A stretch of 64,000 bases of DNA from Promethearchaeota archaeon. Lineage in GTDB: Archaea; Asgardarchaeota; Lokiarchaeia; Sigyniarchaeales; SOKP01. The translations under genes and the position numbers were made by a program. The stretch lies in the NCBI GenBank assembly GCA_019057865.1, contig JAHLWP010000002.1, positions 1 to 64,000 of the forward strand, read 5' to 3'. Under the pieces are notes generated by a model. The model was given only the letters and a program-made list of their open reading frames with translations. It did not search any database and was not told where the DNA came from. Below are positions 1-64,000 of the stretch, piece by piece (positions within the stretch are counted from its first letter, which is position 1; every line of letters begins with the position of its first letter).

Positions 1-360
1 GCCGCCCCAGGTGATATTCAGTAAGGACGTTCCGGCACTGTCATATTTGGCAATGAACGCGTCAGAACCACCCGCCCCAAAGCTATAGGTGTACCCGGTA
101 ATGTAGATATTTCCCGCTCCATCTAATGCAATACCGTTTCCACGATCAATGTTGCTGCCGCCCCAGGTGGTATCGAAATCTAGGGTATAATTAACCGTAG
201 CAGCGATTTTTAGATAATTCTCTCCGAGCACATCATTATCCCCGTCTTTTCCCAAGTTTATGTTAAAGGAATTGGAAGGGCTTTGATTATATTCCATGAA
301 ACATATCGTTGCCATTAAGAAGAAGCCAATTCCCACAATTAAAATGTGTTTTTTATTCAT
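1..360 (-). CDS. Secreted/surface beta-propeller (SBBP-like repeat) protein, 5' part; runs off window start
   Basis: Manual translation: MNKKHILIVGIGFFLMATICF (signal-like), then TWGGSNIDRGNGIALDGAGNIYITGYTYSFGAGGSDAFIAKYDSAG...ITWGG repeat. Confidence 0.8.
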   Translation of the reverse strand, partial: MNKKHILIVGIGFFLMATICFMEYNQSPSNSFNINLGKDGDNDVLGENYLKIAATVNYTLDFDTTWGGSNIDRGNGIALDGAGNIYITGYTYSFGAGGSDAFIAKYDSAGTSLLNITWGG

Positions 361-380
361 TAATCTACACTTTGTCAAAT

Positions 381-445
381 TTATTTCACTTTTTGGTTAT
401 ATTTATTTCACTTTTTGGTTATATTTATTTCACTTTTTGGTTATA
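381..445. repeat. Tandem repeat, about 3 x 22 bp (TTATTTCACTTTTTGGTTATAT)
   Basis: Direct copies at 381, 403 and 425, in the upstream region of the propeller gene. Confidence 0.9.
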
Positions 446-901
446 ATATACTATTTTGGGTCATTCATATTAAACTTATCTATATCCCCGCAAGCCCCAC
501 ATTTTCGAGAAAATCTTGCCATGAACTCCGAGGTATGAATGAACCCCTTATGAATGTATTATTTCAAAACACGTGAATAAAGATGGCAGATAATAAAAAC
601 CTCAAGAATTTAGAGAAAAAATTACCCAATTAATTATTAAAATAATTAGCACGCTAAATATACGAGGAACTACTTTAGCAGATTTTATTGTGAAAAATGT
701 AATGTGATAAGGAGAGAAACGAAAATATATCCTTTTTATAATGAACTCCATCAACAATTATTCAAAGAAATAAGTGTTATAAATACAAATTTTTGTAGTG
801 TGGAGGATTTCTAATATTTTAAATGCCAAAAACCCTCTTTAAATAGTCGATGTCGGAAATACTGAAAATCCTACTCAAGCTATAGCCTTTATAATCTGAA
901 C

Positions 902-1564
902 CTAAATTAATGACTTTATTTTATCAATTGTTAATTCTTTTATAGAATTAATAATAATAATATCATCATCTTTATATTCTTTTAATTGATGAGCTGAATG
1001 GTTTCCTGTAAGTACTCCTATAAATGGGCAATCTAAATTATTTGAGAGCATAACATCTTTAGGATGGTCTCCAATTATAATGAATTTTTCATTAGGATAA
1101 TTATTTAACAATATTTCTTTTAATTTTGGGTCCAATTTCCCAAGGTTTTTTAGATCTTCAGTTTCACCTAAAATATAATCAAAAAAACTATAAATTTTTA
1201 AATATTTTACTATTTTTTCTGCCATTTCTTGCTTTTTTGAAGTAATTATACCTAATGAAAAATTATACTCCTTTAGCTCTAACAATTTTTTTTTAACACC
1301 AGGTAATAATTTTGATTGATAGATTCCTTCAGTTCCGTAATACTCACGGAAGGCTTTAGCTAGTATTGAGGGATTCAGATTTGAAACGCTAGCAAACATT
1401 TCTTCCAATGGTGTCCCAATCATCTTTAGGATTGTAATTTTTTCCATTTTAGGAAAATTAAACTTCTTTAAGGCATAGTTAAATGAATTTACAATTCCTT
1501 TTCTATTATTAATTAAAGTGTTATCTAGATCAAAGCTTAATACTATTTTTTTATTAATCTTCAT
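902..1564 (-). CDS. HAD-family phosphatase (phosphoglycolate phosphatase-like)
   Basis: FDLDNTL motif I, ITSK, IIGDHPKD motif IV. Confidence 0.85.
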   Translation of the reverse strand: MKINKKIVLSFDLDNTLINNRKGIVNSFNYALKKFNFPKMEKITILKMIGTPLEEMFASVSNLNPSILAKAFREYYGTEGIYQSKLLPGVKKKLLELKEYNFSLGIITSKKQEMAEKIVKYLKIYSFFDYILGETEDLKNLGKLDPKLKEILLNNYPNEKFIIIGDHPKDVMLSNNLDCPFIGVLTGNHSAHQLKEYKDDDIIIINSIKELTIDKIKSLI

Positions 1565-1593
1565 AAAAGGATTTAAAAAAGGAATTAATTTAT

Positions 1594-3246
1594 CTAATAA
1601 ATTTTAAAACCTCTAAATAATTTTAAAAGATACATAATTTCCTCAGAACTTTCTATTAATCTTCTCAAATTATAAGGAAAACTATTTAATTCAACCTCTT
1701 TCCCTTCAGAAATCGTATTAATCATTATTTTTATAATTTTTTTATATTTTTCAACGGTATTATCTTCAAAGTCTATTTCTGAAATAACTTCCCAAGCTTT
1801 ATCTAGTTTTCCATTCAAGATACATGATATAGAGGCTAAAACATAACTATGTACAATATGAGATTCCCCAATTTTCTTTAGATTAGCCGCTTTATAATAG
1901 TATCGATATAAATTTTTTACCATTTCTCTTAAAAGAAAATCCTTTGCATCTTCCAGTTGCTCATAAAATTTTATGCTTTCCAAAATAAGAGTAGCTGCTG
2001 TAAAAAATTGCTTGTTTTTCAATCCCTCTTCAGCAATTTTATTTAAGCCTCTTATAATTTGATTGAATATCCCAAATCTATTAAATTCTAAGTTTCCTTC
2101 AACAGCCATATCATAAGCATTTAAATAACTTTCTGTAGATTCGTTTAGATTATCTATCTTCCAGTAATTATCGCCTGCTTTTACAAAATGCTTATATGCC
2201 ATTTCAAAATTTTCTAATTCTTTAAAAATATTAGCACCATCAAAAAAATTAACTGCTGCTTGATTAAAATCCTCTTCCTTTTTAAAATAATTTCCTGCCA
2301 AAACAAAACAAGAAGCACATTCAATAAGATTATTCTGTATTTCTTGATAACATAATCCTGCACCCCGATAATATCTCGCTATTTTATGGTAGTTTTCTTT
2401 TTTCTTCTCAATAGCTTCAGCTAAATCAATATAAGCTCCAGCTTCTCTTTTTGAATATTTTACGAAACGATCATCGTCATCTAGAATTTTATACAAATTT
2501 TTTAATATTTGACATATTTGAGCTGTTGTTGTACTATTATTTTTTTCTTTTAATTTAGTAATCAAATCAGAAAAGAATTCTATTCCATCTAAGATAACTT
2601 CTTTTGCTTCATTATACTCGTCTATTTTTTCATAGCAAGAGAAAATTTGTTGATAAGAATAAGATAGCAAATCATAAAAATTATGAATTTTTGAAATCTT
2701 GATTACTTTTTCATAATGTTTTATAGCATTTCTGAAATTAGAAGTTTTTAGATAAAGACTTGCTATGTTTTCATAATTTCGAGCTAATTTTCTTGTTTCA
2801 TTAAACTCGCTTAAAAGGTTAGTTTCTTGTTTTAGAAATTTAATACTATTTAATATATGCTTTTCTTCTTGTTTACTATCTTGAAACTTTTCATGGTACA
2901 AATCTGCAATCCTTAAGTATAATTCAGCAATTTCATGTAACTTTGCTTGAAATTTATAATCAATAATCTGTTTCTCCCAAAGCTTAATAATAATTTTATA
3001 TAATCTAAGAGACTGGTTAAAATCAAGTTCCTCAATTAATCCCGCAGCAGAATATAAAAATTCTCCCGCTTCAAAATACTCTCCTGAAAAAGCTATTTCA
3101 TTTGAAAAATTTATCGAAGAAGATACGATTTTTTTTATCGATTTATTTCTTTCTCCAGGATCAGTAATTCTTTTAATCTTAGATTCTGATTTTCTGAGTT
3201 TTTCTAAAAAATCTGAATAGTCTATGAATTCATCCTCTTCGATAAT
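1594..3246 (-). CDS. TPR/alpha-SNAP-like helical repeat protein (about 550 aa), probable ATT start
   Basis: Frame stays open 115 codons upstream of the listed TTG (2901) to ATT at 3246, behind SD GAGGAG with an in-frame TGA just upstream; repeated A..Y..A...Y/F helices. Confidence 0.7.
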   Translation of the reverse strand: MIEEDEFIDYSDFLEKLRKSESKIKRITDPGERNKSIKKIVSSSINFSNEIAFSGEYFEAGEFLYSAAGLIEELDFNQSLRLYKIIIKLWEKQIIDYKFQAKLHEIAELYLRIADLYHEKFQDSKQEEKHILNSIKFLKQETNLLSEFNETRKLARNYENIASLYLKTSNFRNAIKHYEKVIKISKIHNFYDLLSYSYQQIFSCYEKIDEYNEAKEVILDGIEFFSDLITKLKEKNNSTTTAQICQILKNLYKILDDDDRFVKYSKREAGAYIDLAEAIEKKKENYHKIARYYRGAGLCYQEIQNNLIECASCFVLAGNYFKKEEDFNQAAVNFFDGANIFKELENFEMAYKHFVKAGDNYWKIDNLNESTESYLNAYDMAVEGNLEFNRFGIFNQIIRGLNKIAEEGLKNKQFFTAATLILESIKFYEQLEDAKDFLLREMVKNLYRYYYKAANLKKIGESHIVHSYVLASISCILNGKLDKAWEVISEIDFEDNTVEKYKKIIKIMINTISEGKEVELNSFPYNLRRLIESSEEIMYLLKLFRGFKIY

Positions 3247-3520
3247 CTTAGTATCTCCTCAAAAAAAATTAATAACTATGCATAAAAATTAATATAAAAA
3301 TAAAAACAGTTTGTTTTCCTTCTTAAATTTTAGAAAAATTTAAAAAGAGGTTCCAATAATGTGGAATTTCAATTTACACATATATAATATACTGAATTAT
3401 TTTTACAAATAGGAAGATTTCGAATATATTTGATACAATTAAAATTTAAGAATTAATTATAAATATAAGAACAATAATATAATTATTAATTAAAAGCAAA
3501 TTATTGAGTAGATCAAAAAG

Positions 3521-3730
3521 ATGAAACAAATTTCTGAATTATTGGAAACAGGTATCTATGAAACGTTAACAATAGAGAAAAAAATGACTGTTGGCGATTT
3601 ATTAAAGGATTTAAATCTTGAAAATAAATACTTTGGCATCCTAGTTAATGGAAAGAAAGCAGATGAGAACACAATCATCCACCAAACTGATTCTGTTGTT
3701 GTGCTTCCACATATTGCTGGGGGCTCTTAG
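3521..3730 (+). CDS. MoaD/ThiS/SAMP-like small beta-grasp protein
   Basis: TVGDLL, ILVNG, VVVLPHIAGG-S C-terminus. Confidence 0.85.
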   Translation: MKQISELLETGIYETLTIEKKMTVGDLLKDLNLENKYFGILVNGKKADENTIIHQTDSVVVLPHIAGGS

Positions 3731-3924
3731 AACGTAATGATTTATTAACTTTTTTATTCTCTTTTTTAAAGTAGTATATTTGAGATCAATTCTTGAAATT
3801 TTTACAGATCTCTTTAAATACTTACTTTAATTGGTCTGGGAACCCATATAATATGAAAAAAAAAAGAAGATCTAAGATAATAAAACAAAATCTCTTTAGA
3901 CTTCAGAGTTTTTATATCAAGATC

Positions 3925-3959
3925 AACATAATAACAAAACAGTTATTTGTTATTATGTT
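3925..3959. terminator. Perfect 14-bp inverted repeat between convergent genes
   Basis: AACATAATAACAAA-acagtta-TTTGTTATTATGTT. Confidence 0.5.
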
Positions 3960-3987
3960 CACACAATAACTTTAACAGACTTAAAAT

Positions 3988-4629
3988 TCACAGACTTTGA
4001 GCCGAGTTTGTAAGTGACTTCCCACAATTTGGGCAAAATTTCTTCTTTAGTTTTAATCCCATCCCACAATAGGGACAAAATTTAGTAATTTGAGGTTTTC
4101 CAGTAATTTCTGCTTCGGTTTGTGTTGATGATGTAGTTTTAGGAGCGATTTCTATTAATTGTTCTGGGAATCCATATAAAATGATAATACTATAGACACA
4201 AATCCCTGCAACAACTATATCACCAAATAAATGCGCTATTAAGATTCCACTAGTTAATTCTGCTCTTGCTAATATTGCAATTGCCCGAATTTCCAAAAAC
4301 ATAGAAAAGGATGTGAATATAAGTACTATGATAGTTACAGCTTTACTAGTTTTTAATACTAGTGTTAAAACACCAAAATTTATACATATAGCAAGATAAA
4401 CAATGCCTATAAAAATCATCCCAATCCAAAAAAATAATGCTGCAGCTAATGATACAGCAGCGGCGGCAATGGCTTCCCCTAAATTAGAAGCAGTTATATC
4501 AAGATTAAAATTAAATAGAACTATTAATGCTTTTAACCCATTTTTTGAGAAAGCCATCAATAATATAGTGATAGAAAAGATAAGTATTATGACACCAGCA
4601 ATGGTCTTTAAAATTTCAACTTTATTCAT
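3988..4629 (-). CDS. Membrane protein with C-terminal zinc ribbon
   Basis: About 4 hydrophobic segments; FCPYCG...FCPNCG. Confidence 0.8.
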   Translation of the reverse strand: MNKVEILKTIAGVIILIFSITILLMAFSKNGLKALIVLFNFNLDITASNLGEAIAAAAVSLAAALFFWIGMIFIGIVYLAICINFGVLTLVLKTSKAVTIIVLIFTSFSMFLEIRAIAILARAELTSGILIAHLFGDIVVAGICVYSIIILYGFPEQLIEIAPKTTSSTQTEAEITGKPQITKFCPYCGMGLKLKKKFCPNCGKSLTNSAQSL

Positions 4630-4794
4630 ATCAAATAATCACACTTTTTTTAATTTAAAATTATAATATTTTTTTTTAATTTAATGGATTATAAGAAGAA
4701 ATAAAGATATACCTTAATTTATAGATTTCTAAAATAGGGATAGTAAAATAAAATTTTTGTTAAAAATTATTTGAATCAATAGTCTTTAAAAACT

Positions 4795-5778
4795 TCATTT
4801 AAGCTCAATTCTTAAAAGATCTTCTGCTAAGATTGTGTTTGGAAAAATTTCTTTAGCTTCTTCAAGTAATTTTAAAGCATCATCTTGGTATCTTGCTGAG
4901 ATATGCGTCAAGATTAATTGTTTAGCATTCATTTTTATAGCATCAAGGGCAGCATCAACAGAGGTAGAATGTTTCTTTTCTTTAGCTGTTTCAGCTAATA
5001 TCTTAGAATATGTGGCTTCATGAATTAGAATATCAGAATCTTTTCCTAATTCTATTAGGGAATTGCTTGGTGCCAAATCTCCAGAATAAGTAATTTTTCT
5101 ACCTGGTCTTTTTGGACCAACAATTCCTTCTTTTACAGGGTTAATAATTTTTCCATTAAATTCAATCTCTAAACCTTCTTGAAGTTTTTTCCATGTTCTA
5201 CTCTCAGGAATCCCTAACTCTTTAGCTCTTTCAGGATTAAACTTTCCATAACGAGGATTTTCAATAAAAGAATATGCATAAGTAGTTATCGAATGGTTAA
5301 CTAGTGCGAATCTTATTGAGAAATATTTTGACTTATAAATTAAATTATCTTTTATTTTTACAGTATCTTTGGGAACCTCAGTATCTAAGCCTTCAAATTC
5401 TATTAAATCTTTATTAATATGATCAATTTCAACAATTTTAATTGGATATTTAGCTTTTAAGCCTAGGATTTTTTTATGAAGATATATATAAAGGAAAAGA
5501 TTTTGAGGACCAAAAATGGTAAGAGGTGCAGTCCTTTCAATTAGACTTAATCGAAATAAGAATCCTGGAAGACCTATAATATGATCTCCATGAAAATGTG
5601 TTATAAATATCTTTAAAGGTTTATTAAATTTTAAACCTGCTTCTGCAAATCTACGCTGGAAATCTTCTCCACAATCAAACAATAATATTTGATTTTTATA
5701 TCTTAAAGCTATAGCAGATAAATTTCGATTTTTAATAGGAGTAGCCGCAGCACTGCCTAAAATAAATAATTCTATCAT
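4795..5778 (-). CDS. rnz: Ribonuclease Z
   Basis: THFHGDH motif, flexible arm GKFNPERAKELGIP, HEAT, HST and LTHISARY motifs. Confidence 0.93.
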   Translation of the reverse strand: MIELFILGSAAATPIKNRNLSAIALRYKNQILLFDCGEDFQRRFAEAGLKFNKPLKIFITHFHGDHIIGLPGFLFRLSLIERTAPLTIFGPQNLFLYIYLHKKILGLKAKYPIKIVEIDHINKDLIEFEGLDTEVPKDTVKIKDNLIYKSKYFSIRFALVNHSITTYAYSFIENPRYGKFNPERAKELGIPESRTWKKLQEGLEIEFNGKIINPVKEGIVGPKRPGRKITYSGDLAPSNSLIELGKDSDILIHEATYSKILAETAKEKKHSTSVDAALDAIKMNAKQLILTHISARYQDDALKLLEEAKEIFPNTILAEDLLRIELK

Positions 5779-5799
5779 AACTTTTAATTAGCGCTAGTT

Positions 5800-7101
5800 T
5801 TATTTTTTTCTTAACACTGAAATCTCTAACCTTTGTTCGGCATTCTGCTTTTTTAGATCTTCAATTAAACTTTTAAGTTCCTTCAATCTTAAAGTTAAAT
5901 TAGGATCTTCTGCTGAAGCTGGTGGCGGTTGACTCTGAGGTTGAACATAACTACCTTCTAATTTTTCTTGTAATTCATTAATTTTTTTGTCTTTTAATCT
6001 AATTTGAGATTCTAGTTGTTTATATTTACCTTTTATTTGGACAGCTTCGTTTTTAATTGTTTCAATTTCTCCTTCTCTTATTTCAAGTTGTTTCTGTAGA
6101 AAAATAGCCATCTCTCTTTGCATTTTTAATTGTCCTTCCAATTCACTTTGAGGTTTAGCTTGTTCTGGTGGCTTTTCACCGTCGTACTGCTTAAGTTGCT
6201 CTTGAAGAGATCTTATTTGAATTTTAGCCTTATTCAGTTTGTTTTGCAAATCTTGTAAAACTTCAGAAGGAGCACCAGATTGTTCTGTATCAAATTCTAC
6301 TTCAACCTGTTGTATTGTAGATATATCACTCTTTAAATTTTGGATTTCTATATCTCGTTTTTCTAAAAGTTCTTTTAAATCATTAATCTCACTTGTTAAC
6401 TCAGACTCTTCCGTTACTTTTTCTCCCTTTTTTTCCTTCTTTTTGAATTTTTCAAGTTTTTTGTTTAAATCTTGTACTTGTCTTTTAGATTTATTTAGTT
6501 GGTTTTGAAGATCTTCAATTAAAGTTTTCTGAATTGAAGCACTTTCTTTATCTCCATCAGCACCATTTATTAAACTCTGATTCAATTTTGAAATATCTGA
6601 TTTTAGTGTAGCAATTTCTTCTTCTTTCTCTTTCAGTATTACACTAATTTCTGCTTTTTTATCAACTTGTCTTTTTAAATCATTAATAGATGAGCGTTGT
6701 TTATTTATTTTATCTTGTAATTCATTTACTAAAGTATTGAGAGGAGATTTGGGTTTTAAATCTTCTATTCGAATAACTGAAGAAGTAGAATTTTTTTTTT
6801 TTAATTTTTCAAGTTTTTGTTGAAGCTCTATATTTTTTTTTCTTAAAAATCCCATTTTATCTTTTAATTGTCTAAATTGCTTGTCTTTTTCTTCAATTTC
6901 TAAAGTAAATATTGAATCCATTGCTTGCATTTTTTTACTCTTTTTTGTACTGACTGCAGAAGGAATAACTTCTTCTTCCAAATGCATAATATGATCTTCG
7001 AGTTCTTCGATTATATCAAGTAAACTGAGAATTTCTTGTTCTTTTTCCTCCAAATCCTTCTTTAATTGATTGCTTCTATCTTTTAGAGGATCTTTCGACA
7101 T
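5800..7101 (-). CDS. Long coiled-coil protein
   Basis: E/K/Q/L heptads; recurring LQxxLNKxKxQI segments. Confidence 0.75.
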   Translation of the reverse strand: MSKDPLKDRSNQLKKDLEEKEQEILSLLDIIEELEDHIMHLEEEVIPSAVSTKKSKKMQAMDSIFTLEIEEKDKQFRQLKDKMGFLRKKNIELQQKLEKLKKKNSTSSVIRIEDLKPKSPLNTLVNELQDKINKQRSSINDLKRQVDKKAEISVILKEKEEEIATLKSDISKLNQSLINGADGDKESASIQKTLIEDLQNQLNKSKRQVQDLNKKLEKFKKKEKKGEKVTEESELTSEINDLKELLEKRDIEIQNLKSDISTIQQVEVEFDTEQSGAPSEVLQDLQNKLNKAKIQIRSLQEQLKQYDGEKPPEQAKPQSELEGQLKMQREMAIFLQKQLEIREGEIETIKNEAVQIKGKYKQLESQIRLKDKKINELQEKLEGSYVQPQSQPPPASAEDPNLTLRLKELKSLIEDLKKQNAEQRLEISVLRKK

Positions 7102-7242
7102 CTTGAAAAATTACCTTTATTCCTTAAAATAAAATTTTCTTATATTTTACTTATACAATTTTAGTAATTAAATTTTAACTAATATGATAATTTTTAGTTG
7201 TGTTAAAAAGTGGTCAATTCTCGATTCATATTAAAATTAGAC

Positions 7243-9156
7243 TTAATAGAGATTAAAATCTTTAATATTAAATTTGTTAATCTTTTTCATAATTGGAATA
7301 AGGCTCAAAATATTGAAAATTATAAACGCTATAAACAGGAATGAAAGAAGAATGAATGGCAAGTATAATGGTGGTAAAGAAACCCGCTCAAACAAGAAGA
7401 TTGAGTTAATAATCATTCCTATTCCTAAACATAATAAAAGAGCAGGGATGATGATAAAGAGAGATTCCAAGAATAGTATTTTTTTTAAAGACTTATTCTT
7501 TGAGCCTATTGCCCGCATAATGAGAAAATCTTTTGCCTTTTCAATGATTCCTCCTCGTTGATAAAAATTTAATATTAAAAGAGACACGAAAGCTATTATC
7601 AGGATTAAAATTATCGGGTATAATGATAATTTAAATAAATAATTTATATTTTTTTTGAAAATAGCGTCTAACTTTAAATGAATAAAATCTGCGCCCAAAT
7701 TATTAGTTATGTTATTAATTTCATCTATAATTATATGATAACTTCCAGATTTTAGTTTTAGTATAATTAAGTTGATTTCATCGTAAGTAAAATTTAATAG
7801 CTCACGAGATTCATTTAATCCGATATAACCAGCATAACCATTAAAGAAACTATCAATTAATACACCACAGATACCTGGTCCAAATGTTTTATTTAAACCC
7901 CTAATTTCTAGAAATTGATCTAAGGGATACTCAAAGAAATTGTATGCTAATCCATCTCCAATTGTCATATATGCAAAAGAATCATCATTTGTAAAAAATC
8001 TACCTTCAAGTTCAAAATTTTGAATAATTTTCTCTGGATTTACTCCTATTATTGGAAAATTTCCAGTTCTTTGTTTTCCTACTGTTTTATATTCACCATC
8101 AATTATAATATGGCCATCTAATTCTTCAACATCATAAAAATTTATTAATCTCTCGTCTATCTTTTCAATATCATCAATTGTTTCCAGATTATTAATGTCA
8201 CTGAAATTAAAAATGTATTTTGTGTCTGTAAGATTTATTATATCTTCATCAACTATTATTCCTGGATTTGAAAACATTTTATACATTAAGGAATAGTTAT
8301 ATACAACATCTTTGTGACCAATAACAACAATATTCTCACCTTGGGATTTTCTAATCCACTCCTGAGAAGAACTAGTTAAAACAATAGTGCCTAATCCCAA
8401 AGTAAAAATTATAAGAGAAATTAAACTAAAAACAATGATATATCTTCTAAATTCTCCCTTTCTTCTTATATTATTAATTACTGAAATTTTTAAATTAAAT
8501 CCTAGTTTTGAAAGCCACTTTGGAACTAAACTTAATCTTTTCTTGGCATTAAAATTATAAGGTATATCTGCTGAAAAAGTTTTAATTATTTTTTGAGTCC
8601 CAATTTTCCTTAAAGCATAACCAGTTACAAAAAAAATACCCAAAATACAAGAAATGAATATAATAGGTGTATAAAACCAATCAATTTGAAAATTTATAGG
8701 AACCTTTAATAAAAACATGATTAAACTAAATATTCCAAATGATGTCAAGCCCAGAATCCAGCCAAGGATAAAACCTAGTATAAAAATAATAAATGCTTCG
8801 AGAAGATAAAAGCTATATAATTTCCCTGGTAGGGTACCCAACGCTTTCATTATAGCAATATCTCTTTTCTTATGGATAATTAACGTAGTTGTAATGACAA
8901 CAACTACAACTATTGATAAAATGATTACTAAAACAAGTACTAAAGAAATAAACTCTTTATATACTAAATTAATTGCACCTGTAAAGAAATAAGGATTTTT
9001 TAAACTGGTAGATATTACCATATTTAAACCAAATGAAGATGTGAAATATATTAAAAATTCTGTCAAAGCAATTACCAAAACAATAATCAGTAAATAAGGA
9101 ATTGTGGTATCTTTTTTCCGATAAATATCTTTTAAGGCAAAATCTATTGAAGACAC
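7243..9156 (-). CDS. FtsX/MacB-like ABC transporter permease
   Basis: Two KKRDIAIMKALG / KDFLIMRAIG motifs, multiple TM helices. Confidence 0.85.
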   Translation of the reverse strand: MSSIDFALKDIYRKKDTTIPYLLIIVLVIALTEFLIYFTSSFGLNMVISTSLKNPYFFTGAINLVYKEFISLVLVLVIILSIVVVVVITTTLIIHKKRDIAIMKALGTLPGKLYSFYLLEAFIIFILGFILGWILGLTSFGIFSLIMFLLKVPINFQIDWFYTPIIFISCILGIFFVTGYALRKIGTQKIIKTFSADIPYNFNAKKRLSLVPKWLSKLGFNLKISVINNIRRKGEFRRYIIVFSLISLIIFTLGLGTIVLTSSSQEWIRKSQGENIVVIGHKDVVYNYSLMYKMFSNPGIIVDEDIINLTDTKYIFNFSDINNLETIDDIEKIDERLINFYDVEELDGHIIIDGEYKTVGKQRTGNFPIIGVNPEKIIQNFELEGRFFTNDDSFAYMTIGDGLAYNFFEYPLDQFLEIRGLNKTFGPGICGVLIDSFFNGYAGYIGLNESRELLNFTYDEINLIILKLKSGSYHIIIDEINNITNNLGADFIHLKLDAIFKKNINYLFKLSLYPIILILIIAFVSLLILNFYQRGGIIEKAKDFLIMRAIGSKNKSLKKILFLESLFIIIPALLLCLGIGMIINSIFLFERVSLPPLYLPFILLSFLFIAFIIFNILSLIPIMKKINKFNIKDFNLY

Positions 9157-9169
9157 TATCTAAAACCAA

Positions 9170-9928
9170 TTATCCTTCATTTCTTTTAGTTAATATATCT
9201 TCCTTTACTATTTTCCCATCATCAAATAGTAGAATTCTATCTGCTAAACCTAGCAAATAATCATCATGAGTAGCAATAATAATTGTGACATCATCATTCT
9301 TTAAATCATTAAAAAGATCTCTAATAAACTGACTTGTTTTTTTATCCAAATTAGCAGTTGGCTCATCGGCAAGTATAAGTGGAGGATTATTTGATAGAGC
9401 TCTAGCAATTGCAACTCTCTGCTGTTCTCCAGCTGATAATTGAAATGGCAGATGTTCTCTGCGTTCACCTAATCCCATTTTTCTTAATAAATTAACTGCA
9501 CGTTCTCTTTGCTCTTTAAATTTCATACCTGCAAGATTCATTGGAAACATAACGTTTTCCTCAGCAGTAAGAGTACTTATAAGATTATAGTTTTGAAAAA
9601 TGAACCCTGAATTTATTAACCTAAACGTTGCTAGCGATTCTTCTTTCATATCAGAAATTTTAATGCCAAGATTGTAAATCGTTCCTTTGTTGGGGGTATC
9701 TAATCCACCTATTAAATTCAATAAAGTTGTTTTTCCTGCTCCAGAAGGTCCTTTAATACAAAGAAATTTACCGCTCCTAATTTTTAAAGACACATTATCA
9801 ACTGCTCTAACAATAAATTCACCTATTTCATAATCTTTAACTAAATTCATAGCAATAATGTGATAATTCTTTATCTCATCTAACTCTAAAGCACCATCTT
9901 CATCTTCAAATTCTTCTTTTACTGTCAA
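9170..9928 (-). CDS. ABC transporter ATP-binding protein (LolD/MacB-like)
   Basis: GPSGAGKT, LSAGEQQR, ILADEPT. Confidence 0.92.
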   Translation of the reverse strand: MTVKEEFEDEDGALELDEIKNYHIIAMNLVKDYEIGEFIVRAVDNVSLKIRSGKFLCIKGPSGAGKTTLLNLIGGLDTPNKGTIYNLGIKISDMKEESLATFRLINSGFIFQNYNLISTLTAEENVMFPMNLAGMKFKEQRERAVNLLRKMGLGERREHLPFQLSAGEQQRVAIARALSNNPPLILADEPTANLDKKTSQFIRDLFNDLKNDDVTIIIATHDDYLLGLADRILLFDDGKIVKEDILTKRNEG

Positions 9929-10381
9929 GATTTCAAAACTATTACCAGATTTTAATTTAAATTAAAAAGACTCTTCAAAGAAGATAAAAATTCTTTAAAA
10001 ATTCTACTTAAAGAATTAATAACAAATTTTTATAATTTATGTTTAAAATTAAATTAAGTTTAAATATTAAAATTTCATATTTATCTTTTAGAGGGAAGAC
10101 TAAGAAAATAAAATATTTATAATATCCCCTAATTTCCTAATTAAACACTCACGCAATTCGCGCCAAGGATCAAATGGTACTAAATTTTTCCCAAGGTTTT
10201 AAGCTACATGCTTAAGATTTTGATTTTCTCTTCTTCCTTCTTCTTCTTTTTCTAATTTTTGATAAAAAATTTAGAGATTATATTTATTATTTCATTAAAA
10301 TAAGATTTAAAGGACAGATTTAATTTAATATTAATAAAAATTAAGGTATAATTTATATATAAAAAAAATGTGTAGATTTTT

Positions 10382-11014
10382 ATGGATTTTGAAAAATTAA
10401 CGGAACTTATTATTGAATTAGAAGTGGATGATATTGCTGATGCGGTAAAGGAAGCATTGGGTGAGGGGAAGGGTCCTTTTGAGGTTCTAGATGCATTAAC
10501 TAAGGGAATGGATGAAGTTGGGCGTCGATATGAAGAAAAAGATTATTATTTAACCGAATTGGTACTAGCAGGAGAAACTATGAAGGAAGCTTTTGCTGTT
10601 TTAAAACCAGCTTTAGCTGCTGTCAATAATTCACAAGAGAAAGTTAAAATAATCATTTGTACCGTAAAGGGAGATAATCATGATATTGGTAAAAATATAT
10701 TAGGATCTTTGCTCTTGAGCTCTGGTTTTGAAATTTATGACCTTGGAATGGATGTTGATGAAAAAGCAATTGTTCAGAAGGTTAAAGAAACAGGAGCAAC
10801 TATTATTGGATTAAGCTCGCTTCTTACGATGACTGTTGAACATATTAAAACAGTTCATGAAGCTTTAATAGATGCTGGTCTCCGTGATAAAGTTAAATTA
10901 ATAGTTGGGGGTGCTCCCTTAAATATGGAACTTGCTAAAAGACTTGGGGCTGATGATTTTGCGGATGATGCTGTGGAAGGTGTAAAACATATCAAGAAAT
11001 TAGCAGGCATGTGA
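10382..11014 (+). CDS. Corrinoid (B12-binding) methyltransferase protein, MtaC/MtbC-like
   Basis: B12 cap domain, GDNHDIGKN (DxHxxG), GLSSL, VGGAP. Confidence 0.9.
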   Translation: MDFEKLTELIIELEVDDIADAVKEALGEGKGPFEVLDALTKGMDEVGRRYEEKDYYLTELVLAGETMKEAFAVLKPALAAVNNSQEKVKIIICTVKGDNHDIGKNILGSLLLSSGFEIYDLGMDVDEKAIVQKVKETGATIIGLSSLLTMTVEHIKTVHEALIDAGLRDKVKLIVGGAPLNMELAKRLGADDFADDAVEGVKHIKKLAGM

Positions 11015-11285
11015 GAATTCTTTAACAATTTTTATTAATTTTATCTTTCCTCCTTAATATTTCAACTTTTACATTTTGGATTTATAAATTATAAAGAATC
11101 TTTTTTAAGTATTTTATATCTCTTCTATGATTTGTGGATATTTTAATTAAAATATAATGAGAAGATTTATACTCTTTTTGAATTGTTTATATCTCAAGAA
11201 TTAATCTAACTAAATTATCCTTTCTAATATAAGATTTTTAAAAAATATTTCAGAATAGAATAATAATTTAAAGGAGGTTTAAAAA

Positions 11286-11540
11286 TTGAGTGAGAAAGAT
11301 AATAACGAGATTGAATATGATGAAAAATTAGATACACGAGGTTTATTTTGTCCAGAACCTCTTTTTGAGGTTAGGAATTTAAGTGAAACCCTTGAAATAG
11401 GGCAATGTTTTAAAGTAATTGCTGATGATCCTGCTGCTGAGGAGGATCTTACGCGGTGGGCTAAGAGGACAGAGACACAATTAGTAGAATTTAGAAAGGA
11501 TGGGGATGATTTAATATTTTATTTTAAGAAAATAAAATAA
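11286..11540 (+). CDS. tusA: TusA/SirA sulfur carrier
   Basis: LDTRGLFCPEP, ADDPAAEED. Confidence 0.88.
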   Translation: MSEKDNNEIEYDEKLDTRGLFCPEPLFEVRNLSETLEIGQCFKVIADDPAAEEDLTRWAKRTETQLVEFRKDGDDLIFYFKKIK

Positions 11541-11555
11541 AAGAGATGAAAAAAA

Positions 11556-11915
11556 GTGGAAGAAAAACATATTATTTACGTTCAAACTAGTCATGATCCA
11601 GAAAGACAATATAGTCCTCTTGTGTTAGCTCAAACGGCTAAGGCAATGGATATTAAAGCTACTGTTTATTACTTAGGTACTGCTTTAAGGATATTAAAAC
11701 TTGGAGAGGCTGAAAAGATAAAACTTGGGGATTTTCCCAGTGTTAAAGAAATGATTGATAAAACACTAAATATGGGTATTGAAATATTAGTATGCGAAGC
11801 TTCAAAGCGAATGTTAGGTTGGGAAAAAGTGGAGCTCATTCCAGGTGTTAAAATTGTAGGAGCTGCAACTTTAAATGATTTAGTTTTAGATGCTGATGCA
11901 ACACAATGGTTTTAA
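11556..11915 (+). CDS. DsrE-family protein
   Basis: Size, GIEILVCEAS, IVGAATL; next to tusA. Confidence 0.8.
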   Translation: MEEKHIIYVQTSHDPERQYSPLVLAQTAKAMDIKATVYYLGTALRILKLGEAEKIKLGDFPSVKEMIDKTLNMGIEILVCEASKRMLGWEKVELIPGVKIVGAATLNDLVLDADATQWF

Positions 11916-11981
11916 TATTTGTTTAATTGAGATCATTATGCAAATTATTAATTAAAGAATTCGATAATTGAGGAGATAAAA

Positions 11982-13175
11982 ATGAGTATATATCTGGATT
12001 ATCAAGCAGCAAAACCGGTTGATGTGAGAGTAGTTTCAGAGATGACAATATACTTTAATAACAAGTTTGCTAATCCATCTTCTTTACATTGTGATGGGGA
12101 TGAAGCAACTGATGCATTAATTGAATCTCGCCAAAAAGTTGCTGATTTTATTAATGCTCCAAACGCATCAGATATAATCTTTACATCAAGTGCTACTGAA
12201 TCAAATAATCTAGCACTTATAGGTTCAGCAATGAGAAATAAAAAGAAAGGAAACCATTTAATTATTTCCGAGATTGAACATATTTCTATATTAAATATCG
12301 CTAAATATTTGGAACGTCAAGGTTTCAAGGTTAGTAGAGTTCCAGTAGATCAATTTGGAATTATTAGACTTGATAAATTGGAGAAATTAATAACTGATCA
12401 AACGCTTTTAATTTCAATCTCTACTGCGAGCAATGAGGTAGGATCTCTTCAACCAATAGAAGAAATTAATGAAATTGCGGCAAAGAAGAATATATTATTT
12501 CATACTGATGCTGTGGCTAGTGAAAGTGTTATTCCAATCGATGTACAAGAAGTATCTATAGATATGATGACATTATCTTCGAATGAAATTTATGGACCTA
12601 GGGGTGTTGGAGCATTTTATTTAAAAAAGGGCGTACGTGTCAATCCAATTATAATAGGTGGAGGACAAGAACGAGGAATAAGATCTGGTTCAGAAAATGT
12701 CCCTGGTATCGTCGGTTTTGCAAAAGCAGCTGAAATTATGAAAGCAGAAATTAAAACTGAAGCATTAAGATTAAAAAATATGAGAGATAAACTAATTAAG
12801 GAAATATTAAATAAAGTTCCTAATTCTTATTTAAATGGACATCCTGAAAAACGCCTTCCTAATAATGCACATTTTAGATTTGATTATATTGAAGGAGAAT
12901 CATTGATATTATCCTTAAAAGATCAAAAAATAGCTGCTGCCACCGGTTCTGCATGTTCATCAAAAACATTAGAACCATCTCATACATTAATTTCAATGGG
13001 TTTATTACACGAAGAAGCTCATGGTAGTTTATTATACACACTAGGCAGATTTACAAAAGAAGCTGATGTTAATAAAGCAATAGAAGTTTTACCTGGAATC
13101 GTTAAACGATTACGATTATTATCTCCTTTAACACCTCCTGAATTAATAAAAAAGTATAATGAGGTGAATGATTAG
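11982..13175 (+). CDS. iscS: Cysteine desulfurase (IscS/NifS type)
   Basis: IYLDY, NPSSLH, GGGQERG.RSG, TGSACSS catalytic Cys; the usual PLP-Lys motif SxHK reads SSNE here. Confidence 0.85.
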   Translation: MSIYLDYQAAKPVDVRVVSEMTIYFNNKFANPSSLHCDGDEATDALIESRQKVADFINAPNASDIIFTSSATESNNLALIGSAMRNKKKGNHLIISEIEHISILNIAKYLERQGFKVSRVPVDQFGIIRLDKLEKLITDQTLLISISTASNEVGSLQPIEEINEIAAKKNILFHTDAVASESVIPIDVQEVSIDMMTLSSNEIYGPRGVGAFYLKKGVRVNPIIIGGGQERGIRSGSENVPGIVGFAKAAEIMKAEIKTEALRLKNMRDKLIKEILNKVPNSYLNGHPEKRLPNNAHFRFDYIEGESLILSLKDQKIAAATGSACSSKTLEPSHTLISMGLLHEEAHGSLLYTLGRFTKEADVNKAIEVLPGIVKRLRLLSPLTPPELIKKYNEVND

Positions 13176-13974
13176 AATGAAATCCACACAATATTCTGAA
13201 AAAGTGTTAGACCATTTTAGAAATCCAAGAAATGTTGGAGTGATAGAAAAACCAGATGGGTATGGTAAAGTTGGAAATCCCGTTTGCGGAGATTTAATGG
13301 AAATTTTCATTAAAGTGGGTAAAAATACTGCAGGAGAAGAAGTAATTGATAATGTTAAATTTAGAACTTTTGGATGCGGGTCTGCAGTTGCTACATCCTC
13401 AATGGTAACCACAATGGCTAAAGGGATGAAAGTTGATGATGCTTATAAAATAACCAGAAATGATGTGGCTGATGAATTAGAAGGATTACCTCCGATAAAA
13501 ATGCATTGTTCAAACTTGGCGGCTGATGCCTTAAAAGCGGCTATAGATAATTATAGAACAAAAGCAGACCCATATGTTGAAATTGAGGCTAGAGCGTGCT
13601 CAGTACCAGATATTAAAATAATTCTTGGTGAGGATGAGTTTCTTGGAAAAGGTGTTTATAAGAAAGTTGATGATTTGTCTAAATTTAATGGAAAAAGAGT
13701 TTTAGTGTTAGATACTGGAGATAAATCTTTAGAACTCTCTATTGAATTAACTAAACATACTGGAAGAGTTGTTGTGTTAACCTCTGCTAAAACAACACCT
13801 GGCTCAGAAGAATTAAAGAAAAAATTGAAATTATCAGATGTTAAAATCTTACATGAATCAGAGTTATTAGAAATTCAAGGTACTGATGATGTTGAAAAAG
13901 TTATAATTCATGATTTTGATGAAGATGATAAATATGAATTATTCGTCGATACAGTAATCCTACTTGAAGTTTAA
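13168..13974 (+). CDS. iscU: IscU/NifU Fe-S scaffold fused to a degenerate TrxB-like Rossmann domain
   Basis: YSEKVLDHF.NPRNVG, GNPVCGD, FGCGSA, LPPIKMHCS; C-terminal GEDEFLGKGV...GKRVLVL...LLEIQG. Confidence 0.88.
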   Translation: MIRMKSTQYSEKVLDHFRNPRNVGVIEKPDGYGKVGNPVCGDLMEIFIKVGKNTAGEEVIDNVKFRTFGCGSAVATSSMVTTMAKGMKVDDAYKITRNDVADELEGLPPIKMHCSNLAADALKAAIDNYRTKADPYVEIEARACSVPDIKIILGEDEFLGKGVYKKVDDLSKFNGKRVLVLDTGDKSLELSIELTKHTGRVVVLTSAKTTPGSEELKKKLKLSDVKILHESELLEIQGTDDVEKVIIHDFDEDDKYELFVDTVILLEV

Positions 13975-14200
13975 TCAATAAATAAGGTTTTTTTAAGTTT
14001 TGATTTCTTACTTTTTTTAACTATTTTTTGAATCAGTTCTAAATTATGAATTAAAATAATTTATGATTATGAACTTTAATAAATAACAATTTTAATTTAC
14101 AACAATGATTTTTAAAAGAAAATTAAGTTTATTCTTAATAAGAAGTAAAGCATAAATAATACAAACTAATTTTAGAATAAATTCATAGGTTGATGATTAC

Positions 14201-16588
14201 ATGACTCGTGTCGTAATTATTGGGGGTGTTGCTGGAGGAGCTTCTGCTGCTGCACGATTAAGGCGTTTAAGAGAAGAATTTAAAATCATAATGTTGGATA
14301 GGGGACCTTATGTATCATTTGCAAATTGTGGTTTACCATATTATGTTGGAAATATCATAAAAGACAGAGAGTCTTTAGAATTGGTTACACCAGAGAGGTT
14401 CCTAGAAAGGTTCAATATTGACGTCAGAGTTAATAATGAAGTAACTTCAATAGATAAAGATAAAAAAAGAGTTCAAGTCAGAGATTTAAAAGATTTAAAA
14501 GATTATTCTTTGGAATATGATTATTTGATCCTGGCAACTGGCTCGACTCCTATTGTGCCATCTTTTGAGGGTCTTGATAATGTACCATATTTTACAGTTT
14601 GGACCATCCCGGATGCTGTAAAAATAAAAGATTATGTTGAGAAATATCATATAAAAAATGCTGTTATCGTTGGTGGCGGTTTTATTGGATTAGAGATGGC
14701 AGAAAACTTAGTTGAGAAAGGCGTTAAAGTAAAAATAGTGGAAATGCTAGATCAAGTAATGCCACCTATAGATAAGGAAATAGCGCAATTTATTCATCAA
14801 GAATTAATATTAAATGGAGTTTGTCTCTTTTTAGAAGATCCTGTAGATTCCTTTGGAAGAACTGAAGCTGAAAAACCTTTTGTTAAAACCAAAAGTGGTC
14901 GTATTATCGAAACAGATCTCATAATTTTATCAATAGGTATTAGACCAGAAAGTAAGTTGGCTAAAGAAGCAGATTTAGAATTAACAGAGAGAGGTTACAT
15001 GAAGGTTAACCGTGGTATGCTAACATCTGATCCCAGTATTTATGCTGTTGGAGATGCTATTCAAGTCCAGCATTATCAAACGAATCAACCAATATCTATA
15101 GCTTTAGCAGGTCCAGCAAATAAACAAGGGAGAATTGCGGCAGAAAATGTTGCTGGAAGGAGCTTAGAGTATAAAGGAATTTTGGGAGCATCAGTAGTTA
15201 AAATTTTTGATATCACCGTTGCTTCTACAGGATTAACAGAAAAACAACTAAAAAGTACAGCTATTAAATATGAAAAAATATATATTCATCCGAACAATCA
15301 TGCTGGTTACTATCCAGGTGCTATACCAATAACGATTAAATTAATTTTCGAGGTACCGAGTGGTAAAGTCCTTGGAGCTCAAGCTGTTGGAGGTCCAGGT
15401 ACAGATAAAAGAATTGATGTCATCTCCACTGTAATTAAGTTTGGTGGGACAGTTTTTGACTTGGAAGAATTAGAATTAACTTATGCTCCTCCGTATGGTT
15501 CTGCAAAAGATCCAGTAAATATGGCTGGATTCGTTGCTGCAAATTATCTTAGAGAGGACATGCCTATTTGGCATTGGCATGATATTGATGAAGTTAAAAC
15601 TAATGGAGGAATTTTATTAGATGTTAGAACAAAAGAAGAATATGCAGCTAGGACCATCGAGGGCTCAATGAACATACCAATTGAAGAATTAAGAATACGA
15701 TTAGGTGAAATCCCTAATAATGGGCCGATCTACGTCTATTGCGAAGTAGGATATAGAAGTTATTTAGCTACTAGGATTCTTTTACAAAGTGGATTTAAAG
15801 AAGTTTATGAATTAACCGGAGGATTTAAAATTTTTGAAATGGCAAATGCTACTACAGAAGAAATAATGGCCGCATGTGGAGGATCTGAAAACGTTATCGA
15901 AGAATTTGTACATGAAAAAGCTACTGAAACAAAAAATTATGTAGAGGTTGATGCTTGTGGATTATCCTGTCCAGGACCTCTCAATGCATTAATCAAATCA
16001 CTTGATACATTACCTGAAAATAAAAAATTAAAAATCTATGCTACTGACCCTGGATTTAAATCTAGTGTTGAGGCCTATTCTAAATTAAATGAAGGTGTAA
16101 AATTATTACATCTTGGAAAAGAAGAAGGGAAGTTGGTAGCTACTTTAGAAAAAGTTCAACCCACTATAGAAGTTGCACCTACTGTTAGAAAGAAAACTAG
16201 AAAAGAATTAAGACGTCCTGATGCACCTCCAATTTCAGATATTATTGTTGATGAATTATATCAACGCCTTGATACTGAGGATGAACCACCACTCTTAATT
16301 GATGTTCGAACTCGCCAGGAATATTATGGTTCAGGGGGTCACATAAAGAATTCCAAATTAATTCCCTTAGGAGAATTATTAGATAATACAGATGTCATAA
16401 AAGATTATAAGAATGAAGAAATGGTTGTAATTTGTCATTCCGGTTCACGCTCTATGATGGCAGCACAAATATTAGCACAAGCAGGATTCAAAGATGTTAG
16501 AAATCTCTTAGGGGGAATAATGACATGGCACCGAAAAGGTTATCCCGTAAAACTAGAAGAAGAAAGAATGGTAGGAACCTTTTATTAA
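14201..16588 (+). CDS. CoA-disulfide/persulfide reductase (Npsr/Cdr-like) with rhodanese-TusA-rhodanese extension
   Basis: GGVAGG, SFANCGLPY, YAPPYG; rhodanese YCEVGYRS; TusA DACGLSCPGP; second rhodanese ICHSGSRS. Confidence 0.88.
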   Translation: MTRVVIIGGVAGGASAAARLRRLREEFKIIMLDRGPYVSFANCGLPYYVGNIIKDRESLELVTPERFLERFNIDVRVNNEVTSIDKDKKRVQVRDLKDLKDYSLEYDYLILATGSTPIVPSFEGLDNVPYFTVWTIPDAVKIKDYVEKYHIKNAVIVGGGFIGLEMAENLVEKGVKVKIVEMLDQVMPPIDKEIAQFIHQELILNGVCLFLEDPVDSFGRTEAEKPFVKTKSGRIIETDLIILSIGIRPESKLAKEADLELTERGYMKVNRGMLTSDPSIYAVGDAIQVQHYQTNQPISIALAGPANKQGRIAAENVAGRSLEYKGILGASVVKIFDITVASTGLTEKQLKSTAIKYEKIYIHPNNHAGYYPGAIPITIKLIFEVPSGKVLGAQAVGGPGTDKRIDVISTVIKFGGTVFDLEELELTYAPPYGSAKDPVNMAGFVAANYLREDMPIWHWHDIDEVKTNGGILLDVRTKEEYAARTIEGSMNIPIEELRIRLGEIPNNGPIYVYCEVGYRSYLATRILLQSGFKEVYELTGGFKIFEMANATTEEIMAACGGSENVIEEFVHEKATETKNYVEVDACGLSCPGPLNALIKSLDTLPENKKLKIYATDPGFKSSVEAYSKLNEGVKLLHLGKEEGKLVATLEKVQPTIEVAPTVRKKTRKELRRPDAPPISDIIVDELYQRLDTEDEPPLLIDVRTRQEYYGSGGHIKNSKLIPLGELLDNTDVIKDYKNEEMVVICHSGSRSMMAAQILAQAGFKDVRNLLGGIMTWHRKGYPVKLEEERMVGTFY

Positions 16589-16711
16589 TCAAAACTTATC
16601 GATTTTTTTATTTAAAATAAGTGTAAAAGTTATAATTAGGGTAAAATAATTTAAATCAAAAATATTCATTTATTACGAAATTTCCAAATTACAATTAGGA
16701 GGTTAAAAATT

Positions 16712-17302
16712 ATGAAAGAAACTGCTAAAAAATTATATACCGCATATGTTGGAGAATCCCAAGCAAGAAATCGATATAATTATTTTTCTAAAATTGCGAA
16801 AAAAGAAGGAATGGTATTAGTATCTAAAATTTTTGACGAAACGTCAGATCAAGAGAAGGAACATGGTAGCTGGTTTTATAAAATGCTGCAACTGTTCAAA
16901 AAGGAAGAACCATTTGATGAAATGAAAGTACTCCCTGATGCAGAATTTCCAACAACCCATGGAACCACAATTGAAAATCTAAAATCTGCGATAGCAGGTG
17001 AAAACATGGAATGGCAAACATTATACCCTGATATAGTTGAAACTGCTGAAAAAGAGGGGTATCCTGACATTGCCAAAAGAGTACGTGCAATTATGAAGGC
17101 AGAAAAACATCACTCTGAGAGATATGGGAAACTTCTTAAGTTGGTTGGTGATGATTCTTTCTTCAAACGTGGCAAAAAAGTTGTCTGGGTTTGTATGGAA
17201 TGCGGTTATGAAGTAGAAATGGATGAATTACCAGAAAATTTCGTATGTCCATCTTGTGATCATCCTAGAGCATACTATAGAAAGAAATGTGAGGATTTCT
17301 AA
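16712..17302 (+). CDS. rbr: Rubrerythrin
   Basis: GESQARNRY, EKEH, EKHH, C-terminal CMECG...CPSC. Confidence 0.92.
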   Translation: MKETAKKLYTAYVGESQARNRYNYFSKIAKKEGMVLVSKIFDETSDQEKEHGSWFYKMLQLFKKEEPFDEMKVLPDAEFPTTHGTTIENLKSAIAGENMEWQTLYPDIVETAEKEGYPDIAKRVRAIMKAEKHHSERYGKLLKLVGDDSFFKRGKKVVWVCMECGYEVEMDELPENFVCPSCDHPRAYYRKKCEDF

Positions 17303-17393
17303 AAAAACTACTATATTTTTAATTTAAAATCAAAATGATTAAATATTAAATTAAATGAAATAAAAACAACAATATTTTCTAAGTGAGGGTATT

Positions 17394-17783
17394 ATGAAAC
17401 GAAAAGATATATATAAATGTGAAATTTGTGGAAAAGTAATTGAAATTCTTAATCCAGCAGCACCCGAAACAATCTGTTGCGGTAAATCTATGAAATTAAT
17501 GGAAGCAAATTGGAAAGAATGGAAGCTAGAGAAACATGTTCCAAAGATCACAATTGAGGGCAATAAAGTAACTGTTGATGTTGGTATCTCAATGGGAACG
17601 CCTCATCCAATGACAATGGAACATTGGATTATGTGGGTTGAGATAATGTGCAAAGATGGTTGCTACGAAAGGAGATTTTTAAATCCTGGAGATGAGCCTA
17701 AAGCAACTTTTACTGTTGCAAATCCAGAGGGTCTCATAGCTCGGGAGTATTGCAATCTCCATGGATTATGGATATCCGAGTAA
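17394..17783 (+). CDS. dfx: Desulfoferrodoxin / superoxide reductase
   Basis: CEICG...CCG, EKHVP, HPMTMEHWI, YCNLHG. Confidence 0.92.
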   Translation: MKRKDIYKCEICGKVIEILNPAAPETICCGKSMKLMEANWKEWKLEKHVPKITIEGNKVTVDVGISMGTPHPMTMEHWIMWVEIMCKDGCYERRFLNPGDEPKATFTVANPEGLIAREYCNLHGLWISE

Positions 17784-17897
17784 TCATTCTAATAAATTAA
17801 CCTTTCTTTTTTTTTATTATTTAAAAATTTAAAGTCTAGTTTTAATTCAGACACTTATAAATATTTAATGAACTGAACTTATTTAGAAATACTATTT

Positions 17898-19253
17898 ATG
17901 TTAATTTATTTACAAATTTTTGTTATATGTTGTTTTATTGTCGTTATTATTGCCCTATTTCGTGAGAAAACAGATTTTTTAACATATAGCATCGCAGCTA
18001 TGCTTGCAGCAGCCACAGCAACATTTCTTTTTTCACCAGAATCCTTCTCTATTGATGAATTTATTCTAGCAATAGATTGGCCCGTTATTTTCTTCTTAAT
18101 TTCTTTATTTACGATAGTTGTTATTTTAGAGGAACAGTTAATTTTTCAAGAAATAGCTTTAAGAATTACTAGAAAATTTAGTACAAATACTCGAAAGTTT
18201 TTTTGGGTAATTTGCTTAATTTCAACCTTGAGTGCTGCGTTTATTGAAGATATTTCAGTAGCTATTATTTTCATTCCCATGATTATTAGTACAAGCGAAA
18301 AGATGAGAATTAATCCTACTCCAATACTTCTAGGAATGACTATTTGTATTAATCTTGCCTCAACTCTAACTCCATTTGGGTCTGCGGAGAATATATTAAT
18401 AGCAAACAAGTTTATGCTTTCAACCAGCTGGTTTTTTACAAATTTAGCAGTATATTTTATTATTGGTACATTGCTGACTTTATTTCTTTTAGATTATTTT
18501 ATTCTTAGAAAACATTTAAAAGATATTTGGGTTCCACATTGTGAAGAATATGAAGAACCATTAGAAAGTGAACACTTAGAAGAACATGAGTTAATAATCT
18601 TGGAAGAGTCTATTAATCCTAAGATATTTTATCGTAATTTAAGTACTTTATTCATTTTTTTCATATTATTAATTTTCATTCCAGACATTTTATTTGTAGG
18701 GCTTTTAGGAATGCTATTATTTGTATTTATTAATCCTCGTAGGGGAGAAGCTGGCAGAAAGAAACCAGACATTTCTTATTACTTTACTAAAGTAGATTTT
18801 AAACTGCCTTTCTTTTTTATAAGTTTATTTGTTTTGGTGTTCTGTTTTGACAAAGTAGGGCTTATCGGTATTATTGAAGATTTTGTAGTAACAATTTCTC
18901 CAAATAATCTTTTCTTACTATGCATTTTCGTCTTAGTTATAACATCTATTCTTTCAGGATTTCTCGATAACCTTCCTGTTACAGTTCTTTTTATCCCAGT
19001 CATACAAGTTTTAATAGCTTCTGGTTTTTCATCAATTCCATTGTTAATAGCATTCATTTTAGGGATAAATTTAGGAGGGAACTTTTTACCCCAAGGCTCA
19101 GCAGCAGATATGATGACCCTCGAACTATCTACAAAATATTGCGTAGATGGGATGAATTATAAAAAACTGCTAAAGATTGGCGGTATTTTTGCCTTATTTC
19201 ATATAATTCTTGGTATTGGATATTTAGCATTAATTATTTTTATCTTCTTTTAA
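17898..19253 (+). CDS. ArsB/NhaD (SLC13-like) permease
   Basis: LSAAFIED, NLASTLTPFGSAEN, NLGGNFLPQGSAA, many TM helices. Confidence 0.8.
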   Translation: MLIYLQIFVICCFIVVIIALFREKTDFLTYSIAAMLAAATATFLFSPESFSIDEFILAIDWPVIFFLISLFTIVVILEEQLIFQEIALRITRKFSTNTRKFFWVICLISTLSAAFIEDISVAIIFIPMIISTSEKMRINPTPILLGMTICINLASTLTPFGSAENILIANKFMLSTSWFFTNLAVYFIIGTLLTLFLLDYFILRKHLKDIWVPHCEEYEEPLESEHLEEHELIILEESINPKIFYRNLSTLFIFFILLIFIPDILFVGLLGMLLFVFINPRRGEAGRKKPDISYYFTKVDFKLPFFFISLFVLVFCFDKVGLIGIIEDFVVTISPNNLFLLCIFVLVITSILSGFLDNLPVTVLFIPVIQVLIASGFSSIPLLIAFILGINLGGNFLPQGSAADMMTLELSTKYCVDGMNYKKLLKIGGIFALFHIILGIGYLALIIFIFF

Positions 19254-19277
19254 AAAATTGAGGTTATAGATTGCCAA

Positions 19278-19829
19278 ATGAGGAAAAATAAAGCGATTTT
19301 TTTAGATAGAGATGGTACAATAATTGAAGACAAAAATTATGCCTATAAAATTGAAGATTTAGAACTTTTACCAGGAGTAATAGATGGTTTGAAATTATTA
19401 CAGAAGGACTTCATTTTTTTCATAATAACAAATCAATCCGGGATTGGAAGAGGTTATTATACCGTGGAGGATTTTCATAAATTTAACAATCATCTAATTA
19501 AGGAATTAAAAGAATACAGCATTAAAATAGAAAAGACTTATTTTTGCCCACATTTAAAGGAAGATAATTGTGAGTGTAGAAAACCAAAAACAAAATTCAT
19601 TGATACAATAGTATCTGATTATAATATAGATATTAAAAATTCTTGGATGATTGGCGATCACCCTTCAGATGTTCTCTGTGGTATTAATGCAGGATGCAAA
19701 ACATTTTTTCTTTTAACGGGACACGGTCGAGAACACATTCAAGATTTAGAAATGAATGGAATTTCTCCAAATATCATAACAAACAATTTCTTGAAAGCAG
19801 CAAAAGAAATAATTAAAGAATTTAAATAA
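19278..19829 (+). CDS. HAD-IIIA phosphatase (GmhB/HisB-N-like)
   Basis: FLDRDGT, TNQSGIGRG, CPH...C.CRKP, MIGD. Confidence 0.88.
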   Translation: MRKNKAIFLDRDGTIIEDKNYAYKIEDLELLPGVIDGLKLLQKDFIFFIITNQSGIGRGYYTVEDFHKFNNHLIKELKEYSIKIEKTYFCPHLKEDNCECRKPKTKFIDTIVSDYNIDIKNSWMIGDHPSDVLCGINAGCKTFFLLTGHGREHIQDLEMNGISPNIITNNFLKAAKEIIKEFK

Positions 19830-19945
19830 CTATTTCAAATTAAAAAAAAAAGTATCTTAATTTTATTAAGAGATTAGTATAAAAGGGTAAATTATTATTA
19901 AACTATTTAAAAAAGAATAAAATAATTTTGGTATAAGAGTACTTT

Positions 19946-20416
19946 ATGCTTATTAAAAAATTAAATAATGCTACTTTATGGTATAAAATCCAGAAATTGA
20001 GAGAAATTATTAAGTCAATGGACAATTTTAAAGAAAGAAAATGTTGGAGTTGCAGCAAAGAATTAAATATTTATGATTTTTTAAGCGACAATGTTGATCT
20101 TACTTTAGAGTATTTATTAAAACTATGGCAAACAGATTTAGTTGAATTTCACTGTTGTGAATGTTTTAAAAATCTTAAGATCCAAGAATTAGAAAGGTTT
20201 AATTCCCATATAAGCATAAGAAACTGTTCATTTTGTAATAAACCATTAAATATTTATGAGTATAGTAAATATTATAATTATTTAAAAATAGGAGAATTAA
20301 AGTCTATTTGGTTCGACGAAAATCATAAGATTTTTTGCAATAAAATATGCTTAAGAAGATTCTATAAAATAAAGGGTATTTCTCCAACAAGATTAAAAAA
20401 AAATAGTAAAAATTAA
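19946..20416 (+). CDS. Hypothetical tandem zinc-finger protein
   Basis: Two repeats of CxxC..LNIY..F...W.....F.C..C. Confidence 0.7.
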   Translation: MLIKKLNNATLWYKIQKLREIIKSMDNFKERKCWSCSKELNIYDFLSDNVDLTLEYLLKLWQTDLVEFHCCECFKNLKIQELERFNSHISIRNCSFCNKPLNIYEYSKYYNYLKIGELKSIWFDENHKIFCNKICLRRFYKIKGISPTRLKKNSKN

Positions 20417-20434
20417 ATGATTTATTATATAAAT

Positions 20435-21613
20435 TTACCCTCTATTTTTTCCCAGATAAGGCATTGCGTGTTCGTATCTTTTCATGACAAATCTAGAGAT
20501 AACAATCCTCTGTATTTCTGATGTTCCTTCATAGATTTGGTATAATTTTGCATCTCTAAATAATTTCTCAACTGGGTATGTTCTAAGATACCCATATCCA
20601 CCAAAAATTTGTATAGCTTCAGTAGTTACATTCATAGCAACATCAGAAGCAAAAGCTTTTGCAATTGAAGAACTCAAATTATTGTCTATCTCTTGATCAG
20701 CCTCCCATGCCGCCTTGTAAGTCAATAATCGTGCAGCTTCAATATCTTTATACATATTGGCGATTTTTTCTTGAATTACTTGATAATTTCCAATTGGACG
20801 ACCAAAAGCTTCTCTTTTATGTGCATAATCGATAGAATATTCCATTGCTGAACGAGCACATCCAATAGCAAATGCTCCTATCGCCGGACGAGTATGAGCG
20901 AAGGTTTGCATAGCTAAAACAAAACCTCTTCCAGGTTTAGCAAGTATATTTTCTTTTGGAATTCTAACATCTTTTAAACCTACTGAGACAGTATTTGATG
21001 ATCTTTGACCAAGTTTAGGAATTTGTTTCCCTAATTTTACTCCTTCACTTTTTGAATCTACAATAAAGGCAGCAATACCCTTATGTTTCTTTTCTGGATC
21101 GATTGTTGCAAATATAGTAATATAATCAGCATATCCTCCATTTGTTATCCAAAATTTATTTCCATTTAAAATATATCCATCTCCATCTTTTTCGGCATGA
21201 CATTTCATACTAGCAACATCAGAACCCATTGTTGGTTCAGAAGTGGCAAAAGCTATCAATTTAAATTCATTTACTATTTCTGTTAAAATTCTTTGTTTTT
21301 GTTCTTCATTTCCTCCAATAACAATCGGCTCTGCTCCAAGATTATTATCAAAAATAGAAGTTGCAATACCAGGGCAAGCAGAAGATATTTCTTCTACAAC
21401 AATACAAGCATCTAATAATCCATAATCAGGTCCACCGTACTCTTTAGGGATCCCTAAATTTAATAGTCTCTCTTCCCACGCCTTTTTGATGACATCTAAT
21501 GGGAATTCTTCTGACTCATCATATTTTCGCGCAATTGGTAATACCTCTCTTATAGCGAATTCTCTTGCTTTTTTCTGTAAAGCTTTTTGTTCTTCAGTTA
21601 AAACGAAATCCAT
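20435..21613 (-). CDS. Acyl-CoA dehydrogenase
   Basis: SEPTMGSD, LNGNKFWITNG, QIFGGYGY, IYEGTSEIQR. Confidence 0.93.
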   Translation of the reverse strand: MDFVLTEEQKALQKKAREFAIREVLPIARKYDESEEFPLDVIKKAWEERLLNLGIPKEYGGPDYGLLDACIVVEEISSACPGIATSIFDNNLGAEPIVIGGNEEQKQRILTEIVNEFKLIAFATSEPTMGSDVASMKCHAEKDGDGYILNGNKFWITNGGYADYITIFATIDPEKKHKGIAAFIVDSKSEGVKLGKQIPKLGQRSSNTVSVGLKDVRIPKENILAKPGRGFVLAMQTFAHTRPAIGAFAIGCARSAMEYSIDYAHKREAFGRPIGNYQVIQEKIANMYKDIEAARLLTYKAAWEADQEIDNNLSSSIAKAFASDVAMNVTTEAIQIFGGYGYLRTYPVEKLFRDAKLYQIYEGTSEIQRIVISRFVMKRYEHAMPYLGKNRG

Positions 21614-21628
21614 ATTTTCAACCTCTTA

Positions 21629-22834
21629 TTAACCCATCTTTTCAATTAATTTATCTACAATTTCTTTGAAATCCAAATCCTCTGGTTTTGGGACAAATTT
21701 GATTTCAATTTTTTCATCCAAAACATCTATTTTTGCTGCCTTCATTTGTTCTATTATTTCTTTTACAGCACCACCACCCCATCCGAAAGAACCAAAAGCT
21801 AATCCAACTTTATTCATAGGTTTCAAACCCTTTTGATAGCATAAATATTCTGCTACAGCGGGATAAAGTCCATTGTTTAGAGTAGGGCTTCCTATTAATA
21901 TTGCTTTTGCCTTCATTGCCTCAGTAATAACATCAGAGTAATCTGCGTGGGTTAACCTGAATCTTTTGACTGGAATGCCTCTATGGCGAATTTCTTTTGT
22001 CAAAGCTTTAGCTATTTTTGCTGTACTCTCCCACATTGTATCATATACTATTAAAACCCTTTTTTCTTCAATTTCTCCTGCTGACCATTTTCTATACTTC
22101 TCCAATATCTCTGGAATATATTTTCTCCAACAAACTCCATGAGAAGTACATATAAGATCAATAGGTAATGCTCCAACTACAGGTAAAGTTTTTGCTATAA
22201 GTCCGGATAAGTGAAGCAAAATATTTGCATAATATTTTTCTGCTTCTTCCATAATTTCACATAGATCATTCTCATCATCCCAACGCATAGTGGTTGCAAT
22301 ATGTTGTCCAAAAGCATCATTAGAAAACAGAACATTTTTCCCATTATTATCTGTCATAAATGATACCATAGAATCTGGCCAATGTATCATAGGTATTGGT
22401 ACGAAAGTAAATTTTTTGCCATTCCCGATTTCTAAAGTATCTCCATCCTTAACTGCTCGAATTTTATCAAGTACCTCAGCATCTACTTCTTGATGAAAGT
22501 GGCTCTTTAAAACATCAACTCCTCTAACTGAAGCAATTATTTCTGCGTTAGGTAGATATTTTATAATTAGTGGAAAAGATCCTGAATGGTCCATTTCAAT
22601 ATGATTCATAATTAAATAATCAATTTCTGCTGGATCACATATATCTTTTATTTTATCTAAAAAATATTCGAAATATGGACGTTTCACAGTGTCTATTAAT
22701 ACTGTTTTTTCCCCTTTTACTAAATACGCATTATATGAGGAGCCCCTATGTGTACTATATCCGTGAAAGTTCCTTACTTCCCAATCTACATAACCAACAT
22801 AATAGATATCTTTCATTAATTCTAAATGTGTAAT
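21629..22834 (-). CDS. fprA: Flavodiiron protein (FprA), probable ATT start
   Basis: HIEMDHSG, HWPD, FSNDAFG, flavodoxin domain; (M)THLEL-MKDIYYVG behind SD AGGTGA. Confidence 0.9.
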   Translation of the reverse strand: MTHLELMKDIYYVGYVDWEVRNFHGYSTHRGSSYNAYLVKGEKTVLIDTVKRPYFEYFLDKIKDICDPAEIDYLIMNHIEMDHSGSFPLIIKYLPNAEIIASVRGVDVLKSHFHQEVDAEVLDKIRAVKDGDTLEIGNGKKFTFVPIPMIHWPDSMVSFMTDNNGKNVLFSNDAFGQHIATTMRWDDENDLCEIMEEAEKYYANILLHLSGLIAKTLPVVGALPIDLICTSHGVCWRKYIPEILEKYRKWSAGEIEEKRVLIVYDTMWESTAKIAKALTKEIRHRGIPVKRFRLTHADYSDVITEAMKAKAILIGSPTLNNGLYPAVAEYLCYQKGLKPMNKVGLAFGSFGWGGGAVKEIIEQMKAAKIDVLDEKIEIKFVPKPEDLDFKEIVDKLIEKMG

Positions 22835-22979
22835 TTTTCTTTCACCTTCATTATTTTAGGATTTAATTGATATTTAATATATTTTAAATCAAGTTAAAAA
22901 GTTATTTTCTATCAATTATAAAATTTTTCAGAAAATAAGCATTAAAAAAAAAATGTAATTATATAAGAAATGTTAAAAT

Positions 22980-23117
22980 TTAGTCAATTTTTTCAAACAT
23001 ATCTTTACCAACACCACAAACAGGACATGTCCAATCATCTGGTAAATCCTCAAACTTGGTACCTTCAGCTTCTTCGTCATAAATATATCCGCAAGCGGTG
23101 CATTCCCAACGTGAAAT
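22980..23117 (-). CDS. Rubredoxin (45 aa), not in the ORF track
   Basis: (M)[44 protein letters not shown]; ATT behind SD AGGTGG. Confidence 0.93.
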
Positions 23118-23209
23118 CTCTACCACCTTTTTTAAATGATTTTGATCAATTTTATGGATTTAAATTTGAAGTTTGTTAACAATATTAAGCTAATATTTTA
23201 TAAAAATCT

Positions 23210-23356
23210 TTAAGAAATCGATACTTTTTCAAACATCCTTTTTGAAGCCCTACACCTCGGACATTTAAAACTAGCATCATCTTGTTCTTCTAATGTTTTT
23301 TCTTGTTGCTCATCAATATAGAGGTACTTGCACTTCTTACACCTATATGTTGAAAT
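23210..23356 (-). CDS. Divergent rubredoxin-like protein (48 aa), not in the ORF track
   Basis: (M)STYRCKKCKYLYIDEQQEKTLEEQDDASFKCPRCRASKRMFEKVSIS; ATT behind SD AGGTGA. Confidence 0.8.
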   Translation of the reverse strand: MSTYRCKKCKYLYIDEQQEKTLEEQDDASFKCPRCRASKRMFEKVSIS

Positions 23357-23533
23357 CTTTATTCACCTATTTATTAGTATTCCTTAAATTTTTATTTCAG
23401 ACTAAGATATTTCAAATGTTTAACAAATTTTTAGAATGTAGATCTATCTATATTTTTAACTATTTTTACAACTTTAAATTTTGGAATTTTTTTTCCGAAG
23501 ACGATAGATAGAATTAAGTTAAGATTCAAAACG

Positions 23534-24880
23534 TTATTCTTTTATTTTAAATCCATCTTTTGGAGCTCCACATTCAGAACATTTAAAGTCTTTTGGTAAA
23601 TTTTTGAAAAGAACGTCCATTTTAGCCTCATCATACTCTTTTCCACAGTTAGAGCATATATAAATATATAATTCCAATAATTTTCTTAGTTCTTCTTTCT
23701 CAACAGCTTGTTCCATCTTATTGTACACATAAGACATAGCTTTACTATCCCCAAATAAAATAGCTCCTTTAAGTTTACTTTCTTTTAATACTAATTTCTG
23801 ATAACAGCAATCTTTTTTATCAGCTTTTTTAAGTATTTCCCAACCAGCACCTTCTTCCTTAGTGGGGTCAATAATCCCTATTGAAGTTAATTCTAATCCA
23901 ACAATTTTGAGAGTGTTTTTAGGAGTTGTTCCTTTATAATCAACTTTTTTTAATCCAAGTGCAGAAGCAGCCACGATTTTAGATTGTTCCATACATGCTG
24001 GAATAATACCCCAAATTTGATTCTTATATTCTATACAATCCCCAACAGCGTAAACATCTTTTTCACTAGTTTCTAAAAATTCATTAACAACAATTCCTCT
24101 ATTAGTATGGATGTTTGATTCTTTAGCTAAATCTATTGTAGGTCTAATACCTGCTTGTATTAAAATAATATCAGCATCTAATGTTTGTCCATCTTTTAAT
24201 TTAATCCCTGTGACTCTACCATTTCCTAAAATTTCTTCAGTAGCAGCATCTAAGACTACTTTTATTCCGCGACTTTCAATTTCTTCCCTTAACATAGTAC
24301 CGCATTCTTCATCTAGTTGTCTTGGTAATAACCGAGGAAAGAATTCTACAACTGTGGTTTCTAAATTGTAATTCTTTATTTGATTAGCTAGTTCTAGACC
24401 AAGTAAACCTCCACCAATAACAATTGCTTTCTCAACAGCAAATTTCTTTATGTAATCTCGGATTTCTAAAGCATCATCTATGCTTCGCAAAGTGAATACT
24501 CCTTTTTTTCCTATTTTCATTTCCAAAGCACTTTTTATTGGAGGGATGTTAGGAGCACTCCCTAATGCCAGAATAAGTTTATCATATGATACAGGATCGT
24601 TCTCTCCCTCAATATATATAGCTTTATTCTCTGGATCGATTTTAATTACTTTTTTGTTTAGATTCAATTTCAAATTCTTATTTTTGTACCAATCATCTTT
24701 AAAAACAATTAAATCATCAATAGTGACTTTTGCAGAAATTAATTCTGGTAAATTAACTCGTGTATAATAAGGATAATTCTCTTGTGTAAAAATCTCAATC
24801 ACTACATCATTATTAAGATACCTAATATTTTGGGCAGTAAATGTCCCAGCAACATTATTTCCTACAATAACAATTTTCAT
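23534..24880 (-). CDS. NAD(P)H:rubredoxin oxidoreductase-like flavoprotein with C-terminal rubredoxin domain
   Basis: IGGGLLGLE, YAVGDC; C-terminal CSNCG.EYDE...CSECG. Confidence 0.85.
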   Translation of the reverse strand: MKIVIVGNNVAGTFTAQNIRYLNNDVVIEIFTQENYPYYTRVNLPELISAKVTIDDLIVFKDDWYKNKNLKLNLNKKVIKIDPENKAIYIEGENDPVSYDKLILALGSAPNIPPIKSALEMKIGKKGVFTLRSIDDALEIRDYIKKFAVEKAIVIGGGLLGLELANQIKNYNLETTVVEFFPRLLPRQLDEECGTMLREEIESRGIKVVLDAATEEILGNGRVTGIKLKDGQTLDADIILIQAGIRPTIDLAKESNIHTNRGIVVNEFLETSEKDVYAVGDCIEYKNQIWGIIPACMEQSKIVAASALGLKKVDYKGTTPKNTLKIVGLELTSIGIIDPTKEEGAGWEILKKADKKDCCYQKLVLKESKLKGAILFGDSKAMSYVYNKMEQAVEKEELRKLLELYIYICSNCGKEYDEAKMDVLFKNLPKDFKCSECGAPKDGFKIKE

Positions 24881-25005
24881 AAATAATATAGTTTTATCAT
24901 GGTATTTTAAGATTTTTATTATAAAATGTTAATCATAGTGTAATTGGAGCTTAAAAGAACATGTTCGAAATCAAAAATATATTCAAATCTCCATACTAAA
25001 GAATT

Positions 25006-25817
25006 ATGATAGAAACAAAACAAAAAATAATCAATAGAAAAATAATAAAAATTAACGAGGAACTCTGTACTGGATGTGGTAGTTGCGTAGTCGACTGTGC
25101 AGTGATATAAAATTTGATTTATATAGCATAAAAGGCGCACTCGCAATTATCGATGGAAAAGCTAGAGTTATAAATGAAGTCTTCTGCGATGGTCTGGGTG
25201 CATGTATATCTGGTTGTCCTGAGGGCGCACTTGAAATAATAGAAAGAGAAGCTTTAGAGTTCGATGAAGAAGAAGTTGAAAAACATTTAGAAGCTATGAA
25301 AAATAATGAGCAGGTTGAAATAGAACAAGTAAAACAAATTGTTGCTGAGCATGCCCATCAATGTGGTTGTCCTTCCGCTCAAACAATGGTTTTTGATGAA
25401 CCAGAGGCGCAAACAGAAGTAAGAGGAAAAATCTCTTCAACTCTACGACAATGGCCTGTTCAAATGCATTTAATCTCTCCTATAGCGTCATATTACCATG
25501 GGGCAGATGTTGTACTTTCAGCAGATTGTGTTGCTTACTCGTATGGTGATTTTCATAGGGACTTTCTAAAGAATAAATCTATTGCTATTGCCTGTCCTAA
25601 ACTAGATCAAGGTCGAGATATATATATCGAAAAAATTAAAGCCTTGATAGATGACGCTAAAATTAACACTCTAACTGTTGCGATGATGGAGGTTCCTTGT
25701 TGTTCGGGATTATTAGCGTTGACCCAAGAAGCAGTTAAGAGAACAAATCGAAAAGTTCCAATTAAATTCATTATCATTGGCATACGAGGAGATATTTTAA
25801 AAGAAGAATGGATCTAA
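25006..25817 (+). CDS. 2x[4Fe-4S] ferredoxin-domain Fe-S protein, intron-containing (exons 25006-25102 and 25132-25817; 260 aa spliced)
   Basis: Exon 1 MIETKQKIINRKIIKINEELCTGCGSCVVDCA-G; exon 2 AA-GAL...CDGLGACISGCP, WPVQ, ACPKLD, MEVPCC. Confidence 0.85.
25103..25131 (+). other. Predicted BHB-type (tRNA-endonuclease) mRNA intron, 29 nt
   Basis: Central helix GTGC/GCAT, bulges AG|T and AA|A, inner stem ATATAAA/TTTATAT; removal gives TGT GCA GAA GGC (CAEG). Confidence 0.82.
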
Positions 25818-25832
25818 TTTCTTTTTATTTTT

Positions 25833-26486
25833 TTAGAGTTCAAACATAACCTTTTTCTTAATTATTTTTCTCAGCATAACTGATAAGGCAGATTTAGATT
25901 TCCCTAGTTTATTAGCTAATTCTTCTAAGGATATTTTTCTAGGGATCTCAAAAAAGCCTAAAGAAATTGCCTTATCTAGAGCATTAGATTCATCATAAGT
26001 TAATTTGTGTTTGTCATCCTCTAGGAGATAGGGAGATTTTCCAATTCTTAAAAGTTCAAAATCAATATTTTTTTGCTCGAAAAGCGTTAATAATTGATCA
26101 ATACTTTTTCTGCTAGATATAAGACGCCAATAGGCATAACCATCTTTAACTCTTACTGGAAAATTTATGAGAACTCCACATCTAATTAGGGCGTACAATA
26201 GATATGGGTCCTTGGTTTTAACGTTAAATTTAATTTTTTTATCTTCTTGCTCTAAAATACTAAATTCAAATACAGATGGATGATTTCTGATCACTTGAAT
26301 GATCGAATCTATGTTATAATGCATTATCTCAATTATTGAGTTTCCTATTGATTTTTCCAGATCATAAGGGAGAAAGTATGAAATCTCCATTTTCAGATCA
26401 GGAAAATTTTTAAAGAGTTCTGAAATCCATAACTTATCTGGAAATTTTATCTTGATTCTAGCCAAACTCGATTTACTTGAATCCAT
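25833..26486 (-). CDS. Bat/HTH_10-type archaeal transcription regulator
   Basis: C-terminal LT..E..AL..A...GFFEIPRKISLEELA..LG.SKS. Confidence 0.85.
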   Translation of the reverse strand: MDSSKSSLARIKIKFPDKLWISELFKNFPDLKMEISYFLPYDLEKSIGNSIIEIMHYNIDSIIQVIRNHPSVFEFSILEQEDKKIKFNVKTKDPYLLYALIRCGVLINFPVRVKDGYAYWRLISSRKSIDQLLTLFEQKNIDFELLRIGKSPYLLEDDKHKLTYDESNALDKAISLGFFEIPRKISLEELANKLGKSKSALSVMLRKIIKKKVMFEL

Positions 26487-26572
26487 CCTTAGATATTAGT
26501 GATTAAGAATTTAAAACTTTTTTTTAGATATTAAATAATATATAATTATATTATTAGCTAAATTGTATTAAA

Positions 26573-27172
26573 ATGGTTGAAAATCAGAATTTATTATTAG
26601 GGATATGTGGAAGCCCAAGAAAACAAGGAACTGAGTATGCCGTCCAATATGCTTTAAACTATGCTGCTGAAAAGTTTGGATTTGAAACAGAATATTGGAC
26701 TGTACGAAGTAAAGATATTAAGTTTTGTATTCATTGTGATTATTGCATTAGAGAGAAAAAAGGCTGTGTTCATAAGGATGATATGCAAGAACTTTATCCA
26801 AAATTAGAAATAGCAAAATTTTTACTCTTTGGAACTCCCGTGTTCCAAGGAAACTTATCTGGGCAACTAAAAACTGTAATGGATCGATGTCGTGCGTTAA
26901 TAGCAAAAAAACCAAATGTGTTTAAAGGTAAAGTTGGAGTGGCTTTAGCAGTTGGTGGAGATCGAAGTGGAGGGCAAGAAATTGCTATTAGAAGTATATT
27001 AGATTTTTATCAGCAAAACCATATTCATTCAGTATCAGGTGGAGCATTTGGAGCAAATTTGGGTGCAAGTCTATGGAGTAGGGATATGGGTAAACAAGGT
27101 ATTGAGCAAGATGAAGAAGGTTTGAGGACAATTAGAAAAGTAATAAAAAGATTAGTAGAATTTAAAGAATAA
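26573..27172 (+). CDS. Iron-sulfur flavoprotein (Isf, flavodoxin-like)
   Basis: GSPRK, CIHCDYC.....C, TPVF, GGDRSGGQE. Confidence 0.88.
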   Translation: MVENQNLLLGICGSPRKQGTEYAVQYALNYAAEKFGFETEYWTVRSKDIKFCIHCDYCIREKKGCVHKDDMQELYPKLEIAKFLLFGTPVFQGNLSGQLKTVMDRCRALIAKKPNVFKGKVGVALAVGGDRSGGQEIAIRSILDFYQQNHIHSVSGGAFGANLGASLWSRDMGKQGIEQDEEGLRTIRKVIKRLVEFKE

Positions 27173-27199
27173 GATTAAAAAAGGTGTGTTAAAATAAGT

Positions 27200-28030
27200 A
27201 TGCACGGAAAGATTTGTATGATAACTGGTGCTAATTCTGGTATTGGGAAGGCTACAGCTTTAAGTATTGCAGAAATGGGTGCAGTAGTAATTATGATATG
27301 TCGAGATAAGAATCGTGGGGAAAGTGCCCAGAAAGAAATAATAAATGAAACAGGTAACAAATCTGTGGATCTACTCATATGTGATTTAACTTCACAGGAA
27401 TCTATTTACAAACTAGTTGAAAATTTTAAAAAGAAATATCAAAAGTTGCATGTTTTAATTAATAATGCTGGAGTTGTTAAAACGAATAGAACCTTAACGA
27501 TTGATGGATTTGAAACAACTTTTGCTGTAAATTATTTAGCACCTTTTTTATTAACAAACTTACTACTGGACATACTAAAGAAAAGTGTTCCAAGTCGAAT
27601 TGTAAATGTTAGTTCTGGAATCCATAAGAATGGCAATATTAATTTTGATGATTTACAAGCAGAGAATAAGTATAGATCTTATAAAGCATATGGTCAACCG
27701 AAATTAGCATTAGTACTTTTTACTTATGAATTAAGCAAGAAAATAAAAGGTACTGGTGTTACTGTTAACGCATTACATCCAGGATTCACTCGAACTAATA
27801 TAGGTCGAGATTATTCTGTATTTATACGGGCATTTACAAAATTATCTAAGAATCCTAAAAAAGGTGCGGAAACTTCTATATATTTAGCCACATCTCCAGA
27901 AGTAGAAGGAATAACTGGTAAATATTTTATTAAAAAACAACAAACAATGTCGTCTAAAGATTCATATAACAAAGAACTTGCTAAAGAATTGTGGAAAGTT
28001 AGTCTTGAGTTAACAAAGTTAAATATTTAG
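27200..28030 (+). CDS. SDR oxidoreductase (retinol dehydrogenase-like)
   Basis: TGANSGIG, NNAG, YxxxK (YGQPK), LHPG. Confidence 0.9.
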   Translation: MHGKICMITGANSGIGKATALSIAEMGAVVIMICRDKNRGESAQKEIINETGNKSVDLLICDLTSQESIYKLVENFKKKYQKLHVLINNAGVVKTNRTLTIDGFETTFAVNYLAPFLLTNLLLDILKKSVPSRIVNVSSGIHKNGNINFDDLQAENKYRSYKAYGQPKLALVLFTYELSKKIKGTGVTVNALHPGFTRTNIGRDYSVFIRAFTKLSKNPKKGAETSIYLATSPEVEGITGKYFIKKQQTMSSKDSYNKELAKELWKVSLELTKLNI

Positions 28031-28057
28031 AAAAAAGTATAAAAAAATAAAAATAAA

Positions 28058-28354
28058 TTATTCTACTCCAAATAATTTCTTAGCCTCTTTTTCTCTGAGG
28101 CCAGAAATACCCCAGAGCTCCTTAAACCAGTATTTTCCTTTATGTATTACTACAGGGGTATTCACAATACAGCCATCAGCATCACAAAACGTTGTTAGAA
28201 AATTATCATCGTGTAATAAGTTATGTACAAATTCTTCATCATTTATATCTCGTTCAATGTATTTGACATCACGTTCATCCAGCCATTCTTTTAATTCATG
28301 ACATCTATGGCAATCAGTTTTTGTGATCAATATTGGGACTTGCATCTCAGTCAT
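28058..28354 (-). CDS. Glutaredoxin-like protein
   Basis: CHRC, cis-Pro TPV; extra CDADGC. Confidence 0.75.
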   Translation of the reverse strand: MTEMQVPILITKTDCHRCHELKEWLDERDVKYIERDINDEEFVHNLLHDDNFLTTFCDADGCIVNTPVVIHKGKYWFKELWGISGLREKEAKKLFGVE

Positions 28355-28856
28355 AATTATCTACTCTATAAAATTAATTACTATTTAGAATAATATAGCA
28401 TATCACTATAATTAACTTTTATTTTCTAAAATATAAATGAAATTATAAAGTTTAATACCTTAAGTACCTTTGATTATGAGACTAGACTTTAATCCTTTGG
28501 AATTCGGAAAAAGAATCTAACTAAAATTTTTTATTTATAAATATTGATAATATAATTTTGCAAAGAATGAGAGGAAAAAATATTTGAATATTCATTTGTA
28601 AGAATATTTCTTAATTTTTATACCTACTCCCCCTCTTTCCTCTGATTCTTTTTTTTTCCCAATCTGTTTTTTTAATTCTTTCAATTAGAAAGTATGGCAG
28701 AATTTCTTATAAATCATATACAAATGTCAAAATTTAATATTTTAAAAAATAAAAGGATAAAATCAATTTCTCTTAACTTTATTTTTCATTTTCATTATTT
28801 TTTAATAATTTATTATGATCAGATTCTTATTTTTCAAGTTGCTTTTCTTGATTAAG

Positions 28857-29324
28857 ATGGATCAAAAAACTCAAAATGAAGCCTTTAATAAATACATAAA
28901 ACAGTTATTTGAGAGTTCCAGTTGGAAAGAACGTGCAATAGCCGTTAAAAATATTGGTCAATTAAGAGAAGGTAGAGCAACAAATTTGCTTGCTAGAGCT
29001 TTAAAAATAGAAAATGATCCCGTTGTCATCAACCAAATTATTGAAGCTATGGGCGAGATTAGGGATCCGAAAGCTACTATGCTAATTATTAACTTTTTAA
29101 AGAAAGAATTAAAAGAGCCTGAAGAAAGTCAAGATAAAACTAGATTATTTATAATCATTGAGAGTTTAATGAAAATCGGAGATAAGAGAGCACTTGAGCA
29201 TCTAGGTATATTATTAGAATCTTGCCATAGTGATATTAGAAAATTAACAGAGAAAGCGTTCGAATGCATCGATCCATTATGGAAAGAAAACATTGAAAAA
29301 AATGAAGTTCTAAAAAGAATATAA
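28857..29324 (+). CDS. HEAT-repeat protein
   Basis: IIEAMGEIRDPKA and IESLMKIGDKRA repeats; start chosen at MDQK. Confidence 0.75.
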   Translation: MDQKTQNEAFNKYIKQLFESSSWKERAIAVKNIGQLREGRATNLLARALKIENDPVVINQIIEAMGEIRDPKATMLIINFLKKELKEPEESQDKTRLFIIIESLMKIGDKRALEHLGILLESCHSDIRKLTEKAFECIDPLWKENIEKNEVLKRI

Positions 29325-29362
29325 ATCTAAAAATTTTTTAAAAATGTGGAGCAGATAAAATT

Positions 29363-29665
29363 ATGTCTGAAATTATAGAAAATTTAGCGAAAACTGTAGA
29401 AGGTTCTAACAAGAATAGAGATGTTACAATTTTAACACTATCTACTTGTATGTGGTGTAAAAAATGTAAGGCATGGCTGAAAGACCGTGATGTTCAATAT
29501 AAATATGTAGATGTTGATAAAATTGATTTTGAAGATAAATCAAAAATATTAGATTATTTGAGAAAAACTTACCAATCTAGAATCTCGTATCCATTAATGA
29601 TCTGTGACGGTGAATTTGTGGTAGGTTATAATCCGAATAAATATGAAGAATTAATGAAAGCATGA
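29363..29665 (+). CDS. Glutaredoxin/NrdH-like protein
   Basis: LSTCMWCKK, SYP, VVGY. Confidence 0.85.
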   Translation: MSEIIENLAKTVEGSNKNRDVTILTLSTCMWCKKCKAWLKDRDVQYKYVDVDKIDFEDKSKILDYLRKTYQSRISYPLMICDGEFVVGYNPNKYEELMKA

Positions 29666-29675
29666 AGGGATTAAT

Positions 29676-30041
29676 ATGGAAATGGAAACTAAAGAAGGAA
29701 TGATTGAATATTGTAATAAAGTTTGTAAAACTAATAATTGGATCTTAAATAAGGATAAAAGTACTCTAAATGATTTAATTGACGGTTTGGTAGAAAATAA
29801 AAAAAGTTATGGTTATCAATCCTGTCCTTGTCGGCTCGCCTCTGGTAATCGAAACCTAGATAGAGATTTAATATGTCCATGTGATTATGCTAAATTGGAT
29901 ATTAAAGATTATGGGGCATGTTATTGTAATTTATATTTACGTCCAGATTTCTATGAAACTATTGAAAAAGAATTTGTTATTGTTCCAGAAAGAAGACCGG
30001 TTGAGAAGGAAAAAGCAGTATTAGAATATTTTAATAAGTAA
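29676..30041 (+). CDS. Ferredoxin:thioredoxin (glutaredoxin) reductase catalytic subunit
   Basis: CPC...CPC...CYC motif set. Confidence 0.88.
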   Translation: MEMETKEGMIEYCNKVCKTNNWILNKDKSTLNDLIDGLVENKKSYGYQSCPCRLASGNRNLDRDLICPCDYAKLDIKDYGACYCNLYLRPDFYETIEKEFVIVPERRPVEKEKAVLEYFNK

Positions 30042-30194
30042 AATCTTTTTTTAAAAAAAAAAATTTTAAGTCATCCCTAAATTATCAAGTATTAATTAGA
30101 CTTTTAGAACCTTTATTGAATATATAGATTCCTAAATTCAAATCAATTTTTTATAAATAAAATCCTTAAATAGTTAGGATTCTCATTTTATAAT

Positions 30195-30353
30195 ATGTCA
30201 GATAAAGAAATATCAGATGATGAATTAGAAGAAGAATTAGAAGAAGCTTTTAGGGATAATGAAGCCAAACGGGATCACTGTGGAACAGCTCTACCTTCTA
30301 GCAAAGAAGTTGGAATTCAAAGAACCAATGTAAAACTTAAGGAAGATAAATAA
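30195..30353 (+). CDS. Small acidic hypothetical protein (52 aa)
   Basis: MSDKEISDDELEEELEEAFRDNEAKRDHCGTALPSSKEVGIQRTNVKLKEDK, followed by a T-tract. Confidence 0.55.
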   Translation: MSDKEISDDELEEELEEAFRDNEAKRDHCGTALPSSKEVGIQRTNVKLKEDK

Positions 30354-30477
30354 TTCAGATTTTTTTTTCAATTACTCCTTTTTATATAATACACCTTTAA
30401 AACTATAAGAAATGAAATAAGAATTATTTTAAAGATTAAAACAAACTTTTAATAAATTATCTCAATTTTTATCTAAA

Positions 30478-31463
30478 GTGATTACTATGAAAGAACGGAT
30501 AAAGGGTAGAAAAAATTTCCCTACAGAGGAAGTAGAGCCAATTAATTATATAAATGATGATGAAATCATAGCAATGATAAAGAAGAAAGACAAATATACC
30601 TTTAAGCAAAAAGATTATTACAAATTATATAATTGTGTTCATTGTGGTGAGTGTGACACTGAAAACGAGCGTCTTCTGTTAAAGCAAAAATTCCTCCAAG
30701 ATGGAAATTCAGTTGAGGGGCTGAATGAGATGATCAAATGTTTTGAGAAATATAGGTCACCTTACCCTTCAAATAAAATGCGTATTAAGAGACCAGAAGG
30801 AATCCCTGATAAATCTGATACCCTCTTCTTTATGGGATGCCTTTCTACAATAAGGATTCCAAGATACACAGAACACTCGTTAAAATATTTATTACGACAT
30901 AAAGTTGATTTTACTATCCTAGATACTGAGATCTGCTGCGGTTGGCCTTGGTTTGCTAGTGGTTCAATGCGGGAATTTGAAATTTGTAAAGAAGAGAATA
31001 TAGAAATCTTTAAAAACTTTAAAAGTATTATTTGCCTTTGTCCAGCTTGCTATTTTCTATTTAATAAATATTATAAGCCATCAATGGATACAGAAATAGA
31101 ATTCAAATATATATCCAATTATTTGAAACCTTCAAAGACTAAGAAATCAGGTAAAGTGAGTATTCAACACTTATGTCAGCTAATGAATAGAGGAAGAGAA
31201 GGGGTTGATCAACTAGTAAACCGTATATTAGAAAAAAGTGGATACGAGGTGATTAATATGCCACATTGGTGTTGTGGGGGGGATTAGGCTATATGCATAG
31301 AACAGATATTATAGAAAAAATCGCCCGAAAAAGAATGGAAGATTATAAAGGGGGTGATTTTGCTAGCACATACTGTCCTAGTTGTTGGTGGATTTTAGCC
31401 AGATTTAGCAAACTTTGTAAGATAAAGCCAAAAGCTAAGGATTTATTCGAATTATTATTATAG
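30478..31463 (+). pseudogene. CCG-domain (HdrD/GlpC-like) Fe-S protein, frameshifted at the G7 run (31276-31282); may be a sequencing error
   Basis: One extra G joins HWCCGG to GLGYMHRT...YCPSC, matching the paralog (CCGGGVG). Confidence 0.7.
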
Positions 31464-31472
31464 GAGGGGTAT

Positions 31473-32456
31473 ATGAAGGAAGAATATAAATGCCCCTGTC
31501 GGGATGTTGACCCAAATAATTTTCTTGAAAACGAAGAAGTTGACTGGTTAATTAATAACCGGAAGAAATATAAATTCCAACAAAAAGATTACTTAAAACT
31601 TTATAATTGTATTCATTGTAATGATTGTGGCACCTCTGAGCAACGATTTATTTTAAAACAGAAATTTTTAAAGGATGGAAATAAAATTGAAGGTTTAAAT
31701 AATACCATTGAAACATTAGAAAAATATGGAACTCCTTTTCAATACAACAAAAGTCGGATTAAACACATCGAAGGTATTTCTAAAGAGAGTAATGCTCTTT
31801 TATATTTAGGTTGCTTTACAACGGTTAAAACCCCTCGTTATGGAGAAAGCATTATAAAATATCTTGTGCAGAATAATGTTAAATTTTGTATTTTAGAAGA
31901 AGAAATTTGTTGTGGTTATCCTATATTATGTACTGGAGAAATAGATACATATAATCATTTAGTGGAAAGAAATTTAGAGCTATTTAAGTCAAAAGATTTT
32001 GAAGAAATAATCACTGTTTGTCCTAGTTGTTATATGGTATTTAAGAAACATTATAGTAAGTGTAATATAAAAGTGAAGTATTTTACTGAGTATTTAAAAC
32101 CTCCAAAGAGTAAAAAATCTGGAAATTTAATAATACAACATGCTTGTCCTTTAAAAAATGGAGAAATCCCTAATATTGCAGACGATATTGAAGATCTTTA
32201 TAAAAATATTGGGTATAATGTATTAAATTCTGTACCAAGAAATTGTTGTGGAGGTGGTGTTGGCCATCAATTACGAACTGAAATATCTGAGTCAATTGCT
32301 ATAAAAAGGATGGAAGATTTTAAATTAAAATTATCTAATGAGAATAATAATTATATTACTACCTATTGCCCTGATGCGTATTGGATATTAAAAGTATTTG
32401 GGAGAAGGGCTAAGATAGATTTTAAACTTATAAATATGTGTGATTTACTCAAATAA
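31473..32456 (+). CDS. CCG-domain (HdrD/GlpC-like) Fe-S protein
   Basis: CIHCNDC, GC, CCG, CPSC, HAC, CCGGG, CPD. Confidence 0.82.
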   Translation: MKEEYKCPCRDVDPNNFLENEEVDWLINNRKKYKFQQKDYLKLYNCIHCNDCGTSEQRFILKQKFLKDGNKIEGLNNTIETLEKYGTPFQYNKSRIKHIEGISKESNALLYLGCFTTVKTPRYGESIIKYLVQNNVKFCILEEEICCGYPILCTGEIDTYNHLVERNLELFKSKDFEEIITVCPSCYMVFKKHYSKCNIKVKYFTEYLKPPKSKKSGNLIIQHACPLKNGEIPNIADDIEDLYKNIGYNVLNSVPRNCCGGGVGHQLRTEISESIAIKRMEDFKLKLSNENNNYITTYCPDAYWILKVFGRRAKIDFKLINMCDLLK

Positions 32457-32493
32457 TTAATTTTATTACAAAAACTTTTTTATTTGATTCATC

Positions 32494-33648
32494 TTGGAAC
32501 CGAATTTGATTGATATCGAAAAAGATATAGGAAAAAACTACAATAAATTCACTTTAAAAGAGTTTGGAGGAGCATTTGGAGATTGGGGTACGTTAATTCC
32601 ATTTATAATAGGATATATATCAATTGTAGGTTTAAATCCTGCTGGGATCTTTTTCACTTTAGGAATTACTAACATAATTCTGGGGATACGATTTAATTTA
32701 CCACTTCCAGTTCAACCTCAAAAGACTATTGGAACAGTAGCCATTAGCGAAAAATGGGATCCAAATATGGTAATTTCGACTGGATTCGGAACGGGAATTA
32801 TATGGTTCCTACTTGGATTTTCAAAGAAATTGACTAAAATAGTTGAAAAGGTTCCTATTATTACTGTGCGAAGCATTCAACTCGGTTTAGCATTTATTTT
32901 AGGATGGACAGGTATTCTTTTATTCAAAGACAATCTAATACTTGGTTTTTTTTCAATTGCTATAATCTTGATATTAATAAATAATAAACCAATCCCTTCA
33001 GCAATTATTCTTGCCCTTTTAGGTATATCATTAATAATTTTCACTGGCTCTGTTCAATTTTCAGAAATTAAATTTGGTTTACCGATATTTGATTTCCAAA
33101 TTCCAACTTGGAATAATCTTCTATTTGGTATGCTTTTTGCTGGAATTGCTCAATTATTTTTAACATTAACCAATGTTATGATCGCTACTGTTATACTAAT
33201 CAAGGATTTATTTCCTGAAAAAGAGGATGAGATTGATGCAAATATATTATCATTTAATATGGGAACTATGAATTTAATTAATCCTTTTTTTGGAGGAATG
33301 CCTTTATGTCATGGATCTGGGGGATTAGCGGCTCAATATGCTTTTGGAGCACGAACTGGAGGATCCATGATATTAGAGGGGTTAATGGAATTATTACTTT
33401 GCTTATTCTTGTCTGAGACTCTATTTATACTTTTTAATGAATTTCCTAAAGCTATTTTGGGAGCAATGTTAATTTATACTGCATTTTTATTAGGAAAAAT
33501 TGCTTTTAAAGAATTTAAATTGGAGGTATTTCCTATAATTTTAATCGCCGCGATATTAAGCTTTATATTTAACATAGCAATTGGCTTTATAGTAGCTTTA
33601 GTATTATTTTTCATTTTTAGGAAAAAAATTGAAAAACCTAAAAGTTAA
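32494..33648 (+). CDS. MOT1-like molybdate/sulfate transporter
   Basis: EFGGAFGDWGT..P, PLPVQP, GMPLCHGSGGLAAQYAFGARTG. Confidence 0.85.
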   Translation: MEPNLIDIEKDIGKNYNKFTLKEFGGAFGDWGTLIPFIIGYISIVGLNPAGIFFTLGITNIILGIRFNLPLPVQPQKTIGTVAISEKWDPNMVISTGFGTGIIWFLLGFSKKLTKIVEKVPIITVRSIQLGLAFILGWTGILLFKDNLILGFFSIAIILILINNKPIPSAIILALLGISLIIFTGSVQFSEIKFGLPIFDFQIPTWNNLLFGMLFAGIAQLFLTLTNVMIATVILIKDLFPEKEDEIDANILSFNMGTMNLINPFFGGMPLCHGSGGLAAQYAFGARTGGSMILEGLMELLLCLFLSETLFILFNEFPKAILGAMLIYTAFLLGKIAFKEFKLEVFPIILIAAILSFIFNIAIGFIVALVLFFIFRKKIEKPKS

Positions 33649-33807
33649 ACACTAAAATTTATCTTTTAAATTATTAATGGAATTCTATTAGGTTTTATTC
33701 GATAAATATTCAAAATTAGGTTTTTTTATAATTTAAACGAAAAATTCTTTTAAGTATGAAAGCAAATATTCATAATAATAGATTGAACTGCATTGGGTGA
33801 TTTTATA

Positions 33808-34497
33808 TTGTTTTCACAAAATGAAATGGATAATATCAAAAGAGAAATGGCTAAATTAAAAGAAAAAGTTGTACTTAAATTATTTACTGATTTTAGAACC
33901 CAAGAGGATGGTACAAAACAAAGAAAATGTATGGCTTGTGAGGGGGCATATGAGTTATTAAAAACCTTAGAAAAGTTATCTAACGGAAAATTCACAATAG
34001 ATGAATTATCTACTGAGGAGAATGAAGAAGAAGCAAAAAAATATAATATTACTAGGATTCCTGCTATATTATTTGTTGATGAAAATGGCAGAGAAATAAT
34101 TCGATATTCAGCTCACCCAACTGGAGCTGAATTTGTACCGTTTCTCAACAGTATTCAATATTTTTCAGGAGTAAGACCTTATTATGCAGATCAAATCCTT
34201 ACTCATCTGAAAAAAATATCAAAGTCAAATATGAAAATTTTTATAACTCCAACATGCCCTTATTGTCCGGCAACTGTTCCAGTTTTAACCTTGTTCGCAA
34301 TAGTTTCTAAAGGAAAGATCTCAGCGGAAGTAATTGATGTTGATTTGAATCCTGATATTGCTATGAAATATCAAGTTCAAGGTGTTCCCATGACAGTTAT
34401 AAATGAAACAGAAATTATACACGGAATGTTTTCCCCCCAGGATTTGCTAGATAAACTTACTAAAGGAGATAGGGATTTTGGAGGAATGTATGCATAA
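33808..34497 (+). CDS. Protein disulfide oxidoreductase (PDO) paralog 1
   Basis: CMAC and CPYC in two thioredoxin folds; TTG start behind GGTGA. Confidence 0.85.
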   Translation: MFSQNEMDNIKREMAKLKEKVVLKLFTDFRTQEDGTKQRKCMACEGAYELLKTLEKLSNGKFTIDELSTEENEEEAKKYNITRIPAILFVDENGREIIRYSAHPTGAEFVPFLNSIQYFSGVRPYYADQILTHLKKISKSNMKIFITPTCPYCPATVPVLTLFAIVSKGKISAEVIDVDLNPDIAMKYQVQGVPMTVINETEIIHGMFSPQDLLDKLTKGDRDFGGMYA

Positions 34498-34511
34498 GGT
34501 GATATTAGAAA

Positions 34512-35195
34512 ATGTCTCAAGATGATAAATACAGGGAAATCATTAAAAGAGAAATGGCTAAATTAAAGAAACCTGTTAAATTAAAAGTGTTTACATCCCA
34601 AAAAGTTCAGACTGATGGAACAAAAATCAGAGCATGTATGGATTGCGGAGAATTTATGGCTTTATTGAGAGTTTACGAAGAAAATTCAAACGGAATGCTA
34701 ACGATTGAAGAACTATCAATAGATGATAATCCAGAATTTGTAAAGAAGTTCGATATTACACGTGTCCCAACAATAATTTTCATAGATAATAATGGAAGAG
34801 AATTAATCAGATATTTAGCAGCACCAAAAAGAGGAGAAATTCAACCTTTCATTCAAGCTATATTTACCTTTGCAGGAGCTCCAAATTATTATGAAGCTAC
34901 TATAAAACAAAATCTCGACAGGATACCACCATCAACTATTAAGGTAATGATGACAGAGACTTGTCCTTATTGTCCTCAGGTTATTGCCATCAGTAACTCC
35001 TTCGCAATTGCATCTGAGGGGAAAATCAGAACTATAATAATTGATATAATGGCAAATCCCGACATTGGGCAGTATTATGATGCTGCGGGTGTTCCTTATA
35101 CCATTATAAATGATCAAAAGACCTTGGTGGGAATGGTTGGACCTAATGAAATATTACGAGCATTAATTGGAGGTAATATACGTGTTCAATATTGA
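34512..35195 (+). CDS. Protein disulfide oxidoreductase (PDO) paralog 2
   Basis: CMDC and CPYC; similar to the upstream paralog. Confidence 0.85.
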   Translation: MSQDDKYREIIKREMAKLKKPVKLKVFTSQKVQTDGTKIRACMDCGEFMALLRVYEENSNGMLTIEELSIDDNPEFVKKFDITRVPTIIFIDNNGRELIRYLAAPKRGEIQPFIQAIFTFAGAPNYYEATIKQNLDRIPPSTIKVMMTETCPYCPQVIAISNSFAIASEGKIRTIIIDIMANPDIGQYYDAAGVPYTIINDQKTLVGMVGPNEILRALIGGNIRVQY

Positions 35196-36126
35196 TATGG
35201 AAAGCATTGATTTTGAAAAGACCTATGATTTAATTGTTTTAGGAGGAGGTCCAGCTGCAATTGGATGTGCTATTTATGCTGCTAGATTCGCAATGGACGT
35301 ACTTGTCGTAGGTAAAACTTTTGGAGGTTTAATTGCTACAACTCATATTGTTGAGAATTATCCTGCGATTACTTCAATAAGTGGGCAAGGTTTAATGGAT
35401 ATGTTTAAGGATCATATGGACTCACTTAATATCCCTTACATATCAGATGAGATACGGAGTATTGATAAAGTCGATGATTACTTTGAACTCCATTCTTTCT
35501 TTCAAAAATTTAAGGCATATTCTATTTGCATAGCAACTGGTTCAGAAAAGAGAAAACTCGGTATTCCTGGAGAGGAAGAATTTGTTGGGCGGGGTGTATC
35601 ATATTGTGCTACATGTGATGGCCCATTTTATAAAGATAAAATTGTTTGTGTAATAGGAGGAAGTGATTCTGCTGCAAAAGAAGCCTTATTTCTAGCTCAA
35701 AATACAAAGAAAGTATATATTATTTATAGGGGAGAAGAAATTAGAGCAGAACCTATTAATAAGAAGCGAGTATATGATAATGATAAAATTGAGATAATGT
35801 ACAAGACAAATATAATAGAAATTAAAGGAGATAACTCAGTAAAATCTGTAATTTTCGATAATGGAAAAGAGTTTGAAATCGATGGTGTGTTTATTGAAAT
35901 AGGATCAATTCCTAATTCTGATTTAGCAAAACGTATTGATGTTGATTTAAACAAAAAAGGTGAAATTAAAATTAATCGCAAGTCAGAAACAAATGTTCCA
36001 GGTATTTTTGCGGCAGGAGATGTAGCTGACGCCCCATTTAAACAAGCCATTACTGGAGTCTCAGAAGGTGTTATAGCAGCATATTCTGCTTTTGATTATG
36101 TTAAAGAAATTAATATAGAATATTAA
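35182..36126 (+). CDS. trxB: Thioredoxin reductase
   Basis: GGGPA, GRGVSYCATCDG, GIFAAGD; GTG start behind GGAGGT. Confidence 0.92.
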   Translation: MFNIDMESIDFEKTYDLIVLGGGPAAIGCAIYAARFAMDVLVVGKTFGGLIATTHIVENYPAITSISGQGLMDMFKDHMDSLNIPYISDEIRSIDKVDDYFELHSFFQKFKAYSICIATGSEKRKLGIPGEEEFVGRGVSYCATCDGPFYKDKIVCVIGGSDSAAKEALFLAQNTKKVYIIYRGEEIRAEPINKKRVYDNDKIEIMYKTNIIEIKGDNSVKSVIFDNGKEFEIDGVFIEIGSIPNSDLAKRIDVDLNKKGEIKINRKSETNVPGIFAAGDVADAPFKQAITGVSEGVIAAYSAFDYVKEINIEY

Positions 36127-36136
36127 AAAATCTGTT

Positions 36137-36895
36137 TTAATATATGAAAGGGATGAGAGCCTTTCGATTCTCAGGATAATCTTCAAATGTTTCTTGGTAC
36201 CAGCGGTGATTACTTCGAGCCCTCGGTCCTAAATTGGCAGTAGTCCAGATTGCAAAGACTAATCCTGGTAATGAACATGCCATAATCGCCCAACCATACC
36301 ATTCTACTATTTCACCTAAATAGCTAGGACAACTTATAAATTGAAACATACCTCCGTGAGGGATCTTAAAATCAGTTTCACCGGGTTTACGCAGATTTCT
36401 GATTATATGATCAGAATGTACATGCATGAAAAAACCAGTAAAGAAGAAAATGATACCAATAATAAACATTGGGGTGAGAAGCCAGCTTGTTTCATAACCC
36501 CCTGAAAGAGTATTAATCCAACGTCCTTGAAGATATGCATTTGCCGAATTAAATATCATCCCAAAGAGAATTATGGTAACTGGCATTTTTCGTTTCCCTC
36601 TTATTAAACTGGGAAAAATTAATGTCCGGTAACCGTAATGCATAACCCATAACCCCGAAAATAGAAGTGTCATGAATTTAATGTGGTAATCCCCTATTAT
36701 ATAAAATATAGTATAAAGAATTAATGTTGGAATTTCCATTATTAACCAGCCTAATTTATCATTAATGCTTGGTCCCCATTTTTTAGATATATGTTGTCCA
36801 TATCCTGCCGTTATTTTTAATAATGATATAAAAACAAGGACTGCAATTATGATCATAACAATCATAAACCAATTGAAAAAAATACTATCATCCAT
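36137..36895 (-). CDS. Steroid 5-alpha reductase family protein (SRD5A/DET2-like)
   Basis: GWLIMEIP, HYGYR, HSD.I.RNLRKPG, P.YLGEIVEW.G, NL.PRA...H.WY...F..YP..RKALIPF. Confidence 0.88.
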   Translation of the reverse strand: MDDSIFFNWFMIVMIIIAVLVFISLLKITAGYGQHISKKWGPSINDKLGWLIMEIPTLILYTIFYIIGDYHIKFMTLLFSGLWVMHYGYRTLIFPSLIRGKRKMPVTIILFGMIFNSANAYLQGRWINTLSGGYETSWLLTPMFIIGIIFFFTGFFMHVHSDHIIRNLRKPGETDFKIPHGGMFQFISCPSYLGEIVEWYGWAIMACSLPGLVFAIWTTANLGPRARSNHRWYQETFEDYPENRKALIPFIY

Positions 36896-36952
36896 TTTTA
36901 TAAACCTTTTAATTGTTTAATATAAATCTTCTCTTAATAATAACAAAAAAGA

Positions 36953-38503
36953 TTAATCAACAATGTCTTTATAACAATCTTCTGGATAGAAGTTATCTTC
37001 ATCCTTATCGTGGTTTGGGTACCAAGCTTGGGCAAAGAAAGGATTTTTCCTTGCTTGTTCATCAAAATTCCATGGTGGAGGTAAGCATTCAGGGCACCAA
37101 TGACCTGCTTTGAGGACAGTATATGGTTTCATTTCAAATTCATGACCAAATGCACATTTCCATTTGAGCTTAGAGTAAATATCTCCATCCCATTGAGTTG
37201 ATAGGCATTGACCGCCTCTGAATTCTGCAGCTCCTTTTATATCTTTTAAATCCAGTTTCTCCTTTGATTCATCGTACCCATGTTTGAGTGGATGCCATAC
37301 TGGTTCAGGATGCATTTGAGGCATGTCCACACCCCAGTCTGAAATAGACTCAAATTCCTCATAAGAACCATAAAATGAAGAGATTCTCATGTCCATCTTA
37401 TTTTTATACCAATATAATGTTCCTGTCTTATCCATTGCTAATTTTTTTAATTTTTTATAAGTGATTTTTTGAATCTTTTTCTTTAACCATGGAATTTTAT
37501 TACTCAAATACGCTATGATCTTCAAGTAAAACGGTCTATTCTTTCTTAAAATTTTAAAATACTCTTCGATAGAATCATTCCAATTATTAATGTATTTATT
37601 AAGTTCCTCGCTATCATCAAAATATTGCACATGAAAGTTTCTTAAGACAAACCAACGACGCTGAGTTACATCATCAATTTTTCCTACACCATTCATTTCC
37701 ATTGCCTCATTTAAAAAGTCATAGAATGTTATCCTGCAGGAGGGTCCTCCACCCATATTATAACATTTTCTCCAGAAGTCAGAGTCTTCTGGAACATCTA
37801 AACAATTAATTAACCCTCTACCCGCATCTTTTGATGTATTATTTTCCATAAAGTTATTAATTGGTTGATGGAACATAATTGGATCCATAAGAGACATTAT
37901 ATCAGGAATCATAATAAACGTCTGACGGAGTGAAGCCCAGTACTTAAGGTTAGATTCACAAAGTGCCATTTCTCCATTAATTTTTGTGATAGCATAGAAA
38001 TCAAACACACTGGGTTTGATAGGATCTCCGATCCTACCATGATGAATAGGAGGTAAGCGATCACCTGTTGCTGCAACAGTTCCTATATATACAAATTTGA
38101 TGTGATCTTCACCTCCAGGTTGAGATTCTATCGCTTTAATGATATATTCAATGGCAGTTGTATTTACAGCTTTAGCCATCTCTGGATTACGGTCTGCTGC
38201 AGGGGGGATAAAACCCATCGGACAAAGACACCAATCAATCCCTTTACAAGCTTCTTCAACATCGTTATAATTGGTAGCATCTCCCCAAACAATTTTTAAT
38301 TCTTTTCCTTCTACTATACCTTTTCCAGGAATGGGCTTAATTCCACATTTTTTTTCATAGGGCTTAAAAATTCCTTTATTTTTCTTAGAAGGACGTTGAA
38401 GTAAGACAATATTATATTTATCCCTTTTTACCCATAAATTTTTAAATGCTTCAAAACCCATAGAACCACTTGCACCAGGTAAGAAAACTGTTTCTTTATT
38501 CAT
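36953..38503 (-). CDS. NAD-dependent epimerase/dehydratase-like protein with C-terminal Zn-ribbon
   Basis: GASGSMG, YAITK; RGGQCLS...LKWKCAFGHEF...HWCPEC. Confidence 0.78.
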   Translation of the reverse strand: MNKETVFLPGASGSMGFEAFKNLWVKRDKYNIVLLQRPSKKNKGIFKPYEKKCGIKPIPGKGIVEGKELKIVWGDATNYNDVEEACKGIDWCLCPMGFIPPAADRNPEMAKAVNTTAIEYIIKAIESQPGGEDHIKFVYIGTVAATGDRLPPIHHGRIGDPIKPSVFDFYAITKINGEMALCESNLKYWASLRQTFIMIPDIMSLMDPIMFHQPINNFMENNTSKDAGRGLINCLDVPEDSDFWRKCYNMGGGPSCRITFYDFLNEAMEMNGVGKIDDVTQRRWFVLRNFHVQYFDDSEELNKYINNWNDSIEEYFKILRKNRPFYLKIIAYLSNKIPWLKKKIQKITYKKLKKLAMDKTGTLYWYKNKMDMRISSFYGSYEEFESISDWGVDMPQMHPEPVWHPLKHGYDESKEKLDLKDIKGAAEFRGGQCLSTQWDGDIYSKLKWKCAFGHEFEMKPYTVLKAGHWCPECLPPPWNFDEQARKNPFFAQAWYPNHDKDEDNFYPEDCYKDIVD

Positions 38504-38648
38504 TTTGGAATTACTCGAGTCTTACTTCCATTCTTGGTTTTATTAATCATTCTTATAATATCTTCTTCTTAATATGATTTATATTTAATAAAAATAAGGA
38601 ATTAAATTTTATTCTCTAAAATTTAAAGGAAAGAAATAAAAAGAAAAT

Positions 38649-38735
38649 TTATTCCATATTCACATACGCGCTGTGAAATTCTGGTTCCTTGAACGGTACA
38701 TCTATCTTCAATAGTCCATTTTTATACTCTGCTTT
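38649..38735 (-). pseudogene. Hsp20 / alpha-crystallin 3' remnant
   Basis: KAEYKNGLLKIDVPFKEPEFHSAYVNME* preceded directly by an in-frame TGA. Confidence 0.65.
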
Positions 38736-38886
38736 TCAAAAATAGGATATTAAATAGAGTTCATTAAAAAATTTTTTACATATATTATTGAAACTTATGT
38801 AGAATTATTAGGGAAAGGAAATTAAAAGGTTTTATTATACAATATAAACTAAACGCATAAAAATTATTCATAATATTGTTATCATA

Positions 38887-39126
38887 ATGAGTGAAGCTGA
38901 AAGTCAAGATGTTATAGAAAGTTATAAGTTTCACCACATTGACACAAGTAAATGCCGTCAATGTAAAGAATTTTCTTGTGAAGAAGCTTGTTTTAGAGGA
39001 ATTTATAAGGTAATTAATAAAAAGACAATTCCTAAATCAACTGTTGTACAAGAGCGAGAGGATCACTGTGTTAAATGCCATATTTGTACAACAGCATGTA
39101 AATTAGGAGCTATTACAATTGATTAG
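38887..39126 (+). CDS. Ferredoxin (2x[4Fe-4S]-like)
   Basis: CRQCKEFSCEEAC and CVKCHICTTAC. Confidence 0.82.
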   Translation: MSEAESQDVIESYKFHHIDTSKCRQCKEFSCEEACFRGIYKVINKKTIPKSTVVQEREDHCVKCHICTTACKLGAITID

Positions 39127-39247
39127 ATTTTATACATCTTCTACATATATTATTTATTCGATAAACTTATAATTTATAAATTGTTATAAATTGTTAGTAA
39201 ACCTATTCTAATATAATAGTAGTAAAAAACTTTATTAAAGTGTTATT

Positions 39248-39787
39248 ATGATTAGTCAAAAGTTAAAATTAGACGATATAGATCGTCAAATTATTACACT
39301 AGTACAAGAAGATCCGAATTTAACTCATACCCAGATTGCGGAAAGAATAAATCGCAGTCAACCTACAGTTGGGATGCGTATTAAAAAACTTGAAAAATCT
39401 GGTATATTACAATTCCAACCTGGGATTAATTTTAAAAAAGTAGATCTGTTTTTAGCAACAGTAGAAATTAATTCAAGCAATCCTGAAGAAATTATGGAAA
39501 TGGCAACTTGTTGTCCTTTCATGCTTAATGCTTTCAGATTGAGTGGAGAACATAATATTTGTATTTTATTAGCAAGTTCTAAACTTGATAAGCTTGATGC
39601 TATCGTAAATTACCATTTTAGAAAAAATCCAGAAGTATCATTAGTTTCAATGGAAATCGTGACTGATATCGCTAAAGATTTCATATTACCAATCGACTTT
39701 GACTCTGAACATCATGAACCCAATGAAGAAGTCGGCTGTGGAGAGAAATGCAAATATAAACTAGCCAAGATGCAAAATAAAATCTAA
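39248..39787 (+). CDS. Lrp/AsnC family regulator
   Basis: LDDIDRQII, SQPTVGMRIKKLE, SGEHN; C-terminal CGEKC. Confidence 0.9.
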   Translation: MISQKLKLDDIDRQIITLVQEDPNLTHTQIAERINRSQPTVGMRIKKLEKSGILQFQPGINFKKVDLFLATVEINSSNPEEIMEMATCCPFMLNAFRLSGEHNICILLASSKLDKLDAIVNYHFRKNPEVSLVSMEIVTDIAKDFILPIDFDSEHHEPNEEVGCGEKCKYKLAKMQNKI

Positions 39788-39806
39788 CCAAAAAAATAAA
39801 AACTTT

Positions 39807-40376
39807 TTAATCTTCTTGTTTAAGCTCATTAAACTTAAATCGTGGTAAATCTTCTTTTAAAGAGCATCCAGGACCGCAATATCTACCATCAAATTTCTCA
39901 ATTGTGAAATCAATTGGGACTACGAAATCATGGATAGATTCTATTAAAATATTTGTTTTTACGTTGATTACATTAGGGTCTCTTCTAAAACATAAATCTA
40001 CTAATTTTTCGATTGTTTGTAAATCTGAAGCTGCAATAAAACATAACATATTAAATTCCCCCGAAATTTTAAATGCATGATTAATAAATGGGCAATTTTT
40101 TATTTTCTCAACTACATTTTCAACATCTTTAGTTGAGATATATACAATAGCAACTTTTATATCAACTTCTTTCACATTAAATCCAACTTGCTTTGTCAAA
40201 AGATGCTTTCTTTCCAATTTAATGATTCTTGCACCTACTGCAGGCTGGGATTTTTCAATCTCTTTAGCTATAGCAGAATGAGTTATATCTGGGTTTTTCT
40301 CCATCATCTCGATGATTATCTTATCGGCATCATCGATGCTTAATAATTCATTAAAACTTTTTTTCTTCATATCCAT
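39807..40376 (-). CDS. Lrp/AsnC family regulator
   Basis: IDDADKII, SQPAVGARIIKLE, SGEFN; C-terminal CGPGC. Confidence 0.9.
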   Translation of the reverse strand: MDMKKKSFNELLSIDDADKIIIEMMEKNPDITHSAIAKEIEKSQPAVGARIIKLERKHLLTKQVGFNVKEVDIKVAIVYISTKDVENVVEKIKNCPFINHAFKISGEFNMLCFIAASDLQTIEKLVDLCFRRDPNVINVKTNILIESIHDFVVPIDFTIEKFDGRYCGPGCSLKEDLPRFKFNELKQED

Positions 40377-40577
40377 TTTATTTCATAACCTCACGTTAAT
40401 TTAAACTTATTTTTAATAAATTTAAATTTTTTTAAGAGAATGATTATAGAGAATAATACTATTCAATCAAAACTTTTTGTATTATAAATTTATAATTATA
40501 AATCTAAAGTTTAAAGGTAGTATTAAATTTGAAATTAATGAATTAAAAAAAAAATAAAAAATAAAAAGGTGAATTGA

Positions 40578-42514
40578 ATGGAAGGAAAAAGAATTTCTTA
40601 TCATGATTCAGTTCAAAAAGTTTATGAGAGAATTAAAAAAGATGGAATGATTAATATTTGGGACCGTTTTGAGGCACAAGGTTTTGGTGGTGATCCTGAT
40701 AAAAGATGTCCTTTTTGTTTGAAAGGTGCAAGATGTGATTTATGTTCAAACGGTCCATGTAGAGCAGATGCTTCAATTGATAAGAGAGGTGTATGTGGTA
40801 TTACCGCTGATGGAATGGCAATGCGAATGATGCTTCTGAGAAACATATTGGGCGCATCAACTTATCACTATCACACAGAACAAACGATTAAAACATTAAG
40901 AGCAACTGCGGAAGGAAAAACACCATTTAAAATTTCAGAACCAGAAAAGCTCAAAAATTTTGCAAAAAGACTTGGTGTTGATATTTCTGGCTCAGATAAT
41001 GATATTGCTCTTCGATTATGTGATTTTGTTAAAGAGGATTTTAACAGAGCCTACGACAAACCTAGCAAAATTGTAGAGACTTTAGCACCCAAAGAAAGAC
41101 AAGAAGTATGGAAAGAATTAAATATATTTCCAGGGGGAATTTATGGGGAGATGATGCTTTCTAATAGTTCATGCTTGACAAATGTGGATGGTTATTATAC
41201 GAGCTTAGCTCTTAAGGCCATGAGACTTGGAGTTTCCATGGCTTACCAAAGTCAAATTGTAAATGAATATTGCCAAGATATCCTTTTTAATATTCCAAGA
41301 CCCCATAAAATGCGTGTAAATCTTGGAGTGCTTGATCCAGATTATGTCAATGTAATACCTAATGGACATGAACCATTTTTAGGATTTGCTATGGTTCAAG
41401 TTGCTAGAAAACCAGAATGGCAAGAAAAAGCAAAGGTTGTAGGCGCTAAAGGTCTTAGAATAATAGCCAATATTGAAACTGGACAAGAAATGATACAAAG
41501 ATGGGAGATGGATGATGTTTTTTATGGGTTCACAGGTAATTGGATAATGCAGGAAGCTATTTTAGCGAGTGGTTGTATTGATATTTTTGTATGTGATATG
41601 AACTGTTCGATGCCAATTGATCCAATCTATGCTGAGAAATATAAATTTAAATTAATCCCTGTAAGTGAAGTAGTAGCTTTTGAAGGTATTACAGATAGGT
41701 TAAATTATATTCCCCAAGAAGCAGAAAAACAAGCAGAACAACTTTTACAGATGGCAATCGACAACTTTAAAGAGCGAAGGGCAAGTGTGGAACCAGTAAC
41801 AGGATTAGATATGAGTGAAGCTATTGTTGGTTTTTCTACCGAAAGTATCCTTGATGCACTTGGTGGAACTTTAGATCCTCTATTAGATGCTATAAAGAAT
41901 GGCACAATAAGAGGAATTGCTGGATTAATTTCTTGTACAAGCTTAAGAGATAATGGTCAAGATGTCCATACTGTAAGTATTACCAAGGAATTGATTAAAA
42001 GAGATGTATTGGTGTTATCAATGGGGTGTGGTAATGGAGCTCTACAAGTAGCAGGGCTTTGTTCCCCAGAGGCAAAAGAACTCGCAGGTCCGGGTCTTAA
42101 AGCGATATGTGAGAAATTAGGCACACCCCCAGTTCTAAGTTATGGAACATGCACAGATACAGGACGTGTCGCGGATTTAATTGCCATAATTTCAAATGCT
42201 CTTGGAGGAGTCCCAATTCCTGATCTTCCAGTAGTAGCAGTAGCTCCAGAATATATTGTTGGTGGATTCGGAACCAATAAGCTTTAATGGAGCAGAAGGC
42301 TACAATTGACGCGATCTTCGCGTTAGCGTTTGGATTATATACGTACGTGAACCCTGTACCTACGGTTACTGGTGGTCCCGATCTAGTTAAACTTTTAACT
42401 GAAGATTGTAAAGATGTTACCGGTGGTATCTTACACGTCGAAACTGATACACTCCAAGCTGTAAATTCTATGTTAGAGCATATTGAAGCAAACAGGAAAA
42501 AATTAGGTATTTAA
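40578..42514 (+). CDS. cooS: Ni-Fe carbon monoxide dehydrogenase CooS, intron-containing (exons 40578-42254 and 42287-42514; 634 aa spliced)
   Basis: CDLCSNGPC, GVCG, NGHEP, GLISC, GCG, YGTCTD; PEY|MEQKA restored by removing 32 nt. Confidence 0.9.
42255..42286 (+). other. Predicted BHB-type mRNA intron, 32 nt
   Basis: Exon-exon stem GCTCCA/TGGAGC, relaxed central helix GAAT/GCTT, bulges AT|A and TA|A, inner stem TTGTTGGT/ACCAATAA. Confidence 0.85.
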
Positions 42515-42530
42515 CTTTTTTTTTTATTTT

Positions 42531-43493
42531 TTATATTATACTTCTAAAAGTATTAATAATGAAAATTAGTATAGTAAATCCGATGAGCCCAATTATAAAT
42601 TTTATTGGATCTCCTTTTTCTTTTTCTGGAATAACTTCTCTTACTATAACATATAAAATAACACCTGAAATGAAAGAAAAGAAAATAAATAAGAGTTCTA
42701 AATTATGGGGAAAGATTGAATTTAGGATAAAGCCAATAATAATTCCTATAAGTGCTGAAGTTGCTAGAATATACTTCTTAATTGGTTTTACATCATGTTC
42801 TATTGTCTCGTATATTTCTAAATCAGTAAAAATGATATGTGCCTCTGATCTCTTGGTTATAACTGTTCGAAACCATGCAAATATAAAAAAAAGAATCCCA
42901 GCTACTAATTCGAAACTTAAAAGGCCTACTAATATAAGACCTACAAGAAAATGATATATATAATCAGTAAAATATCTAAATCTGGTTAATTCCCTACTAA
43001 TACGATTTTGGATTTTTATTTTATAGTTATTAATTTCAAGTTTCATTTCCTCTTCTTGTTTATTCAAAGACGACAAAGTTTGAGAAATATCTCTTAAGGC
43101 AGCTTCATCTAATTCTTCTTGTGTTAATTCTTTTGTAAGAATATGTTCCATATTACGTTCTACTGCTTCTAAGGTTTTCTCTTTCTTAAGCAATTTCCGC
43201 ATTTTTTTCTGGGTTTTTGATTCAACTTTTTGTAAAATTAATTTTTCAGATATATGAATAAAAGTAAATCCAATTAAAACAAAAAGATACTCAAAAAGTT
43301 CTGAATGAAATGGAAATTCTGGCAAACTTTTAGCAATTTCAGGCAGGACAACAAGAAAAAAGTAAGAAACAGATATTCCTGCTATAAGGGAAGCGTGTAA
43401 TTTATTTATTTTATGTTCATAATAATCAGAAATAAAAAAGGATACTCCAAAAACTAAAGAAAGAATAATAACCATTATTAGACTGTCTGTCAT
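42531..43493 (-). CDS. ZIP-like membrane protein with cytoplasmic coiled-coil insert
   Basis: AGISVSYFFLVVLPE, SGVILYVIVREVIPE; charged central insert. Confidence 0.65.
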   Translation of the reverse strand: MTDSLIMVIILSLVFGVSFFISDYYEHKINKLHASLIAGISVSYFFLVVLPEIAKSLPEFPFHSELFEYLFVLIGFTFIHISEKLILQKVESKTQKKMRKLLKKEKTLEAVERNMEHILTKELTQEELDEAALRDISQTLSSLNKQEEEMKLEINNYKIKIQNRISRELTRFRYFTDYIYHFLVGLILVGLLSFELVAGILFFIFAWFRTVITKRSEAHIIFTDLEIYETIEHDVKPIKKYILATSALIGIIIGFILNSIFPHNLELLFIFFSFISGVILYVIVREVIPEKEKGDPIKFIIGLIGFTILIFIINTFRSII

Positions 43494-43604
43494 TATTATT
43501 GTTATTATTTCTAAGATTTTTTAAAGTTTATAATATAAAGTCATAAATTAAATGTGAATTTTAATTAATCAACTTAGGAACCTTATTCTTAATGGTGAAT
43601 ATAA

Positions 43605-44510
43605 ATTCAGTTTTTAATTATTACTTCAAGCGAAGATATTGCTTCGATGAATATTCGTAATAAATTAATCAATTCAAAAGCCTTTATTTTTGAGGAAACT
43701 GAATATTTTTGGCATAAGAATCCACTCTTTGAATTTAAAGGATTTTCGGGTAAGAGTGAAGAAAGTCTAAATTTTAACACTGATCAAATATATCTTGGTT
43801 TAACAAAAGAATCCCTTATATTTTTGAATGATTTAAATTTGGGTAAATTAGCACTTAATCCAGATTTAATTATATTTGCCAGTCGTCATAGATCTAAAGC
43901 TCAACGACCTGCATTTTTAGCTCATCTAACCGGTAATTGGAGTAGCAAGGCTGAATTTGGAGGTAATCCTTCTGAATTATCTTTGGCAAGTGCTCTATTA
44001 TTTAAAGCAGGAATTTTATCTTTGCTAGAAAACTCAAAAATCTGTACAGTCTTAGCTAATTTCTCAACGGATATTGAAGTGACTCATCATGGTCCTACTA
44101 CTTTGGAGAAACCATTAATTTTTATGGAACTAGGGAGTACTAAAGAAGAATGGAGTATTGATGAAGCTGGAGAGGTTGTAGCTAATTCTATAATTAATGC
44201 AATTTATAAGTATTTAGATTTTAAGGAAAAGAAAGATCAGTATATTGGCTTAGGTTTTGGGGGTACGCATTATGCTCCTAATTTTCAAAGATTAGTAATA
44301 AATAGTAATGTCGCAATGTCTTTTATATGCCCGAAATACTATATACAAGAACTGAATAGAGATTTGATTGCGCAAATGATAGAAAATAACCTTGAAAGTG
44401 TTGATTATTTCATAATTGATTGGAAAGGCACAAATTCTGAAGATAAAAAGCATTTGGTTCCTTTATTAGAAGAATTTGATATCCCTATTAAAAAGACTAA
44501 AGATTTTTAA
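43605..44510 (+). CDS. dtdA: D-aminoacyl-tRNA deacylase (archaeal DTD2), probable ATT start
   Basis: (M)QFLIITSSEDIASMNI, FASRH, HLTGN, EVTHHGP, FMELGS, GGTHYAP. Confidence 0.9.
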   Translation: MQFLIITSSEDIASMNIRNKLINSKAFIFEETEYFWHKNPLFEFKGFSGKSEESLNFNTDQIYLGLTKESLIFLNDLNLGKLALNPDLIIFASRHRSKAQRPAFLAHLTGNWSSKAEFGGNPSELSLASALLFKAGILSLLENSKICTVLANFSTDIEVTHHGPTTLEKPLIFMELGSTKEEWSIDEAGEVVANSIINAIYKYLDFKEKKDQYIGLGFGGTHYAPNFQRLVINSNVAMSFICPKYYIQELNRDLIAQMIENNLESVDYFIIDWKGTNSEDKKHLVPLLEEFDIPIKKTKDF

Positions 44511-44557
44511 AAGTAAGAAAATTTTTGATATAACAAAAGTTAACCAGCTTCGTCTTT

Positions 44558-45409
44558 TTACTTTTCATAATATTTTATTAAATTCTTAAATACAAAATGA
44601 GTAGCAGAATACCCTTGAATAGCTGATTTCGTTAAAACTTTAATGAGAAAATCGCGATGCTTAACATTCTTATCAGGAGTAACGTTTAATTCTCTAATGT
44701 TATAAAAACTACGAACAAATAATGTTGGCCAATCAATAAGGGCTTGTAGTGTTTGAATATATTGTTCTTTACCATCTTTACTTAATTCTAATTCCGTATT
44801 TAATTCATAAAAATTACTTTTACCTTTCTTTTTAATCTTTATGATACCATCTTCTTTAATTTCTTTCATAATCTTATTTAAACCGGTAGATTTTACATTC
44901 TTAATGTTTAACTTTTGTAAACTATCAAGTATCTCAGATGTGGTTTGACCTTTTAACTTAATTAACACATAATTTCTTGCAATTATATTATATTTTAAAG
45001 GAACAGATTCATGATCTATTTTATTATATTGTATTAAATTACCTAAAATTTGTTTTGCTACAAGATATTTAAGAATAGTCTGGTCATCTTCAGAAAAGTC
45101 CTTTTTAAACAAATCAGAATCAAAATAATGATTATATAATGTTTGTAATAATGATTTTATCGAATAAAATCCATCAACTACAGATTGTTCAACATTTTTC
45201 AACACACTAATTCTGTAATCGATATCATTAATGAATTTTTCTTTGTCTAAAGGTATTTGGCGAACAATATGAGGTTTACTATTAAGAGGTTTTAAATACT
45301 CATCCCATTTTTTTTTAAAGCGATAAGATTGAGTTTTTGCTATGGTTGAGAGTTTGTGTACAACTTCTAAAAGTTTATTTAAAAATTCTTTTTCAGAAAC
45401 TTCAGTCAT
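44558..45409 (-). CDS. Hypothetical protein with winged-helix-like segment
   Basis: Long ORF; LNKIMKEIKEDGIIKIKKKGKSNFYEL. Confidence 0.6.
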   Translation of the reverse strand: MTEVSEKEFLNKLLEVVHKLSTIAKTQSYRFKKKWDEYLKPLNSKPHIVRQIPLDKEKFINDIDYRISVLKNVEQSVVDGFYSIKSLLQTLYNHYFDSDLFKKDFSEDDQTILKYLVAKQILGNLIQYNKIDHESVPLKYNIIARNYVLIKLKGQTTSEILDSLQKLNIKNVKSTGLNKIMKEIKEDGIIKIKKKGKSNFYELNTELELSKDGKEQYIQTLQALIDWPTLFVRSFYNIRELNVTPDKNVKHRDFLIKVLTKSAIQGYSATHFVFKNLIKYYEK

Positions 45410-45608
45410 CCAAGAAATACCTTAACCTTATTACTCAAAATTTTTTTAGTTAAATATATTAAAATCTGAAAATTTTTAAACTTTAGAAAAAAATTCAGGT
45501 GAAAAAATAACAAATCAAGAAATATATTATTTTAATTATTAAATATATTGAATAAAAATAATTAGTCAATAATATTTAAATTGATTTGTCAAATGAGGTT
45601 AAGAAAAA

Positions 45609-45998
45609 ATGAAGATTGAACATATAGCAATAGCAGCACCTTCAGAAAAAGATTCTGATAAATTCTTTATTGAATTATTAGGATTAAAAAAGGTAAGAAC
45701 TTTTTCAGTTCCAATAAATTTAATGGTAGCCTTTTTCGGAATAAAGAAAGAACATGAAGTAATTCGATATGAAAATGAAAAAATAAGCGCAGAAGTATTT
45801 ATAACAAATGATAATAGTAGAACAAAAGATATTTTTACTCATTCTTGCTTATTAGTGAAGAATAGAGATGAGCTTGTAGAAAAAGCCTCCTCGATGGGAT
45901 TCACTGTGATAAAGGTTTCAAGGAAAGGTAGTAATGATTATTATCTTTTCATTAAAGATTCATTCCAAAATCTTTATGAAATAAAAGAAGAATTGTAA
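45609..45998 (+). CDS. VOC/glyoxalase family protein
   Basis: IEHIAI, FFIELLGL, THSCL, FIKDSFQNLYEI. Confidence 0.8.
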   Translation: MKIEHIAIAAPSEKDSDKFFIELLGLKKVRTFSVPINLMVAFFGIKKEHEVIRYENEKISAEVFITNDNSRTKDIFTHSCLLVKNRDELVEKASSMGFTVIKVSRKGSNDYYLFIKDSFQNLYEIKEEL

Positions 45999-46091
45999 TA
46001 GAGTCTAAATTTAAGGATCATTAGCTAATATATTATATAGACTTCTTAATTATGGAGAAATTTTAGTTAATAATTTTTATCATTTCATAAA

Positions 46092-46913
46092 TTATTCATC
46101 CCATACTGCTGATGCGAGCAAATGTTCAATTCTTGTTTTTCTTGGTCTAATAAACTCTGTATGATGCTCTTTTCGTTCTAATAATAAACTCTTCTCAAGA
46201 TTAACTGAGCTAACCATATACACTTCTAAATCCCCCTCATCAAGATAAATATGATTAAAACTAGGGGTATCATCAGCGCGAACTTTGTTTGAAGTCGAAG
46301 TACCACAGTAAAGATATGTTGTGTTTGATGAATTCTGCCAAGATATAACATAAGCATGAGGAACATGGCGATGCCCCATCAATACTAAATCAATTTCAAA
46401 TAATTGGGTGAATTCTAAAATTTCTCCAGCATCACGAACAGTTGTGAACTTTTGCCCTGATAATGGAGGAGAAATTAAGTGGTGATGTAATGCCATTATT
46501 CTATTTTCTAAGTTCTTATTAAAGCATCTCCCTACCCAGTCAAGTTGTTCATCTCCAATCATTCCTTCAGCCATATCATCTCGTGCAGAGCACATTCCTA
46601 CAATAATAGTATCTTTATCTTCAATTATCATTCTAGATCTTCGCGGACCAATTAACCGTTCGAAGAATACCAAACCTGAATTTTTCGCATCATGGTTACC
46701 TGGTACTGCAATAAATCTAGTAACCTCTTTTATTTGATCAATATATTCGATCACTTTTTTAAATTGAACAACTCGACCCCTATGTACAATATCACCAGTA
46801 CAGATTACAACATCAGGTCGAATTTCTTTAATATATGAGATAATATTTTGCATGTACTCGACTACAAATTCGCTTCCGTAATGGAGATCGCTAATTTGTA
46901 TTATTTCAACCAA
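46092..46913 (-). CDS. Metallophosphoesterase (Icc/CpdA-like)
   Basis: SDLH, TGD, GNHD, LHH, GHRH. Confidence 0.88.
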   Translation of the reverse strand: MVEIIQISDLHYGSEFVVEYMQNIISYIKEIRPDVVICTGDIVHRGRVVQFKKVIEYIDQIKEVTRFIAVPGNHDAKNSGLVFFERLIGPRRSRMIIEDKDTIIVGMCSARDDMAEGMIGDEQLDWVGRCFNKNLENRIMALHHHLISPPLSGQKFTTVRDAGEILEFTQLFEIDLVLMGHRHVPHAYVISWQNSSNTTYLYCGTSTSNKVRADDTPSFNHIYLDEGDLEVYMVSSVNLEKSLLLERKEHHTEFIRPRKTRIEHLLASAVWDE

Positions 46914-47098
46914 AAATTTTCACCAATCCTAAAGAATATATTTATGTTTTTATTATGATTACAAATATGAATAATCTCTACAATGTAATTTATTATGCTC
47001 AAAACTATTTATTTTTAATTAGTTTTTTAATTTAAAGTATAGAACTATAAATTACAAAAAAATATACAATTCAGTTTTTAAAAATAAAATTAAAAAAT

Positions 47099-47311
47099 TT
47101 AGCTATAACTTTCTACTTGAATCTGAAAAAATTCATTATTAATTTGGTGCCTTAATTTTCGCTGTTTGGTTAATTTTTCAAGAGTATTCACGTTTCTACA
47201 ATAATCGCAAATTCCATCAACATACACATATCTAATTTTCCTGCATTGGGGGCACCAAAATTCTTTTTTAAATATCGGTTTCATACTTTTATTCACATCA
47301 CTTTTATTCAC
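47099..47311 (-). CDS. Small zinc-finger protein
   Basis: CPQC...CDYC. Confidence 0.55.
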   Translation of the reverse strand: MNKSDVNKSMKPIFKKEFWCPQCRKIRYVYVDGICDYCRNVNTLEKLTKQRKLRHQINNEFFQIQVESYS

Positions 47312-47532
47312 TTAATATAAATAAAAAAGAAATTAGATATAAGTTCTCTCACCATATTCTATAAAGTCTATATACTCTATATAGATGTAAAAAAAGGTTT
47401 GAAGGATGATTTACCATGAAATTTAAGAGATTATATTTAAAATGTAAAAAATATATAGAGTAATTAATTTAAATTCTGTTGATTAGTTAAATTAGATTTT
47501 TATATATTGCCAATATATCTTAGGAAATGGGA

Positions 47533-50496
47533 TTAGTCTTCATAGTATTTATCTTCCAAGTATTTTATTACCCTAGATTTATGAACAGAATCATCTATTA
47601 TAAGTCCAGTGGAATAACTATTATTTCCACCACCTTTTCCATAATCATCAAAATATTTAACACAATCCATGACCATTTTATATGCACTGTAATCAGGTTC
47701 TTTCAGAGGCTCAGGACCTAACATAACAGTTACTTCTATACCCTTCTCTCTTTTAGAGACGTAAGCTGTCATCATATTTTCTGATGATTTAAAAATGTTT
47801 GCACTGACTTTTTGAAGATCTTTTTTTGGTAGATCATAGTCTTCTATCACAATTTGATATTTGGGATCGCCTCGTAAAAATCTTGCCTTCTTTGCTAATT
47901 CAATGACATTCTTATGACTAAGAAGGCTCTGTCTTAGATTTAAATTTTCTTTACTTAGTTCCCATTCTGAATACAATTTTTCAATTTTTGAAGGAACTTT
48001 TTCCCTATTAACACGAAGAATATTAGATAATTCAGTTAATATATCCCCTTTAAAAACCTCTTCAGATTTTAATTCTAAATCATCCTTCCTTACTTTTTCT
48101 GCTTTATGAATTAATCTATTGCGTTTATCTATTAGTTCCTTAACTCTACCAATAAGAAATTTAGAATCGACTTCTAAAAATGATTCTAATTCCGCAATAA
48201 TTCCTTGATATTTTTCTTCTAACTCATAAGTAGCTTCTCCTGCTGTAAAAATTAACCTTACAATGCCATCCTGAATTTTTTGGGATTTAGCAATCTTAAT
48301 TTTTCCTGTTTCAGATGTATTATTTAAATGCGTACCTCCACAAGCTTCGACATCGACCCCAGGTACCTCAACGATTCTTAAATTTTTTCCAGGCACAGCA
48401 CCTCCTTGATATATTGTCATTCCATATTTTATTTCTGCCTCAGCACGAGGGATGAAATCTAGATGAAGATCTATACCCTTTTCAACTACATGATTTGCTT
48501 TCTTTTCAATTTCAAGAAGTTTATCTCTTGGAATATTTTCATAATGTGTTATATCCAAATGAGAACTTTTTAGTGTTTTTTTAGCTCCTGCTTGATTTAC
48601 ATGACTTCCTAAGACCTCTCGTGCTGCGGCATTTACAATATGAGTAGCAGTGTGATGTTGGGAGAGTTGAGTACGCCAGTCCTTATCGACTTCTACTTTA
48701 ACGATATCTCCTTCGTTAAAATTCGGACTATCATCTAAAACATGAATTGTATAATTCCCTTGTTTAAAAACATCTGAGAATATTTGCCTATTGATTGTTC
48801 CTATATCATGGAGCTGTCCTCCAGAAGTAGGATATGCAACTGTTTTATCTAAAACAATCATTTTATCAATGATTTTTAAAACTTCCGCTTCATTAGAAGT
48901 CTCGGTATAATCATAATAATAAAGAGATTTTGTTTCAGGAATTCCTTCTAAATCTAATTCAATCTCTTTTCCTGTTGCATGTATTTGTTCAGCTACTTCA
49001 TGCCTTTCAACAACTAAGTTATAAAAATCATCTGGGATGTTTATTTTCACATCATACTTTTTAGCGGCTGTCTTTACCATATCAGGGCTTATACCATTGG
49101 AGTCATATAATTTTATTAGAGTTTCAGTGGAAATTTCTCCCTTTTTCAGGATTTTTTCTAAAATTTTTCCTGCTTTTTTCTTAGTGGTATAGAATTTCAC
49201 TTTTTCAATATTTAAGATTTCTCGAATTTCATCTAAATGTTCTGAAACCTCAGGGAAAATTCCTTCTAATTCTTCTGCATGCCATTGGCAGACATCTGCC
49301 ATATCAATGTCCCAATTGAATTTATCAATAAAACTGATAGCACGTCGGAATATTACTCTTAAATTATAACCTCCACCAACATTAGAAGGCAATTTTCCAT
49401 CATTAATAGCAAATAATAAACTCCGAGTGTGTTCAGCAATAGAGTAAAGAGCAGTCATCGGCATAATTTTAGACCTGAGTTCCTTTACACCAATTTTCAA
49501 TTCCTTAGCTACTCGATCCCATGCTTTATCCATATCTTCTACTTCGTCAATGTTTAAATAAGCAGAATATTGGGAAAATTTATTATATAAATCTAAATCT
49601 AAGTCTATTTTTGTACTTTCTCTAAGATTCGTTAATACATAAGGAAAAATAGCTTCATATATGTTTGGTGTACCTTGTGAAAACCATGCAACTCTTTCTT
49701 GTCCAAGACCCATATCTAAGACTTTTAGTTTGAGTTCACGAGGACCCTCAGGAGTTTGTTCAAACATTGTATAAACTTGATTAAACAATTCCACACCCCT
49801 GCTAAAAAATTCAAGACTACACCCAAATGAACCACCACCAGCCCAAGAATCTTCATGTATAGTTATTTCTTCCTTTGGGACACCAACACCTTTATGAATG
49901 AAATCGTGTATATCTATGAAAAGTTCACCTTGGTTCCATTCTTCAGGTGGTACAAACGAATGCTGCCCAATCATTACAAAGCCTGTGCAATGTGAAGATG
50001 TCACACCTACATTCTGAATATCGTTAAACCTTAAGCAAAATTGAGGTATTAAAAGTTTTTTAGCAGGAGGTTCAACTTCACCTGTAATTACATAAGGTTG
50101 GAAGGCAGATATAGAAGCTATGGTAAATTCTGAAGTTGGATTCCACCTAGCCACACAAGGGTATCTTTTTATTGGAACATACCCTCTCGGTTCTAGCACT
50201 TCAACAATCTTCTCCCATACTCCAATAAATGAGAGTTTTTCTTTAGATGGATTATTTATAGTAACTTGAAATCCACCAGAACAGGTTGGTTCTCCGCAAA
50301 CTTTCCTTTCTTTTAGTGTTGTCCAAAAATAGTTACCACAACATTCGCAGTGTTTTCTTATATATCCTAAATTTTTAAGTTCTTTAGTAGGAAAATATTC
50401 ATCAGGATTCTTGGAGGCTATCTTTTTGAAAATTGACTTTAATTCTTTATCTGTTTGAACATGTTTCAATTTATCTAATGCAGCTTTAGAAAGCAT
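47533..50496 (-). CDS. alaS: Alanine--tRNA ligase (archaeal type)
   Basis: C..CG..FWT...CG, YP.VARW, FTIASI..FQP, DMGLG.ER, HHTATH, ACGGTH. Confidence 0.96.
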   Translation of the reverse strand: MLSKAALDKLKHVQTDKELKSIFKKIASKNPDEYFPTKELKNLGYIRKHCECCGNYFWTTLKERKVCGEPTCSGGFQVTINNPSKEKLSFIGVWEKIVEVLEPRGYVPIKRYPCVARWNPTSEFTIASISAFQPYVITGEVEPPAKKLLIPQFCLRFNDIQNVGVTSSHCTGFVMIGQHSFVPPEEWNQGELFIDIHDFIHKGVGVPKEEITIHEDSWAGGGSFGCSLEFFSRGVELFNQVYTMFEQTPEGPRELKLKVLDMGLGQERVAWFSQGTPNIYEAIFPYVLTNLRESTKIDLDLDLYNKFSQYSAYLNIDEVEDMDKAWDRVAKELKIGVKELRSKIMPMTALYSIAEHTRSLLFAINDGKLPSNVGGGYNLRVIFRRAISFIDKFNWDIDMADVCQWHAEELEGIFPEVSEHLDEIREILNIEKVKFYTTKKKAGKILEKILKKGEISTETLIKLYDSNGISPDMVKTAAKKYDVKINIPDDFYNLVVERHEVAEQIHATGKEIELDLEGIPETKSLYYYDYTETSNEAEVLKIIDKMIVLDKTVAYPTSGGQLHDIGTINRQIFSDVFKQGNYTIHVLDDSPNFNEGDIVKVEVDKDWRTQLSQHHTATHIVNAAAREVLGSHVNQAGAKKTLKSSHLDITHYENIPRDKLLEIEKKANHVVEKGIDLHLDFIPRAEAEIKYGMTIYQGGAVPGKNLRIVEVPGVDVEACGGTHLNNTSETGKIKIAKSQKIQDGIVRLIFTAGEATYELEEKYQGIIAELESFLEVDSKFLIGRVKELIDKRNRLIHKAEKVRKDDLELKSEEVFKGDILTELSNILRVNREKVPSKIEKLYSEWELSKENLNLRQSLLSHKNVIELAKKARFLRGDPKYQIVIEDYDLPKKDLQKVSANIFKSSENMMTAYVSKREKGIEVTVMLGPEPLKEPDYSAYKMVMDCVKYFDDYGKGGGNNSYSTGLIIDDSVHKSRVIKYLEDKYYED

Positions 50497-50778
50497 CGCA
50501 ATACCACGAAGATTAAAAAATCAATAATTATATTATTATATATTTGAATAATTGATATCCTAAAATTTTTACCAAAATATTATTAGTAACTCATTAATTT
50601 GATATGTGAAGGTTAATATCTCGTTCCATATCTATATGGGCTCTAATACTTGAAATCTTGAATTTAAAATTAAGGAGTATTATTATCATTTATTTCACAT
50701 AGAAAAACCTTTTAAACAATAGAAATGATTTTTATGTGCAAATTTTTAATTAAAATTAAAAATTGAGGTGGAAATCAA

Positions 50779-51081
50779 ATGGCTCATATTTTAGTTACTG
50801 GATGGTACCCACCAGATAAAGCTCAAGAGTTACTGAAAGTGTATATGTCTAAAGATAAACCAGTATACCCTGATTTCGTAAAAAAAATTCATCATTGGAC
50901 AGTCGTATCTTCAGAAGGTTATTATAAAACATATGCTGTATATGAGTTTCCAGATGATAAAATAATGGAAACTTTAATGGCAATTGGTAAAAGATATACT
51001 TTATATGCCACAGTGGAGGGCTACAGATACTATCCTGAATTATTATTAGATGCTGAAGAAGCAATCAAAATGATGTTTTAA
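50779..51081 (+). CDS. Hypothetical protein
   Basis: SD GAGGTGG, ATG start, T-tract after the stop. Confidence 0.7.
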   Translation: MAHILVTGWYPPDKAQELLKVYMSKDKPVYPDFVKKIHHWTVVSSEGYYKTYAVYEFPDDKIMETLMAIGKRYTLYATVEGYRYYPELLLDAEEAIKMMF

Positions 51082-51140
51082 TCTTAATAAATAAATTCTT
51101 TTTTTTTTTTAATTTTTAAACTATAATTTGGTGCATTTAT

Positions 51141-52085
51141 TTGTATGAAGTAAGAGAACTAAAATACTCACAGAGGAGTTATAAAAAAATTCTCACTAAT
51201 TTTAGGGATTCATTGATAAAATATTTTGTAAAAACCATAAAAGAAGAGTTAAAAGAAGCTGAGGATTGGTTTGACAGGATTGAGGGTATAATTAAATCTG
51301 AATCTGATGATTATCTATGTTATGAAATCAGAAGTGATGACGAGGTTATAGGCTTCATGACAACTAGCCTTATAAATAATAAGTTTTTTTTAATTAGACA
51401 TATTTTCATTCTGGATACTAATAATAAGGAAGAAGTTGCCTATATTTTGTTAAAAGAAGCTATTGAACGTTTAAAGCATAAATATAAGATTAATAAATTT
51501 AATAATGCTGCTTTTACTATTCCAGAGGAATTATTGTCCAATCCATTAAAAAGACTAGGTTTTAACATTTTAAAAAGACATTATATGAATTTTAGATTAA
51601 ATACGTTAGAAAAGAGATATAATTTGCCCTCCGAATATTCTTTCACTGATTTTAATAAAGAAAGTTTATTAAAATTAGCTGAACTTAGTGTTCAGGTATT
51701 TAAAAATCATCCTGATGCAAGTTTCTGGGAAGAAATAAATTCAATTTCTCTTTATTTAGAATACTTAGAAAAGAGCTTGACAACTTATTTTTTAAAAGAA
51801 TGCTCGTTTATTGTTAAAGATAAAGAAGGACAGATTACTGGATATTGTCTAGTGAAAAAAGGAGATGAGGAAGATGAAATATATATCCAAAATATTGCAG
51901 TTCAAAAAAAATATCAAGGAAATGGGATTGGAAAAGCGCTACTTTCAAAGGTATTAGAAGTTGCACGAAAACTAGGTTATAATAAAGCGATTCTAACAGT
52001 TACAGAAGGAATTTCTGCTCAAAAAATGTATGTGAAATTTGGATTTAGAAAATTTACCTCATTTTATATAATAACAGATACTTAG
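51141..52085 (+). CDS. Tandem GNAT acetyltransferase
   Basis: IAVQKKYQGNGIGKALL, AQKMY.KFGF. Confidence 0.85.
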   Translation: MYEVRELKYSQRSYKKILTNFRDSLIKYFVKTIKEELKEAEDWFDRIEGIIKSESDDYLCYEIRSDDEVIGFMTTSLINNKFFLIRHIFILDTNNKEEVAYILLKEAIERLKHKYKINKFNNAAFTIPEELLSNPLKRLGFNILKRHYMNFRLNTLEKRYNLPSEYSFTDFNKESLLKLAELSVQVFKNHPDASFWEEINSISLYLEYLEKSLTTYFLKECSFIVKDKEGQITGYCLVKKGDEEDEIYIQNIAVQKKYQGNGIGKALLSKVLEVARKLGYNKAILTVTEGISAQKMYVKFGFRKFTSFYIITDT

Positions 52086-52167
52086 AAATAGGATAAAAAA
52101 GAGTTAAAAACTTTTTTTTTGAATCTAAGTGATACTTTTTAAAATAAAAACCATTTCTTTTTATTAC

Positions 52168-53472
52168 ATGACCGAAATACTATTACCCGCAATAATATTG
52201 ATATTAATATTATTTGCAATTTTGATGGCCTTTTTTTCTCAACAAAAGTTTGATTATTTCCCTATTGCATTAATCATAGGAGCCATCGCAGTAGTTTCAA
52301 TGCTCACATTTACTGATGTTGAAGAGGAAGAAATTCTTGGATTTATTAATTTTAAGACTTTAATCTTCATATTTGCTATGCAGATAGTCATCTATTTTGC
52401 TATAGATGACCGAGTTTTGGAATATATCGCGATTAAATTGATTCATATAACGAAAGGGAATAATAGATTATTCTTCTATATGATTTGCCTGTTTACAGGC
52501 ATTTTAGTCGCCTTTATCGAGGATTTAACCCTCTCGTTGATATTAGTTCCATTGATTTATAGGACATGCCGATTTTTAAAGATATCTGCTGGTACATACA
52601 TGATGGGAATGACCATTACTATAAATATCGGTGCGATACTCACGCCTGTCTCGAGTTTAAAAAATTTAATAATCGGTGAGGAATTTGGTTGGGGTTTTAT
52701 TCAGTATTTTGCCAATATGGGTATTTTGTTTATAATCACGTTAATATCCACCATTTACTTGATGGATAGATTTATTTTGAAATATGAAGAAAAACCAACT
52801 GAAGAAAATAAGAAGATATTTTTATCAATGATTGACCCCGGGGTTGTGATCAGGAATAAGAATTACTTTTTAACGACAGTCTTAATTCTTATCGCCACAT
52901 TCGTGTTTATGATCTTAGGATTCGAACCTGCTCTTGTCGCTATCATATCTGCAGCTATCCTTCTTCTTACTCACTCTAAGAATTCGAATTTCTCAGATCT
53001 TAAAAACGATATCGAATGGAGAATTATCATTACTTTTGCGATTTTGTTCATACTTTCGAATTCTTTATCGAGATTTGGCTTTTCAGAGTTGATATCCACA
53101 GGTTTAGTAAACTTGGTAAACGATAACATTTTTCTAGCCGTATTGATAACATTAAGCATCTCTTCTCTCTTATCTGCATTTCTAGCTGGAACACCTGTTA
53201 CCATAATTCTTCTCCCGATTTTTTCGGTATTCATAGGAGAAGGTTTCTTTCCTAACCCGATCATCATTGCTTTCATAAGCGGTGTTAACATGGCAGGTAA
53301 TTTTTTACCACAAGGTTCTGCATGTGATCTTCTCACCCTTTCAATGGCAAAAAAATACAAAGTGGTGAATTTAGATTACATGCGTTTACTAAAAAATGGC
53401 GCGTTTTTCGCAACGATTCACTTCTTAATTATCTTGGGATATACAATGCTTTACACATTAATTTTAAGTTAA
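52168..53472 (+). CDS. ArsB/NhaD (SLC13-like) permease, paralog of 17898
   Basis: AFIED, NIGAILTP, NMAGNFLPQGSA. Confidence 0.8.
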   Translation: MTEILLPAIILILILFAILMAFFSQQKFDYFPIALIIGAIAVVSMLTFTDVEEEEILGFINFKTLIFIFAMQIVIYFAIDDRVLEYIAIKLIHITKGNNRLFFYMICLFTGILVAFIEDLTLSLILVPLIYRTCRFLKISAGTYMMGMTITINIGAILTPVSSLKNLIIGEEFGWGFIQYFANMGILFIITLISTIYLMDRFILKYEEKPTEENKKIFLSMIDPGVVIRNKNYFLTTVLILIATFVFMILGFEPALVAIISAAILLLTHSKNSNFSDLKNDIEWRIIITFAILFILSNSLSRFGFSELISTGLVNLVNDNIFLAVLITLSISSLLSAFLAGTPVTIILLPIFSVFIGEGFFPNPIIIAFISGVNMAGNFLPQGSACDLLTLSMAKKYKVVNLDYMRLLKNGAFFATIHFLIILGYTMLYTLILS

Positions 53473-53487
53473 GAGATTTATTATTTT

Positions 53488-53934
53488 TTATAATTCTAAA
53501 ACTTGAAGTCTTGAATATCCTTCTTTAATAAAATCATAGTCAAGAAGTTCAATTTTTTCAGGTATAATCTTTAATATAAGCTTTCTTTTTCCTCGGACTA
53601 TTTTTTGTGCTTTTTTGAATTCTTCATCTCCTTCCTTTAAAAATATCAGCCTTTCTTTCCCAGAAGCCGTAATCTGCATTCCTTGGATTTTTCCTTCAGA
53701 TAAGGGAGTATAGATACCAATACTAACAATTAGATTTTTTTCAATATTTTTAACTTTTCTTCCAGGCGCAGGTCCTACATATATATTAAAACTGTTTTTC
53801 TCTGTATAGAAATCCATAGGAGTTGCTCTTGGAATATTGTCACTACATGTACATAATACTAGCACTTTTCTTTTATCCAAAAATTCTCGGATTTCTTTTT
53901 TTAATTCTTCTTTAGACATTTTTTCCATATTCAT
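53488..53934 (-). CDS. Pyridoxamine 5'-phosphate oxidase-like FMN-binding protein
   Basis: VLCT..DNIPRATP, RKVKNIEKN..VS. Confidence 0.75.
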   Translation of the reverse strand: MNMEKMSKEELKKEIREFLDKRKVLVLCTCSDNIPRATPMDFYTEKNSFNIYVGPAPGRKVKNIEKNLIVSIGIYTPLSEGKIQGMQITASGKERLIFLKEGDEEFKKAQKIVRGKRKLILKIIPEKIELLDYDFIKEGYSRLQVLEL

Positions 53935-54010
53935 ATAAACAACACTTAGATTTTATTTAATTCTATTAATTATTGATGTTTGTAACAATAAGGTAAAAAA
54001 AAATTATAAG

Positions 54011-54418
54011 TTAATCGATTCTTAGAATTCCTGATACCAATTGAATCAATAATATTATGAACAACATATATCCTATATATCTATGGATCAATCTTATTTT
54101 TTTCCTTTTTTTAATAATTAAACTAGGAAGAATTTGCAGCAAAATTAAAATGAAAGCAGTCAATCCTGTCCAAAAATGAGGACCTTCCATTTCAAGTTCT
54201 ATTTCAGGTTCAAATCCTCCAGATGTGAAAAATCCTAAAAGAAATGATATAGTAACTAGTATTCCTGTAGTAATACTTAAAAATTTATGTGTTTTAAAGC
54301 TTGTTTTTGAAATTCTTGACTTTCCAAATCTCCCAGCAGTTTTTGCTCCAAATATTACAGTAATGAGACATAATATAAAAGAAGTAATTCCAAATGAAAC
54401 ATGTATAAAATTAACCAT
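54011..54418 (-). CDS. Cytochrome b561-like 4-TM membrane protein
   Basis: Four TM helices, each with a His (IHV, THK, PHF, IHR). Confidence 0.6.
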   Translation of the reverse strand: MVNFIHVSFGITSFILCLITVIFGAKTAGRFGKSRISKTSFKTHKFLSITTGILVTISFLLGFFTSGGFEPEIELEMEGPHFWTGLTAFILILLQILPSLIIKKRKKIRLIHRYIGYMLFIILLIQLVSGILRID

Positions 54419-54489
54419 ATATAAAGCTTTCTTTTAGAATTTTTAAAGATATTCTTTATGAAAAATAAATTTCGATCTTGAGAATAAAA

Positions 54490-55653
54490 CTAAATTCCTA
54501 CCACATTTATTGGTGAAGAGTCATTATCTGAATCTATAGCTGCTCTCACATAAGGAGAAACTGGTCCACTTGCCATAACCATAATTTTTATCTTTGAGCC
54601 TAAGGTTGCATCCATGCTTGTTCCGAATTTTAACTGGGCGCTCTTAGGGATTTCATTTGAAATAGTCGAAATGATTTTATCTACTTTATCTAAAGATAAA
54701 GTATGATCACCTGTAACTGATACTAAACATCTCTTAACTTGACTAGGGTCTGATTTTAAAAGGGGATTATTTAAAGCTAATTTTGACTTTTCAATTAAAT
54801 CTGATTCATCTCCTAACGATTCAGTTATTCCGATTAATCCAGAAGGATATTTTTCTTTCCGTTCAAAAACTCTTTTCACATCTGCGAAATCTATATTTAT
54901 TAACCCACAATTATTAATCAAGTTCACAACTTCACCGATATTTCTTATTAACACTTCATCCATTATTTTAAACCCTGTAATCATAGGGATCTTTCCTACA
55001 ATATGTAATAGATTATCGTTTGGGATTATAATTAATGTATCAGAATACTCTGCTAAATTTTTAAGACCAGAATTTGCTCTAATTAATCTTTGATCACCTT
55101 CAGATTTAAATGGAAGTGAGCAGAATGTAACAACTATACAATTATTTTTTTTTGCTTCTTGTGCAATAATAGGAGCTGCTCCTGTACCTGTCCCTCCACC
55201 TAAACCACAAGTTAGGAAGATAATATCAGCATTCAATGTTTTACGAATTCTTTCACGATCTTCTTCTGCAGCTTCAGCTCCAACAGAAGGATCATTTCCA
55301 GAACCTAGTCCATTACATCTTTCTTTTCCAATTAAAATTTTATGTTTTGCATTTGAATAATATAAATCGTGAGCATCAGTATTTATATTTAAAGTTTCAG
55401 CATCATTAATACCCATATCCTCTAATCGGGAAACAGTATTGTTTCCAGCCCCCCCAACACCAACAACCAAAGATTTAATTCTTAAAGCTTTTACTAAGTC
55501 CGAAAGAAACTTATCATCATCACAGGCATTATCTGGATTTGCATTTTGTTTATGATAATTTTTTATTTCATGAAATCTTGATCTTACAGATAAGCGATTT
55601 TGTGCTAAATCTGTTAAATCAAGTTGATCTTCATCTTCCAAATTCATCAACAT
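54490..55653 (-). CDS. ftsZ: FtsZ-family tubulin-like GTPase
   Basis: GVGGAGNN, NTDA, GLGGGTGTGAAP, NIDFADVK. Confidence 0.93.
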   Translation of the reverse strand: MLMNLEDEDQLDLTDLAQNRLSVRSRFHEIKNYHKQNANPDNACDDDKFLSDLVKALRIKSLVVGVGGAGNNTVSRLEDMGINDAETLNINTDAHDLYYSNAKHKILIGKERCNGLGSGNDPSVGAEAAEEDRERIRKTLNADIIFLTCGLGGGTGTGAAPIIAQEAKKNNCIVVTFCSLPFKSEGDQRLIRANSGLKNLAEYSDTLIIIPNDNLLHIVGKIPMITGFKIMDEVLIRNIGEVVNLINNCGLINIDFADVKRVFERKEKYPSGLIGITESLGDESDLIEKSKLALNNPLLKSDPSQVKRCLVSVTGDHTLSLDKVDKIISTISNEIPKSAQLKFGTSMDATLGSKIKIMVMASGPVSPYVRAAIDSDNDSSPINVVGI

Positions 55654-55930
55654 AAACCAAAGTTATTATAATACGAGAGAAATATTAGAATAATATATGA
55701 AAGTAATACTTACATAATATGATAAATAAACTCAAAAACTCTTATCAAATTACATTTTTACTATATCTTAACACAATATAATCGTTGAATTAATAAATCT
55801 GAAAAAATCTCTCTTAGTTTAACTGCTTATAATGAAATCTAATTGTTCGTGTGAAATAAATGATATACTTTAGTAGAAGAAAATTTATAAGTCTGAATTT
55901 TCATGAATATAGTGTTAAGGGTTTTAAAAT

Positions 55931-56173
55931 ATGGAAATTGAAAGATATTCTGAAAGTGATAAAAAAGCTGTAAGCAGCTCGGATCAGAAAGATGATATGA
56001 TCCAAGTTAGAGCTATTATCAGTTGCCCTACTTGTGATTATCGTAAAAAATTCAAAAATCAGTTTCCACGAAGTCAATTAGAACTTTTTGTAGTCTCCGC
56101 TAAAGTATTCGATTTTATGACTTGTTCTAGATGTGGAGATTTACTTAAATTAGATTTAGAGTTCAATGTTTAA
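55931..56173 (+). CDS. Small zinc-ribbon protein
   Basis: CPTC...CSRCG. Confidence 0.65.
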   Translation: MEIERYSESDKKAVSSSDQKDDMIQVRAIISCPTCDYRKKFKNQFPRSQLELFVVSAKVFDFMTCSRCGDLLKLDLEFNV

Positions 56174-56219
56174 TTATTAAAAATCCTTAACAGTTTTTTT
56201 TTGAAATTTGAACGCTGTT

Positions 56220-57530
56220 TTATAATTCAAGTTTTATTTGACCGTATGTACCTCCTCCTCCAGGAGTATACTCAATCTCATTACTTCTAAGTACTTTTAT
56301 TAGAGAAGCAATGTTTTTATCGAAATTATCAATTTTATTGATTGGGACATTAATTAAGATCTCAAATTCAGTACCAAGTTCATCAATTATTTTATTATAT
56401 TCATTTAAAACTGATTTACTTGTTGTACTTTTAATATTTTTAATGGAACGGATGATATCTATTAATGGAACAGCATTTATGTAATTAGGTCTATGATCTG
56501 GATGAATTGGTTTCTCATATGTCGAAATAACATCAATTCTTTCACTTACACCTAATTTTATTTTAAAATTTTTAGCTGCTTCTTCTTTACAGGCAGGACA
56601 AACCATCTTATTTTTTGCTACTTGACCAATATATTGATTTTTAGCTGCATGTGGATTATTTGTGAAAATTAGTATGAAATTTTCTGTAATTGAATATTGA
56701 TTAAATACATTCTGAACATCTTTTTTTGTTTTCCTAAATAGGATTCTCCTTCGACACTTATAACAAAACATATTATAGTATTTTCCAAGCTTAGGATGTA
56801 ACCCTACATTTAATATAATCCTTCTGTTTTCTTTTCGTTTAATTGCTAATAATATTTCTTCAAAAGAGGGATTATCAATATCAAATTTATTAAATTCTCT
56901 ACCTAAAGATCGAGGATCTTGTGAATGTGCATCGCTATTACTTAAAAATGTCACATTTTTTAAGCATTCTAACCTATCTGCGAGATCGGTATTAGCAGAT
57001 AATCCTAATTCTATAAAAAATATTTTTTTGTTTGCATCTTGATAACATTCTTTAAGAGTTTCAAATTTATTCTGCCGAAATATTGCTTTAAAAGGTGTAA
57101 AAGCATGTGCAGGACCAACTAAAGCCCCTTCTTCCGAAATAATATCAACCAATTCTGCTGGAGATAAATTAACTCTTGGGCGACCCCCCCATTGATCTAA
57201 AATGTTTTTTGAGTAAGGTGCTAACTTCTTTTGAACTTTTCTTACCATATCAAAACTTTCAAAAAAAACAACTTCATGCACACTCTCTTGATCTTCTATT
57301 TCAGTTTGAAGAATAAAATAAATATCCTTATAAGAATATGCACCATCGTTATTTTTTTCTAATTTTTGTTCCAAGTATTTTAGCCAATCTGGTTGTAATA
57401 CATCTCCTGTCCCCAAAATATTCAAACCTTTTTTTCTACAAGTTTCAACCATCGTATCTAAGCTTAAGGATTTTGAAACTCCAATAGAATGTGGAGAATG
57501 AATATGTAAATCAGCATTGTATATTTTCAT
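56220..57530 (-). CDS. Endonuclease Q (PHP domain + Zn finger)
   Basis: ADLHIHS, GTGD, PAHAFTP, ELGLSA, SNSDAHS, LGRE, LGKY, PGGGG.YG. Confidence 0.88.
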   Translation of the reverse strand: MKIYNADLHIHSPHSIGVSKSLSLDTMVETCRKKGLNILGTGDVLQPDWLKYLEQKLEKNNDGAYSYKDIYFILQTEIEDQESVHEVVFFESFDMVRKVQKKLAPYSKNILDQWGGRPRVNLSPAELVDIISEEGALVGPAHAFTPFKAIFRQNKFETLKECYQDANKKIFFIELGLSANTDLADRLECLKNVTFLSNSDAHSQDPRSLGREFNKFDIDNPSFEEILLAIKRKENRRIILNVGLHPKLGKYYNMFCYKCRRRILFRKTKKDVQNVFNQYSITENFILIFTNNPHAAKNQYIGQVAKNKMVCPACKEEAAKNFKIKLGVSERIDVISTYEKPIHPDHRPNYINAVPLIDIIRSIKNIKSTTSKSVLNEYNKIIDELGTEFEILINVPINKIDNFDKNIASLIKVLRSNEIEYTPGGGGTYGQIKLEL

Positions 57531-57551
57531 TGAAATATCTATGGTTTTTAA

Positions 57552-58601
57552 TTATTTTAAAATTATTATTTTATCATTAATCTGATCAGTTAATAATATC
57601 CGAAAATATTCTTCTTTATCTTGAAAATTAACTTTTTCTAGCTTTCCCTCAACTAAAACAGTTTCACCTTCTTTTGCATGCTCACAAAATCGACCTCTAA
57701 ATGAGTTTATTTCATAAATATCTTTAACATCAATCTTATTGGAAATAAGTGGACTATCTAATATCTTCAAACATTTGATTTTGTAAGAGCAAGGAGTAAA
57801 TATTGAATCTTTTGAATCTGTAATTTTTGCTTTTATTTTAAGCCTGCCATAATTCTTATACCTATAATCATAAAAGTTTCCCTTCCAATCTTCGGGACTT
57901 TTTATATATCTTATAAAAAAATCAATTCCATGAAATTTTCCTTGATGAAGCTTTCTTTTTTCACTTATCATGAAATCTTCAAAAGAGATATCAGATCCTC
58001 CAACTCTCCAATTATAATGAGTTCTAAATTTTTCTGAAGTATAAGTTCTACAATTCTTTGATTCATTTAATATCTTTTTTAGTCTTTCTTGGAATTTTAA
58101 GCTTGATTTTGTGCCATAAATTATTATATCAATATCAGAATTATCCTTATTTAATCCTATCATAGTAGAACCAGAAATTCCTATTGAATTTTCAGAAATT
58201 TCTCCTTTTGTAATGAAAAAGTCACATAACTCTTTTGATATTTTCTCATTATTATTCAAAGTTACTTTTTCTTTTAAAACTTTAAAGAATATTCTAGGTG
58301 TATAAATATGCTTAATTTCATCATTTCTTACTCCTTGTAGCTCTAAATCTAGCTCTTTAGAATAAAATAGATAATTAGGATACTTCTTTCTTAAAATTGA
58401 ATATCTTTCATTAATATTATAGACTTTTCTAAAATGTATACTATTTTTTATCCTATCTCCCTCAGGATGTGGATAAAATCTTAAAAAGCAGATTTTTCTG
58501 TCATTAGGATGGAGTAAGCCTTTAACATCAAAAAATAGATTACCTTTCTTGGTTTCTATATAATCTCCTTCAATTCCTTCAATAATTTCCATGAATTTCA
58601 C
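57552..58601 (-). CDS. Predicted nucleotidyltransferase (archaeal COG1665-like)
   Basis: F.VKG..HP, GISGS.......SDIDIIIYG, C-terminal OB-like VEGKLE. Confidence 0.78.
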   Translation of the reverse strand: MKFMEIIEGIEGDYIETKKGNLFFDVKGLLHPNDRKICFLRFYPHPEGDRIKNSIHFRKVYNINERYSILRKKYPNYLFYSKELDLELQGVRNDEIKHIYTPRIFFKVLKEKVTLNNNEKISKELCDFFITKGEISENSIGISGSTMIGLNKDNSDIDIIIYGTKSSLKFQERLKKILNESKNCRTYTSEKFRTHYNWRVGGSDISFEDFMISEKRKLHQGKFHGIDFFIRYIKSPEDWKGNFYDYRYKNYGRLKIKAKITDSKDSIFTPCSYKIKCLKILDSPLISNKIDVKDIYEINSFRGRFCEHAKEGETVLVEGKLEKVNFQDKEEYFRILLTDQINDKIIILK

Positions 58602-58612
58602 TATAAGATTAA

Positions 58613-59629
58613 TTAATATTTTGAAGGAGTCTTTGTTTTAATTTTGTATTTTGGGATACTTTTAGCCTTTCTTAATTCTTTTTCAAAATCTCTTTTTTCT
58701 CTTAGAAACCTCTCATTATCTCTTTCTAATTTTTCTCTTTCCCGTTTTATCGTATTTTTCTCATTATATATCATTGATTTTTCTTTTTCCAATTTTTTGT
58801 ACTCATTATTTAGTCTTCTAAGTTTTTCCTCTAAGTCAGGAATTTTGCGTGTTAATGAGTAATACTGATCTTCTGCACGAGGAACCTTTCTATTTAACTC
58901 TTTTAATCTTGCTTCTTGTTCCCGTTTTCTCCTTTCCAAAGCATTTCCATCCCTTTCTGCTTTATCTCTATATTTTTTCAGATCTACTTTTTTCTTATCA
59001 ATTTCACGAGCTCTTAAACTTAAATCTTTTTTTTTATAACGAGTTTTTTCTCTTTCTTCTTTTAATTTTTGTTTTTCATCAGAAATTCGATTTTTTTCAT
59101 CAGAAATCTCCCTCCTAAAGTTATCAATTTCCGTATTTAAATTATCTCTTTCTTTTGTTAGATGCTTAATTTCGTTCCTTAAATCCATTAATTTATTCTC
59201 TAAATCGTTAATAGTTCTCTCTAAAGCACTTTCTCTTCTTTCCATGCCAGGTATTTTAGTTTTTATTCGTTTAATCCTTTCCAGATCATCTCGGATTCTT
59301 TCTAATTCTCTTTCTCCCTCGTCCAAATGATGTTTTTTCTCATCAATATCATATTGTAGGTTAGTTATTTCATCTCGTAAATTCTCACGTTTATTAGTAA
59401 GATCTCTTACTTTCAATTCAGCTAGTTTTCTTTTCCTCTCAAGCTCCTCTAAGGTATTATTATACCCTTCTATTTCTTCAAGAACTTTCTGCCATTCACT
59501 TTTTTCTTTATTTAACTTTTTTCTCTCTTCTTTAATTTTATTCAACAATTTCCTATCTGGTATTAATTCCAAATATTCATCTGGTGTTTTTTCATGAATT
59601 TCATATTTAGGAGGTGTCTTATCTTTCAT
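58613..59629 (-). CDS. Coiled-coil protein with matching terminal motifs
   Basis: E/K/R heptads; PKYEIHEKTPDEY at the N-terminus and PKYKIKTKTPSKY at the C-terminus. Confidence 0.7.
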   Translation of the reverse strand: MKDKTPPKYEIHEKTPDEYLELIPDRKLLNKIKEERKKLNKEKSEWQKVLEEIEGYNNTLEELERKRKLAELKVRDLTNKRENLRDEITNLQYDIDEKKHHLDEGERELERIRDDLERIKRIKTKIPGMERRESALERTINDLENKLMDLRNEIKHLTKERDNLNTEIDNFRREISDEKNRISDEKQKLKEEREKTRYKKKDLSLRAREIDKKKVDLKKYRDKAERDGNALERRKREQEARLKELNRKVPRAEDQYYSLTRKIPDLEEKLRRLNNEYKKLEKEKSMIYNEKNTIKREREKLERDNERFLREKRDFEKELRKAKSIPKYKIKTKTPSKY

Positions 59630-59829
59630 ATATATTCATTTTTCTTAAAGTTATACTTATTAAATTTAAAATAGGTTGATTATTAAAGATAGTAGTTTAT
59701 TCTTATGAGATAATTTATTAAAATCTATTTATATAGTATAATTACTATTATTTATATAAAATCATTCCAAAATTATAGTAAAAAAAAAAAGATTATAAGT
59801 AAAAATCATAAGTTATTGGGTGTGAGTTA

Positions 59830-60195
59830 ATGGGATTTGATGAAGAATTTGATGAGGATTTAGATGAAGATTTAGAAGAACCTTCTGCAAAGACTCCTGC
59901 TGAAGATGTTAAATCTAAAACTCCTGTAGCCAAAGCTGTTCCTGCAGGAAAAAAGATTTCAGTGTATTTTATGTCAACTATAGGACCGGGTGAGAAAAAA
60001 CAAAAATTACTTGTAAATACAGGAAACAATGTTGGAGATATTAAAGAAACTGTAGCAAACTTATTTGGTTTAGATCCAGCTGATTTTCATTTATCTTCAG
60101 GTGGAGTTACCATGGATGAGAGTTTAACTTTAAATGATTATAACGTAGCTGATGGAGATGATATACTTTTAATTCCAGCAAGTACTGCTGGTTAA
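59830..60195 (+). CDS. Ubiquitin-like protein A with acidic N-terminal tail
   Basis: Beta-grasp pattern VGDIKETV...LSSGG..MDESLTLNDYNV.DGD.ILLIP; ends STAG. Confidence 0.85.
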   Translation: MGFDEEFDEDLDEDLEEPSAKTPAEDVKSKTPVAKAVPAGKKISVYFMSTIGPGEKKQKLLVNTGNNVGDIKETVANLFGLDPADFHLSSGGVTMDESLTLNDYNVADGDDILLIPASTAG

Positions 60196-60241
60196 ACATA
60201 ATGGAAAAAAATAAAGAGTTTTAAAATAAGAACCCCTTTTT

Positions 60242-61036
60242 TTAATTCTTTTCTTTTCTTGAGGGAATAAGAGCAATTTCATCATCATCTTCAATACTAT
60301 AATCTTTTATATGTGAGTTTTCATCTAATAATATGCCTCCAGAGGATAAAAGAAAATCTTTGAGATTGTAATCAAATAATATTCCGACTCTTTCTTTAAC
60401 TGTACTTATTAATTCGGTTGTATCGATTATAATTATATTTGTTTTTTCACCTGGCTTAACTAATGATCTTAGATAAACCCGGATCTGGTCTTCTATTTCA
60501 ATAGGATTCATAGGCGGTGTATATATTATCTCCCCATCAATTCTATCTCTGTTTTTTAACATATTTTTGATTAAAATTTTTCTCTCAGTTGCATCAAAAT
60601 ATAACATTTCCCTGATAAACATTATCTTATCCATTTTTGATAATCCTAAAAAGTTTATTTTATCTAATTCTTCCTGACTAAATACTGTAAAAATATATTT
60701 GTTAATTACCTCTATATTTTCATAGGATTTATCTGATTCAACATATACTTTTATTGAAGGCATGGTATTAATATAATCTGCAATAATATCAGCAATTTTC
60801 TTCTTAATCGCCTTTGGTTTTGCAACATATTTTTTTTCTCTTAATCTTTCATCCTGGGTACCTTTTGACTGTATAACTGTATAGATGGTACTAGTGGATA
60901 GTACTGCAACACTACCAATAGTTAGAAAGAGAAATAAAGGAGTACTTTCTATACGGAATAGGAAAAAAAGAATATAAATCAAAATAAAAAAAGAATAAAG
61001 AGTTATAACAATTAAAACGCTATATTTTTTCCTCAT
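60242..61036 (-). CDS. Two-TM membrane protein with C-terminal ubiquitin-like domain
   Basis: N-terminal TM pair; C-terminus PGEK...LLSSGGILLDENSHIKDYSIEDDDEIALIPS is homologous to Ubl A/B. Confidence 0.8.
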   Translation of the reverse strand: MRKKYSVLIVITLYSFFILIYILFFLFRIESTPLFLFLTIGSVAVLSTSTIYTVIQSKGTQDERLREKKYVAKPKAIKKKIADIIADYINTMPSIKVYVESDKSYENIEVINKYIFTVFSQEELDKINFLGLSKMDKIMFIREMLYFDATERKILIKNMLKNRDRIDGEIIYTPPMNPIEIEDQIRVYLRSLVKPGEKTNIIIIDTTELISTVKERVGILFDYNLKDFLLSSGGILLDENSHIKDYSIEDDDEIALIPSRKEKN

Positions 61037-61133
61037 AATCTTTTAATAAAGTTATTTTCTGAATCTCTAATATATAAGTTAAAATATAAATTCCATTGGA
61101 ATAAATTTGAAGTTTTTTTTATATTTATACACC

Positions 61134-61796
61134 TTAAATTGATTTTTTAATCTTAGAATATTTATCTGCGTCTAATTTGAATAAAATTCTATTTTTATCT
61201 TTTTCAATTTTTATTAACTTCAGATTTTTTAAAACATCTAAATATTTTTTAATAGTTTGGTGATTTTTTTTCAAGTTAATTGCTATTTCTGTAATTTTTA
61301 ATGCTTTATTTTCTTTCTTCATAAAATTAATTATTTTTTGAACGATATCTTTGTTTAAATAAAAATAAAGTTCGTCAAGTTCTGGATTTGAATCAAATTT
61401 GAAGAAAATTCTATGATTATTGATTTTTTTTGAACGAACAAATTGAAATTTTTCTAGACATGATAAATGCCATAAAACTTGATTACTTCCTATGTTTAGA
61501 GTTTTCATTATTTTATTAATATTTGAAGGATTCCTTTTAATGTAATTAAAGATTTCATTCCTTTTTGGATGATCAATAATATTATTTTTCATCAATCTAG
61601 TTCCAGGGATAATGATATGCCTTTTAATTAAATCCTTTAAGATTAACTCTATTCTATTCTCATTTATATTAGGATTGTATCTCACCCTATTATTTATAAA
61701 TGATATAACTTCTTTAATTGAGAAGAAAGTTTTTTTTGTTAAATACTCTCTTACTAATTCAAGAACAACAGATTCTGCACTATCCAGAATACTCAT
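61134..61796 (-). CDS. Multi winged-helix transcription regulator (ArsR-like)
   Basis: RNEIFNYIK.NP...WHL..LE; second HTH ITEIA..L.....TI..YL..L. Confidence 0.8.
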   Translation of the reverse strand: MSILDSAESVVLELVREYLTKKTFFSIKEVISFINNRVRYNPNINENRIELILKDLIKRHIIIPGTRLMKNNIIDHPKRNEIFNYIKRNPSNINKIMKTLNIGSNQVLWHLSCLEKFQFVRSKKINNHRIFFKFDSNPELDELYFYLNKDIVQKIINFMKKENKALKITEIAINLKKNHQTIKKYLDVLKNLKLIKIEKDKNRILFKLDADKYSKIKKSI

Positions 61797-62072
61797 AAGC
61801 CTATACTTTCACTACGTTAATATATCTGGTTTTTATATTATGTATTCTCTCTAGAACAATAATTTATACCTTATATATATTAATAGGCATTCATACAATT
61901 TATAATATAATTTCCTAAGAATCCTAATGAGGTTCTTTTTATTTTTGATACAACCTTGAAAAACTTCAAAATCATTCCAATGGGTTTTATAATATCTTTT
62001 TAATGCCATTTTATTAAGTTTAAAAAAATAAAAAATTACAAAATTAAAAAAAAAAATATGGATGTGATGTGA

Positions 62073-62405
62073 ATGAGTTTTGATGAATTTGATGAGGATT
62101 TAGGTGGAGAAGAACCAGTAAAATCTAAGACTCCAGCAGCTAAAACTCCTTCAGCAGGAAAGAAATTGACTTTATATTTCATGTCAACTATTGGTCCTGG
62201 TGAAAAGAAAGAAAAATTAATTGTGAATGATGCTAATCGTGTAAGCGATATTAAGCAAACATTAGGAAATTTATATGGACTTGACCCTAATGACTTTCAT
62301 ATATCCTCTGGTGGAGTTACAATGGATGAAAATAGTCAATTAAAAGACTATAATGTAAGTGATGGCGACGATATTCTTTTGATCCCTGCGAGTACTGCTG
62401 GATAA
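62073..62405 (+). CDS. Ubiquitin-like protein B with acidic N-terminal tail
   Basis: Close paralog of 59830; ends LLIPASTAG. Confidence 0.85.
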   Translation: MSFDEFDEDLGGEEPVKSKTPAAKTPSAGKKLTLYFMSTIGPGEKKEKLIVNDANRVSDIKQTLGNLYGLDPNDFHISSGGVTMDENSQLKDYNVSDGDDILLIPASTAG

Positions 62406-62497
62406 ACTTATATAATTTTCTTCACAAATTATAATATGAGGGCATTAAGCCCTTCAATTTTTTTTTATTTTTTTCATAAATTTTAATGGTGTTAATA

Positions 62498-63721
62498 ATG
62501 GATAAGTATTCAGATTTTTTTGCAATGGAATTATCGGTCAAGGAAAGAGATCTATATGATCGCCAGTTTCGTCTTGAGGGCTGGTCCCAGAAATTGGTAA
62601 AAAACTCAAGAGTGTTAATTGTAGGTGTAGGCGGTTTAGGATGTGAAATTGCTAAAAACTTGGCCATGCTTGGTGTAGGTCACTTAGATCTCGTTGATTT
62701 AGATATCATTGAGTATTCTAATTTGAGTCGCCAAATTCTTTTTGCAGGAGCGAAGATGGAAGAGCCTAAGGCAGTTGTTGCTGCTAGAAAACTAACGGAA
62801 ATTAATCCGAATATTATTATTAAGGGATATTATACCTCCCTAGAACGATTGGATCCCGCAATATATCAAGCTGCTGATGTTGTCATAGGAGGTCTTGACT
62901 CGATGAATGCGCGTCTAAATTTAAATGCACAGTGTATAAGATTTAAAAAGCCGCTAATAGATGCAGGAGTATCTGGTTATTATGGTCATGTATACACAAT
63001 CTTTCCGTATCAAAATGCTTGTTATGAATGCAATCCTTTGCCTGTAGGAGAGAGTGATGAAATGGCTGCTTGTACAGTAGTTGGAGTCCCCCGAAAAAGA
63101 ATTCATTGCGTTTTTAAAGGAGATATGGCGTTTAGAGAAAAGTTTGACAAAGATCCAAATCCAAAAGATATAAACGATATTAGATTCATTCAAAAGGTTA
63201 CAAATGAATTGGTAAACAAACATAATTTCTTACCTGAATACACTGAAGATGATATTGTGAAAATTATTGATAGGCATGATCCCGGCATAATATCTATAAA
63301 TGCAGTTATTTCTGCTTTACAATCACATGAAGCGGTAAAAATTCTACATTGGAAAGAAGGTCACAGAGGATTAGGTGAGCCTATTAAAAGTTATGTGATT
63401 TTTAATGCAATGACAATGAAATTTTACCATATTGCGAAACAGAGAAATCCAGAATGTTCTCAATGTGGTAAACATGTCCGACGAGTATCTATAAAATTGA
63501 GAGCTCAATCACCTTGTATAAATATAATTAAAACATTAGAGAAGAATGGATATAAATTGGATCCAGATTCTGAGCCAATTCTCACCTTACTGGATTTCAA
63601 TGATATCAAGATGGTAGATTTAGAACAGAATCCAATTGAAAACGGTTTAAGAAATTATGAATTTATGACAGCTGCAGGATTTAAAGATGGAGAAATTTTT
63701 GTAACCTTAAAATTAAAATAA
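62498..63721 (+). CDS. Ubiquitin-activating enzyme E1 (UBA3/UBA2-like)
   Basis: YDRQ, GVGGLG, DLD.IE.SNL.RQ, ACYEC, catalytic CT...PR...HC, C-terminal CSQC plus an extra domain. Confidence 0.9.
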   Translation: MDKYSDFFAMELSVKERDLYDRQFRLEGWSQKLVKNSRVLIVGVGGLGCEIAKNLAMLGVGHLDLVDLDIIEYSNLSRQILFAGAKMEEPKAVVAARKLTEINPNIIIKGYYTSLERLDPAIYQAADVVIGGLDSMNARLNLNAQCIRFKKPLIDAGVSGYYGHVYTIFPYQNACYECNPLPVGESDEMAACTVVGVPRKRIHCVFKGDMAFREKFDKDPNPKDINDIRFIQKVTNELVNKHNFLPEYTEDDIVKIIDRHDPGIISINAVISALQSHEAVKILHWKEGHRGLGEPIKSYVIFNAMTMKFYHIAKQRNPECSQCGKHVRRVSIKLRAQSPCINIIKTLEKNGYKLDPDSEPILTLLDFNDIKMVDLEQNPIENGLRNYEFMTAAGFKDGEIFVTLKLK

Positions 63722-63825
63722 AATGTTAGTCAAAAAATATTTCTTATAAAAATTTGACGAAACAAACAATTATTTAAAGAAAAATTTTCAATATAAAATT
63801 AGAGAAAATAAAAAGGGTTGAGAAA

Positions 63826-64000
63826 ATGAGTATAAGAAGTAGTCGAATTTCCCGAGATTTTGTGGGATTAAAAAAAATGCTTAAAGAAGAGACTATTATT
63901 CAATTAAAACCTTTTAATCCTAATAAGAAGAGTATAGATCATTTAGCCATTGCCATTAAAGGACCTAAAGGTACTGCATATGCAGGTGGTCTTTTTAAAT
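63826..64000 (+). CDS. Ubiquitin-conjugating enzyme E2, 5' part
   Basis: MSIRSSRISRDF...AIKGPKGTAYAGGLFK matches the UBC pattern RL..E ... I.GP.GTPY.GG.F. Confidence 0.85.
   Translation, partial: MSIRSSRISRDFVGLKKMLKEETIIQLKPFNPNKKSIDHLAIAIKGPKGTAYAGGLFK

Follow-up and report, generated by a model that had tools for sequence, protein, structure and literature searches.

NCBI translation table 11 lists ATT, ATC and ATA as alternative initiators, and these codons are common starts in mitochondria and Mollicutes. Mitochondria use them without a Shine-Dalgarno (SD) sequence and with a modified tRNA-Met; when modified at C34, this tRNA reads AUA. In Escherichia coli, AUU is the start codon of pcnB. 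Another AUU-started gene is infC, whose product IF3 controls its own translation (Butler et al. 1987, cited in PMC4705826). Eukaryotes also initiate at near-cognate codons, and their eIF1 mRNA has a start codon in poor context, by which the factor regulates its own synthesis (PMC4705826, PMC5666671). In archaea, proofreading by aIF1 has been described in S. solfataricus and P. abyssi (PMC4705826, PMC6237735), and Sulfolobus aIF1 rejects AUU mRNA in vitro (PMC4705826). A literature search, with most subscription journals outside its coverage, returned no description of AUU, AUC or AUA (AUH) starts in Asgard archaea.

An AT-rich Asgard archaeon of the Loki type and its genus very probably start roughly 2% of their genes at ATT, ATC or ATA (ATH), and four or five of these genes very probably lie in the window, the whole 64,000-nt stretch of DNA analysed here (Table 1). 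The pattern resembles E. coli infC in its SD-led AUU, its ordinary initiator tRNA and the AUU start of the gene for a start-codon fidelity factor (aIF1 here, IF3 in E. coli). However, only a few E. coli genes start in this way, compared with about 2% here, AUC and AUA included; the fidelity factor here is the eIF1 homologue, and feedback of the infC kind would be hypothetical for aIF1. The three codons are the same as those accepted as rare starts in AT-rich genomes under table 11, in mitochondria and in Mollicutes, yet, unlike mitochondrial starts, those found here depend strictly on a strong SD at a constant distance. As in eukaryotes, use of such codons depends on a stringency that eIF1/aIF1 sets, and the factor's own mRNA has a weak start signal; eukaryotes scan and favour CUG, GUG and ACG, whereas here the SD positions the ribosome and third-position variants (AUH) dominate. 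The aIF1 belongs to the same family as those of S. solfataricus and P. abyssi, with a like zinc knuckle and basic loop 1 (PMC6237735), but where those systems exclude AUU mRNAs in vitro, dozens of AUU-started genes are kept here.

Table 1. Putative ATT starts, their SD sequences and comparison features in the window.
Feature	Position	Gene	Strand	Remarks
ATT start, 550-aa SNAP/TPR-domain protein	3244..3246	1594-3246	(-)	Pfam SNAP and TPR matches
SD GAGGAG (3260-3255) of SNAP/TPR gene	3255..3261		(-)	8 nt to ATT 3246-3244; overlaps in-frame TGA (3261-3259)
ATT start, fprA-type flavodiiron protein	22832..22834	21629-22834	(-)	
SD AGGTGA of fprA	22842..22847		(-)	7 nt 5′ of ATT
Probable ATT start, rubredoxin	23115..23117	22980-23117	(-)	Alternative is in-frame GTG 23124-23126
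SD AGGTGG of rubredoxin	23128-23123		(-)	5 nt 5′ of ATT
ATT start, 48-aa rubredoxin-like CxxC...CxxC protein	23354..23356	23210-23356	(-)	
SD AGGTGA of rubredoxin-like gene	23363..23368		(-)	6 nt 5′ of ATT; its own TGA is an in-frame stop
ATT start, D-aminoacyl-tRNA deacylase DTD2	43605..43607	43605-44510	(+)	
SD GGTGA of DTD2	43594..43598		(+)	6 nt 5′ of ATT
Reference canonical start, Prismane/CO-dehydrogenase family gene	40567..40580		(+)	AGGTGA-5nt-ATG; ATG at 40578
Possible sixth case, short-chain dehydrogenase	27194..27202		(+)	AGGTG-7nt-ATA(27194)-AGT-ATG(27200); ATA or ATG is the start

The original prediction had listed five SD-ATT motifs with their spacings, and every one matches the window sequence, as does the gene that it called cooS and used as a canonical comparison. 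It had also placed in-frame stops just upstream of the ATT of the SNAP/TPR, rubredoxin-like and DTD2 genes, with no ATG, GTG or TTG ahead of the N-terminal coding sequence; both statements are borne out. In the SNAP/TPR gene the stop precedes the ATT by four sense codons and the earliest canonical codon is a TTG (2901), 115 codons downstream. The TGA of the rubredoxin-like gene (23365-23363) lies two codons 5′ of its ATT, while in DTD2 a TAA (43602-43604) directly adjoins the ATT and the earliest ATG (43647) is 14 codons 3′. In fprA an ATG (22816) follows only six codons 3′. None of the five sites looks leaderless: each has an SD match of at least 5 nt located 5-8 nt upstream. The SNAP/TPR, fprA, rubredoxin-like and DTD2 sites are well supported as real starts. 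For rubredoxin the ATT is the probable start, although the case is ambiguous because an in-frame GTG, three codons 5′ of the ATT, sits inside the SD itself; this GTG has no SD of its own. The short-chain dehydrogenase of the possible sixth case has no orthologue in five syntenic genomes.

Within the Lokiarchaeial (Promethearchaeota) genus, orthologues from 15-43 species genomes, depending on the gene, were aligned at their start columns, and counts from such kin genomes are non-independent observations. The original prediction had called for a genome-wide count of SD+ATT at ortholog-aligned start positions; at the aligned loci the SD is kept and ATT, ATC, ATA, ATG or TTG stands at exactly the same codon. 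The SNAP/TPR gene begins with ATT in 19 of 19 genus orthologues, behind GAGGAGA-N7, and all 19 keep both the SD and the stop (TGA or TAG). Its codons 2-115 differ by 0.17/0.11/0.43 per site at positions 1/2/3, and substitutions in the 60 nt upstream lack codon periodicity. Among 16 genus loci fetched for fprA, the start column holds ATT in 13 and ATG in two; the 16th (G002), offset in the alignment, has an ATG start. In fprA codons 2-6 all variation is synonymous (0.05/0.03/0.37 per site), the SD is AAGGTGA with ATT orthologues and AAAGTGA in the ATG-bearing G012, and, numbering from the ATT, residue 8 falls opposite residue 8 of Moorella FprA 1ycf. The rubredoxin ATT column is ATG in most genus orthologues (MGKWEC vs I/M-SRWEC), and the Pfam Rubredoxin profile begins at residue 3. 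For the rubredoxin-like gene, the orthologues carry ATT in seven cases besides G000, the genome studied here, and ATC, TTG (G012) and GTT in one each.

DTD2 has the most varied start column, with ATT 7, ATC 7, ATA 2 and ATG 1 behind GGTGA-N6 in 17 genus genomes, and ATT 12, ATC 15, ATA 5, ATG 10 and TTG 1 over 43 species. A 5-mer SD accompanies 28 of the 32 ATH starts and one of the 11 canonical ones. DTD2 residue 4 pairs with residue 25 of the PH0006 chain (2gfq); residue 1 would then fall at chain residue 22, which is about where the native protein begins, provided that the 21 preceding residues belong to a tag. With ATT as the start, both DTD2 and fprA agree with the N-termini of homologues of solved structure. 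Canonical starts occur at the identical codon in relatives for fprA, the rubredoxin-like gene, DTD2 and two further window genes. One of these two (3512-3730) starts at ATA, GTG or ATG among relatives; the orthologue of the other (31464-32456) shows aggtgattaca directly before ATA in G003 and directly before ATG in G015 and G011. Judged by the concentration of changes at codon position 3, the stretches between ATT and the first canonical start evolve as coding sequence.

The source genome is an 87-contig MAG with 29% GC and an estimated contamination of 5%. A genome-wide count surveyed 3619 ORFs of at least 100 codons for in-frame codons lying at least four codons 5′ of the first canonical start and following an anti-SD-complement 5-mer at an aligned spacing of 6-7. 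This restriction to upstream codons replaced a tabulation of the codon after every SD 5-mer genome-wide, which was dropped as confounded by codons adjoining canonical starts. Hits numbered 44/1811 for ATT, 24/1419 for ATA and 8/430 for ATC, in excess of the pooled control codons AAA, AAT, TTT, TTA and TAT (29/8677). The peak at spacing 6-7 is shared with ATG, GTG and TTG starts and absent for the controls. After background subtraction, ATH starts are estimated at about 77 genes, or about 2% of ORFs, and would account for about a quarter, not the majority, of the genes whose SD is strong and at the optimal distance. The 76 strong-SD ATH sites are non-redundant and lie at a median of two codons 3′ of an in-frame stop and 21 codons 5′ of any canonical start; at 50 of them the stop is at most five codons away. 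A Pfam domain begins at residues 1-21 in seven of ten ATH-started proteins tested. Examples are GFO_IDH_MocA (1-120), AFOR_N (6-205) and ThiF (10-240), with Fer4, Fer4_8, UQ_con and abhydrolase also near such N-termini, and the genes spread broadly in function. An SD match of at least 5 nt accompanies some 78% of ATH starts and some 42% of canonical SD-led starts, and by this measure ATH starts depend on stronger SDs.

Samples of 400 kb were taken from three relatives. A genus member (G006) has six ATT and five ATA against 23 canonical codons at spacing 6-7. A member of another family (G026) yielded only five candidates, at least one of them convincing, a MazF-like protein whose conserved core lies ahead of any canonical start. 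In a relative with 53% GC (G027) strong-SD starts are very few. A variant genetic code or codon reassignment was rejected: table 11 gives intact, conserved, full-length proteins with Pfam and PDB matches, and the initiator alone is unusual.

The initiator tRNA and aIF1 had also been singled out for inspection by the original prediction, and the tRNA is ordinary. A pattern search located an initiator tRNA (C77:728-859) that combines a CAU anticodon with an A1:U72 pair and an anticodon stem containing three G:C pairs. ARAGORN, with intron mode on and off, returned just 13-18 tRNAs and no tRNA-Met, and the 28 hits of an Rfam tRNA scan do not include the initiator, an incomplete census in a genome with intron-rich tRNA genes. 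A tRNA-Ile(UAU) lies at C41:172466-172621. In all 16 genus genomes the only aIF1 gene begins with ATT; its start is ATA in genus g5 and TTG in genus g2, and like infC and eIF1 it has kept a weak start signal in evolution. A zinc knuckle (CPIC...CIC) lies at the N-terminus of the protein. Its loop 1 (RKWGR) is basic and, set against that of P. abyssi (R-Y-G-K), shows no striking loss of the basic residues examined there. Since Sulfolobus aIF1 excludes AUU mRNA in vitro, efficient AUU use here would need relaxed stringency.

We consider it very likely that these sites are genuine translation starts, with a strong SD, AUU, AUC or AUA 6-7 nt downstream and an ordinary Met-tRNAi. The 16S rRNA 3′ end reads GGATCACCTCCT, and the window SDs are complementary to it. 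A strong SD would pair with this end (...GGAUCACCUCCU) and set the ribosomal P site over the AUH codon, where the initiator Met-tRNA (anticodon CAU) would start with the third codon position mismatched. Met-tRNAi would thus be the decoder and Met the first residue. AUH probably initiates less efficiently than AUG, with the strong SD compensating. AT-biased mutation would supply ATG>ATH changes. The lineage presumably has a low stringency, under which such changes are tolerated and, in some genes, favoured by selection; this low setting may come from the AUU start of the aIF1 gene itself. The genomes themselves support the start positions, their conservation, the exchange with ATG and TTG, the SD dependence and the recurrence in about 2% of genes.

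The public gene calls choose the first downstream ATG or TTG, which would make the conserved upstream stretch an untranslated leader or an occasionally used extension. In fprA the downstream ATG is kept in nearly all orthologues and could serve instead or additionally. However, the downstream codons lack an SD at a usable distance, the extensions show position-3 substitution bias and the rubredoxin-like gene has no canonical start ahead of its first CxxC. Such starts would also cost 115 conserved SNAP/TPR codons, the first strand of DTD2 and, genome-wide, entire Rossmann, Fe-S, AFOR_N and E2 segments, all of which makes downstream initiation very improbable. We give equally little credence to a dedicated decoder, either a second initiator-like tRNA with anticodon GAU or UAU or a C34-modified tRNA. 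The tRNA inventory is incomplete, tRNA-Ile(UAU) is present and base modifications are invisible in DNA, but the one tRNA with initiator features that the searches brought up carries an ordinary CAU anticodon. ATT, ATC, ATA, ATG and TTG moreover interchange freely at one site, which fits one initiator tolerant of near-cognates better than a codon-specific one. Sequencing, assembly or binning artefacts could be suspected in a MAG of this fragmentation and contamination, and decaying pseudogenes might also be invoked. The same codons, however, recur in dozens of independently assembled MAGs from many studies and in two closed chromosomes, and purifying selection maintains intact ORFs; conservation across genomes effectively refutes this explanation.

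The starts could also be real and lack regulatory meaning, as near-neutral products of AT-biased mutation tolerated where a strong SD compensates, which is a serious possibility that we rate at somewhat under even. Low GC, the strong SDs that accompany ATH, the wide functional range of the genes and the turnover between G000 and its closest relative G012 (fprA ATT vs ATG, rubredoxin-like ATT vs TTG) are consistent with it. Against it, ATT is invariant in all 19 SNAP/TPR and all 16 aIF1 orthologues, compared with none of 25 internal all-Ile columns that keep one codon, and the fprA column is never ATC or ATA, although these make up 38% of internal Ile codons. Start-codon identity therefore looks selected in some genes.

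Beyond the genuine starts proposed above, stringency itself might be a regulated variable: aIF1, made from a strictly conserved AUU, would be under negative feedback that keeps stringency low enough for some 80 AUH-started genes to be translated, and the output of this "stringency regulon" would track its level. We regard this as speculative and rather unlikely. The proposed regulon would include aIF1, an E2 ubiquitin-conjugating enzyme, fprA and DTD2. The original prediction had viewed AUU as a routine initiator or as a throttle, given three adjacent oxygen-detoxification genes. AUU is recurrent and evolutionarily maintained, with "routine" to be read as about 2% of genes and about a quarter of strong-SD starts, and ATC and ATA are used besides. 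The coordinated throttle is unsupported because close relatives start these genes at ATG or TTG.

Because the starts are ATT, ATC or ATA, ordinary gene finders shorten or miss these genes, as had been anticipated. The public set holds, from this very contig, a DTD2 of 287 aa starting MNIRNK and an fprA product of 395 aa starting MKDIYY, losses of 14 aa and 6 aa; SNAP/TPR would lose 115 aa, and elsewhere in the genome entire Rossmann, Fe-S and E2 segments go. Proteins of a large, uncultured Lokiarchaeial genus are thus stored truncated or missing, which distorts domain inventories, including those of the "eukaryotic signature" proteins mined from Asgard genomes. Dozens of conserved AUU, AUC and AUA starts, together with an AUU-started aIF1, make this lineage a natural system for studying what determines start-codon stringency and how it changes in evolution close to the transition from archaea to eukaryotes. 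Weak start codons go together with strong SDs at a precise distance, a case of two initiation signals compensating for each other under AT mutational pressure. If true, the stringency regulon would be the archaeal counterpart of the autoregulation of IF3 (AUU) and eIF1 (poor context), in the branch closest to eukaryotes.

All five ATT codons of the original prediction, with their Shine-Dalgarno (SD) motifs and spacings, are present in the window exactly as proposed, as is the ATG start offered for comparison. At 3246(-), the SD shares bases with an in-frame TGA, and downstream the nearest canonical codon (ATG, GTG or TTG) is 115 codons away. At 23356(-), the in-frame stop is the TGA within AGGTGA, and the coding sequence reaches the first CxxC of the rubredoxin-like protein before any canonical codon occurs. 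At 43605(+), TAA immediately precedes the ATT of DTD2. Absent from the prediction was an in-frame GTG three codons 5′ of the rubredoxin ATT, which lies within the SD and has none of its own. A mini-ORF in another frame begins 17 nt 5′ of the fprA ATT and spans the fprA SD and start; its ATG is found in several fprA orthologues, not in all.

Positions of the start sites and genes discussed (window coordinates unless a contig is named)
Feature	Position	Strand	Details
SNAP/TPR protein gene	1594-3246	(-)	GAGGAG-8nt-ATT at 3246; Pfam SNAP (soluble NSF attachment protein) 5e-11, TPR repeats
Mini-ORF, 9 codons	22822-22851	(-)	ATG AAG GTG AAA GAA AAA TTA CAC ATT TAG
fprA start	22834	(-)	AGGTGA-7nt-ATT
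Rubredoxin start	23117	(-)	AGGTGG-5nt-ATT
Rubredoxin-like start	23356	(-)	AGGTGA-6nt-ATT
Short-chain dehydrogenase start	27179-27202	(+)	AGGTG-7nt-ATA-AGT-ATG
Prismane/CO-dehydrogenase family protein start	40578		AGGTGA-5nt-ATG
DTD2 start	43605	(+)	GGTGA-6nt-ATT
aIF1	C77:24514-24729	(-)	only SUI1-family gene of the genome; outside the window
Initiator tRNA	C77:728-859	(+)	two introns; anticodon CAU
tRNA-Ile	C41:172466-172621	(-)	anticodon UAU; 61-nt intron; outside the window
MazF/PemK-like protein (other-family genome G026)	C1:1349290 region		GGTGA-N6-ATT

Judging by their substitution pattern, the stretches separating ATT from the first canonical start are translated. At codon positions 1/2/3, sequence pairs differed on average by 0.17/0.11/0.43 per site in SNAP/TPR (codons 2-115), by 0.16/0.08/0.50 in DTD2 (codons 2-14) and by 0.05/0.03/0.37 in fprA (codons 2-6), while the same measure gave no codon periodicity in the 60 nt 5′ of each ATT. 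Counting from ATT as residue 1, the predicted N-termini are (M)QFLIITSSEDIASM for DTD2 and (M)THLELMK for fprA. Residue 8 of fprA aligns with residue 8 of Moorella FprA, and the Pfam rubredoxin profile begins at residue 3 of the rubredoxin. DTD2 residue 4 aligns with chain residue 25 of Pyrococcus horikoshii PH0006; if, as is presumed, the roughly 21 additional N-terminal residues of this chain are a tag, the native N-termini of the two proteins would coincide.

At least 18 other species genomes represent the genus. Orthologous loci were taken from up to 30 relatives, and the codon aligned to each ATT was read off; the genus genomes are related, and codon counts across them come from non-independent lineages. 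SNAP/TPR, which shows 72-98% identity throughout the genus, has GAGGAGA-N7-ATT in 19 of 19 genus genomes and an ATG nearby in the order's other families. In fprA, 13 of 15 aligned genus orthologues have AAGGTGA-N7-ATT and two have ATG, a 16th locus (G002) being offset with an ATG start; the five codons after the start (T-H-L-E-L) vary synonymously only. DTD2 has GGTGA-N6 followed by ATT (7), ATC (7), ATA (2) or ATG (1) in 17 genomes, and a second collection of 43 species genomes gave ATT 12, ATC 15, ATA 5, ATG 10 and TTG 1. In the rubredoxin-like gene the aligned codon is ATT in eight genomes (the source genome included) and ATC, TTG and GTT in one each. The GTT orthologue (L043, genome G017) reads taggtgaataaaa|GTT ACA ATT; a TGA stop precedes GTT by two codons, and the candidate starts are ATA, GTT and the ATT that follows GTT by two codons. 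In rubredoxin the aligned codon is ATG in most orthologues; ATT occurs in the source genome and one other only, both with an in-frame canonical codon just 5′, and this ATT is a probable start site.

When the whole window was compared by synteny with five genus genomes, similar exchanges appeared at other genes. The orthologue of the gene at 31464-32456 reads aggtgattaca|ATA in G003 vs aggtgattaca|ATG in G015 and G011, and the gene at 3512-3730 has ATA, GTG or ATG at its start. The short-chain dehydrogenase, for which SD spacing prefers ATA 27194 over ATG 27200, had no orthologue among these five genomes.

In SNAP/TPR and fprA, the aligned codons indicate that the third base of the start codon is under tighter constraint than a synonymous site. 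The SNAP/TPR start is invariably ATT, yet none of 25 internal all-Ile columns across the 19 genomes holds a single codon. At the fprA start, the column contains ATT or ATG only, and 38% of internal Ile codons are ATC or ATA. The DTD2 start accepts all three ATH (ATT, ATC or ATA) codons.

The source genome is a 4.26-Mb MAG of 87 contigs and 29% GC, in which the window is C41:1-64000. Its 16S rRNA ends in ...GGATCACCTCCT, and the full SD is therefore AGGAGGTGATCC. The genome-wide count covered 3619 ORFs, none overlapping and each 100 codons or longer; in-frame codons lying at least four codons 5′ of the first ATG, GTG or TTG were scored for a preceding 5-mer of AGGAGGTGAT and for its aligned spacing. 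Spacing 6-7 is the peak for first ATG, GTG and TTG codons (131/19/42). ATT (44/1811), ATA (24/1419) and ATC (8/430) share this peak, whereas the pooled control codons AAA, AAT, TTT, TTA and TAT had none (29/8677 at spacing 6-7). ACG (3/70) and CTG (5/86) likewise match, at spacing 5-6. Background subtraction leaves about 60 ATH starts whose SD matches over 5 nt or more and about 17 with a 4-nt match, an estimated 77 genes or about 2% of ORFs for ATH starts with a recognisable SD. The proposal that AUU is a routine initiator holds, amended to include ATC and ATA, to set the share at about 2% of genes and to tie the class to strong SDs. Among starts with strong, optimally spaced SDs, ATT (about 38 net) is roughly on a par with TTG and exceeds GTG, and ATH codons combined make up about one quarter.

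The 76 strong-SD ATH sites are non-redundant (two similar pairs) and lie a median of two codons past an in-frame stop, for which the TGA within GGTGA often serves, and 21 codons 5′ of any canonical start. Pfam searches of ten sites with long extensions placed the domain start at residues 1-21 in seven, far 5′ of the first canonical codon; the proteins include a GFO_IDH_MocA Rossmann domain (1-120), AFOR_N (6-205), ThiF (10-240), two Fe-S proteins, an E2 UQ_con and an alpha/beta hydrolase. ORFs whose first canonical start comes after 50 or more codons amount to 3.0% in this genome vs 0.6% in an other-family, same-order sample of similar GC, and the strong-SD ATH class accounts for only part of them.

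SD anchoring matters more to ATH starts than to canonical ones. Of ATH starts, about 78% follow an SD matching over 5 nt or more, vs about 42% for SD-led canonical starts; ATH starts are also concentrated at spacing 6-7. Among DTD2 orthologues, a 5-mer SD precedes 28 of 32 ATH vs 1 of 11 ATG/TTG starts (Fisher 5e-6, uncorrected for kinship), and the fprA of the closest relative, G012, has an ATG start and an SD weakened to AAAGTGA. The sole tRNA with initiator hallmarks, absent from ARAGORN output and from the Rfam matches listed, is split by one intron of about 25 nt that follows position 37 and another of about 30 nt within the T-loop; spliced, it folds into a cloverleaf with A1:U72, three anticodon-stem G:C pairs and the loop CUCAUAA. 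Exchange of ATT, ATC, ATA, ATG and TTG at one site fits a single initiator tolerating a third-position mismatch. The SD duplex may set the P site and offset the weak codon-anticodon pairing, with ATG-to-ATH changes supplied by AT-biased mutation. The genome also encodes a tRNA-Ile with anticodon UAU; AUA in most archaea is decoded by a modified CAU tRNA instead.

The gene for aIF1 itself begins at ATT. In all 16 genus genomes with data (loci L157-L182), a stop is followed by one to three codons, ATT AAA GAC... and a CPIC...CIC zinc knuckle, with no canonical codon before the domain; a weak SD-like GGTTGTGA lies 9 nt 5′ of the ATT. Outside the genus the start is ATA in genus g5, TTG in g2 and ATG in others. 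Since archaeal aIF1 disfavours AUU in vitro (PMC4705826), an AUU-started aIF1 has, as read from the gene sequence, the architecture of IF3 (infC) autocontrol.

The ATH-start trait probably extends past the genus. A 400-kb sample of a same-genus closed genome gave six ATT and five ATA vs 23 canonical starts at spacing 6-7. An other-family sample gave five ATH candidates vs 25 canonical starts, among them a MazF/PemK-like protein (L183-L202) with an in-frame stop two codons upstream and a conserved core (…LNLEPTIGHEISKTRPCVIIS…) 30 codons 5′ of any canonical start; these candidates suggest a trait not confined to the genus. A sample from a 53% GC relative held too few strong-SD starts for the spacing statistic.

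Truncation by gene callers, as anticipated, is seen in public collections: DTD2 of this contig is stored as 287 aa from MNIRNK and fprA as 395 aa from MKDIYY, the 401-aa MTHLEL form appearing in one of 15 fprA cluster members listed. The suggestion that AUU throttles oxygen-detox genes is weakened: in G012, the nearest relative, fprA begins at ATG and the rubredoxin-like gene at TTG, and rubredoxin begins at ATG in most of the genus. Reviews describe SDs as rare in Lokiarchaea and leave AUH starts unmentioned (PMC12993045, PMC7531240), and full-text searching of the literature turned up no account of AUH initiation for Asgard archaea. Starts of this type are known from table 11 alternative initiators, infC and mitochondria. 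The ATH start sites as a whole are predictions from DNA; what is new is their scale, conservation, SD dependence and lineage. The ATT-started SNAP/TPR protein may be of relevance to Asgard membrane-trafficking homologues.

What the first reader, a model, noticed from the sequence alone, without database searches (positions are those of the whole stretch)
25092..25137. Second BHB intron, splitting a [4Fe-4S] ferredoxin motif
Seen: the ORF track misses the real N-terminus. ATG at 25006 encodes ...CTGCGSCVVDCA and then meets TAA at 25108, while GALAIIDGKA continues in another frame. The 29-nt insert (25103-25131) forms central helix GUGC/GCAU, bulges AG|U and AA|A, intron stem AUAUAAA/UUUAUAU (one G-A mismatch at its base) and outer stem CGACU/AGGCG (one mismatch). 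Canonical bulge cuts give UGU GCA G|AA GGC = C-A-E-G-A-L, the expected continuation after the fourth Cys. The insert sequence is unrelated to the cooS insert, so only structure and cut register are shared.
Basis: partly seen in the sequence, partly recalled or inferred. Interest (0 to 1): 0.9.

Follow-up and report, generated by a model that had tools for sequence, protein, structure and literature searches.

The report
Mobile tRNA-type mini-intron in Asgard ferredoxin
A 29-base insert breaks an iron-sulfur protein gene of an Asgard archaeon; it has the exact shape and cut points of a tRNA-type intron, so it is very probably cut out of the messenger RNA, and in relatives it sits beside a DNA-cutting 'homing' enzyme gene that probably spread it between species, but no RNA was available to show splicing.

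Summary
The host is a Loki-type Asgard archaeon (Promethearchaeota, judged from homologs). The insert (25103-25131) is in DNA contigs of three independent studies. The same site carries a 29-30-nt insert in 16 distinct sequences from at least three genera; 63 orthologs lack it and read C-A-E-[GA]-A-L (one S). Only the canonical bulge cuts give C-A-E-G-A-L in all 16. The central helix pairs in every carrier, the intron stem shows double-sided changes, and dN/dS is about 0.1-0.2. The genome has a two-subunit EndA and RtcB, and similar inserts break acs (5), one leuS copy (4), cooS and single-copy uS12. New here: carriers are scattered on the gene tree, and intron plus about -32/+16 nt of exon moves as a block. 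A locus-specific, free-standing LAGLIDADG endonuclease gene (intact or decayed) lies just upstream of this gene in seven relatives; five carry the full intron, one probably. It is absent from this genome. Best reading: EndA/RtcB-spliced mRNA intron (0.9), spread by endonuclease-driven homing (about 0.65). No RNA run was available. The scan had already noted such introns and such endonuclease pairings on other DNA.

The parts
25006..25102 (+). Exon 1 of the Fe-S protein gene (first 4Fe-4S motif); ends after the first base of the Glu codon
   Evidence: (Fer4 hits)
25103..25131 (+). 29-nt ORF-less BHB intron with in-frame stop TAA at 25108-25110
25132..25817 (+). Exon 2 (second 4Fe-4S motif and AF_0155-family domain)
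25097..25100 (+). Central helix, 5' strand (exon); pairs with 25126-25129 (intron)
   Evidence: 100% paired in all carriers
25101..25103 (+). Bulge 1, predicted cut between 25102 and 25103
25105..25124 (+). Intron hairpin: 7-bp stem 25105-25111 with 25118-25124, 6-nt loop
   Evidence: 3 of 7 pairs show double-sided changes, 96% of cells paired
25130..25132 (+). Bulge 2, predicted cut between 25131 and 25132
25092..25137 (+). Outer exon-exon helix: 25092-25096 with 25133-25137
   Evidence: 4-5 of 5 pairs in carriers; mostly 2-3 in non-carriers
25078..25151 (+). Extended exon-exon stem: 25078-25091 with 25139-25151
   Evidence: 86% of cells paired over the whole outer helix
25071..25148 (+). Approximate block (intron plus about -32/+16 nt of exon) shared among distant carriers; inferred co-conversion tract
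24881..25005 (.). Short upstream spacer where seven relatives carry a free-standing LAGLIDADG gene or its remnant; none is present here
42255..42286 (+). The other intron of the window: 32-nt BHB insert in cooS (one A-C mismatch in the central helix); the join gives A-P-E-Y-M-E-Q-K-A

Best explanation
The insert is an ORF-less, tRNA-type (bulge-helix-bulge) intron in an mRNA. The pre-mRNA folds into an exon-exon stem, a 4-bp central helix between two 3-nt bulges, and an intron hairpin. The host's two-subunit splicing endonuclease EndA cuts each bulge after its second base, RtcB joins the exons, and the 260-aa Fe-S protein is made; unspliced RNA stops after 34 codons. The intron spread between species by endonuclease-driven homing. 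A free-standing two-motif LAGLIDADG endonuclease, encoded about 115-200 nt upstream of this gene in some relatives, probably cuts the intron-less allele at the conserved C-A-E-G-A codons. The intron splits that site and protects its carrier, so repair copies it with short exon flanks, with or without the endonuclease gene, which later decays or is lost. Shown: DNA anatomy, fixed register, covariation, purifying selection, enzymes present, scattered distribution, endonuclease linkage and fold. Inferred: the splicing itself (about 0.9), the endonuclease's target site and role (about 0.65), the direction of each transfer.
For: Splicing. 16 distinct carriers: only register 0 gives C-A-E-G-A-L in 16/16 (registers -3 to -1: 0/16; +1: 6/16; +2: 2/16), and register -1 gives a stop in three. 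Intron-side bulge bases vary while the exon-side G and A[AG] are fixed. 63 orthologs lack the insert and read C-A-E-[GA]-A-L, one C-A-E-S-A-L. Pair counts on 15 carriers: 95% of cells paired, 14 double-sided cells against 4.9 shuffled, slid controls 25-58%. dN/dS 0.09-0.22 between carriers, 0.05-0.13 between non-carriers. EndA: two paralogs above the TIGR00324 cut-off, one with the Tyr/His/Lys motifs, one lacking the His; RtcB present. Similar inserts break acs five times and one leuS copy four times, all with BHB shape within 0-2 nt of the homology-defined site, and the single-copy uS12 gene, whose insert holds an in-frame stop. Spread. Nine carriers need nine changes on the gene tree, at least 7-8 forced by strong branches. 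Within 33 nt of the junction carriers are 89-95% like another carrier (distal 61-87%) but only 71-79% like their nearest non-carrier (distal 77-100%); non-carrier pairs show no such dip. G123, another genus, has an intron 26/29 identical to this one; the closer G030 has 20/29. All five database proteins 54% or more like the endonuclease lie directly upstream of this gene. L321 has an intact endonuclease plus the intron; L325, L326, G123 and L158 have a broken one plus the intron; L324 has an intact one and the contig ends 5 nt into an intron-like start. No remnant was found at 63 intron-less loci. The AlphaFold model (pLDDT 93) matches only LAGLIDADG endonucleases among the top 50 hits. Near 29 other LAGLIDADG-like genes there were 7 inserts of 29-32 nt in 31 kb of aligned coding DNA, against 1 (about 8 after adding sites shared with G000) in 601 kb of controls.
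Against: No spliced read, cDNA, peptide or enzyme assay. This genome has no copy of the dedicated endonuclease (best hit 33%). One locus (L319/L320) has an intact endonuclease and no intron, with a diverged junction, and intron-less acs of G012 also sits next to such a gene, so endonucleases can persist without introns. The shared block coincides with the exon-exon stem, so pairing constraint could explain part of the flank similarity. The cleanest carrier/non-carrier pair (G027/G005) comes from co-assemblies of one study and may be chimeric. Carriers are related, so the counts overstate independence. Only 2 of the 7 inserts passed the strict BHB filter.
Confidence: 0.85

Rival explanations
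1. Spliced BHB intron that was ancestral and was lost many times; the flanks look alike in carriers because pairing constrains them, and the endonuclease gene is an unrelated neighbour.
For: The shared block matches the extent of the exon-exon stem. Many non-carrier states are A/T-ending codons that drift could reach in a 29%-GC genome. Repeated loss is published for the cbf5 intron (PMC2738675). Intron identity correlates moderately with protein identity (rho 0.54).
Against: It needs dozens of losses among 63 non-carriers. Intron types cut across the gene tree: G000 groups with G123 of another genus, and G030 has the other type. Loop bases and unpaired synonymous sites are shared too. It does not explain why 6 of 7 endonuclease-bearing loci have the intron.
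Confidence: 0.2
2. The insert is not spliced but skipped by the ribosome (programmed bypassing as in phage T4 gene 60, which also lies beside a homing endonuclease gene; from my own knowledge, prompted by scan notes) or by frameshifting.
For: All 16 carriers have an in-frame stop 2-3 codons into the insert, followed by a hairpin. In 8 of 16 the codon before the stop (AUA) recurs in the exon-2 frame, which would allow a matched hop.
Against: The other 8 carriers have no matched landing codon. In two carriers (L155, L326) the landing codon AUA is followed by a stop, and in G108 likewise. A hop would add two residues inside a motif whose spacing is fixed in all orthologs. It does not explain the invariant central helix or exon-exon stem. 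Three acs inserts are in frame and have no stop.
Confidence: 0.04
3. The gene is a pseudogene, or the exon-2 part is translated alone from an internal start.
For: Gene callers report a 244-aa frame from TTG 25083 or a separate 35-aa piece. The gene is probably not essential (not found in several relatives).
Against: No second lesion in any carrier; exon 1 and exon 2 both under purifying selection; same design in single-copy uS12.
Confidence: 0.03
4. The intron is a regulatory switch (splicing-gated expression of Fe-S or redox genes) kept by host benefit.
For: Unspliced RNA stops early in all carriers; a second intron lies in cooS in the same redox region.
Against: Presence is patchy and unlinked: G001, G024 and G027 have this intron but not the cooS one, G016 the reverse. 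Introns also sit in acs, leuS, uS12, a GTPase and a hydrolase. This rival is compatible with splicing, and no condition-dependent data exist.
Confidence: 0.1

Closest known systems
cbf5 pre-mRNA BHB intron of Desulfurococcales and Sulfolobales (Watanabe 2002; Yoshinari 2006; Yokobori 2009, PMC2738675)
   Same: Short ORF-less intron in a coding sequence, BHB at the junctions, cut between the 2nd and 3rd bulge base, placed after the first base of a conserved codon, host with a two-subunit EndA, patchy presence.
   Different: cbf5 is one gene, explained by one gain and a few losses, with splicing shown by cDNA. Here the host is Asgard, many genes carry such inserts (up to five per gene), the distribution looks lateral, an endonuclease gene is linked, and splicing is not shown.
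HVO_1309 5'-UTR BHB intron of Haloferax volcanii (Schwarz 2020, PMC7714728)
   Same: mRNA substrate of the tRNA splicing endonuclease.
   Different: It lies in the untranslated leader and does not break a reading frame.
Short (<50 nt) hairpin-only BHB introns of Thermoproteales 16S rRNA, co-converted by a neighbouring intron's endonuclease (Jay and Inskeep 2015, PMC4496867)
   Same: ORF-less hairpin intron of similar size; spread by a LAGLIDADG endonuclease that it does not encode; co-conversion of flanks.
   Different: rRNA rather than mRNA; there the endonuclease is encoded in another intron a few bases away, here in a free-standing gene upstream of the host gene.
Collaborative (trans) homing in phages: free-standing endonuclease plus ORF-less group I intron at one target (Zeng 2009, as reviewed in PMC3984707)
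   Same: Free-standing endonuclease beside a gene whose conserved site holds an ORF-less intron.
   Different: Phage genomes, self-splicing group I introns of hundreds of bases, target cleavage shown. Here a cellular chromosome, a 29-nt protein-spliced intron, LAGLIDADG family, target not tested.
[quoted passage not shown]
   Same: Repeated gains of short BHB introns in Asgard archaea; two-paralog EndA common.
   Different: tRNA genes only; its text does not mention mRNA, and it found no general route of arrival.

Membership tests
Archaeal BHB intron (EndA/RtcB-spliced) | 4-bp central helix flanked by two 3-nt bulges on opposite strands, each 3' of its helix strand | tested here: met
   (100% paired in 15 carriers)
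Archaeal BHB intron (EndA/RtcB-spliced) | Outer exon-exon helix and inner intron helix | tested here: met
   one mismatch at the base of the inner stem, one in the outer helix in half of the carriers
Archaeal BHB intron (EndA/RtcB-spliced) | Cut after the second base of each bulge restores the functional product | tested here: met
   16/16 only at register 0; product equals intron-less orthologs
Archaeal BHB intron (EndA/RtcB-spliced) | Structure supported by compensatory changes | tested here: met
   3 pairs, 14 cells with double-sided change; related sequences inflate the cell count
Archaeal BHB intron (EndA/RtcB-spliced) | Host encodes splicing endonuclease and ligase | tested here: met
Archaeal BHB intron (EndA/RtcB-spliced) | Spliced RNA exists and EndA makes the cuts | not testable with these tools
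   no RNA holder listed; no assay possible
Collaborative-homing pair | ORF-less intron at a conserved site | tested here: met
Collaborative-homing pair | Free-standing homing endonuclease gene linked to the intron-bearing gene | tested here: inconclusive
   met in relatives; not met in this genome
Collaborative-homing pair | Lateral spread with co-conversion of flanks | tested here: met
   pairing constraint is a partial alternative
Collaborative-homing pair | Endonuclease cuts the intron-less allele at the insertion site and spares the intron-containing one | not testable with these tools
   needs a cleavage assay
Mobile archaeal rRNA-type intron with its own endonuclease ORF | Endonuclease ORF inside the intron | tested here: not met
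   29-30 nt in all 16 carriers; no long form at this site among about 80 orthologs read
Group I or group II self-splicing intron | Ribozyme core of hundreds of bases | tested here: not met
   29 nt; no meaningful Rfam match
Translational bypassing element (T4 gene 60 type) | Matched take-off and landing codons in every copy, with an open frame after landing | tested here: not met
   matched in 8/16, and followed by a stop in one of those

The most novel reading that the evidence does not exclude
Loki-type Asgard archaea splice many ordinary mRNAs with the tRNA endonuclease, and these 28-34-nt introns are mobile passengers of a family of free-standing LAGLIDADG endonucleases: each endonuclease targets a conserved motif in the gene beside it, the mini-intron confers immunity, and repeated rounds leave genes with several introns after the endonuclease decays. 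This would be an intron-gain engine for protein genes in the archaeal relatives of eukaryotes.
Probability: 0.55. Interest if true: 0.92.

Novelty: new variant of a known kind. Interest (0 to 1): 0.82.

Why it matters
In the papers I could search, EndA-spliced introns in mRNA are known for one coding sequence (cbf5) and one leader (HVO_1309); PMC7714728 says so as of 2020, and ten searches found no report for Asgard mRNAs (subscription journals are mostly not covered). If these inserts are spliced, an Asgard lineage has many intron-containing protein genes, including essential ones, which gene callers split or truncate, so annotations and metabolic reconstructions are affected. The link to a free-standing endonuclease gives a testable answer to how such introns arrive, a question that a 2026 preprint on Asgard tRNA introns leaves open. 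It is directly testable with short RNAs, two recombinant EndA subunits and one endonuclease. It does not by itself bear on the origin of spliceosomal introns, which use other chemistry.

Tried and rejected
No RNA holder listed, so reads were laid from DNA runs only; this says nothing about expression. A metagenome pattern that allowed a zero gap found eight records, none without an insert; one (L157) is a chance match. Four viral-contig pattern hits are chance matches in GC-rich DNA, and no relative of the endonuclease was found in viral contigs, so no viral vector was identified. De novo genome-wide BHB scans did not beat decoy registers, and paralog-based insert detection was dominated by true protein indels, so I give no genome-wide intron count. 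A 311-kb comparison with G012 (about 90% identical) found four clear unshared BHB inserts but missed this one because its flanks differ. An apparent shared hairpin core between this intron family and an acs and a leuS intron was not supported for the G000 intron (p 0.13-1.0); the type-B variants were not tested. The G027/G005 pair was first taken as a clean conversion tract, then downgraded (same study, different upstream context). The 1565-aa ORF upstream of leuS has no detectable LAGLIDADG domain. phmmer of the endonuclease alone against PDB gave only noise; the profile and the fold search gave the assignment. Exact-protein lookup of a window protein returned nothing. Searches failed on input errors; one script returned no alignment.

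Full report
Observation. ATG 25006 opens a frame with a CxxCxxCxxxC motif (Fer4 hits) that stops at TAA 25108. Removing 25103-25131 gives a 260-codon frame. The junction forms a full bulge-helix-bulge: outer helix 25092-25096 with 25133-25137, central helix 25097-25100 with 25126-25129, two 3-nt bulges, and a 7-bp intron stem. Shuffled inserts reach this in 7e-5 of trials. Shape alone proves little in a 29%-GC genome, since decoy registers score as often genome-wide. Contigs of three independent studies span the insert without gaps, so it is genomic.

Host and gene. Close homologs come from Promethearchaeota (Loki-type Asgard) assemblies. The protein has two N-terminal 4Fe-4S motifs and an AF_0155-family domain. 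It lies among redox genes and next to cooS in many relatives.

Orthologs. Of 30 genus orthologs, five carry a 29-nt insert at the same base and 25 read C-A-E-[GA]-A-L without it. Wider searches gave 16 distinct carriers from at least three genera and metagenomes against 63 non-carriers. Only the canonical cuts give C-A-E-G-A-L in all 16; a shift of -1 gives Lys, Gln or a stop. Bulge bases on the intron side vary, those on the exon side do not. The central helix pairs in every carrier; three of seven intron-stem pairs change on both sides; slid controls fall to 25-58%. The frame after the join is intact in all carriers with enough sequence, and dN/dS is 0.09-0.22, like that of intron-less orthologs. 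Pseudogene and bypass readings are therefore unlikely: only half of the carriers have a matched landing codon.

Machinery and context. The genome has two EndA paralogs, one with the Tyr, His and Lys motifs and one without the His, as expected for the two-subunit enzyme, and one RtcB. The cooS insert is 42255-42286; of the 27 other cooS orthologs read, only G016 shares it, with a different but fully paired stem. Elsewhere in the genome acs has five inserts and one leuS copy four, each with BHB shape within 0-2 nt of the site defined by DNA alignment, while about 29 relatives have none or one. The single-copy uS12 gene is broken by a 30-nt insert with a stop, and the canonical join restores the frame. 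An essential gene broken this way argues that the pathway works on mRNA. I could not produce a reliable genome-wide count.

Spread. Carriers are not clustered on the gene tree: nine carriers, nine changes. Within 33 nt of the junction each is 89-95% like another carrier and only 71-79% like its nearest non-carrier, while non-carrier pairs show no dip. Carrier-like sites run from about -32 to +16. Intron types cross genera: G123 is 26/29 identical to this intron at 70% protein identity, G030 20/29 at 80%. Pairing constraint could account for part of this, and the best single pair may be chimeric.

The endonuclease. Upstream of the gene in G123 lies a frameshifted LAGLIDADG-like gene, and L158 has a short remnant 79% identical to it. 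Protein searches found five full or partial relatives at 54% or more to P0002. All five sit directly upstream of this same gene. L321 has an intact 451-aa enzyme and the intron; L325 and L326 have broken enzymes and the intron; L324 ends five bases into an intron-like start; L319 has an intact enzyme, no intron and a diverged junction. Four of five against a background near 10% gives p about 5e-4, and 2/13 against 0/63 gives p 0.03; both overstate, because the loci are related. The protein has two LAGLIDADG motifs with acidic catalytic positions, 15 of 17 family members hit PF14528, and its model (pLDDT 93) matches I-DmoI, I-SceI, I-AniI and kin. In G000, other free-standing LAGLIDADG genes flank the intron-bearing GTPase and hydrolase genes and what appears to be the 3' end of acs on another contig. 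Near 29 such genes in other genomes, short inserts were far denser than in controls. G000 itself has no copy of the enzyme for this site, so here it was lost or acted in trans.

Mechanism. Most likely EndA cuts and RtcB joins the mRNA (inferred, about 0.9). Most likely the endonuclease cuts intron-less alleles at the conserved codons and the intron protects its carrier and is copied with short flanks (inferred, about 0.65). How a new intron first arises is not explained. No RNA run holds the locus.

Comparison with what is known. It works like the cbf5 intron (PMC2738675) and meets every BHB feature testable here. PMC7714728 lists cbf5 as the only earlier mRNA case and adds one leader intron. 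Short hairpin introns carried by a neighbouring endonuclease are known in Thermoproteales 16S rRNA (PMC4496867), and collaborative homing in phages (PMC3984707). A 2026 preprint describes repeated tRNA intron gains in Asgard archaea, does not mention mRNA, and finds no route of arrival. Ten literature searches found no report of Asgard mRNA introns or of this pairing. Earlier notes of this scan report the same kind of intron in this and other genomes and the same endonuclease pairing at other genes; one of them (e1-1480649) prompted my look at endonuclease neighbours. They are unchecked AI notes and are not counted as support.

Verdict. Real feature; new variant of a known kind; interest 0.82. 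The splicing claim lacks only RNA evidence; the homing claim needs a cleavage assay.

Noticed in passing
window 42255-42286 (+): 32-nt BHB insert in cooS; shared only with G016 among the orthologs read, with a different, fully paired stem and a perfect central helix there.
   Followed up: yes
G000:C82:579 and downstream (-), L144/L162: Acetyl-CoA synthetase gene with five BHB inserts (32, 33, 30, 30, 30 nt) within about 110 codons; three are in frame without a stop. Its 3' end appears to continue on C39, tail to tail with a 999-aa LAGLIDADG protein gene.
   Followed up: partly
G000:C49:5260-6110 (+), L145/L192: Second, divergent leuS copy with four BHB inserts (28, 34, 30, 28 nt), preceded by a 1565-aa acidic ORF related to the N-termini of other endonuclease proteins but with no detected nuclease domain.
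   Followed up: partly
G000:C27:25059 (-), L288: Single-copy ribosomal protein uS12 gene broken by a 30-nt BHB insert with an in-frame stop; absent in G012. Best target for an RNA test.
   Followed up: yes
G000:C75:14758 (-) and C48:46556 (+): BHB inserts in an alpha/beta hydrolase and a small GTPase gene, each directly downstream of a free-standing LAGLIDADG gene; the GTPase gene has inserts at other sites in G012, G108 and G115.
   Followed up: partly
G000:C13:2764 (-), C7:63890, 63477 and 117732 (-): Further 29-30-nt inserts with BHB-like shape in an acyl-CoA dehydrogenase and thiolase-like genes, found through paralogs.
   Followed up: no
G000:C48:57679-61050, C69:45687-48467, C4:10167-13223, C3:128734-132423: Very large proteins with long acidic repetitive N-termini and C-terminal LAGLIDADG-like domains.
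   Followed up: no
G000:C18:57854-58618: 255-aa free-standing LAGLIDADG gene whose 3' end abuts what looks like a tRNA gene.
   Followed up: no
L319:5812-6573: Intact endonuclease upstream of an intron-less copy of the gene with a diverged junction; possibly immunity by point changes in place of the intron.
   Followed up: partly
window 24957-24966: Palindrome GAACATGTTC about 40 nt upstream of the start codon, conserved in relatives and kept just downstream of the endonuclease stop codon where that gene is present.
   Followed up: no
window 25132-25560: The 5' two thirds of the gene resemble the G003/G005/G027 clade more than the nearest genomes G012/G030, whereas the 3' end follows G012/G030: the gene is a recombinant mosaic.
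   Followed up: partly
G012:C63:30370 and L317/L318: 30-nt BHB-like inserts at the start of a tRNA synthetase gene in G012 and in a glycoside hydrolase gene next to LAGLIDADG genes in G144 and G124.
   Followed up: no

Follow-up and report, generated by a model that had tools for sequence, protein, structure and literature searches.

Short tRNA-type introns in protein-coding genes of a Lokiarchaeial genome: predicted splicing and probable lateral spread

The window analysed here, the first 64,000 nucleotides of contig JAHLWP010000002.1 from a Promethearchaeota archaeon of the Lokiarchaeia, contains an Fe-S (Fer4) protein gene and a cooS-family gene that are each interrupted by a short insert (Table 1). 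With its insert left in, the Fe-S gene, which starts at the ATG at 25006, runs into a stop after 34 codons, while excision at the predicted bulge-helix-bulge (BHB) sites gives the junction CVVDCA-EGAL within a 260-AA ORF that fits the intronless orthologs exactly. Likewise, the cooS-family gene meets a stop at codon 570 if the insert is kept, and its removal joins APEY to MEQKA in a 634-AA ORF, again in exact agreement with intronless orthologs; the best PDB match for exon 1 is 7B7Q (E=5e-177), the two exons corresponding to residues 4-554 and 555-629. A sequence-only reading of this DNA had described two BHB-like inserts of 3n+2 length that lie in conserved motifs and cause premature stops when unspliced. 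This description was confirmed, and same-site inserts are present in eight and two other genomes, respectively. It placed both within about 17 kb of one redox region; genes of both orientations are found between the two Fe-S protein genes, and there is no single operon.

Table 1. Exons and inserts of the two interrupted genes (positions within the window)
Feature	Position	Strand	Remarks
Fe-S (Fer4) gene, exon 1	25006..25102	+	CxxCxxCxxxC up to the last Cys-Ala; Pfam Fer4; aligns with intronless orthologs
BHB mini-intron (predicted), 29 nt, Fe-S gene	25103..25131	+	Insert of 29 nt at this site in 8 further genomes
Fe-S gene, exon 2	25132..25817	+	78-82% protein identity to intronless orthologs
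cooS-family gene, exon 1	40578..42254	+	TIGR01702 positions 1-546; CooS-V-like, Glu replacing one C-cluster Cys
Relaxed BHB mini-intron (predicted), 32 nt, cooS-family gene	42255..42286	+	G016 and G066 carry 32-nt inserts at this site
cooS-family gene, exon 2	42287..42514	+	Begins MEQKA, with the conserved Lys motif; TIGR01702 positions 547-621

Both inserts can be folded into the structure recognized by tRNA-splicing endonucleases. At the Fe-S gene, a fully paired central helix (25097-25100 with 25126-25129, GUGC/GCAU, 4/4) is flanked by the bulges AG|U and AA|A, placing the predicted cuts after 25102 and 25131, and the intron stem comprises 7 bp (25105-25111 with 25118-25124) preceded by a G.A mismatch at the first intron pair. 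The stability of the overall fold is ordinary (z -0.5), and the motif is 99% paired across eight genomes with two double-sided compensatory pairs, the sequences being few and related. The cooS intron combines a 6-bp exon stem (42243-42248 with 42288-42293), a central helix that is 3/4 paired here and 4/4 paired in G016 and G066 (42249-42252 with 42281-42284) and an 8-bp intron stem (42256-42263 with 42273-42280), with a fold z of -3.84; its intron stem is 100% paired in three genomes and shows four double-sided changes, again among few and related sequences. In the genome as a whole, all 22 inserts defined by homology have a central helix with at least three of four pairs at the cut register, whereas with shifted registers this holds for 1-5 of 22 and the random rate is 17%; the register was partly picked among near-equal alignments and was unique in six cases. 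An Rfam search over 24500-43000 gave no match. Scanning for BHB motifs ab initio, with hits filtered by reading frame, was unspecific, as true and mirror geometry returned similar counts, the three most stable hits excepted; homology was needed to define the inserts.

The genome encodes RtcB and two EndA paralogs, the two subunit genes being located at C71:81.5 kb and C69:38.3 kb. The alpha paralog is closest to the EndA of Aeropyrum and carries the K-P-R broad-specificity loop as well as the Tyr/His/Lys triad, while the second paralog lacks the His of the triad. By its sequence, the host enzyme is predicted to be of the (alpha-beta)2 type and able to cut relaxed motifs, with RtcB as ligase. 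Considering both the structures and the enzymes, we find it very likely that the two inserts are genuine tRNA-type introns and are spliced.

The two genes are not isolated cases. A census based on comparison against two relatives, with follow-up, was partial and its counts are lower bounds; it yielded at least 28 BHB-type inserts across 20 genes of mixed function. The hosts include single-copy rps12, aIF2-gamma, EF-2, LeuRS (four inserts), acetyl-CoA synthetase (five inserts), the anaerobic carbon metabolism genes for CdhD and FwdA (one each), and a third Fe-S gene with two introns within its Cys motifs. In-frame insertions in weakly conserved protein regions, most of them without BHB geometry, were left out of the count. 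Insert lengths modulo 3 are distributed 12/6/10, so that 3n+2 applies to only 10 of 28 and no bias is seen; a further four preserve the reading frame and contain no stop codon. Different introns are unrelated to one another, the best pair reaching 62%, which indicates that no single copying element is at work. With 20 intron genes in 4.26 Mb, about 1.5 pairs within 17 kb are expected by chance, and the proximity of the Fe-S and cooS genes is therefore unsurprising. The suspicion that standard annotation would split such genes was justified, as the public gene calls contain products of 569, 75 and 244 AA.

Among related genomes the introns are rare and scattered. The Fe-S intron was found in 9 of the 113 family genomes with a match and the cooS intron in 3 of 73; either is thus absent from more than 90% of matched family genomes, and only the present genome has both. 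In the Fe-S gene tree eight changes are needed for eight carriers, at least six of them forced by supported branches, and in the cooS tree three changes for three carriers, so that the carriers of either intron are polyphyletic. Near the Fe-S site, exon identity is 0.89 between carriers as opposed to 0.70 between carriers and non-carriers, a difference that the rest of the gene does not show. Moreover, the Fe-S genes of G098, which has the intron, and G005, which does not, differ upstream but become identical about 35 nt downstream, marking a sharp recombination border. Co-conversion of flanking exon is clear at the Fe-S gene and suggestive at cooS; selection on the exon helix could partly explain the exon letters shared beside the intron.

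How could introns without an ORF of their own have been carried between lineages? Genes for LAGLIDADG proteins offer a candidate answer. A LAGLIDADG ORF lies within 1 kb of 3 of the 20 intron genes against a background of 0.25% (p=2e-5), and ACS is a fourth intron gene within 1 kb of a free-standing LAGLIDADG gene, reached across a contig overlap. Intact LAGLIDADG genes neighbouring intron genes include those at C75:14.9-16.9 kb and C48:43.1-46.1 kb. In G113, a frameshifted two-motif LAGLIDADG relic is situated directly upstream of the intron-bearing Fe-S gene; it was identified by its motifs and by similarity to the LAGLIDADG ORFs of the present genome, with no Pfam hit at 0.01. No endonuclease gene was found beside the Fe-S or cooS intron in this genome, nor in the limited cooS flanks of G016 and G066, and a nuclease gene or relic adjoins the Fe-S gene in only one of nine carriers. 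Among the other LAGLIDADG ORFs, about five had no intron beside them, and a single plausible additional case emerged (C23, recognized post hoc).

We propose, with a probability of roughly 0.7, that the inserts are near-neutral mobile mini-introns that are routinely spliced and have spread sideways, probably by collaborative homing. According to this model, both inserts would be ORF-less BHB introns of pre-mRNA, in which the housekeeping (alpha-beta)2 tRNA-splicing endonuclease would cleave behind the second nucleotide of each 3-nt bulge, whereupon RtcB would ligate the exons to restore full-length proteins, as structure and enzymes suggest. As passengers with little effect on the host, the introns may have moved laterally among Lokiarchaeia by gene conversion, a step to which the comparative evidence points. 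A free-standing LAGLIDADG homing endonuclease encoded next to the target gene would cut the intron-free allele at a conserved motif. During repair the intron, along with part of the adjoining exon, would be copied into the break, the intron abolishing the cut site, and the nuclease gene would later decay. That a LAGLIDADG enzyme was the driver of the spread is the part we hold with less assurance, while still favouring it.

The sequence-only reading had preferred a regulated switch, in which O2, metals or redox conditions would gate splicing and so control Fe-S and anaerobic genes in the manner of XBP1/HAC1, with introns spreading through the genome as its second option. The switch would account for the frameshifts and early stops in two Fe-S genes, for the further Fe-S gene with its paired introns in Cys motifs and for CdhD and FwdA as hosts, and in many relatives cooS adjoins the Fe-S gene. 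Against it, Fe-S genes are not enriched among intron genes (3 of 20 versus a background of 5.4%, p=0.09, or p=0.63 once the discovery pair is set aside; overall p 0.09-0.66), lengths have no 3n+2 bias, and the same type of intron interrupts rps12, aIF2-gamma, EF-2 and LeuRS. The patchy, polyphyletic occurrence of the two introns, which coincide in this genome only, also argues against a conserved switch, and a search for the IRE1 RNase domain (PF06479) had no match, though its control likewise matched nowhere. We thus consider dedicated regulation very unlikely and give preference to the second option, although a regulatory side effect of splicing is possible. Equally improbable, if not slightly more so, is that no splicing takes place and that the inserts reflect split proteins, ribosomal bypass, pseudogenes or assembly errors. 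In this genome the second cooS exon does open with an ATG that overlaps the stop (TAATG); yet this Met is a conserved residue in intronless orthologs, the overlap is not retained in G016 and G066, and neither the Fe-S gene nor rps12 has such a restart. Inspection of the sequence revealed no matched take-off and landing codons for bypass. Diverged inserts at the same site retain the BHB in independent assemblies, and in intron-bearing genes synonymous exon changes far exceed non-synonymous ones, indicating purifying selection.

An unlikely, but more serious, competitor accepts splicing and dispenses with a homing endonuclease: the introns would have arrived by an RNA route, with reverse splicing by EndA and RtcB followed by reverse transcription or recombination, or would have been inherited and mostly lost. 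For the majority of the 28 introns there is no nuclease gene in the vicinity, several genes carry four or five introns, and the lack of similarity between introns fits a local origin; in addition, a preprint saw no link to mobile elements for Asgard tRNA introns (10.64898/2026.10.13.758758). What tips the balance toward homing is LAGLIDADG proximity far above background together with the G113 relic, the sharp recombination border next to an intron, and the preference for conserved sites that is typical of nuclease-targeted elements.

If laterally spreading, routinely spliced introns are the correct explanation, at least 28 of them in one genome would mean that some Asgard archaea splice mRNA as a matter of course, and gene callers that split or truncate key genes there would distort reconstructions of both the metabolic and the phylogenomic kind. 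The association with free-standing nucleases suggests, in testable form, how archaeal introns that lack an ORF may reach new sites, a question to which the 2026 preprint on tRNA introns of Asgard archaea gives no answer. We lean, by a narrow margin, toward a broader picture in which some Lokiarchaeia harbour dozens of protein-spliced mRNA mini-introns, including in essential genes, following invasion of conserved motifs aided by free-standing LAGLIDADG nucleases. Much of the proteome would then depend on EndA and RtcB, and for this reason the level of EndA activity could throttle expression globally after transcription, operating, if true, in the prokaryotes closest to eukaryotes.

Non-spliceosomal mRNA splicing is known from XBP1/HAC1, where IRE1 together with RtcB or Trl1 processes one conserved target and the nuclease is dedicated and activated by stress. 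The resemblance lies in the excision of a short frameshifting intron, with RtcB ligation predicted here; in contrast, the present introns would rely on a housekeeping tRNA enzyme, occur in many unrelated targets and are not conserved. In the literature that we searched, cbf5 is the only archaeal gene documented to have a BHB intron inside its coding sequence, to which one case in a 5' UTR can be added. The latter, HVO_1309 of Haloferax volcanii, is an mRNA substrate of EndA, as we predict for the inserts described here, and depletion of EndA lowers its expression (PMC7714728); its intron lies in the 5' UTR and is conserved in haloarchaea, whereas ours interrupt coding sequence. The cbf5 pre-mRNA intron of Sulfolobales and Desulfurococcales was gained once and inherited with losses (Watanabe 2002; Yokobori 2009, PMC2738675; PMC10485636). 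It is similarly a short, ORF-less intron with a relaxed BHB that interrupts coding sequence, and its hosts have (alpha-beta)2 EndA, but it concerns one gene, while here at least 28 introns with predicted splicing reside in 20 genes of one genome and are patchy and polyphyletic. For the mode of spread, the 16S rRNA of Thermoproteales offers a precedent, as the short hairpin BHB intron Pog.S1205 undergoes co-conversion through the LAGLIDADG enzyme that Pog.S1213 encodes (PMC4496867). Hairpins of less than 50 nt, highly conserved sites and a LAGLIDADG enzyme encoded elsewhere (here a candidate) are common to both systems, the differences being an rRNA host with the nuclease in a neighbouring intron there, and mRNA hosts with free-standing candidate nucleases here. 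Collaborative homing as such is known from phages, where a free-standing endonuclease acts with a group I intron that has no ORF, as in cyanophage psbA (PMC3984707). In the present genome a free-standing candidate nuclease gene adjoins an ORF-less intron's host at four genes other than the two in this window, and the patchy spread and the co-conversion of flanks are shared, the latter clearly at the Fe-S gene; however, the phage introns are self-splicing ribozymes, while those described here are introns of about 30 nt in an archaeal chromosome and are predicted to be spliced by proteins.

The two inserts lie where the sequence-only reading had placed them, in a 4.26-Mb genome of 29% GC in which the window forms the start of contig C41, and public gene calls contain split products of both host genes, as had been anticipated for standard annotation. 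Unspliced, the Fe-S gene runs into a stop after 34 codons, and without its insert it encodes a 260-aa Fe-S protein containing CVVDCAEGAL; excision of the cooS insert fuses ORFs of 569 and 75 aa into a 634-aa CooS-family protein containing APEYMEQKA, and the two pieces align to consecutive stretches of TIGR01702 and of PDB 7B7Q. At both inserts, the cuts predicted from the bulge-helix-bulge (BHB) fold yield a product sequence identical to that of intronless orthologs. The cooS motif has a central helix of 3/4 in a very stable fold (z -3.84), the Fe-S gene motif a helix of 4/4 with unremarkable folding energy.

Inserts at the same sites recur in relatives. The cooS site is occupied in three of the 73 family genomes that gave a match to cooS (the window genome, G016 and G066), always by 32 nt of differing sequence with a fully paired intron stem and four double-sided changes; the insert was absent from all other cooS loci read, including those of bacteria and methanogens. 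The Fe-S gene insert, always 29 nt, is carried by nine of the 113 genomes with a match, which represent three genera between the nine, and across eight aligned carriers 99% of cells are paired, with two compensatory pairs. Among the genomes checked, both introns occur together in the window genome only, the others having just one of the two. Such same-site inserts of constant length with compensatory pairing in multiple genomes rule out an assembly error, and the excess of synonymous change in cooS exon 2, equal to that in exon 1, argues against a pseudogene. The genome also encodes RtcB and, as to endonuclease type at the sequence level, two EndA paralogs. Aeropyrum EndA alpha is the top match of one (E=3e-35), which has the Tyr/His/Lys triad as well as the K-P-R loop that gives broad specificity, relaxed motifs included (PMC3241643); the other is without the His and looks like a structural subunit. 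In every sequence-testable respect the inserts conform to archaeal BHB introns, and we put the probability that both are real at about 0.9.

The cooS product is nearest to CooS-V (PDB 7B7Q, E=5e-177; runner-up 1e-99), and its nearest relatives carry the label Promethearchaeota, which makes the host an Asgard archaeon of Loki type. It has Glu at the Glu295 position and reads IETGQE, Glu replacing a C-cluster Cys, so that we take the product to be probably a hybrid-cluster protein and not an enzyme of CO oxidation. Apart from cdhA, no other cooS-type gene was found in the genome. Elsewhere in the window a CCG-domain gene is split at its HWCCGG motif into ORFs of 269 and 65 aa by a small frameshift, and comparison with relatives found no insert of 18-120 nt there.

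Coordinates of the inserts, their host genes and related loci (G000, genome of the window; C, contig; L, locus; other G numbers, related genomes)
Feature	Location	Strand	Description
Fe-S (Fer4) gene insert	window 25103-25131		29 nt
cooS-family gene insert	window 42255-42286		32 nt
cooS product	window 40578-42514		
CCG-domain gene	window 30478-31463		split
LeuRS	G000 C49:5000-7940	+	four BHB inserts: 28, 34, 30, 28 nt
Acetyl-CoA synthetase	G000 C82:1-1520 joined to C39:23957-24630	- (both)	five inserts, three in frame without stop
Second Fe-S protein gene	L331, G000 C14:43122-43151 and 43380-43411		two BHB inserts, each within a Cys motif
Sole frame-breaking BHB insert of the reference samples	L066 region of G023, census position 335853-335882	-	30 nt, with stop
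LAGLIDADG relic	G113 C43, L332:1-1500		
Ubiquitin-E2-like gene	G000 C18:57050-57300	-	
LAGLIDADG ORF and aIF5B-like gene	L336, G024 C7:929026-932400		

Because an ab initio BHB scan of the genome performed no better than a mirror-geometry control, we adopted a motif-free census in which coding sequences sampled from G023 (1.6 Mb) and G006 (0.8 Mb) were aligned to the window genome. The frame-breaking inserts between conserved flanks were all of 28-44 nt and all compatible with a BHB. With a junction-peptide search, rps12 and a few motif-found cases the total is at least 28 inserts in 20 genes, a lower bound from partial coverage of the genome, of which 22 are defined by homolog alignment and the remainder are less firm. 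Central helices were at least 3/4 paired at the cut register in 22/22, and in at most 5/22 at shifted registers. Hosts include LeuRS (four; C73 contains a second LeuRS fragment, from the 5' end), acetyl-CoA synthetase (five), EF-2, aIF2-gamma, rps12, a Rab-like GTPase, two acyl-CoA dehydrogenases, a vWA protein, CdhD, a FwdA-like amidohydrolase (exact cut uncertain), an NAD-dependent epimerase and, with two introns, a second Fe-S protein. When the comparison was run the other way, the two reference samples yielded a single such insert, in a gene whose ortholog on C52 is intronless; the window genome is thus unusually intron-rich.

The sequence-only reading had proposed that splicing of the two introns gates Fe-S genes as an XBP1-like redox switch, which we now consider unlikely. 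Fe-S-motif genes make up 5.4% of genes and 8.5% of the sequence covered, and three of the 20 intron genes are of this kind (p=0.09), or one of 18 once the discovery pair is excluded (p=0.63); counted by intron, the figure is four of 28 (p=0.21). Nor is a 3n+2 length the rule: lengths modulo 3 divide 12, 6 and 10, and four inserts leave the frame open. Placement at conserved motifs is general: around each of the 19 census inserts, 13 or more of the 16 flanking residues are identical, a level that 46% of eligible windows reach, although the method more readily detects inserts with conserved flanks; and two intron genes within 17 kb are expected by chance, these two being neighbours in many relatives anyway. 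The absence of enrichment, the mixed lengths and the patchy introns are unlike a conserved, pathway-specific switch, and XBP1-type regulation fails on both conservation and target class.

The other suggestion, that introns are spreading, has held up better, given the number of inserts, the scattered carriers on gene trees and the conversion pattern at the Fe-S gene. On a tree built from the distal Fe-S gene the eight carriers require eight changes, each carrier standing beside intronless alleles, and each of the three cooS carriers belongs to a different supported clade. Over the 45 nt around the Fe-S insertion, identity is 0.89 between carriers and 0.70 between carriers and non-carriers, a gap not seen in the rest of the gene. 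Starting some 35 nt beyond the site, G098 and G005 have the same sequence, but exon 1 and the sequence upstream of it differ between them; G088 and G012 differ mainly around the site; and the window genome's allele is a mosaic whose G098-like patch carries the intron. Read from sequence, such local identity patches are the pattern of gene conversion.

We lean towards spread by nuclease-driven conversion. Three other introns in the window genome have a free-standing LAGLIDADG ORF at a distance of 200-500 nt, where 0.25% would be expected to have one within 1 kb (p=2e-5); another such ORF, the fourth, of 989 aa, follows the acetyl-CoA synthetase gene across a contig overlap. In G113 a multiply frameshifted two-motif LAGLIDADG relic ends about 80 nt upstream of the intron-bearing Fe-S gene. 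Anecdotally, one LAGLIDADG query gave no candidates in the two intron-poor references and the largest number in the window genome. Against this reading, no nuclease gene adjoins the two introns of the window, and none was found in the limited flanks of cooS in G016 and G066, so nuclease decay or loss must be assumed. Several LAGLIDADG ORFs on C4, C39, C48, C69 and C75 reach an unusual length (600-1120 aa) and have N-terminal extensions that are acidic or resemble Zn fingers, and the C39 and C48 copies have the N-terminus and upstream gene in common. A 244-aa LAGLIDADG ORF adjoins a ubiquitin-E2-like gene whose broken N-terminus (short start MSNQRR, then stop) is possibly a further micro-intron, and in G024 one of 484 aa lies immediately upstream of an aIF5B-like gene.

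A literature search of partial coverage brought up no work on mRNA introns of Asgard archaea. The introns of the window are a variant of the known archaeal BHB kind, and by their sequence the two would work in the same way as the cbf5 intron (PMC2738675, PMC10485636). In their inferred mobility, the Loki mini-introns resemble Pog.S1205, a hairpin rRNA intron that owes its mobility to a neighbouring LAGLIDADG enzyme (PMC4496867), and the collaborative homing of phages (PMC3984707).

What the first reader, a model, noticed from the sequence alone, without database searches (positions are those of the whole stretch)
42243..42293. tRNA-type (bulge-helix-bulge) intron inside the cooS CO dehydrogenase mRNA
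Seen: the cooS ORF ends PEY-IVGGFGTNKL* and a second ORF begins MEQKA, while the expected CooS motif is contiguous (PEYMEQKA, containing the conserved active-site Lys). The 32-nt insert (42255-42286) and its flanks fold as follows: exon-exon stem GCUCCA(42243-48)/UGGAGC(42288-93), central 4-nt helix GAAU/GCUU (two G-U, one A-U, one A-C mismatch), 3-nt bulges AUA and UAA, and an 8-bp intron stem UUGUUGGU/ACCAAUAA. Established: archaeal EndA cuts after the second nucleotide of each bulge. Applied here, this gives GAA UAU|AUG GAG and a 634-aa CooS. Archaeal mRNA introns are known to me mainly from crenarchaeal cbf5; I know of none described in a metabolic Fe-S enzyme of an Asgard archaeon. That it is spliced in vivo is inference.
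Basis: partly seen in the sequence, partly recalled or inferred. Interest (0 to 1): 0.95.

Follow-up and report, generated by a model that had tools for sequence, protein, structure and literature searches.

The report
Mobile tRNA-type mini-intron in Asgard cooS-V
A 32-base insert shaped like the introns archaea cut out of tRNAs splits an iron-sulfur enzyme gene of an Asgard archaeon right beside an active-site residue; relatives keep its fold by compensating changes and often carry a DNA-cutting gene next door, so it is very probably a spliced and mobile mRNA intron, a kind I found published for only one archaeal coding sequence.

Summary
Confirmed. A 32-nt insert (42255-42286) lies exactly between Tyr559 and Met560; removing it gives a 634-aa protein 98% identical to intronless relatives. 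Twelve distinct 32-nt variants occupy this site and keep the bulge-helix-bulge (BHB) fold in 98% of paired cells, with two-sided changes. The window's A·C mismatch is G-C or A-U in its closest relatives. Split-gene and frameshift readings fail in most variants, and exon 2 encodes a cluster ligand (Glu556 of CooS-V). The genome has two EndA subunits and RtcB. Its only uS12 and RpoA1 genes are broken by similar inserts, so mRNA splicing looks obligatory.

Correction: the protein is CooS-V type (Cys295→Glu); its characterised relative does not oxidise CO.

Addition: carriers are scattered over the gene tree, and 5 of 8 type-B carriers have a convergent homing-type nuclease gene nearby (none in the window), suggesting collaborative homing.

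Splicing is not shown directly: the only RNA run missed the junction. This scan noted the same cooS intron in another genome and many similar introns elsewhere.

The parts
40566..40572 (+). Shine-Dalgarno-like motif of the gene start; the exon-2 ATG has no comparable motif
   Evidence: sequence
40578..42254 (+). Exon 1 of a CooS-V-type (prismane/CODH family) gene, Met1-Tyr559; carries D-cluster Cys44/Cys47 and cluster ligands His264, Glu300, Cys343, Cys453, Cys484, Cys525
41475..41477 (+). Glu300 codon, the Cys295→Glu exchange diagnostic of the CooS-V subclade
   Evidence: PMC9311411
42243..42248 (+). 5' strand of the exon-exon helix h (pairs with 42288-42293, 6/6)
42249..42252 (+). 5' (exon) strand of the central helix H; A42251 faces C42282, a mismatch in this allele
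42253..42255 (+). 5' bulge; predicted cut between 42254 and 42255
   Evidence: BHB rule (PMC2738675); matches the boundary set by intronless orthologs
42255..42286 (+). 32-nt intron (type A): 8-bp stem 42256-42263 with 42273-42280, 9-nt loop 42264-42272, H 3' strand 42281-42284
42285..42287 (+). 3' bulge, which is also the stop codon of the unspliced frame; predicted cut between 42286 and 42287
42287..42514 (+). Exon 2, Met560-Ile634; Glu561 (42290-42292) = Fe ligand Glu556 of CooS-V; Lys563 (42296-42298)

Best explanation
This is a genuine BHB (tRNA-type) intron in the mRNA of a CooS-V-type Fe/S/O-cluster protein of a Promethearchaeota (Lokiarchaeia) archaeon. Shown: the insert, its exact position, its conserved fold across 12 variants, intact exons under purifying selection, and the presence of EndA alpha+beta and RtcB. 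Inferred from established archaeal biochemistry: the two-subunit EndA cuts after the second base of each 3-nt bulge (42254|42255 and 42286|42287) and RtcB joins the exons, restoring Tyr559-Met560 and a 634-aa chain with its seventh cluster ligand. Unspliced RNA gives a 569-aa product lacking that ligand. Inferred, less certain (about 0.6): the intron family spreads sideways between Lokiarchaeia lineages by collaborative homing. A free-standing nuclease downstream cuts the uninterrupted, highly conserved junction; the intron protects its own allele; the nuclease later decays or is lost, as in the window's lineage.
For: Twelve distinct inserts, all 32 nt, all at the same phase-0 site. 98.1% of 216 cells pair, against 25-50% when slid by 1-3 columns; 4 pairs have two-sided changes. 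Exon-intron compensation in H: GAGU/GCUU in L043, GAAU/GCUU in the window, GAAU/GUUU in L030 and L042. Synonymous flank codons needed for the motif are fixed in carriers: TAT 12/12 vs 9/20 in non-carriers, GAG 12/12 vs 10/20 (kin not independent). Exon 2 pN/pS among type-A carriers is 0.07-0.20, like non-carriers. It is the only CooS-type copy in a 99.7% complete genome. EndA x2 and RtcB are present. In a motif-free census against relatives' proteins, all 9 distinct sense-strand frame-breaking inserts in about 500 gene loci have H of at least 3/4; 7 of 12 rows of 20-60 nt are BHB-like against 0.17 expected. These include the only uS12 gene (in-frame TAA) and the only RpoA1 gene, the latter with a 3/4 central helix. 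Mobility: 8 changes of state on a 119-protein tree, and the AU test rejects one clade of type-B carriers (p 2e-72). One nuclease family (PHROG homing/intron-encoded nuclease hits) lies convergently downstream in L044, L047 and L063 and 4.9 kb away in G069, the only close hit in 161 genomes; a LAGLIDADG gene sits there in L052.
Against: No spliced read or peptide was seen. The window allele has the weakest central helix of the 10 variants scored and the only non-canonical H pair among all 12 (3/4, two G-U), so it may splice poorly, or C42282 may be an assembly error. No nuclease lies beside any type-A carrier. No co-conversion signal was found across exon 2. Tree counts cannot tell repeated gain from repeated loss.
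Confidence: 0.88

Rival explanations
1. The family is a spliced intron, but the window's allele (A·C in the central helix) is spliced poorly or not at all, so this copy is a weak or young dead allele, or the C is an assembly error.
For: It is the only one of 12 variants with a non-canonical H pair; H pairing probability is about 0 and BHB energy is 6.7 kcal/mol above the MFE. The gene is patchy (22 of 41 genomes) and probably dispensable.
Against: Both outer helices are perfect (6 and 8 bp). The essential RpoA1 insert also has a 3/4 helix. Two-subunit EndA cleaves relaxed motifs (PMC2738675). Both exons are intact.
Confidence: 0.08
2. Split gene: two chains made by translational coupling at the TAATG overlap, which assemble into one enzyme.
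For: Exon 2 starts with ATG; stop and start overlap in the window; gene callers annotate a separate 75-aa product.
Against: The overlap is present in only 4 of 12 variants; the gap is 14 or 20 nt in the rest and exon-1 tails vary from 3 to 10 residues. There is no SD motif before the exon-2 ATG. The break falls one residue before a direct Fe ligand. A split gene does not explain the fixed 32-nt length or exon-intron covariation.
Confidence: 0.03
3. Ribosomal frameshifting or bypassing over the hairpin.
For: The insert forms a stable hairpin and ends in a stop codon.
Against: In 8 of 12 variants the exon-1 frame stops before the exon-2 frame opens (overlap 0 nt). There is no matched take-off and landing codon. 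A shift would put about 10 extra residues into the active site.
Confidence: 0.01
4. For the patchy distribution only: an old intron lost many times by precise deletion, not spread by homing.
For: Types A and B are homologous (L061 is intermediate); no co-conversion tract was detected; no nuclease lies near type-A carriers.
Against: Carriers are a small minority (3 of 154 genomes of the order), each nested among intronless sisters. A 70-79% identical nuclease accompanies carriers in four different host clades and was not found at that level in the other 160 genomes of the class searched.
Confidence: 0.3

Closest known systems
BHB intron in the cbf5 pre-mRNA of Crenarchaeota (Watanabe 2002; Yokobori 2009, PMC2738675)
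   Same: Short (cbf5: 16-44 nt) BHB intron in a coding sequence, at a catalytic motif, often with a relaxed motif, in a host with a two-subunit EndA; gain and loss across lineages.
   Different: Different phylum and gene; fixed 32-nt length; phase 0; one of many such introns in this genome; sporadic distribution with neighbouring nucleases; splicing confirmed by cDNA for cbf5 but not here.
BHB intron in the 5' UTR of Haloferax HVO_1309 (PMC7714728)
   Same: mRNA substrate of EndA.
   Different: 46 nt and outside the reading frame; the paper names cbf5 as the only other mRNA case.
Asgard tRNA introns (bioRxiv 10.64898/2026.10.13.758758)
   Same: Same lineage, same motif, repeated independent gains, two-paralogue EndA in 44 of 60 genomes.
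   Different: tRNA genes only; the text has no occurrence of 'mRNA' or 'cbf5'.
Collaborative homing of phage group I introns with free-standing endonucleases (described in PMC10448857)
   Same: A nuclease-less intron at a conserved site with a homing-type nuclease gene beside the host gene.
   Different: Here the intron is a protein-spliced 32-nt BHB hairpin in an archaeal chromosome; cleavage is untested; the window has no adjacent nuclease.
CooS-V of Carboxydothermus hydrogenoformans (PDB 7B7Q; PMC9311411)
   Same: Best solved relative (688 bits against 397 for the next); all seven cluster ligands and Cys41 align.
   Different: Bacterial and uninterrupted; activity of the Asgard protein is unmeasured.

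Membership tests
Archaeal BHB (EndA-spliced) intron | Two 3-nt bulges on opposite strands around a 4-nt central helix, with cuts after the second bulge base matching the boundaries set by homology | tested here: met
   (motif-free placement leaves 3 equal positions, one of which is the BHB cut)
Archaeal BHB (EndA-spliced) intron | Canonical 4/4 central helix | tested here: not met
   Window allele is 3/4 (relaxed class); the other 11 variants are 4/4. It therefore belongs to the relaxed BHB class, which includes many cbf5 introns (PMC2738675).
Archaeal BHB (EndA-spliced) intron | Flanking helices h and h' | tested here: met
   6/6 and 8/8 pairs; covariation in h'
Archaeal BHB (EndA-spliced) intron | Excision restores a functional product | tested here: met
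   634 aa, 98% identical to intronless P0124/P0133
Archaeal BHB (EndA-spliced) intron | Host encodes EndA and RtcB | tested here: met
Archaeal BHB (EndA-spliced) intron | Spliced RNA or excised circle observed | tested here: inconclusive
   The one RNA run offered had no cover at 41636-42345
Archaeal BHB (EndA-spliced) intron | Cleavage by EndA in vitro | not testable with these tools
   bench assay
Ni,Fe-CO dehydrogenase (C-cluster CooS) | Five Cys and one His as C-cluster ligands, including Cys295 | tested here: not met
   Glu300 at the Cys295 position
CooS-V subclade (Fe/S/O hybrid cluster) | Cys295→Glu together with Cys41 | tested here: met
   Glu300 and Cys47
CooS-V subclade (Fe/S/O hybrid cluster) | Ni-free cluster, no CO oxidation | not testable with these tools
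   biochemistry needed
Collaborative homing pair | Free-standing nuclease gene linked to the intron-bearing allele | tested here: inconclusive
   Met in 5 of 8 type-B carriers; not met in the window or the other three type-A carriers
Collaborative homing pair | Nuclease cuts the intronless insertion site | not testable with these tools
   bench assay
Group I / group II intron or any Rfam family | Ribozyme core or Rfam match | tested here: not met
   32 nt only; no Rfam match up to E=1

The most novel reading that the evidence does not exclude
Lokiarchaeia carry a class of about 30-nt, EndA/RtcB-spliced introns in roughly 1% of their protein genes, essential ones included. These introns invade conserved active-site codons and spread between lineages by collaborative homing with free-standing nucleases, which makes mRNA splicing obligatory in the closest archaeal relatives of eukaryotes. 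The cooS-V intron is a clean case with its candidate nuclease identified.
Probability: 0.55. Interest if true: 0.9.

Novelty: new variant of a known kind. Interest (0 to 1): 0.74.

Why it matters
In the papers I could search, splicing of an archaeal coding sequence is confirmed for cbf5 alone. Here the same chemistry appears to be needed for a metabolic Fe-S protein and for ribosome and RNA-polymerase genes in an Asgard archaeon. That bears on how intron-tolerant gene expression, and RtcB-type mRNA splicing such as HAC1/XBP1 (my own knowledge), could predate eukaryotes. This locus adds a testable route of spread, with a named nuclease family and a known target junction. It also offers a natural allele series (G-C, A·C, A-U in the central helix) for measuring EndA tolerance on an mRNA. 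In practice, annotation pipelines call these genes as fragments (562-569 plus 75 aa), and call the product a CO dehydrogenase although it has the CooS-V ligand set; both errors distort Asgard metabolic reconstructions.

Tried and rejected
RNA evidence: one run was offered (X1, Logan contigs, 7% of words) and it has no cover over the junction, so it is uninformative either way.

Intrinsic genome-wide BHB scan: 17 frame-joining motifs with the true 3/4/3 geometry against 6-14 with decoy geometries (first try timed out). It did not discriminate and was replaced by the homology census.

Pattern scans returned chance hits unrelated to cooS (L028, L029, L031, L032, L034, L035, L037), which were discarded. 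Several 75-aa database proteins come from broken or misassembled intronless genes (L053, L054, L060), so a 75-aa product alone does not mark the intron.

The extra ORF downstream of type-A carriers L030 and L043 reads as a secreted hydrolase-like protein, not a nuclease (my reading).

Exon-2 co-conversion test: no difference between carrier and non-carrier pairs (0.247 vs 0.222-0.240), probably saturated.

The nuclease domain has no Pfam or PDB sequence match; its label rests on PHROG hits, Atlas look-alikes (DUF559-like) and its motif.

The note that an essential leuS is split: the archaeal-type leuS at C1:28378 is intact; the four inserts are in a second LeuRS-like gene at C49, so I relied on uS12 and RpoA1.

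No structure or complex prediction was run, since the solved CooS-V structure already places the ligand.

Full report
Observation. The window holds a cooS-family gene in two abutting frames, 40578-42287 and 42287-42514, which match TIGR01702 positions 1-547 and 547-621. Seventeen CooS-V genes of relatives read through APEYMEQKA without a break, which fixes the insert at 42255-42286. Removing it gives 634 aa, 98% identical to intronless proteins such as P0124 and P0133. The genome is a Promethearchaeota (Lokiarchaeia) one: a same-family genome carries that label. The segment folds far better than shuffles (z -4.26), and only 49 of 200,000 shuffled inserts give this exact-register geometry.

The insert is a conserved family. 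Genome, metagenome and protein-index searches gave 12 distinct inserts. All are 32 nt, all lie at the same codon boundary, and they fall into two related types: A (window, L030, L042, L043) and B (L012, L027, L036, L044, L047, L052, L061, L063). On the BHB structure 98.1% of 216 cells pair, against 25-50% when partners are slid; three intron-stem pairs and one central pair change on both sides. The three stem changes largely separate type A from type B, so they are few events. The central pair is the most telling: a synonymous third position in the exon is G facing C in L043, A facing C in the window, and A facing U in L030 and L042. The window looks like the intermediate of a compensatory path, or a recombinant or error between the two states. 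The 9-nt loop varies freely. Both exons are intact and under purifying selection in carriers.

Rivals. The stop-start overlap occurs in 4 of 12 variants. In the other 8 the exon-1 frame stops 14 or 20 nt before the ATG and before the exon-2 frame opens, which rules out a single frameshift and removes a conserved basis for coupling. The best solved relative is CooS-V (7B7Q). Counting along that alignment reproduces the paper's Cys41 and Cys521 and puts Glu556, a direct Fe ligand, at the E of MEQKA, the second residue of exon 2. A split protein would need a new N-terminus inside the active site.

What the protein is. The ligand set is His264, Glu300, Cys343, Cys453, Cys484, Cys525 and Glu561, with Cys47 at the bridging cluster. 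[quoted passage not shown] It is the only CooS-type copy in the genome; a separate 797-aa family member, Cdh-sized, lies on C71. The label 'CO dehydrogenase' is therefore probably wrong, although activity is unmeasured.

Does this cell splice mRNA? It encodes two EndA paralogues, one with the catalytic-type motif, and RtcB, the two-subunit architecture common in Asgard and associated with relaxed motifs. I ran a motif-free census: 1,081 frames from about 1.2 Mb of three congeners against this genome, with boundaries placed by protein score alone. In about 500 gene loci it found nine distinct sense-strand frame-breaking inserts in six genes, eight of 28-34 nt and one of 65 nt. All have at least 3/4 central pairs and six have 4/4. 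Seven of the 12 rows of 20-60 nt were BHB-like against 0.17 expected; cooS itself is one of the seven. They include the only uS12 gene, with an in-frame TAA, and the only RpoA1 gene, with a frameshift and a 3/4 helix. Unless those are repaired at the RNA level the cell has no ribosomes or RNA polymerase, so mRNA splicing, including of relaxed motifs, is the most economical reading.

How it spreads. Only 3 of 154 genomes of the order match the intron pattern. On a tree of 119 proteins the carriers need 8 changes of state, and the AU test rejects a single clade of type-B carriers (p 2e-72) or of all carriers (p 4e-7). The counts cannot separate gain from loss. A convergent gene directly downstream encodes a nuclease-like protein in L047, L063 and L044 (broken by an in-frame TGA in L044). 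Its C-terminal domain is 70-79% identical between these hosts and matches PHROG homing and intron-encoded nuclease families. Among 161 genomes of the class, the only close homologue (78%, E 1e-163) is in carrier G069, 4.9 kb from the end of cooS. L052 has a LAGLIDADG gene at the same place. That makes 5 of 8 type-B carriers, while no type-A carrier and no intronless locus inspected (flanks mostly 1.3 kb) has one. This matches collaborative homing as described for phage introns, followed by nuclease decay. Cleavage is untested and no co-conversion tract was detected.

Literature. Searches returned cbf5 as the only confirmed coding-sequence case (PMC2738675, which also says introns in other genes had been predicted), a 5' UTR intron in Haloferax (PMC7714728) and a 2026 preprint on Asgard tRNA introns that does not treat mRNA. 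The library lacks most subscription journals. Earlier notes of this scan report the same cooS intron in another genome and many similar introns; I treat them as leads only.

Verdict. A real, very probably spliced BHB mRNA intron (0.88) in a CooS-V-type gene, probably spread by nuclease-assisted homing (about 0.6). It is a new variant of a known kind. Direct RNA evidence is missing. Interest 0.74.

Noticed in passing
window 25103-25131 (+): A second BHB-shaped insert (29 nt, central helix 4/4) splits a 4Fe-4S ferredoxin-domain gene (ATG 25006); excision restores a 260-aa frame matching the intact G012 orthologue.
   Followed up: partly
G000 C27, minus strand, about 25030-25059 (L139): The only uS12 gene carries a 30-nt BHB insert with an in-frame TAA inside the PGDG motif.
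   Followed up: partly
G000 C27, minus strand, about 30414-30478: The only RpoA1 gene carries a 65-nt frameshifting insert with a relaxed (3/4) BHB next to the Zn-binding motif.
   Followed up: partly
G000 C49:5260-6156 (+): Four 28-34-nt BHB inserts in a LeuRS-like gene; a second, intact archaeal-type leuS exists at C1:28378-31242, so this copy may not be essential.
   Followed up: partly
G000 C2:3836-3867 (+): A 32-nt frameshifting insert (central helix 4/4, shifted intron stem) in a gene that looks like CdhD/AcsD by recalled motif, unverified.
   Followed up: no
L044:2203-5081 (-): The nuclease-like gene next to the intron-bearing cooS is interrupted by an in-frame TGA, consistent with decay.
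   Followed up: yes
G000 C37:32638-34146, C18:57887-58471, C23:195414-196661: Free-standing LAGLIDADG-like genes related to the L052 nuclease occur elsewhere in this genome; their neighbours were not checked for introns.
   Followed up: no
L030:1046-2119 and L043:3437-4506: A 357-aa secreted hydrolase-like ORF is inserted between cooS and the Zip-like gene in two type-A carriers (broken in L043) and is absent from the window.
   Followed up: partly
L050 versus window exon 1, 600-900 nt before the junction: A block of 34/300 differences amid about 1% divergence, and uneven divergence across exon 2 among close relatives, point to frequent recombination at this gene.
   Followed up: no
window 39248-40376: Two convergent Lrp/AsnC-family regulator genes, one divergent from cooS, with a small ferredoxin upstream; the arrangement is kept in the closest relatives.
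   Followed up: no
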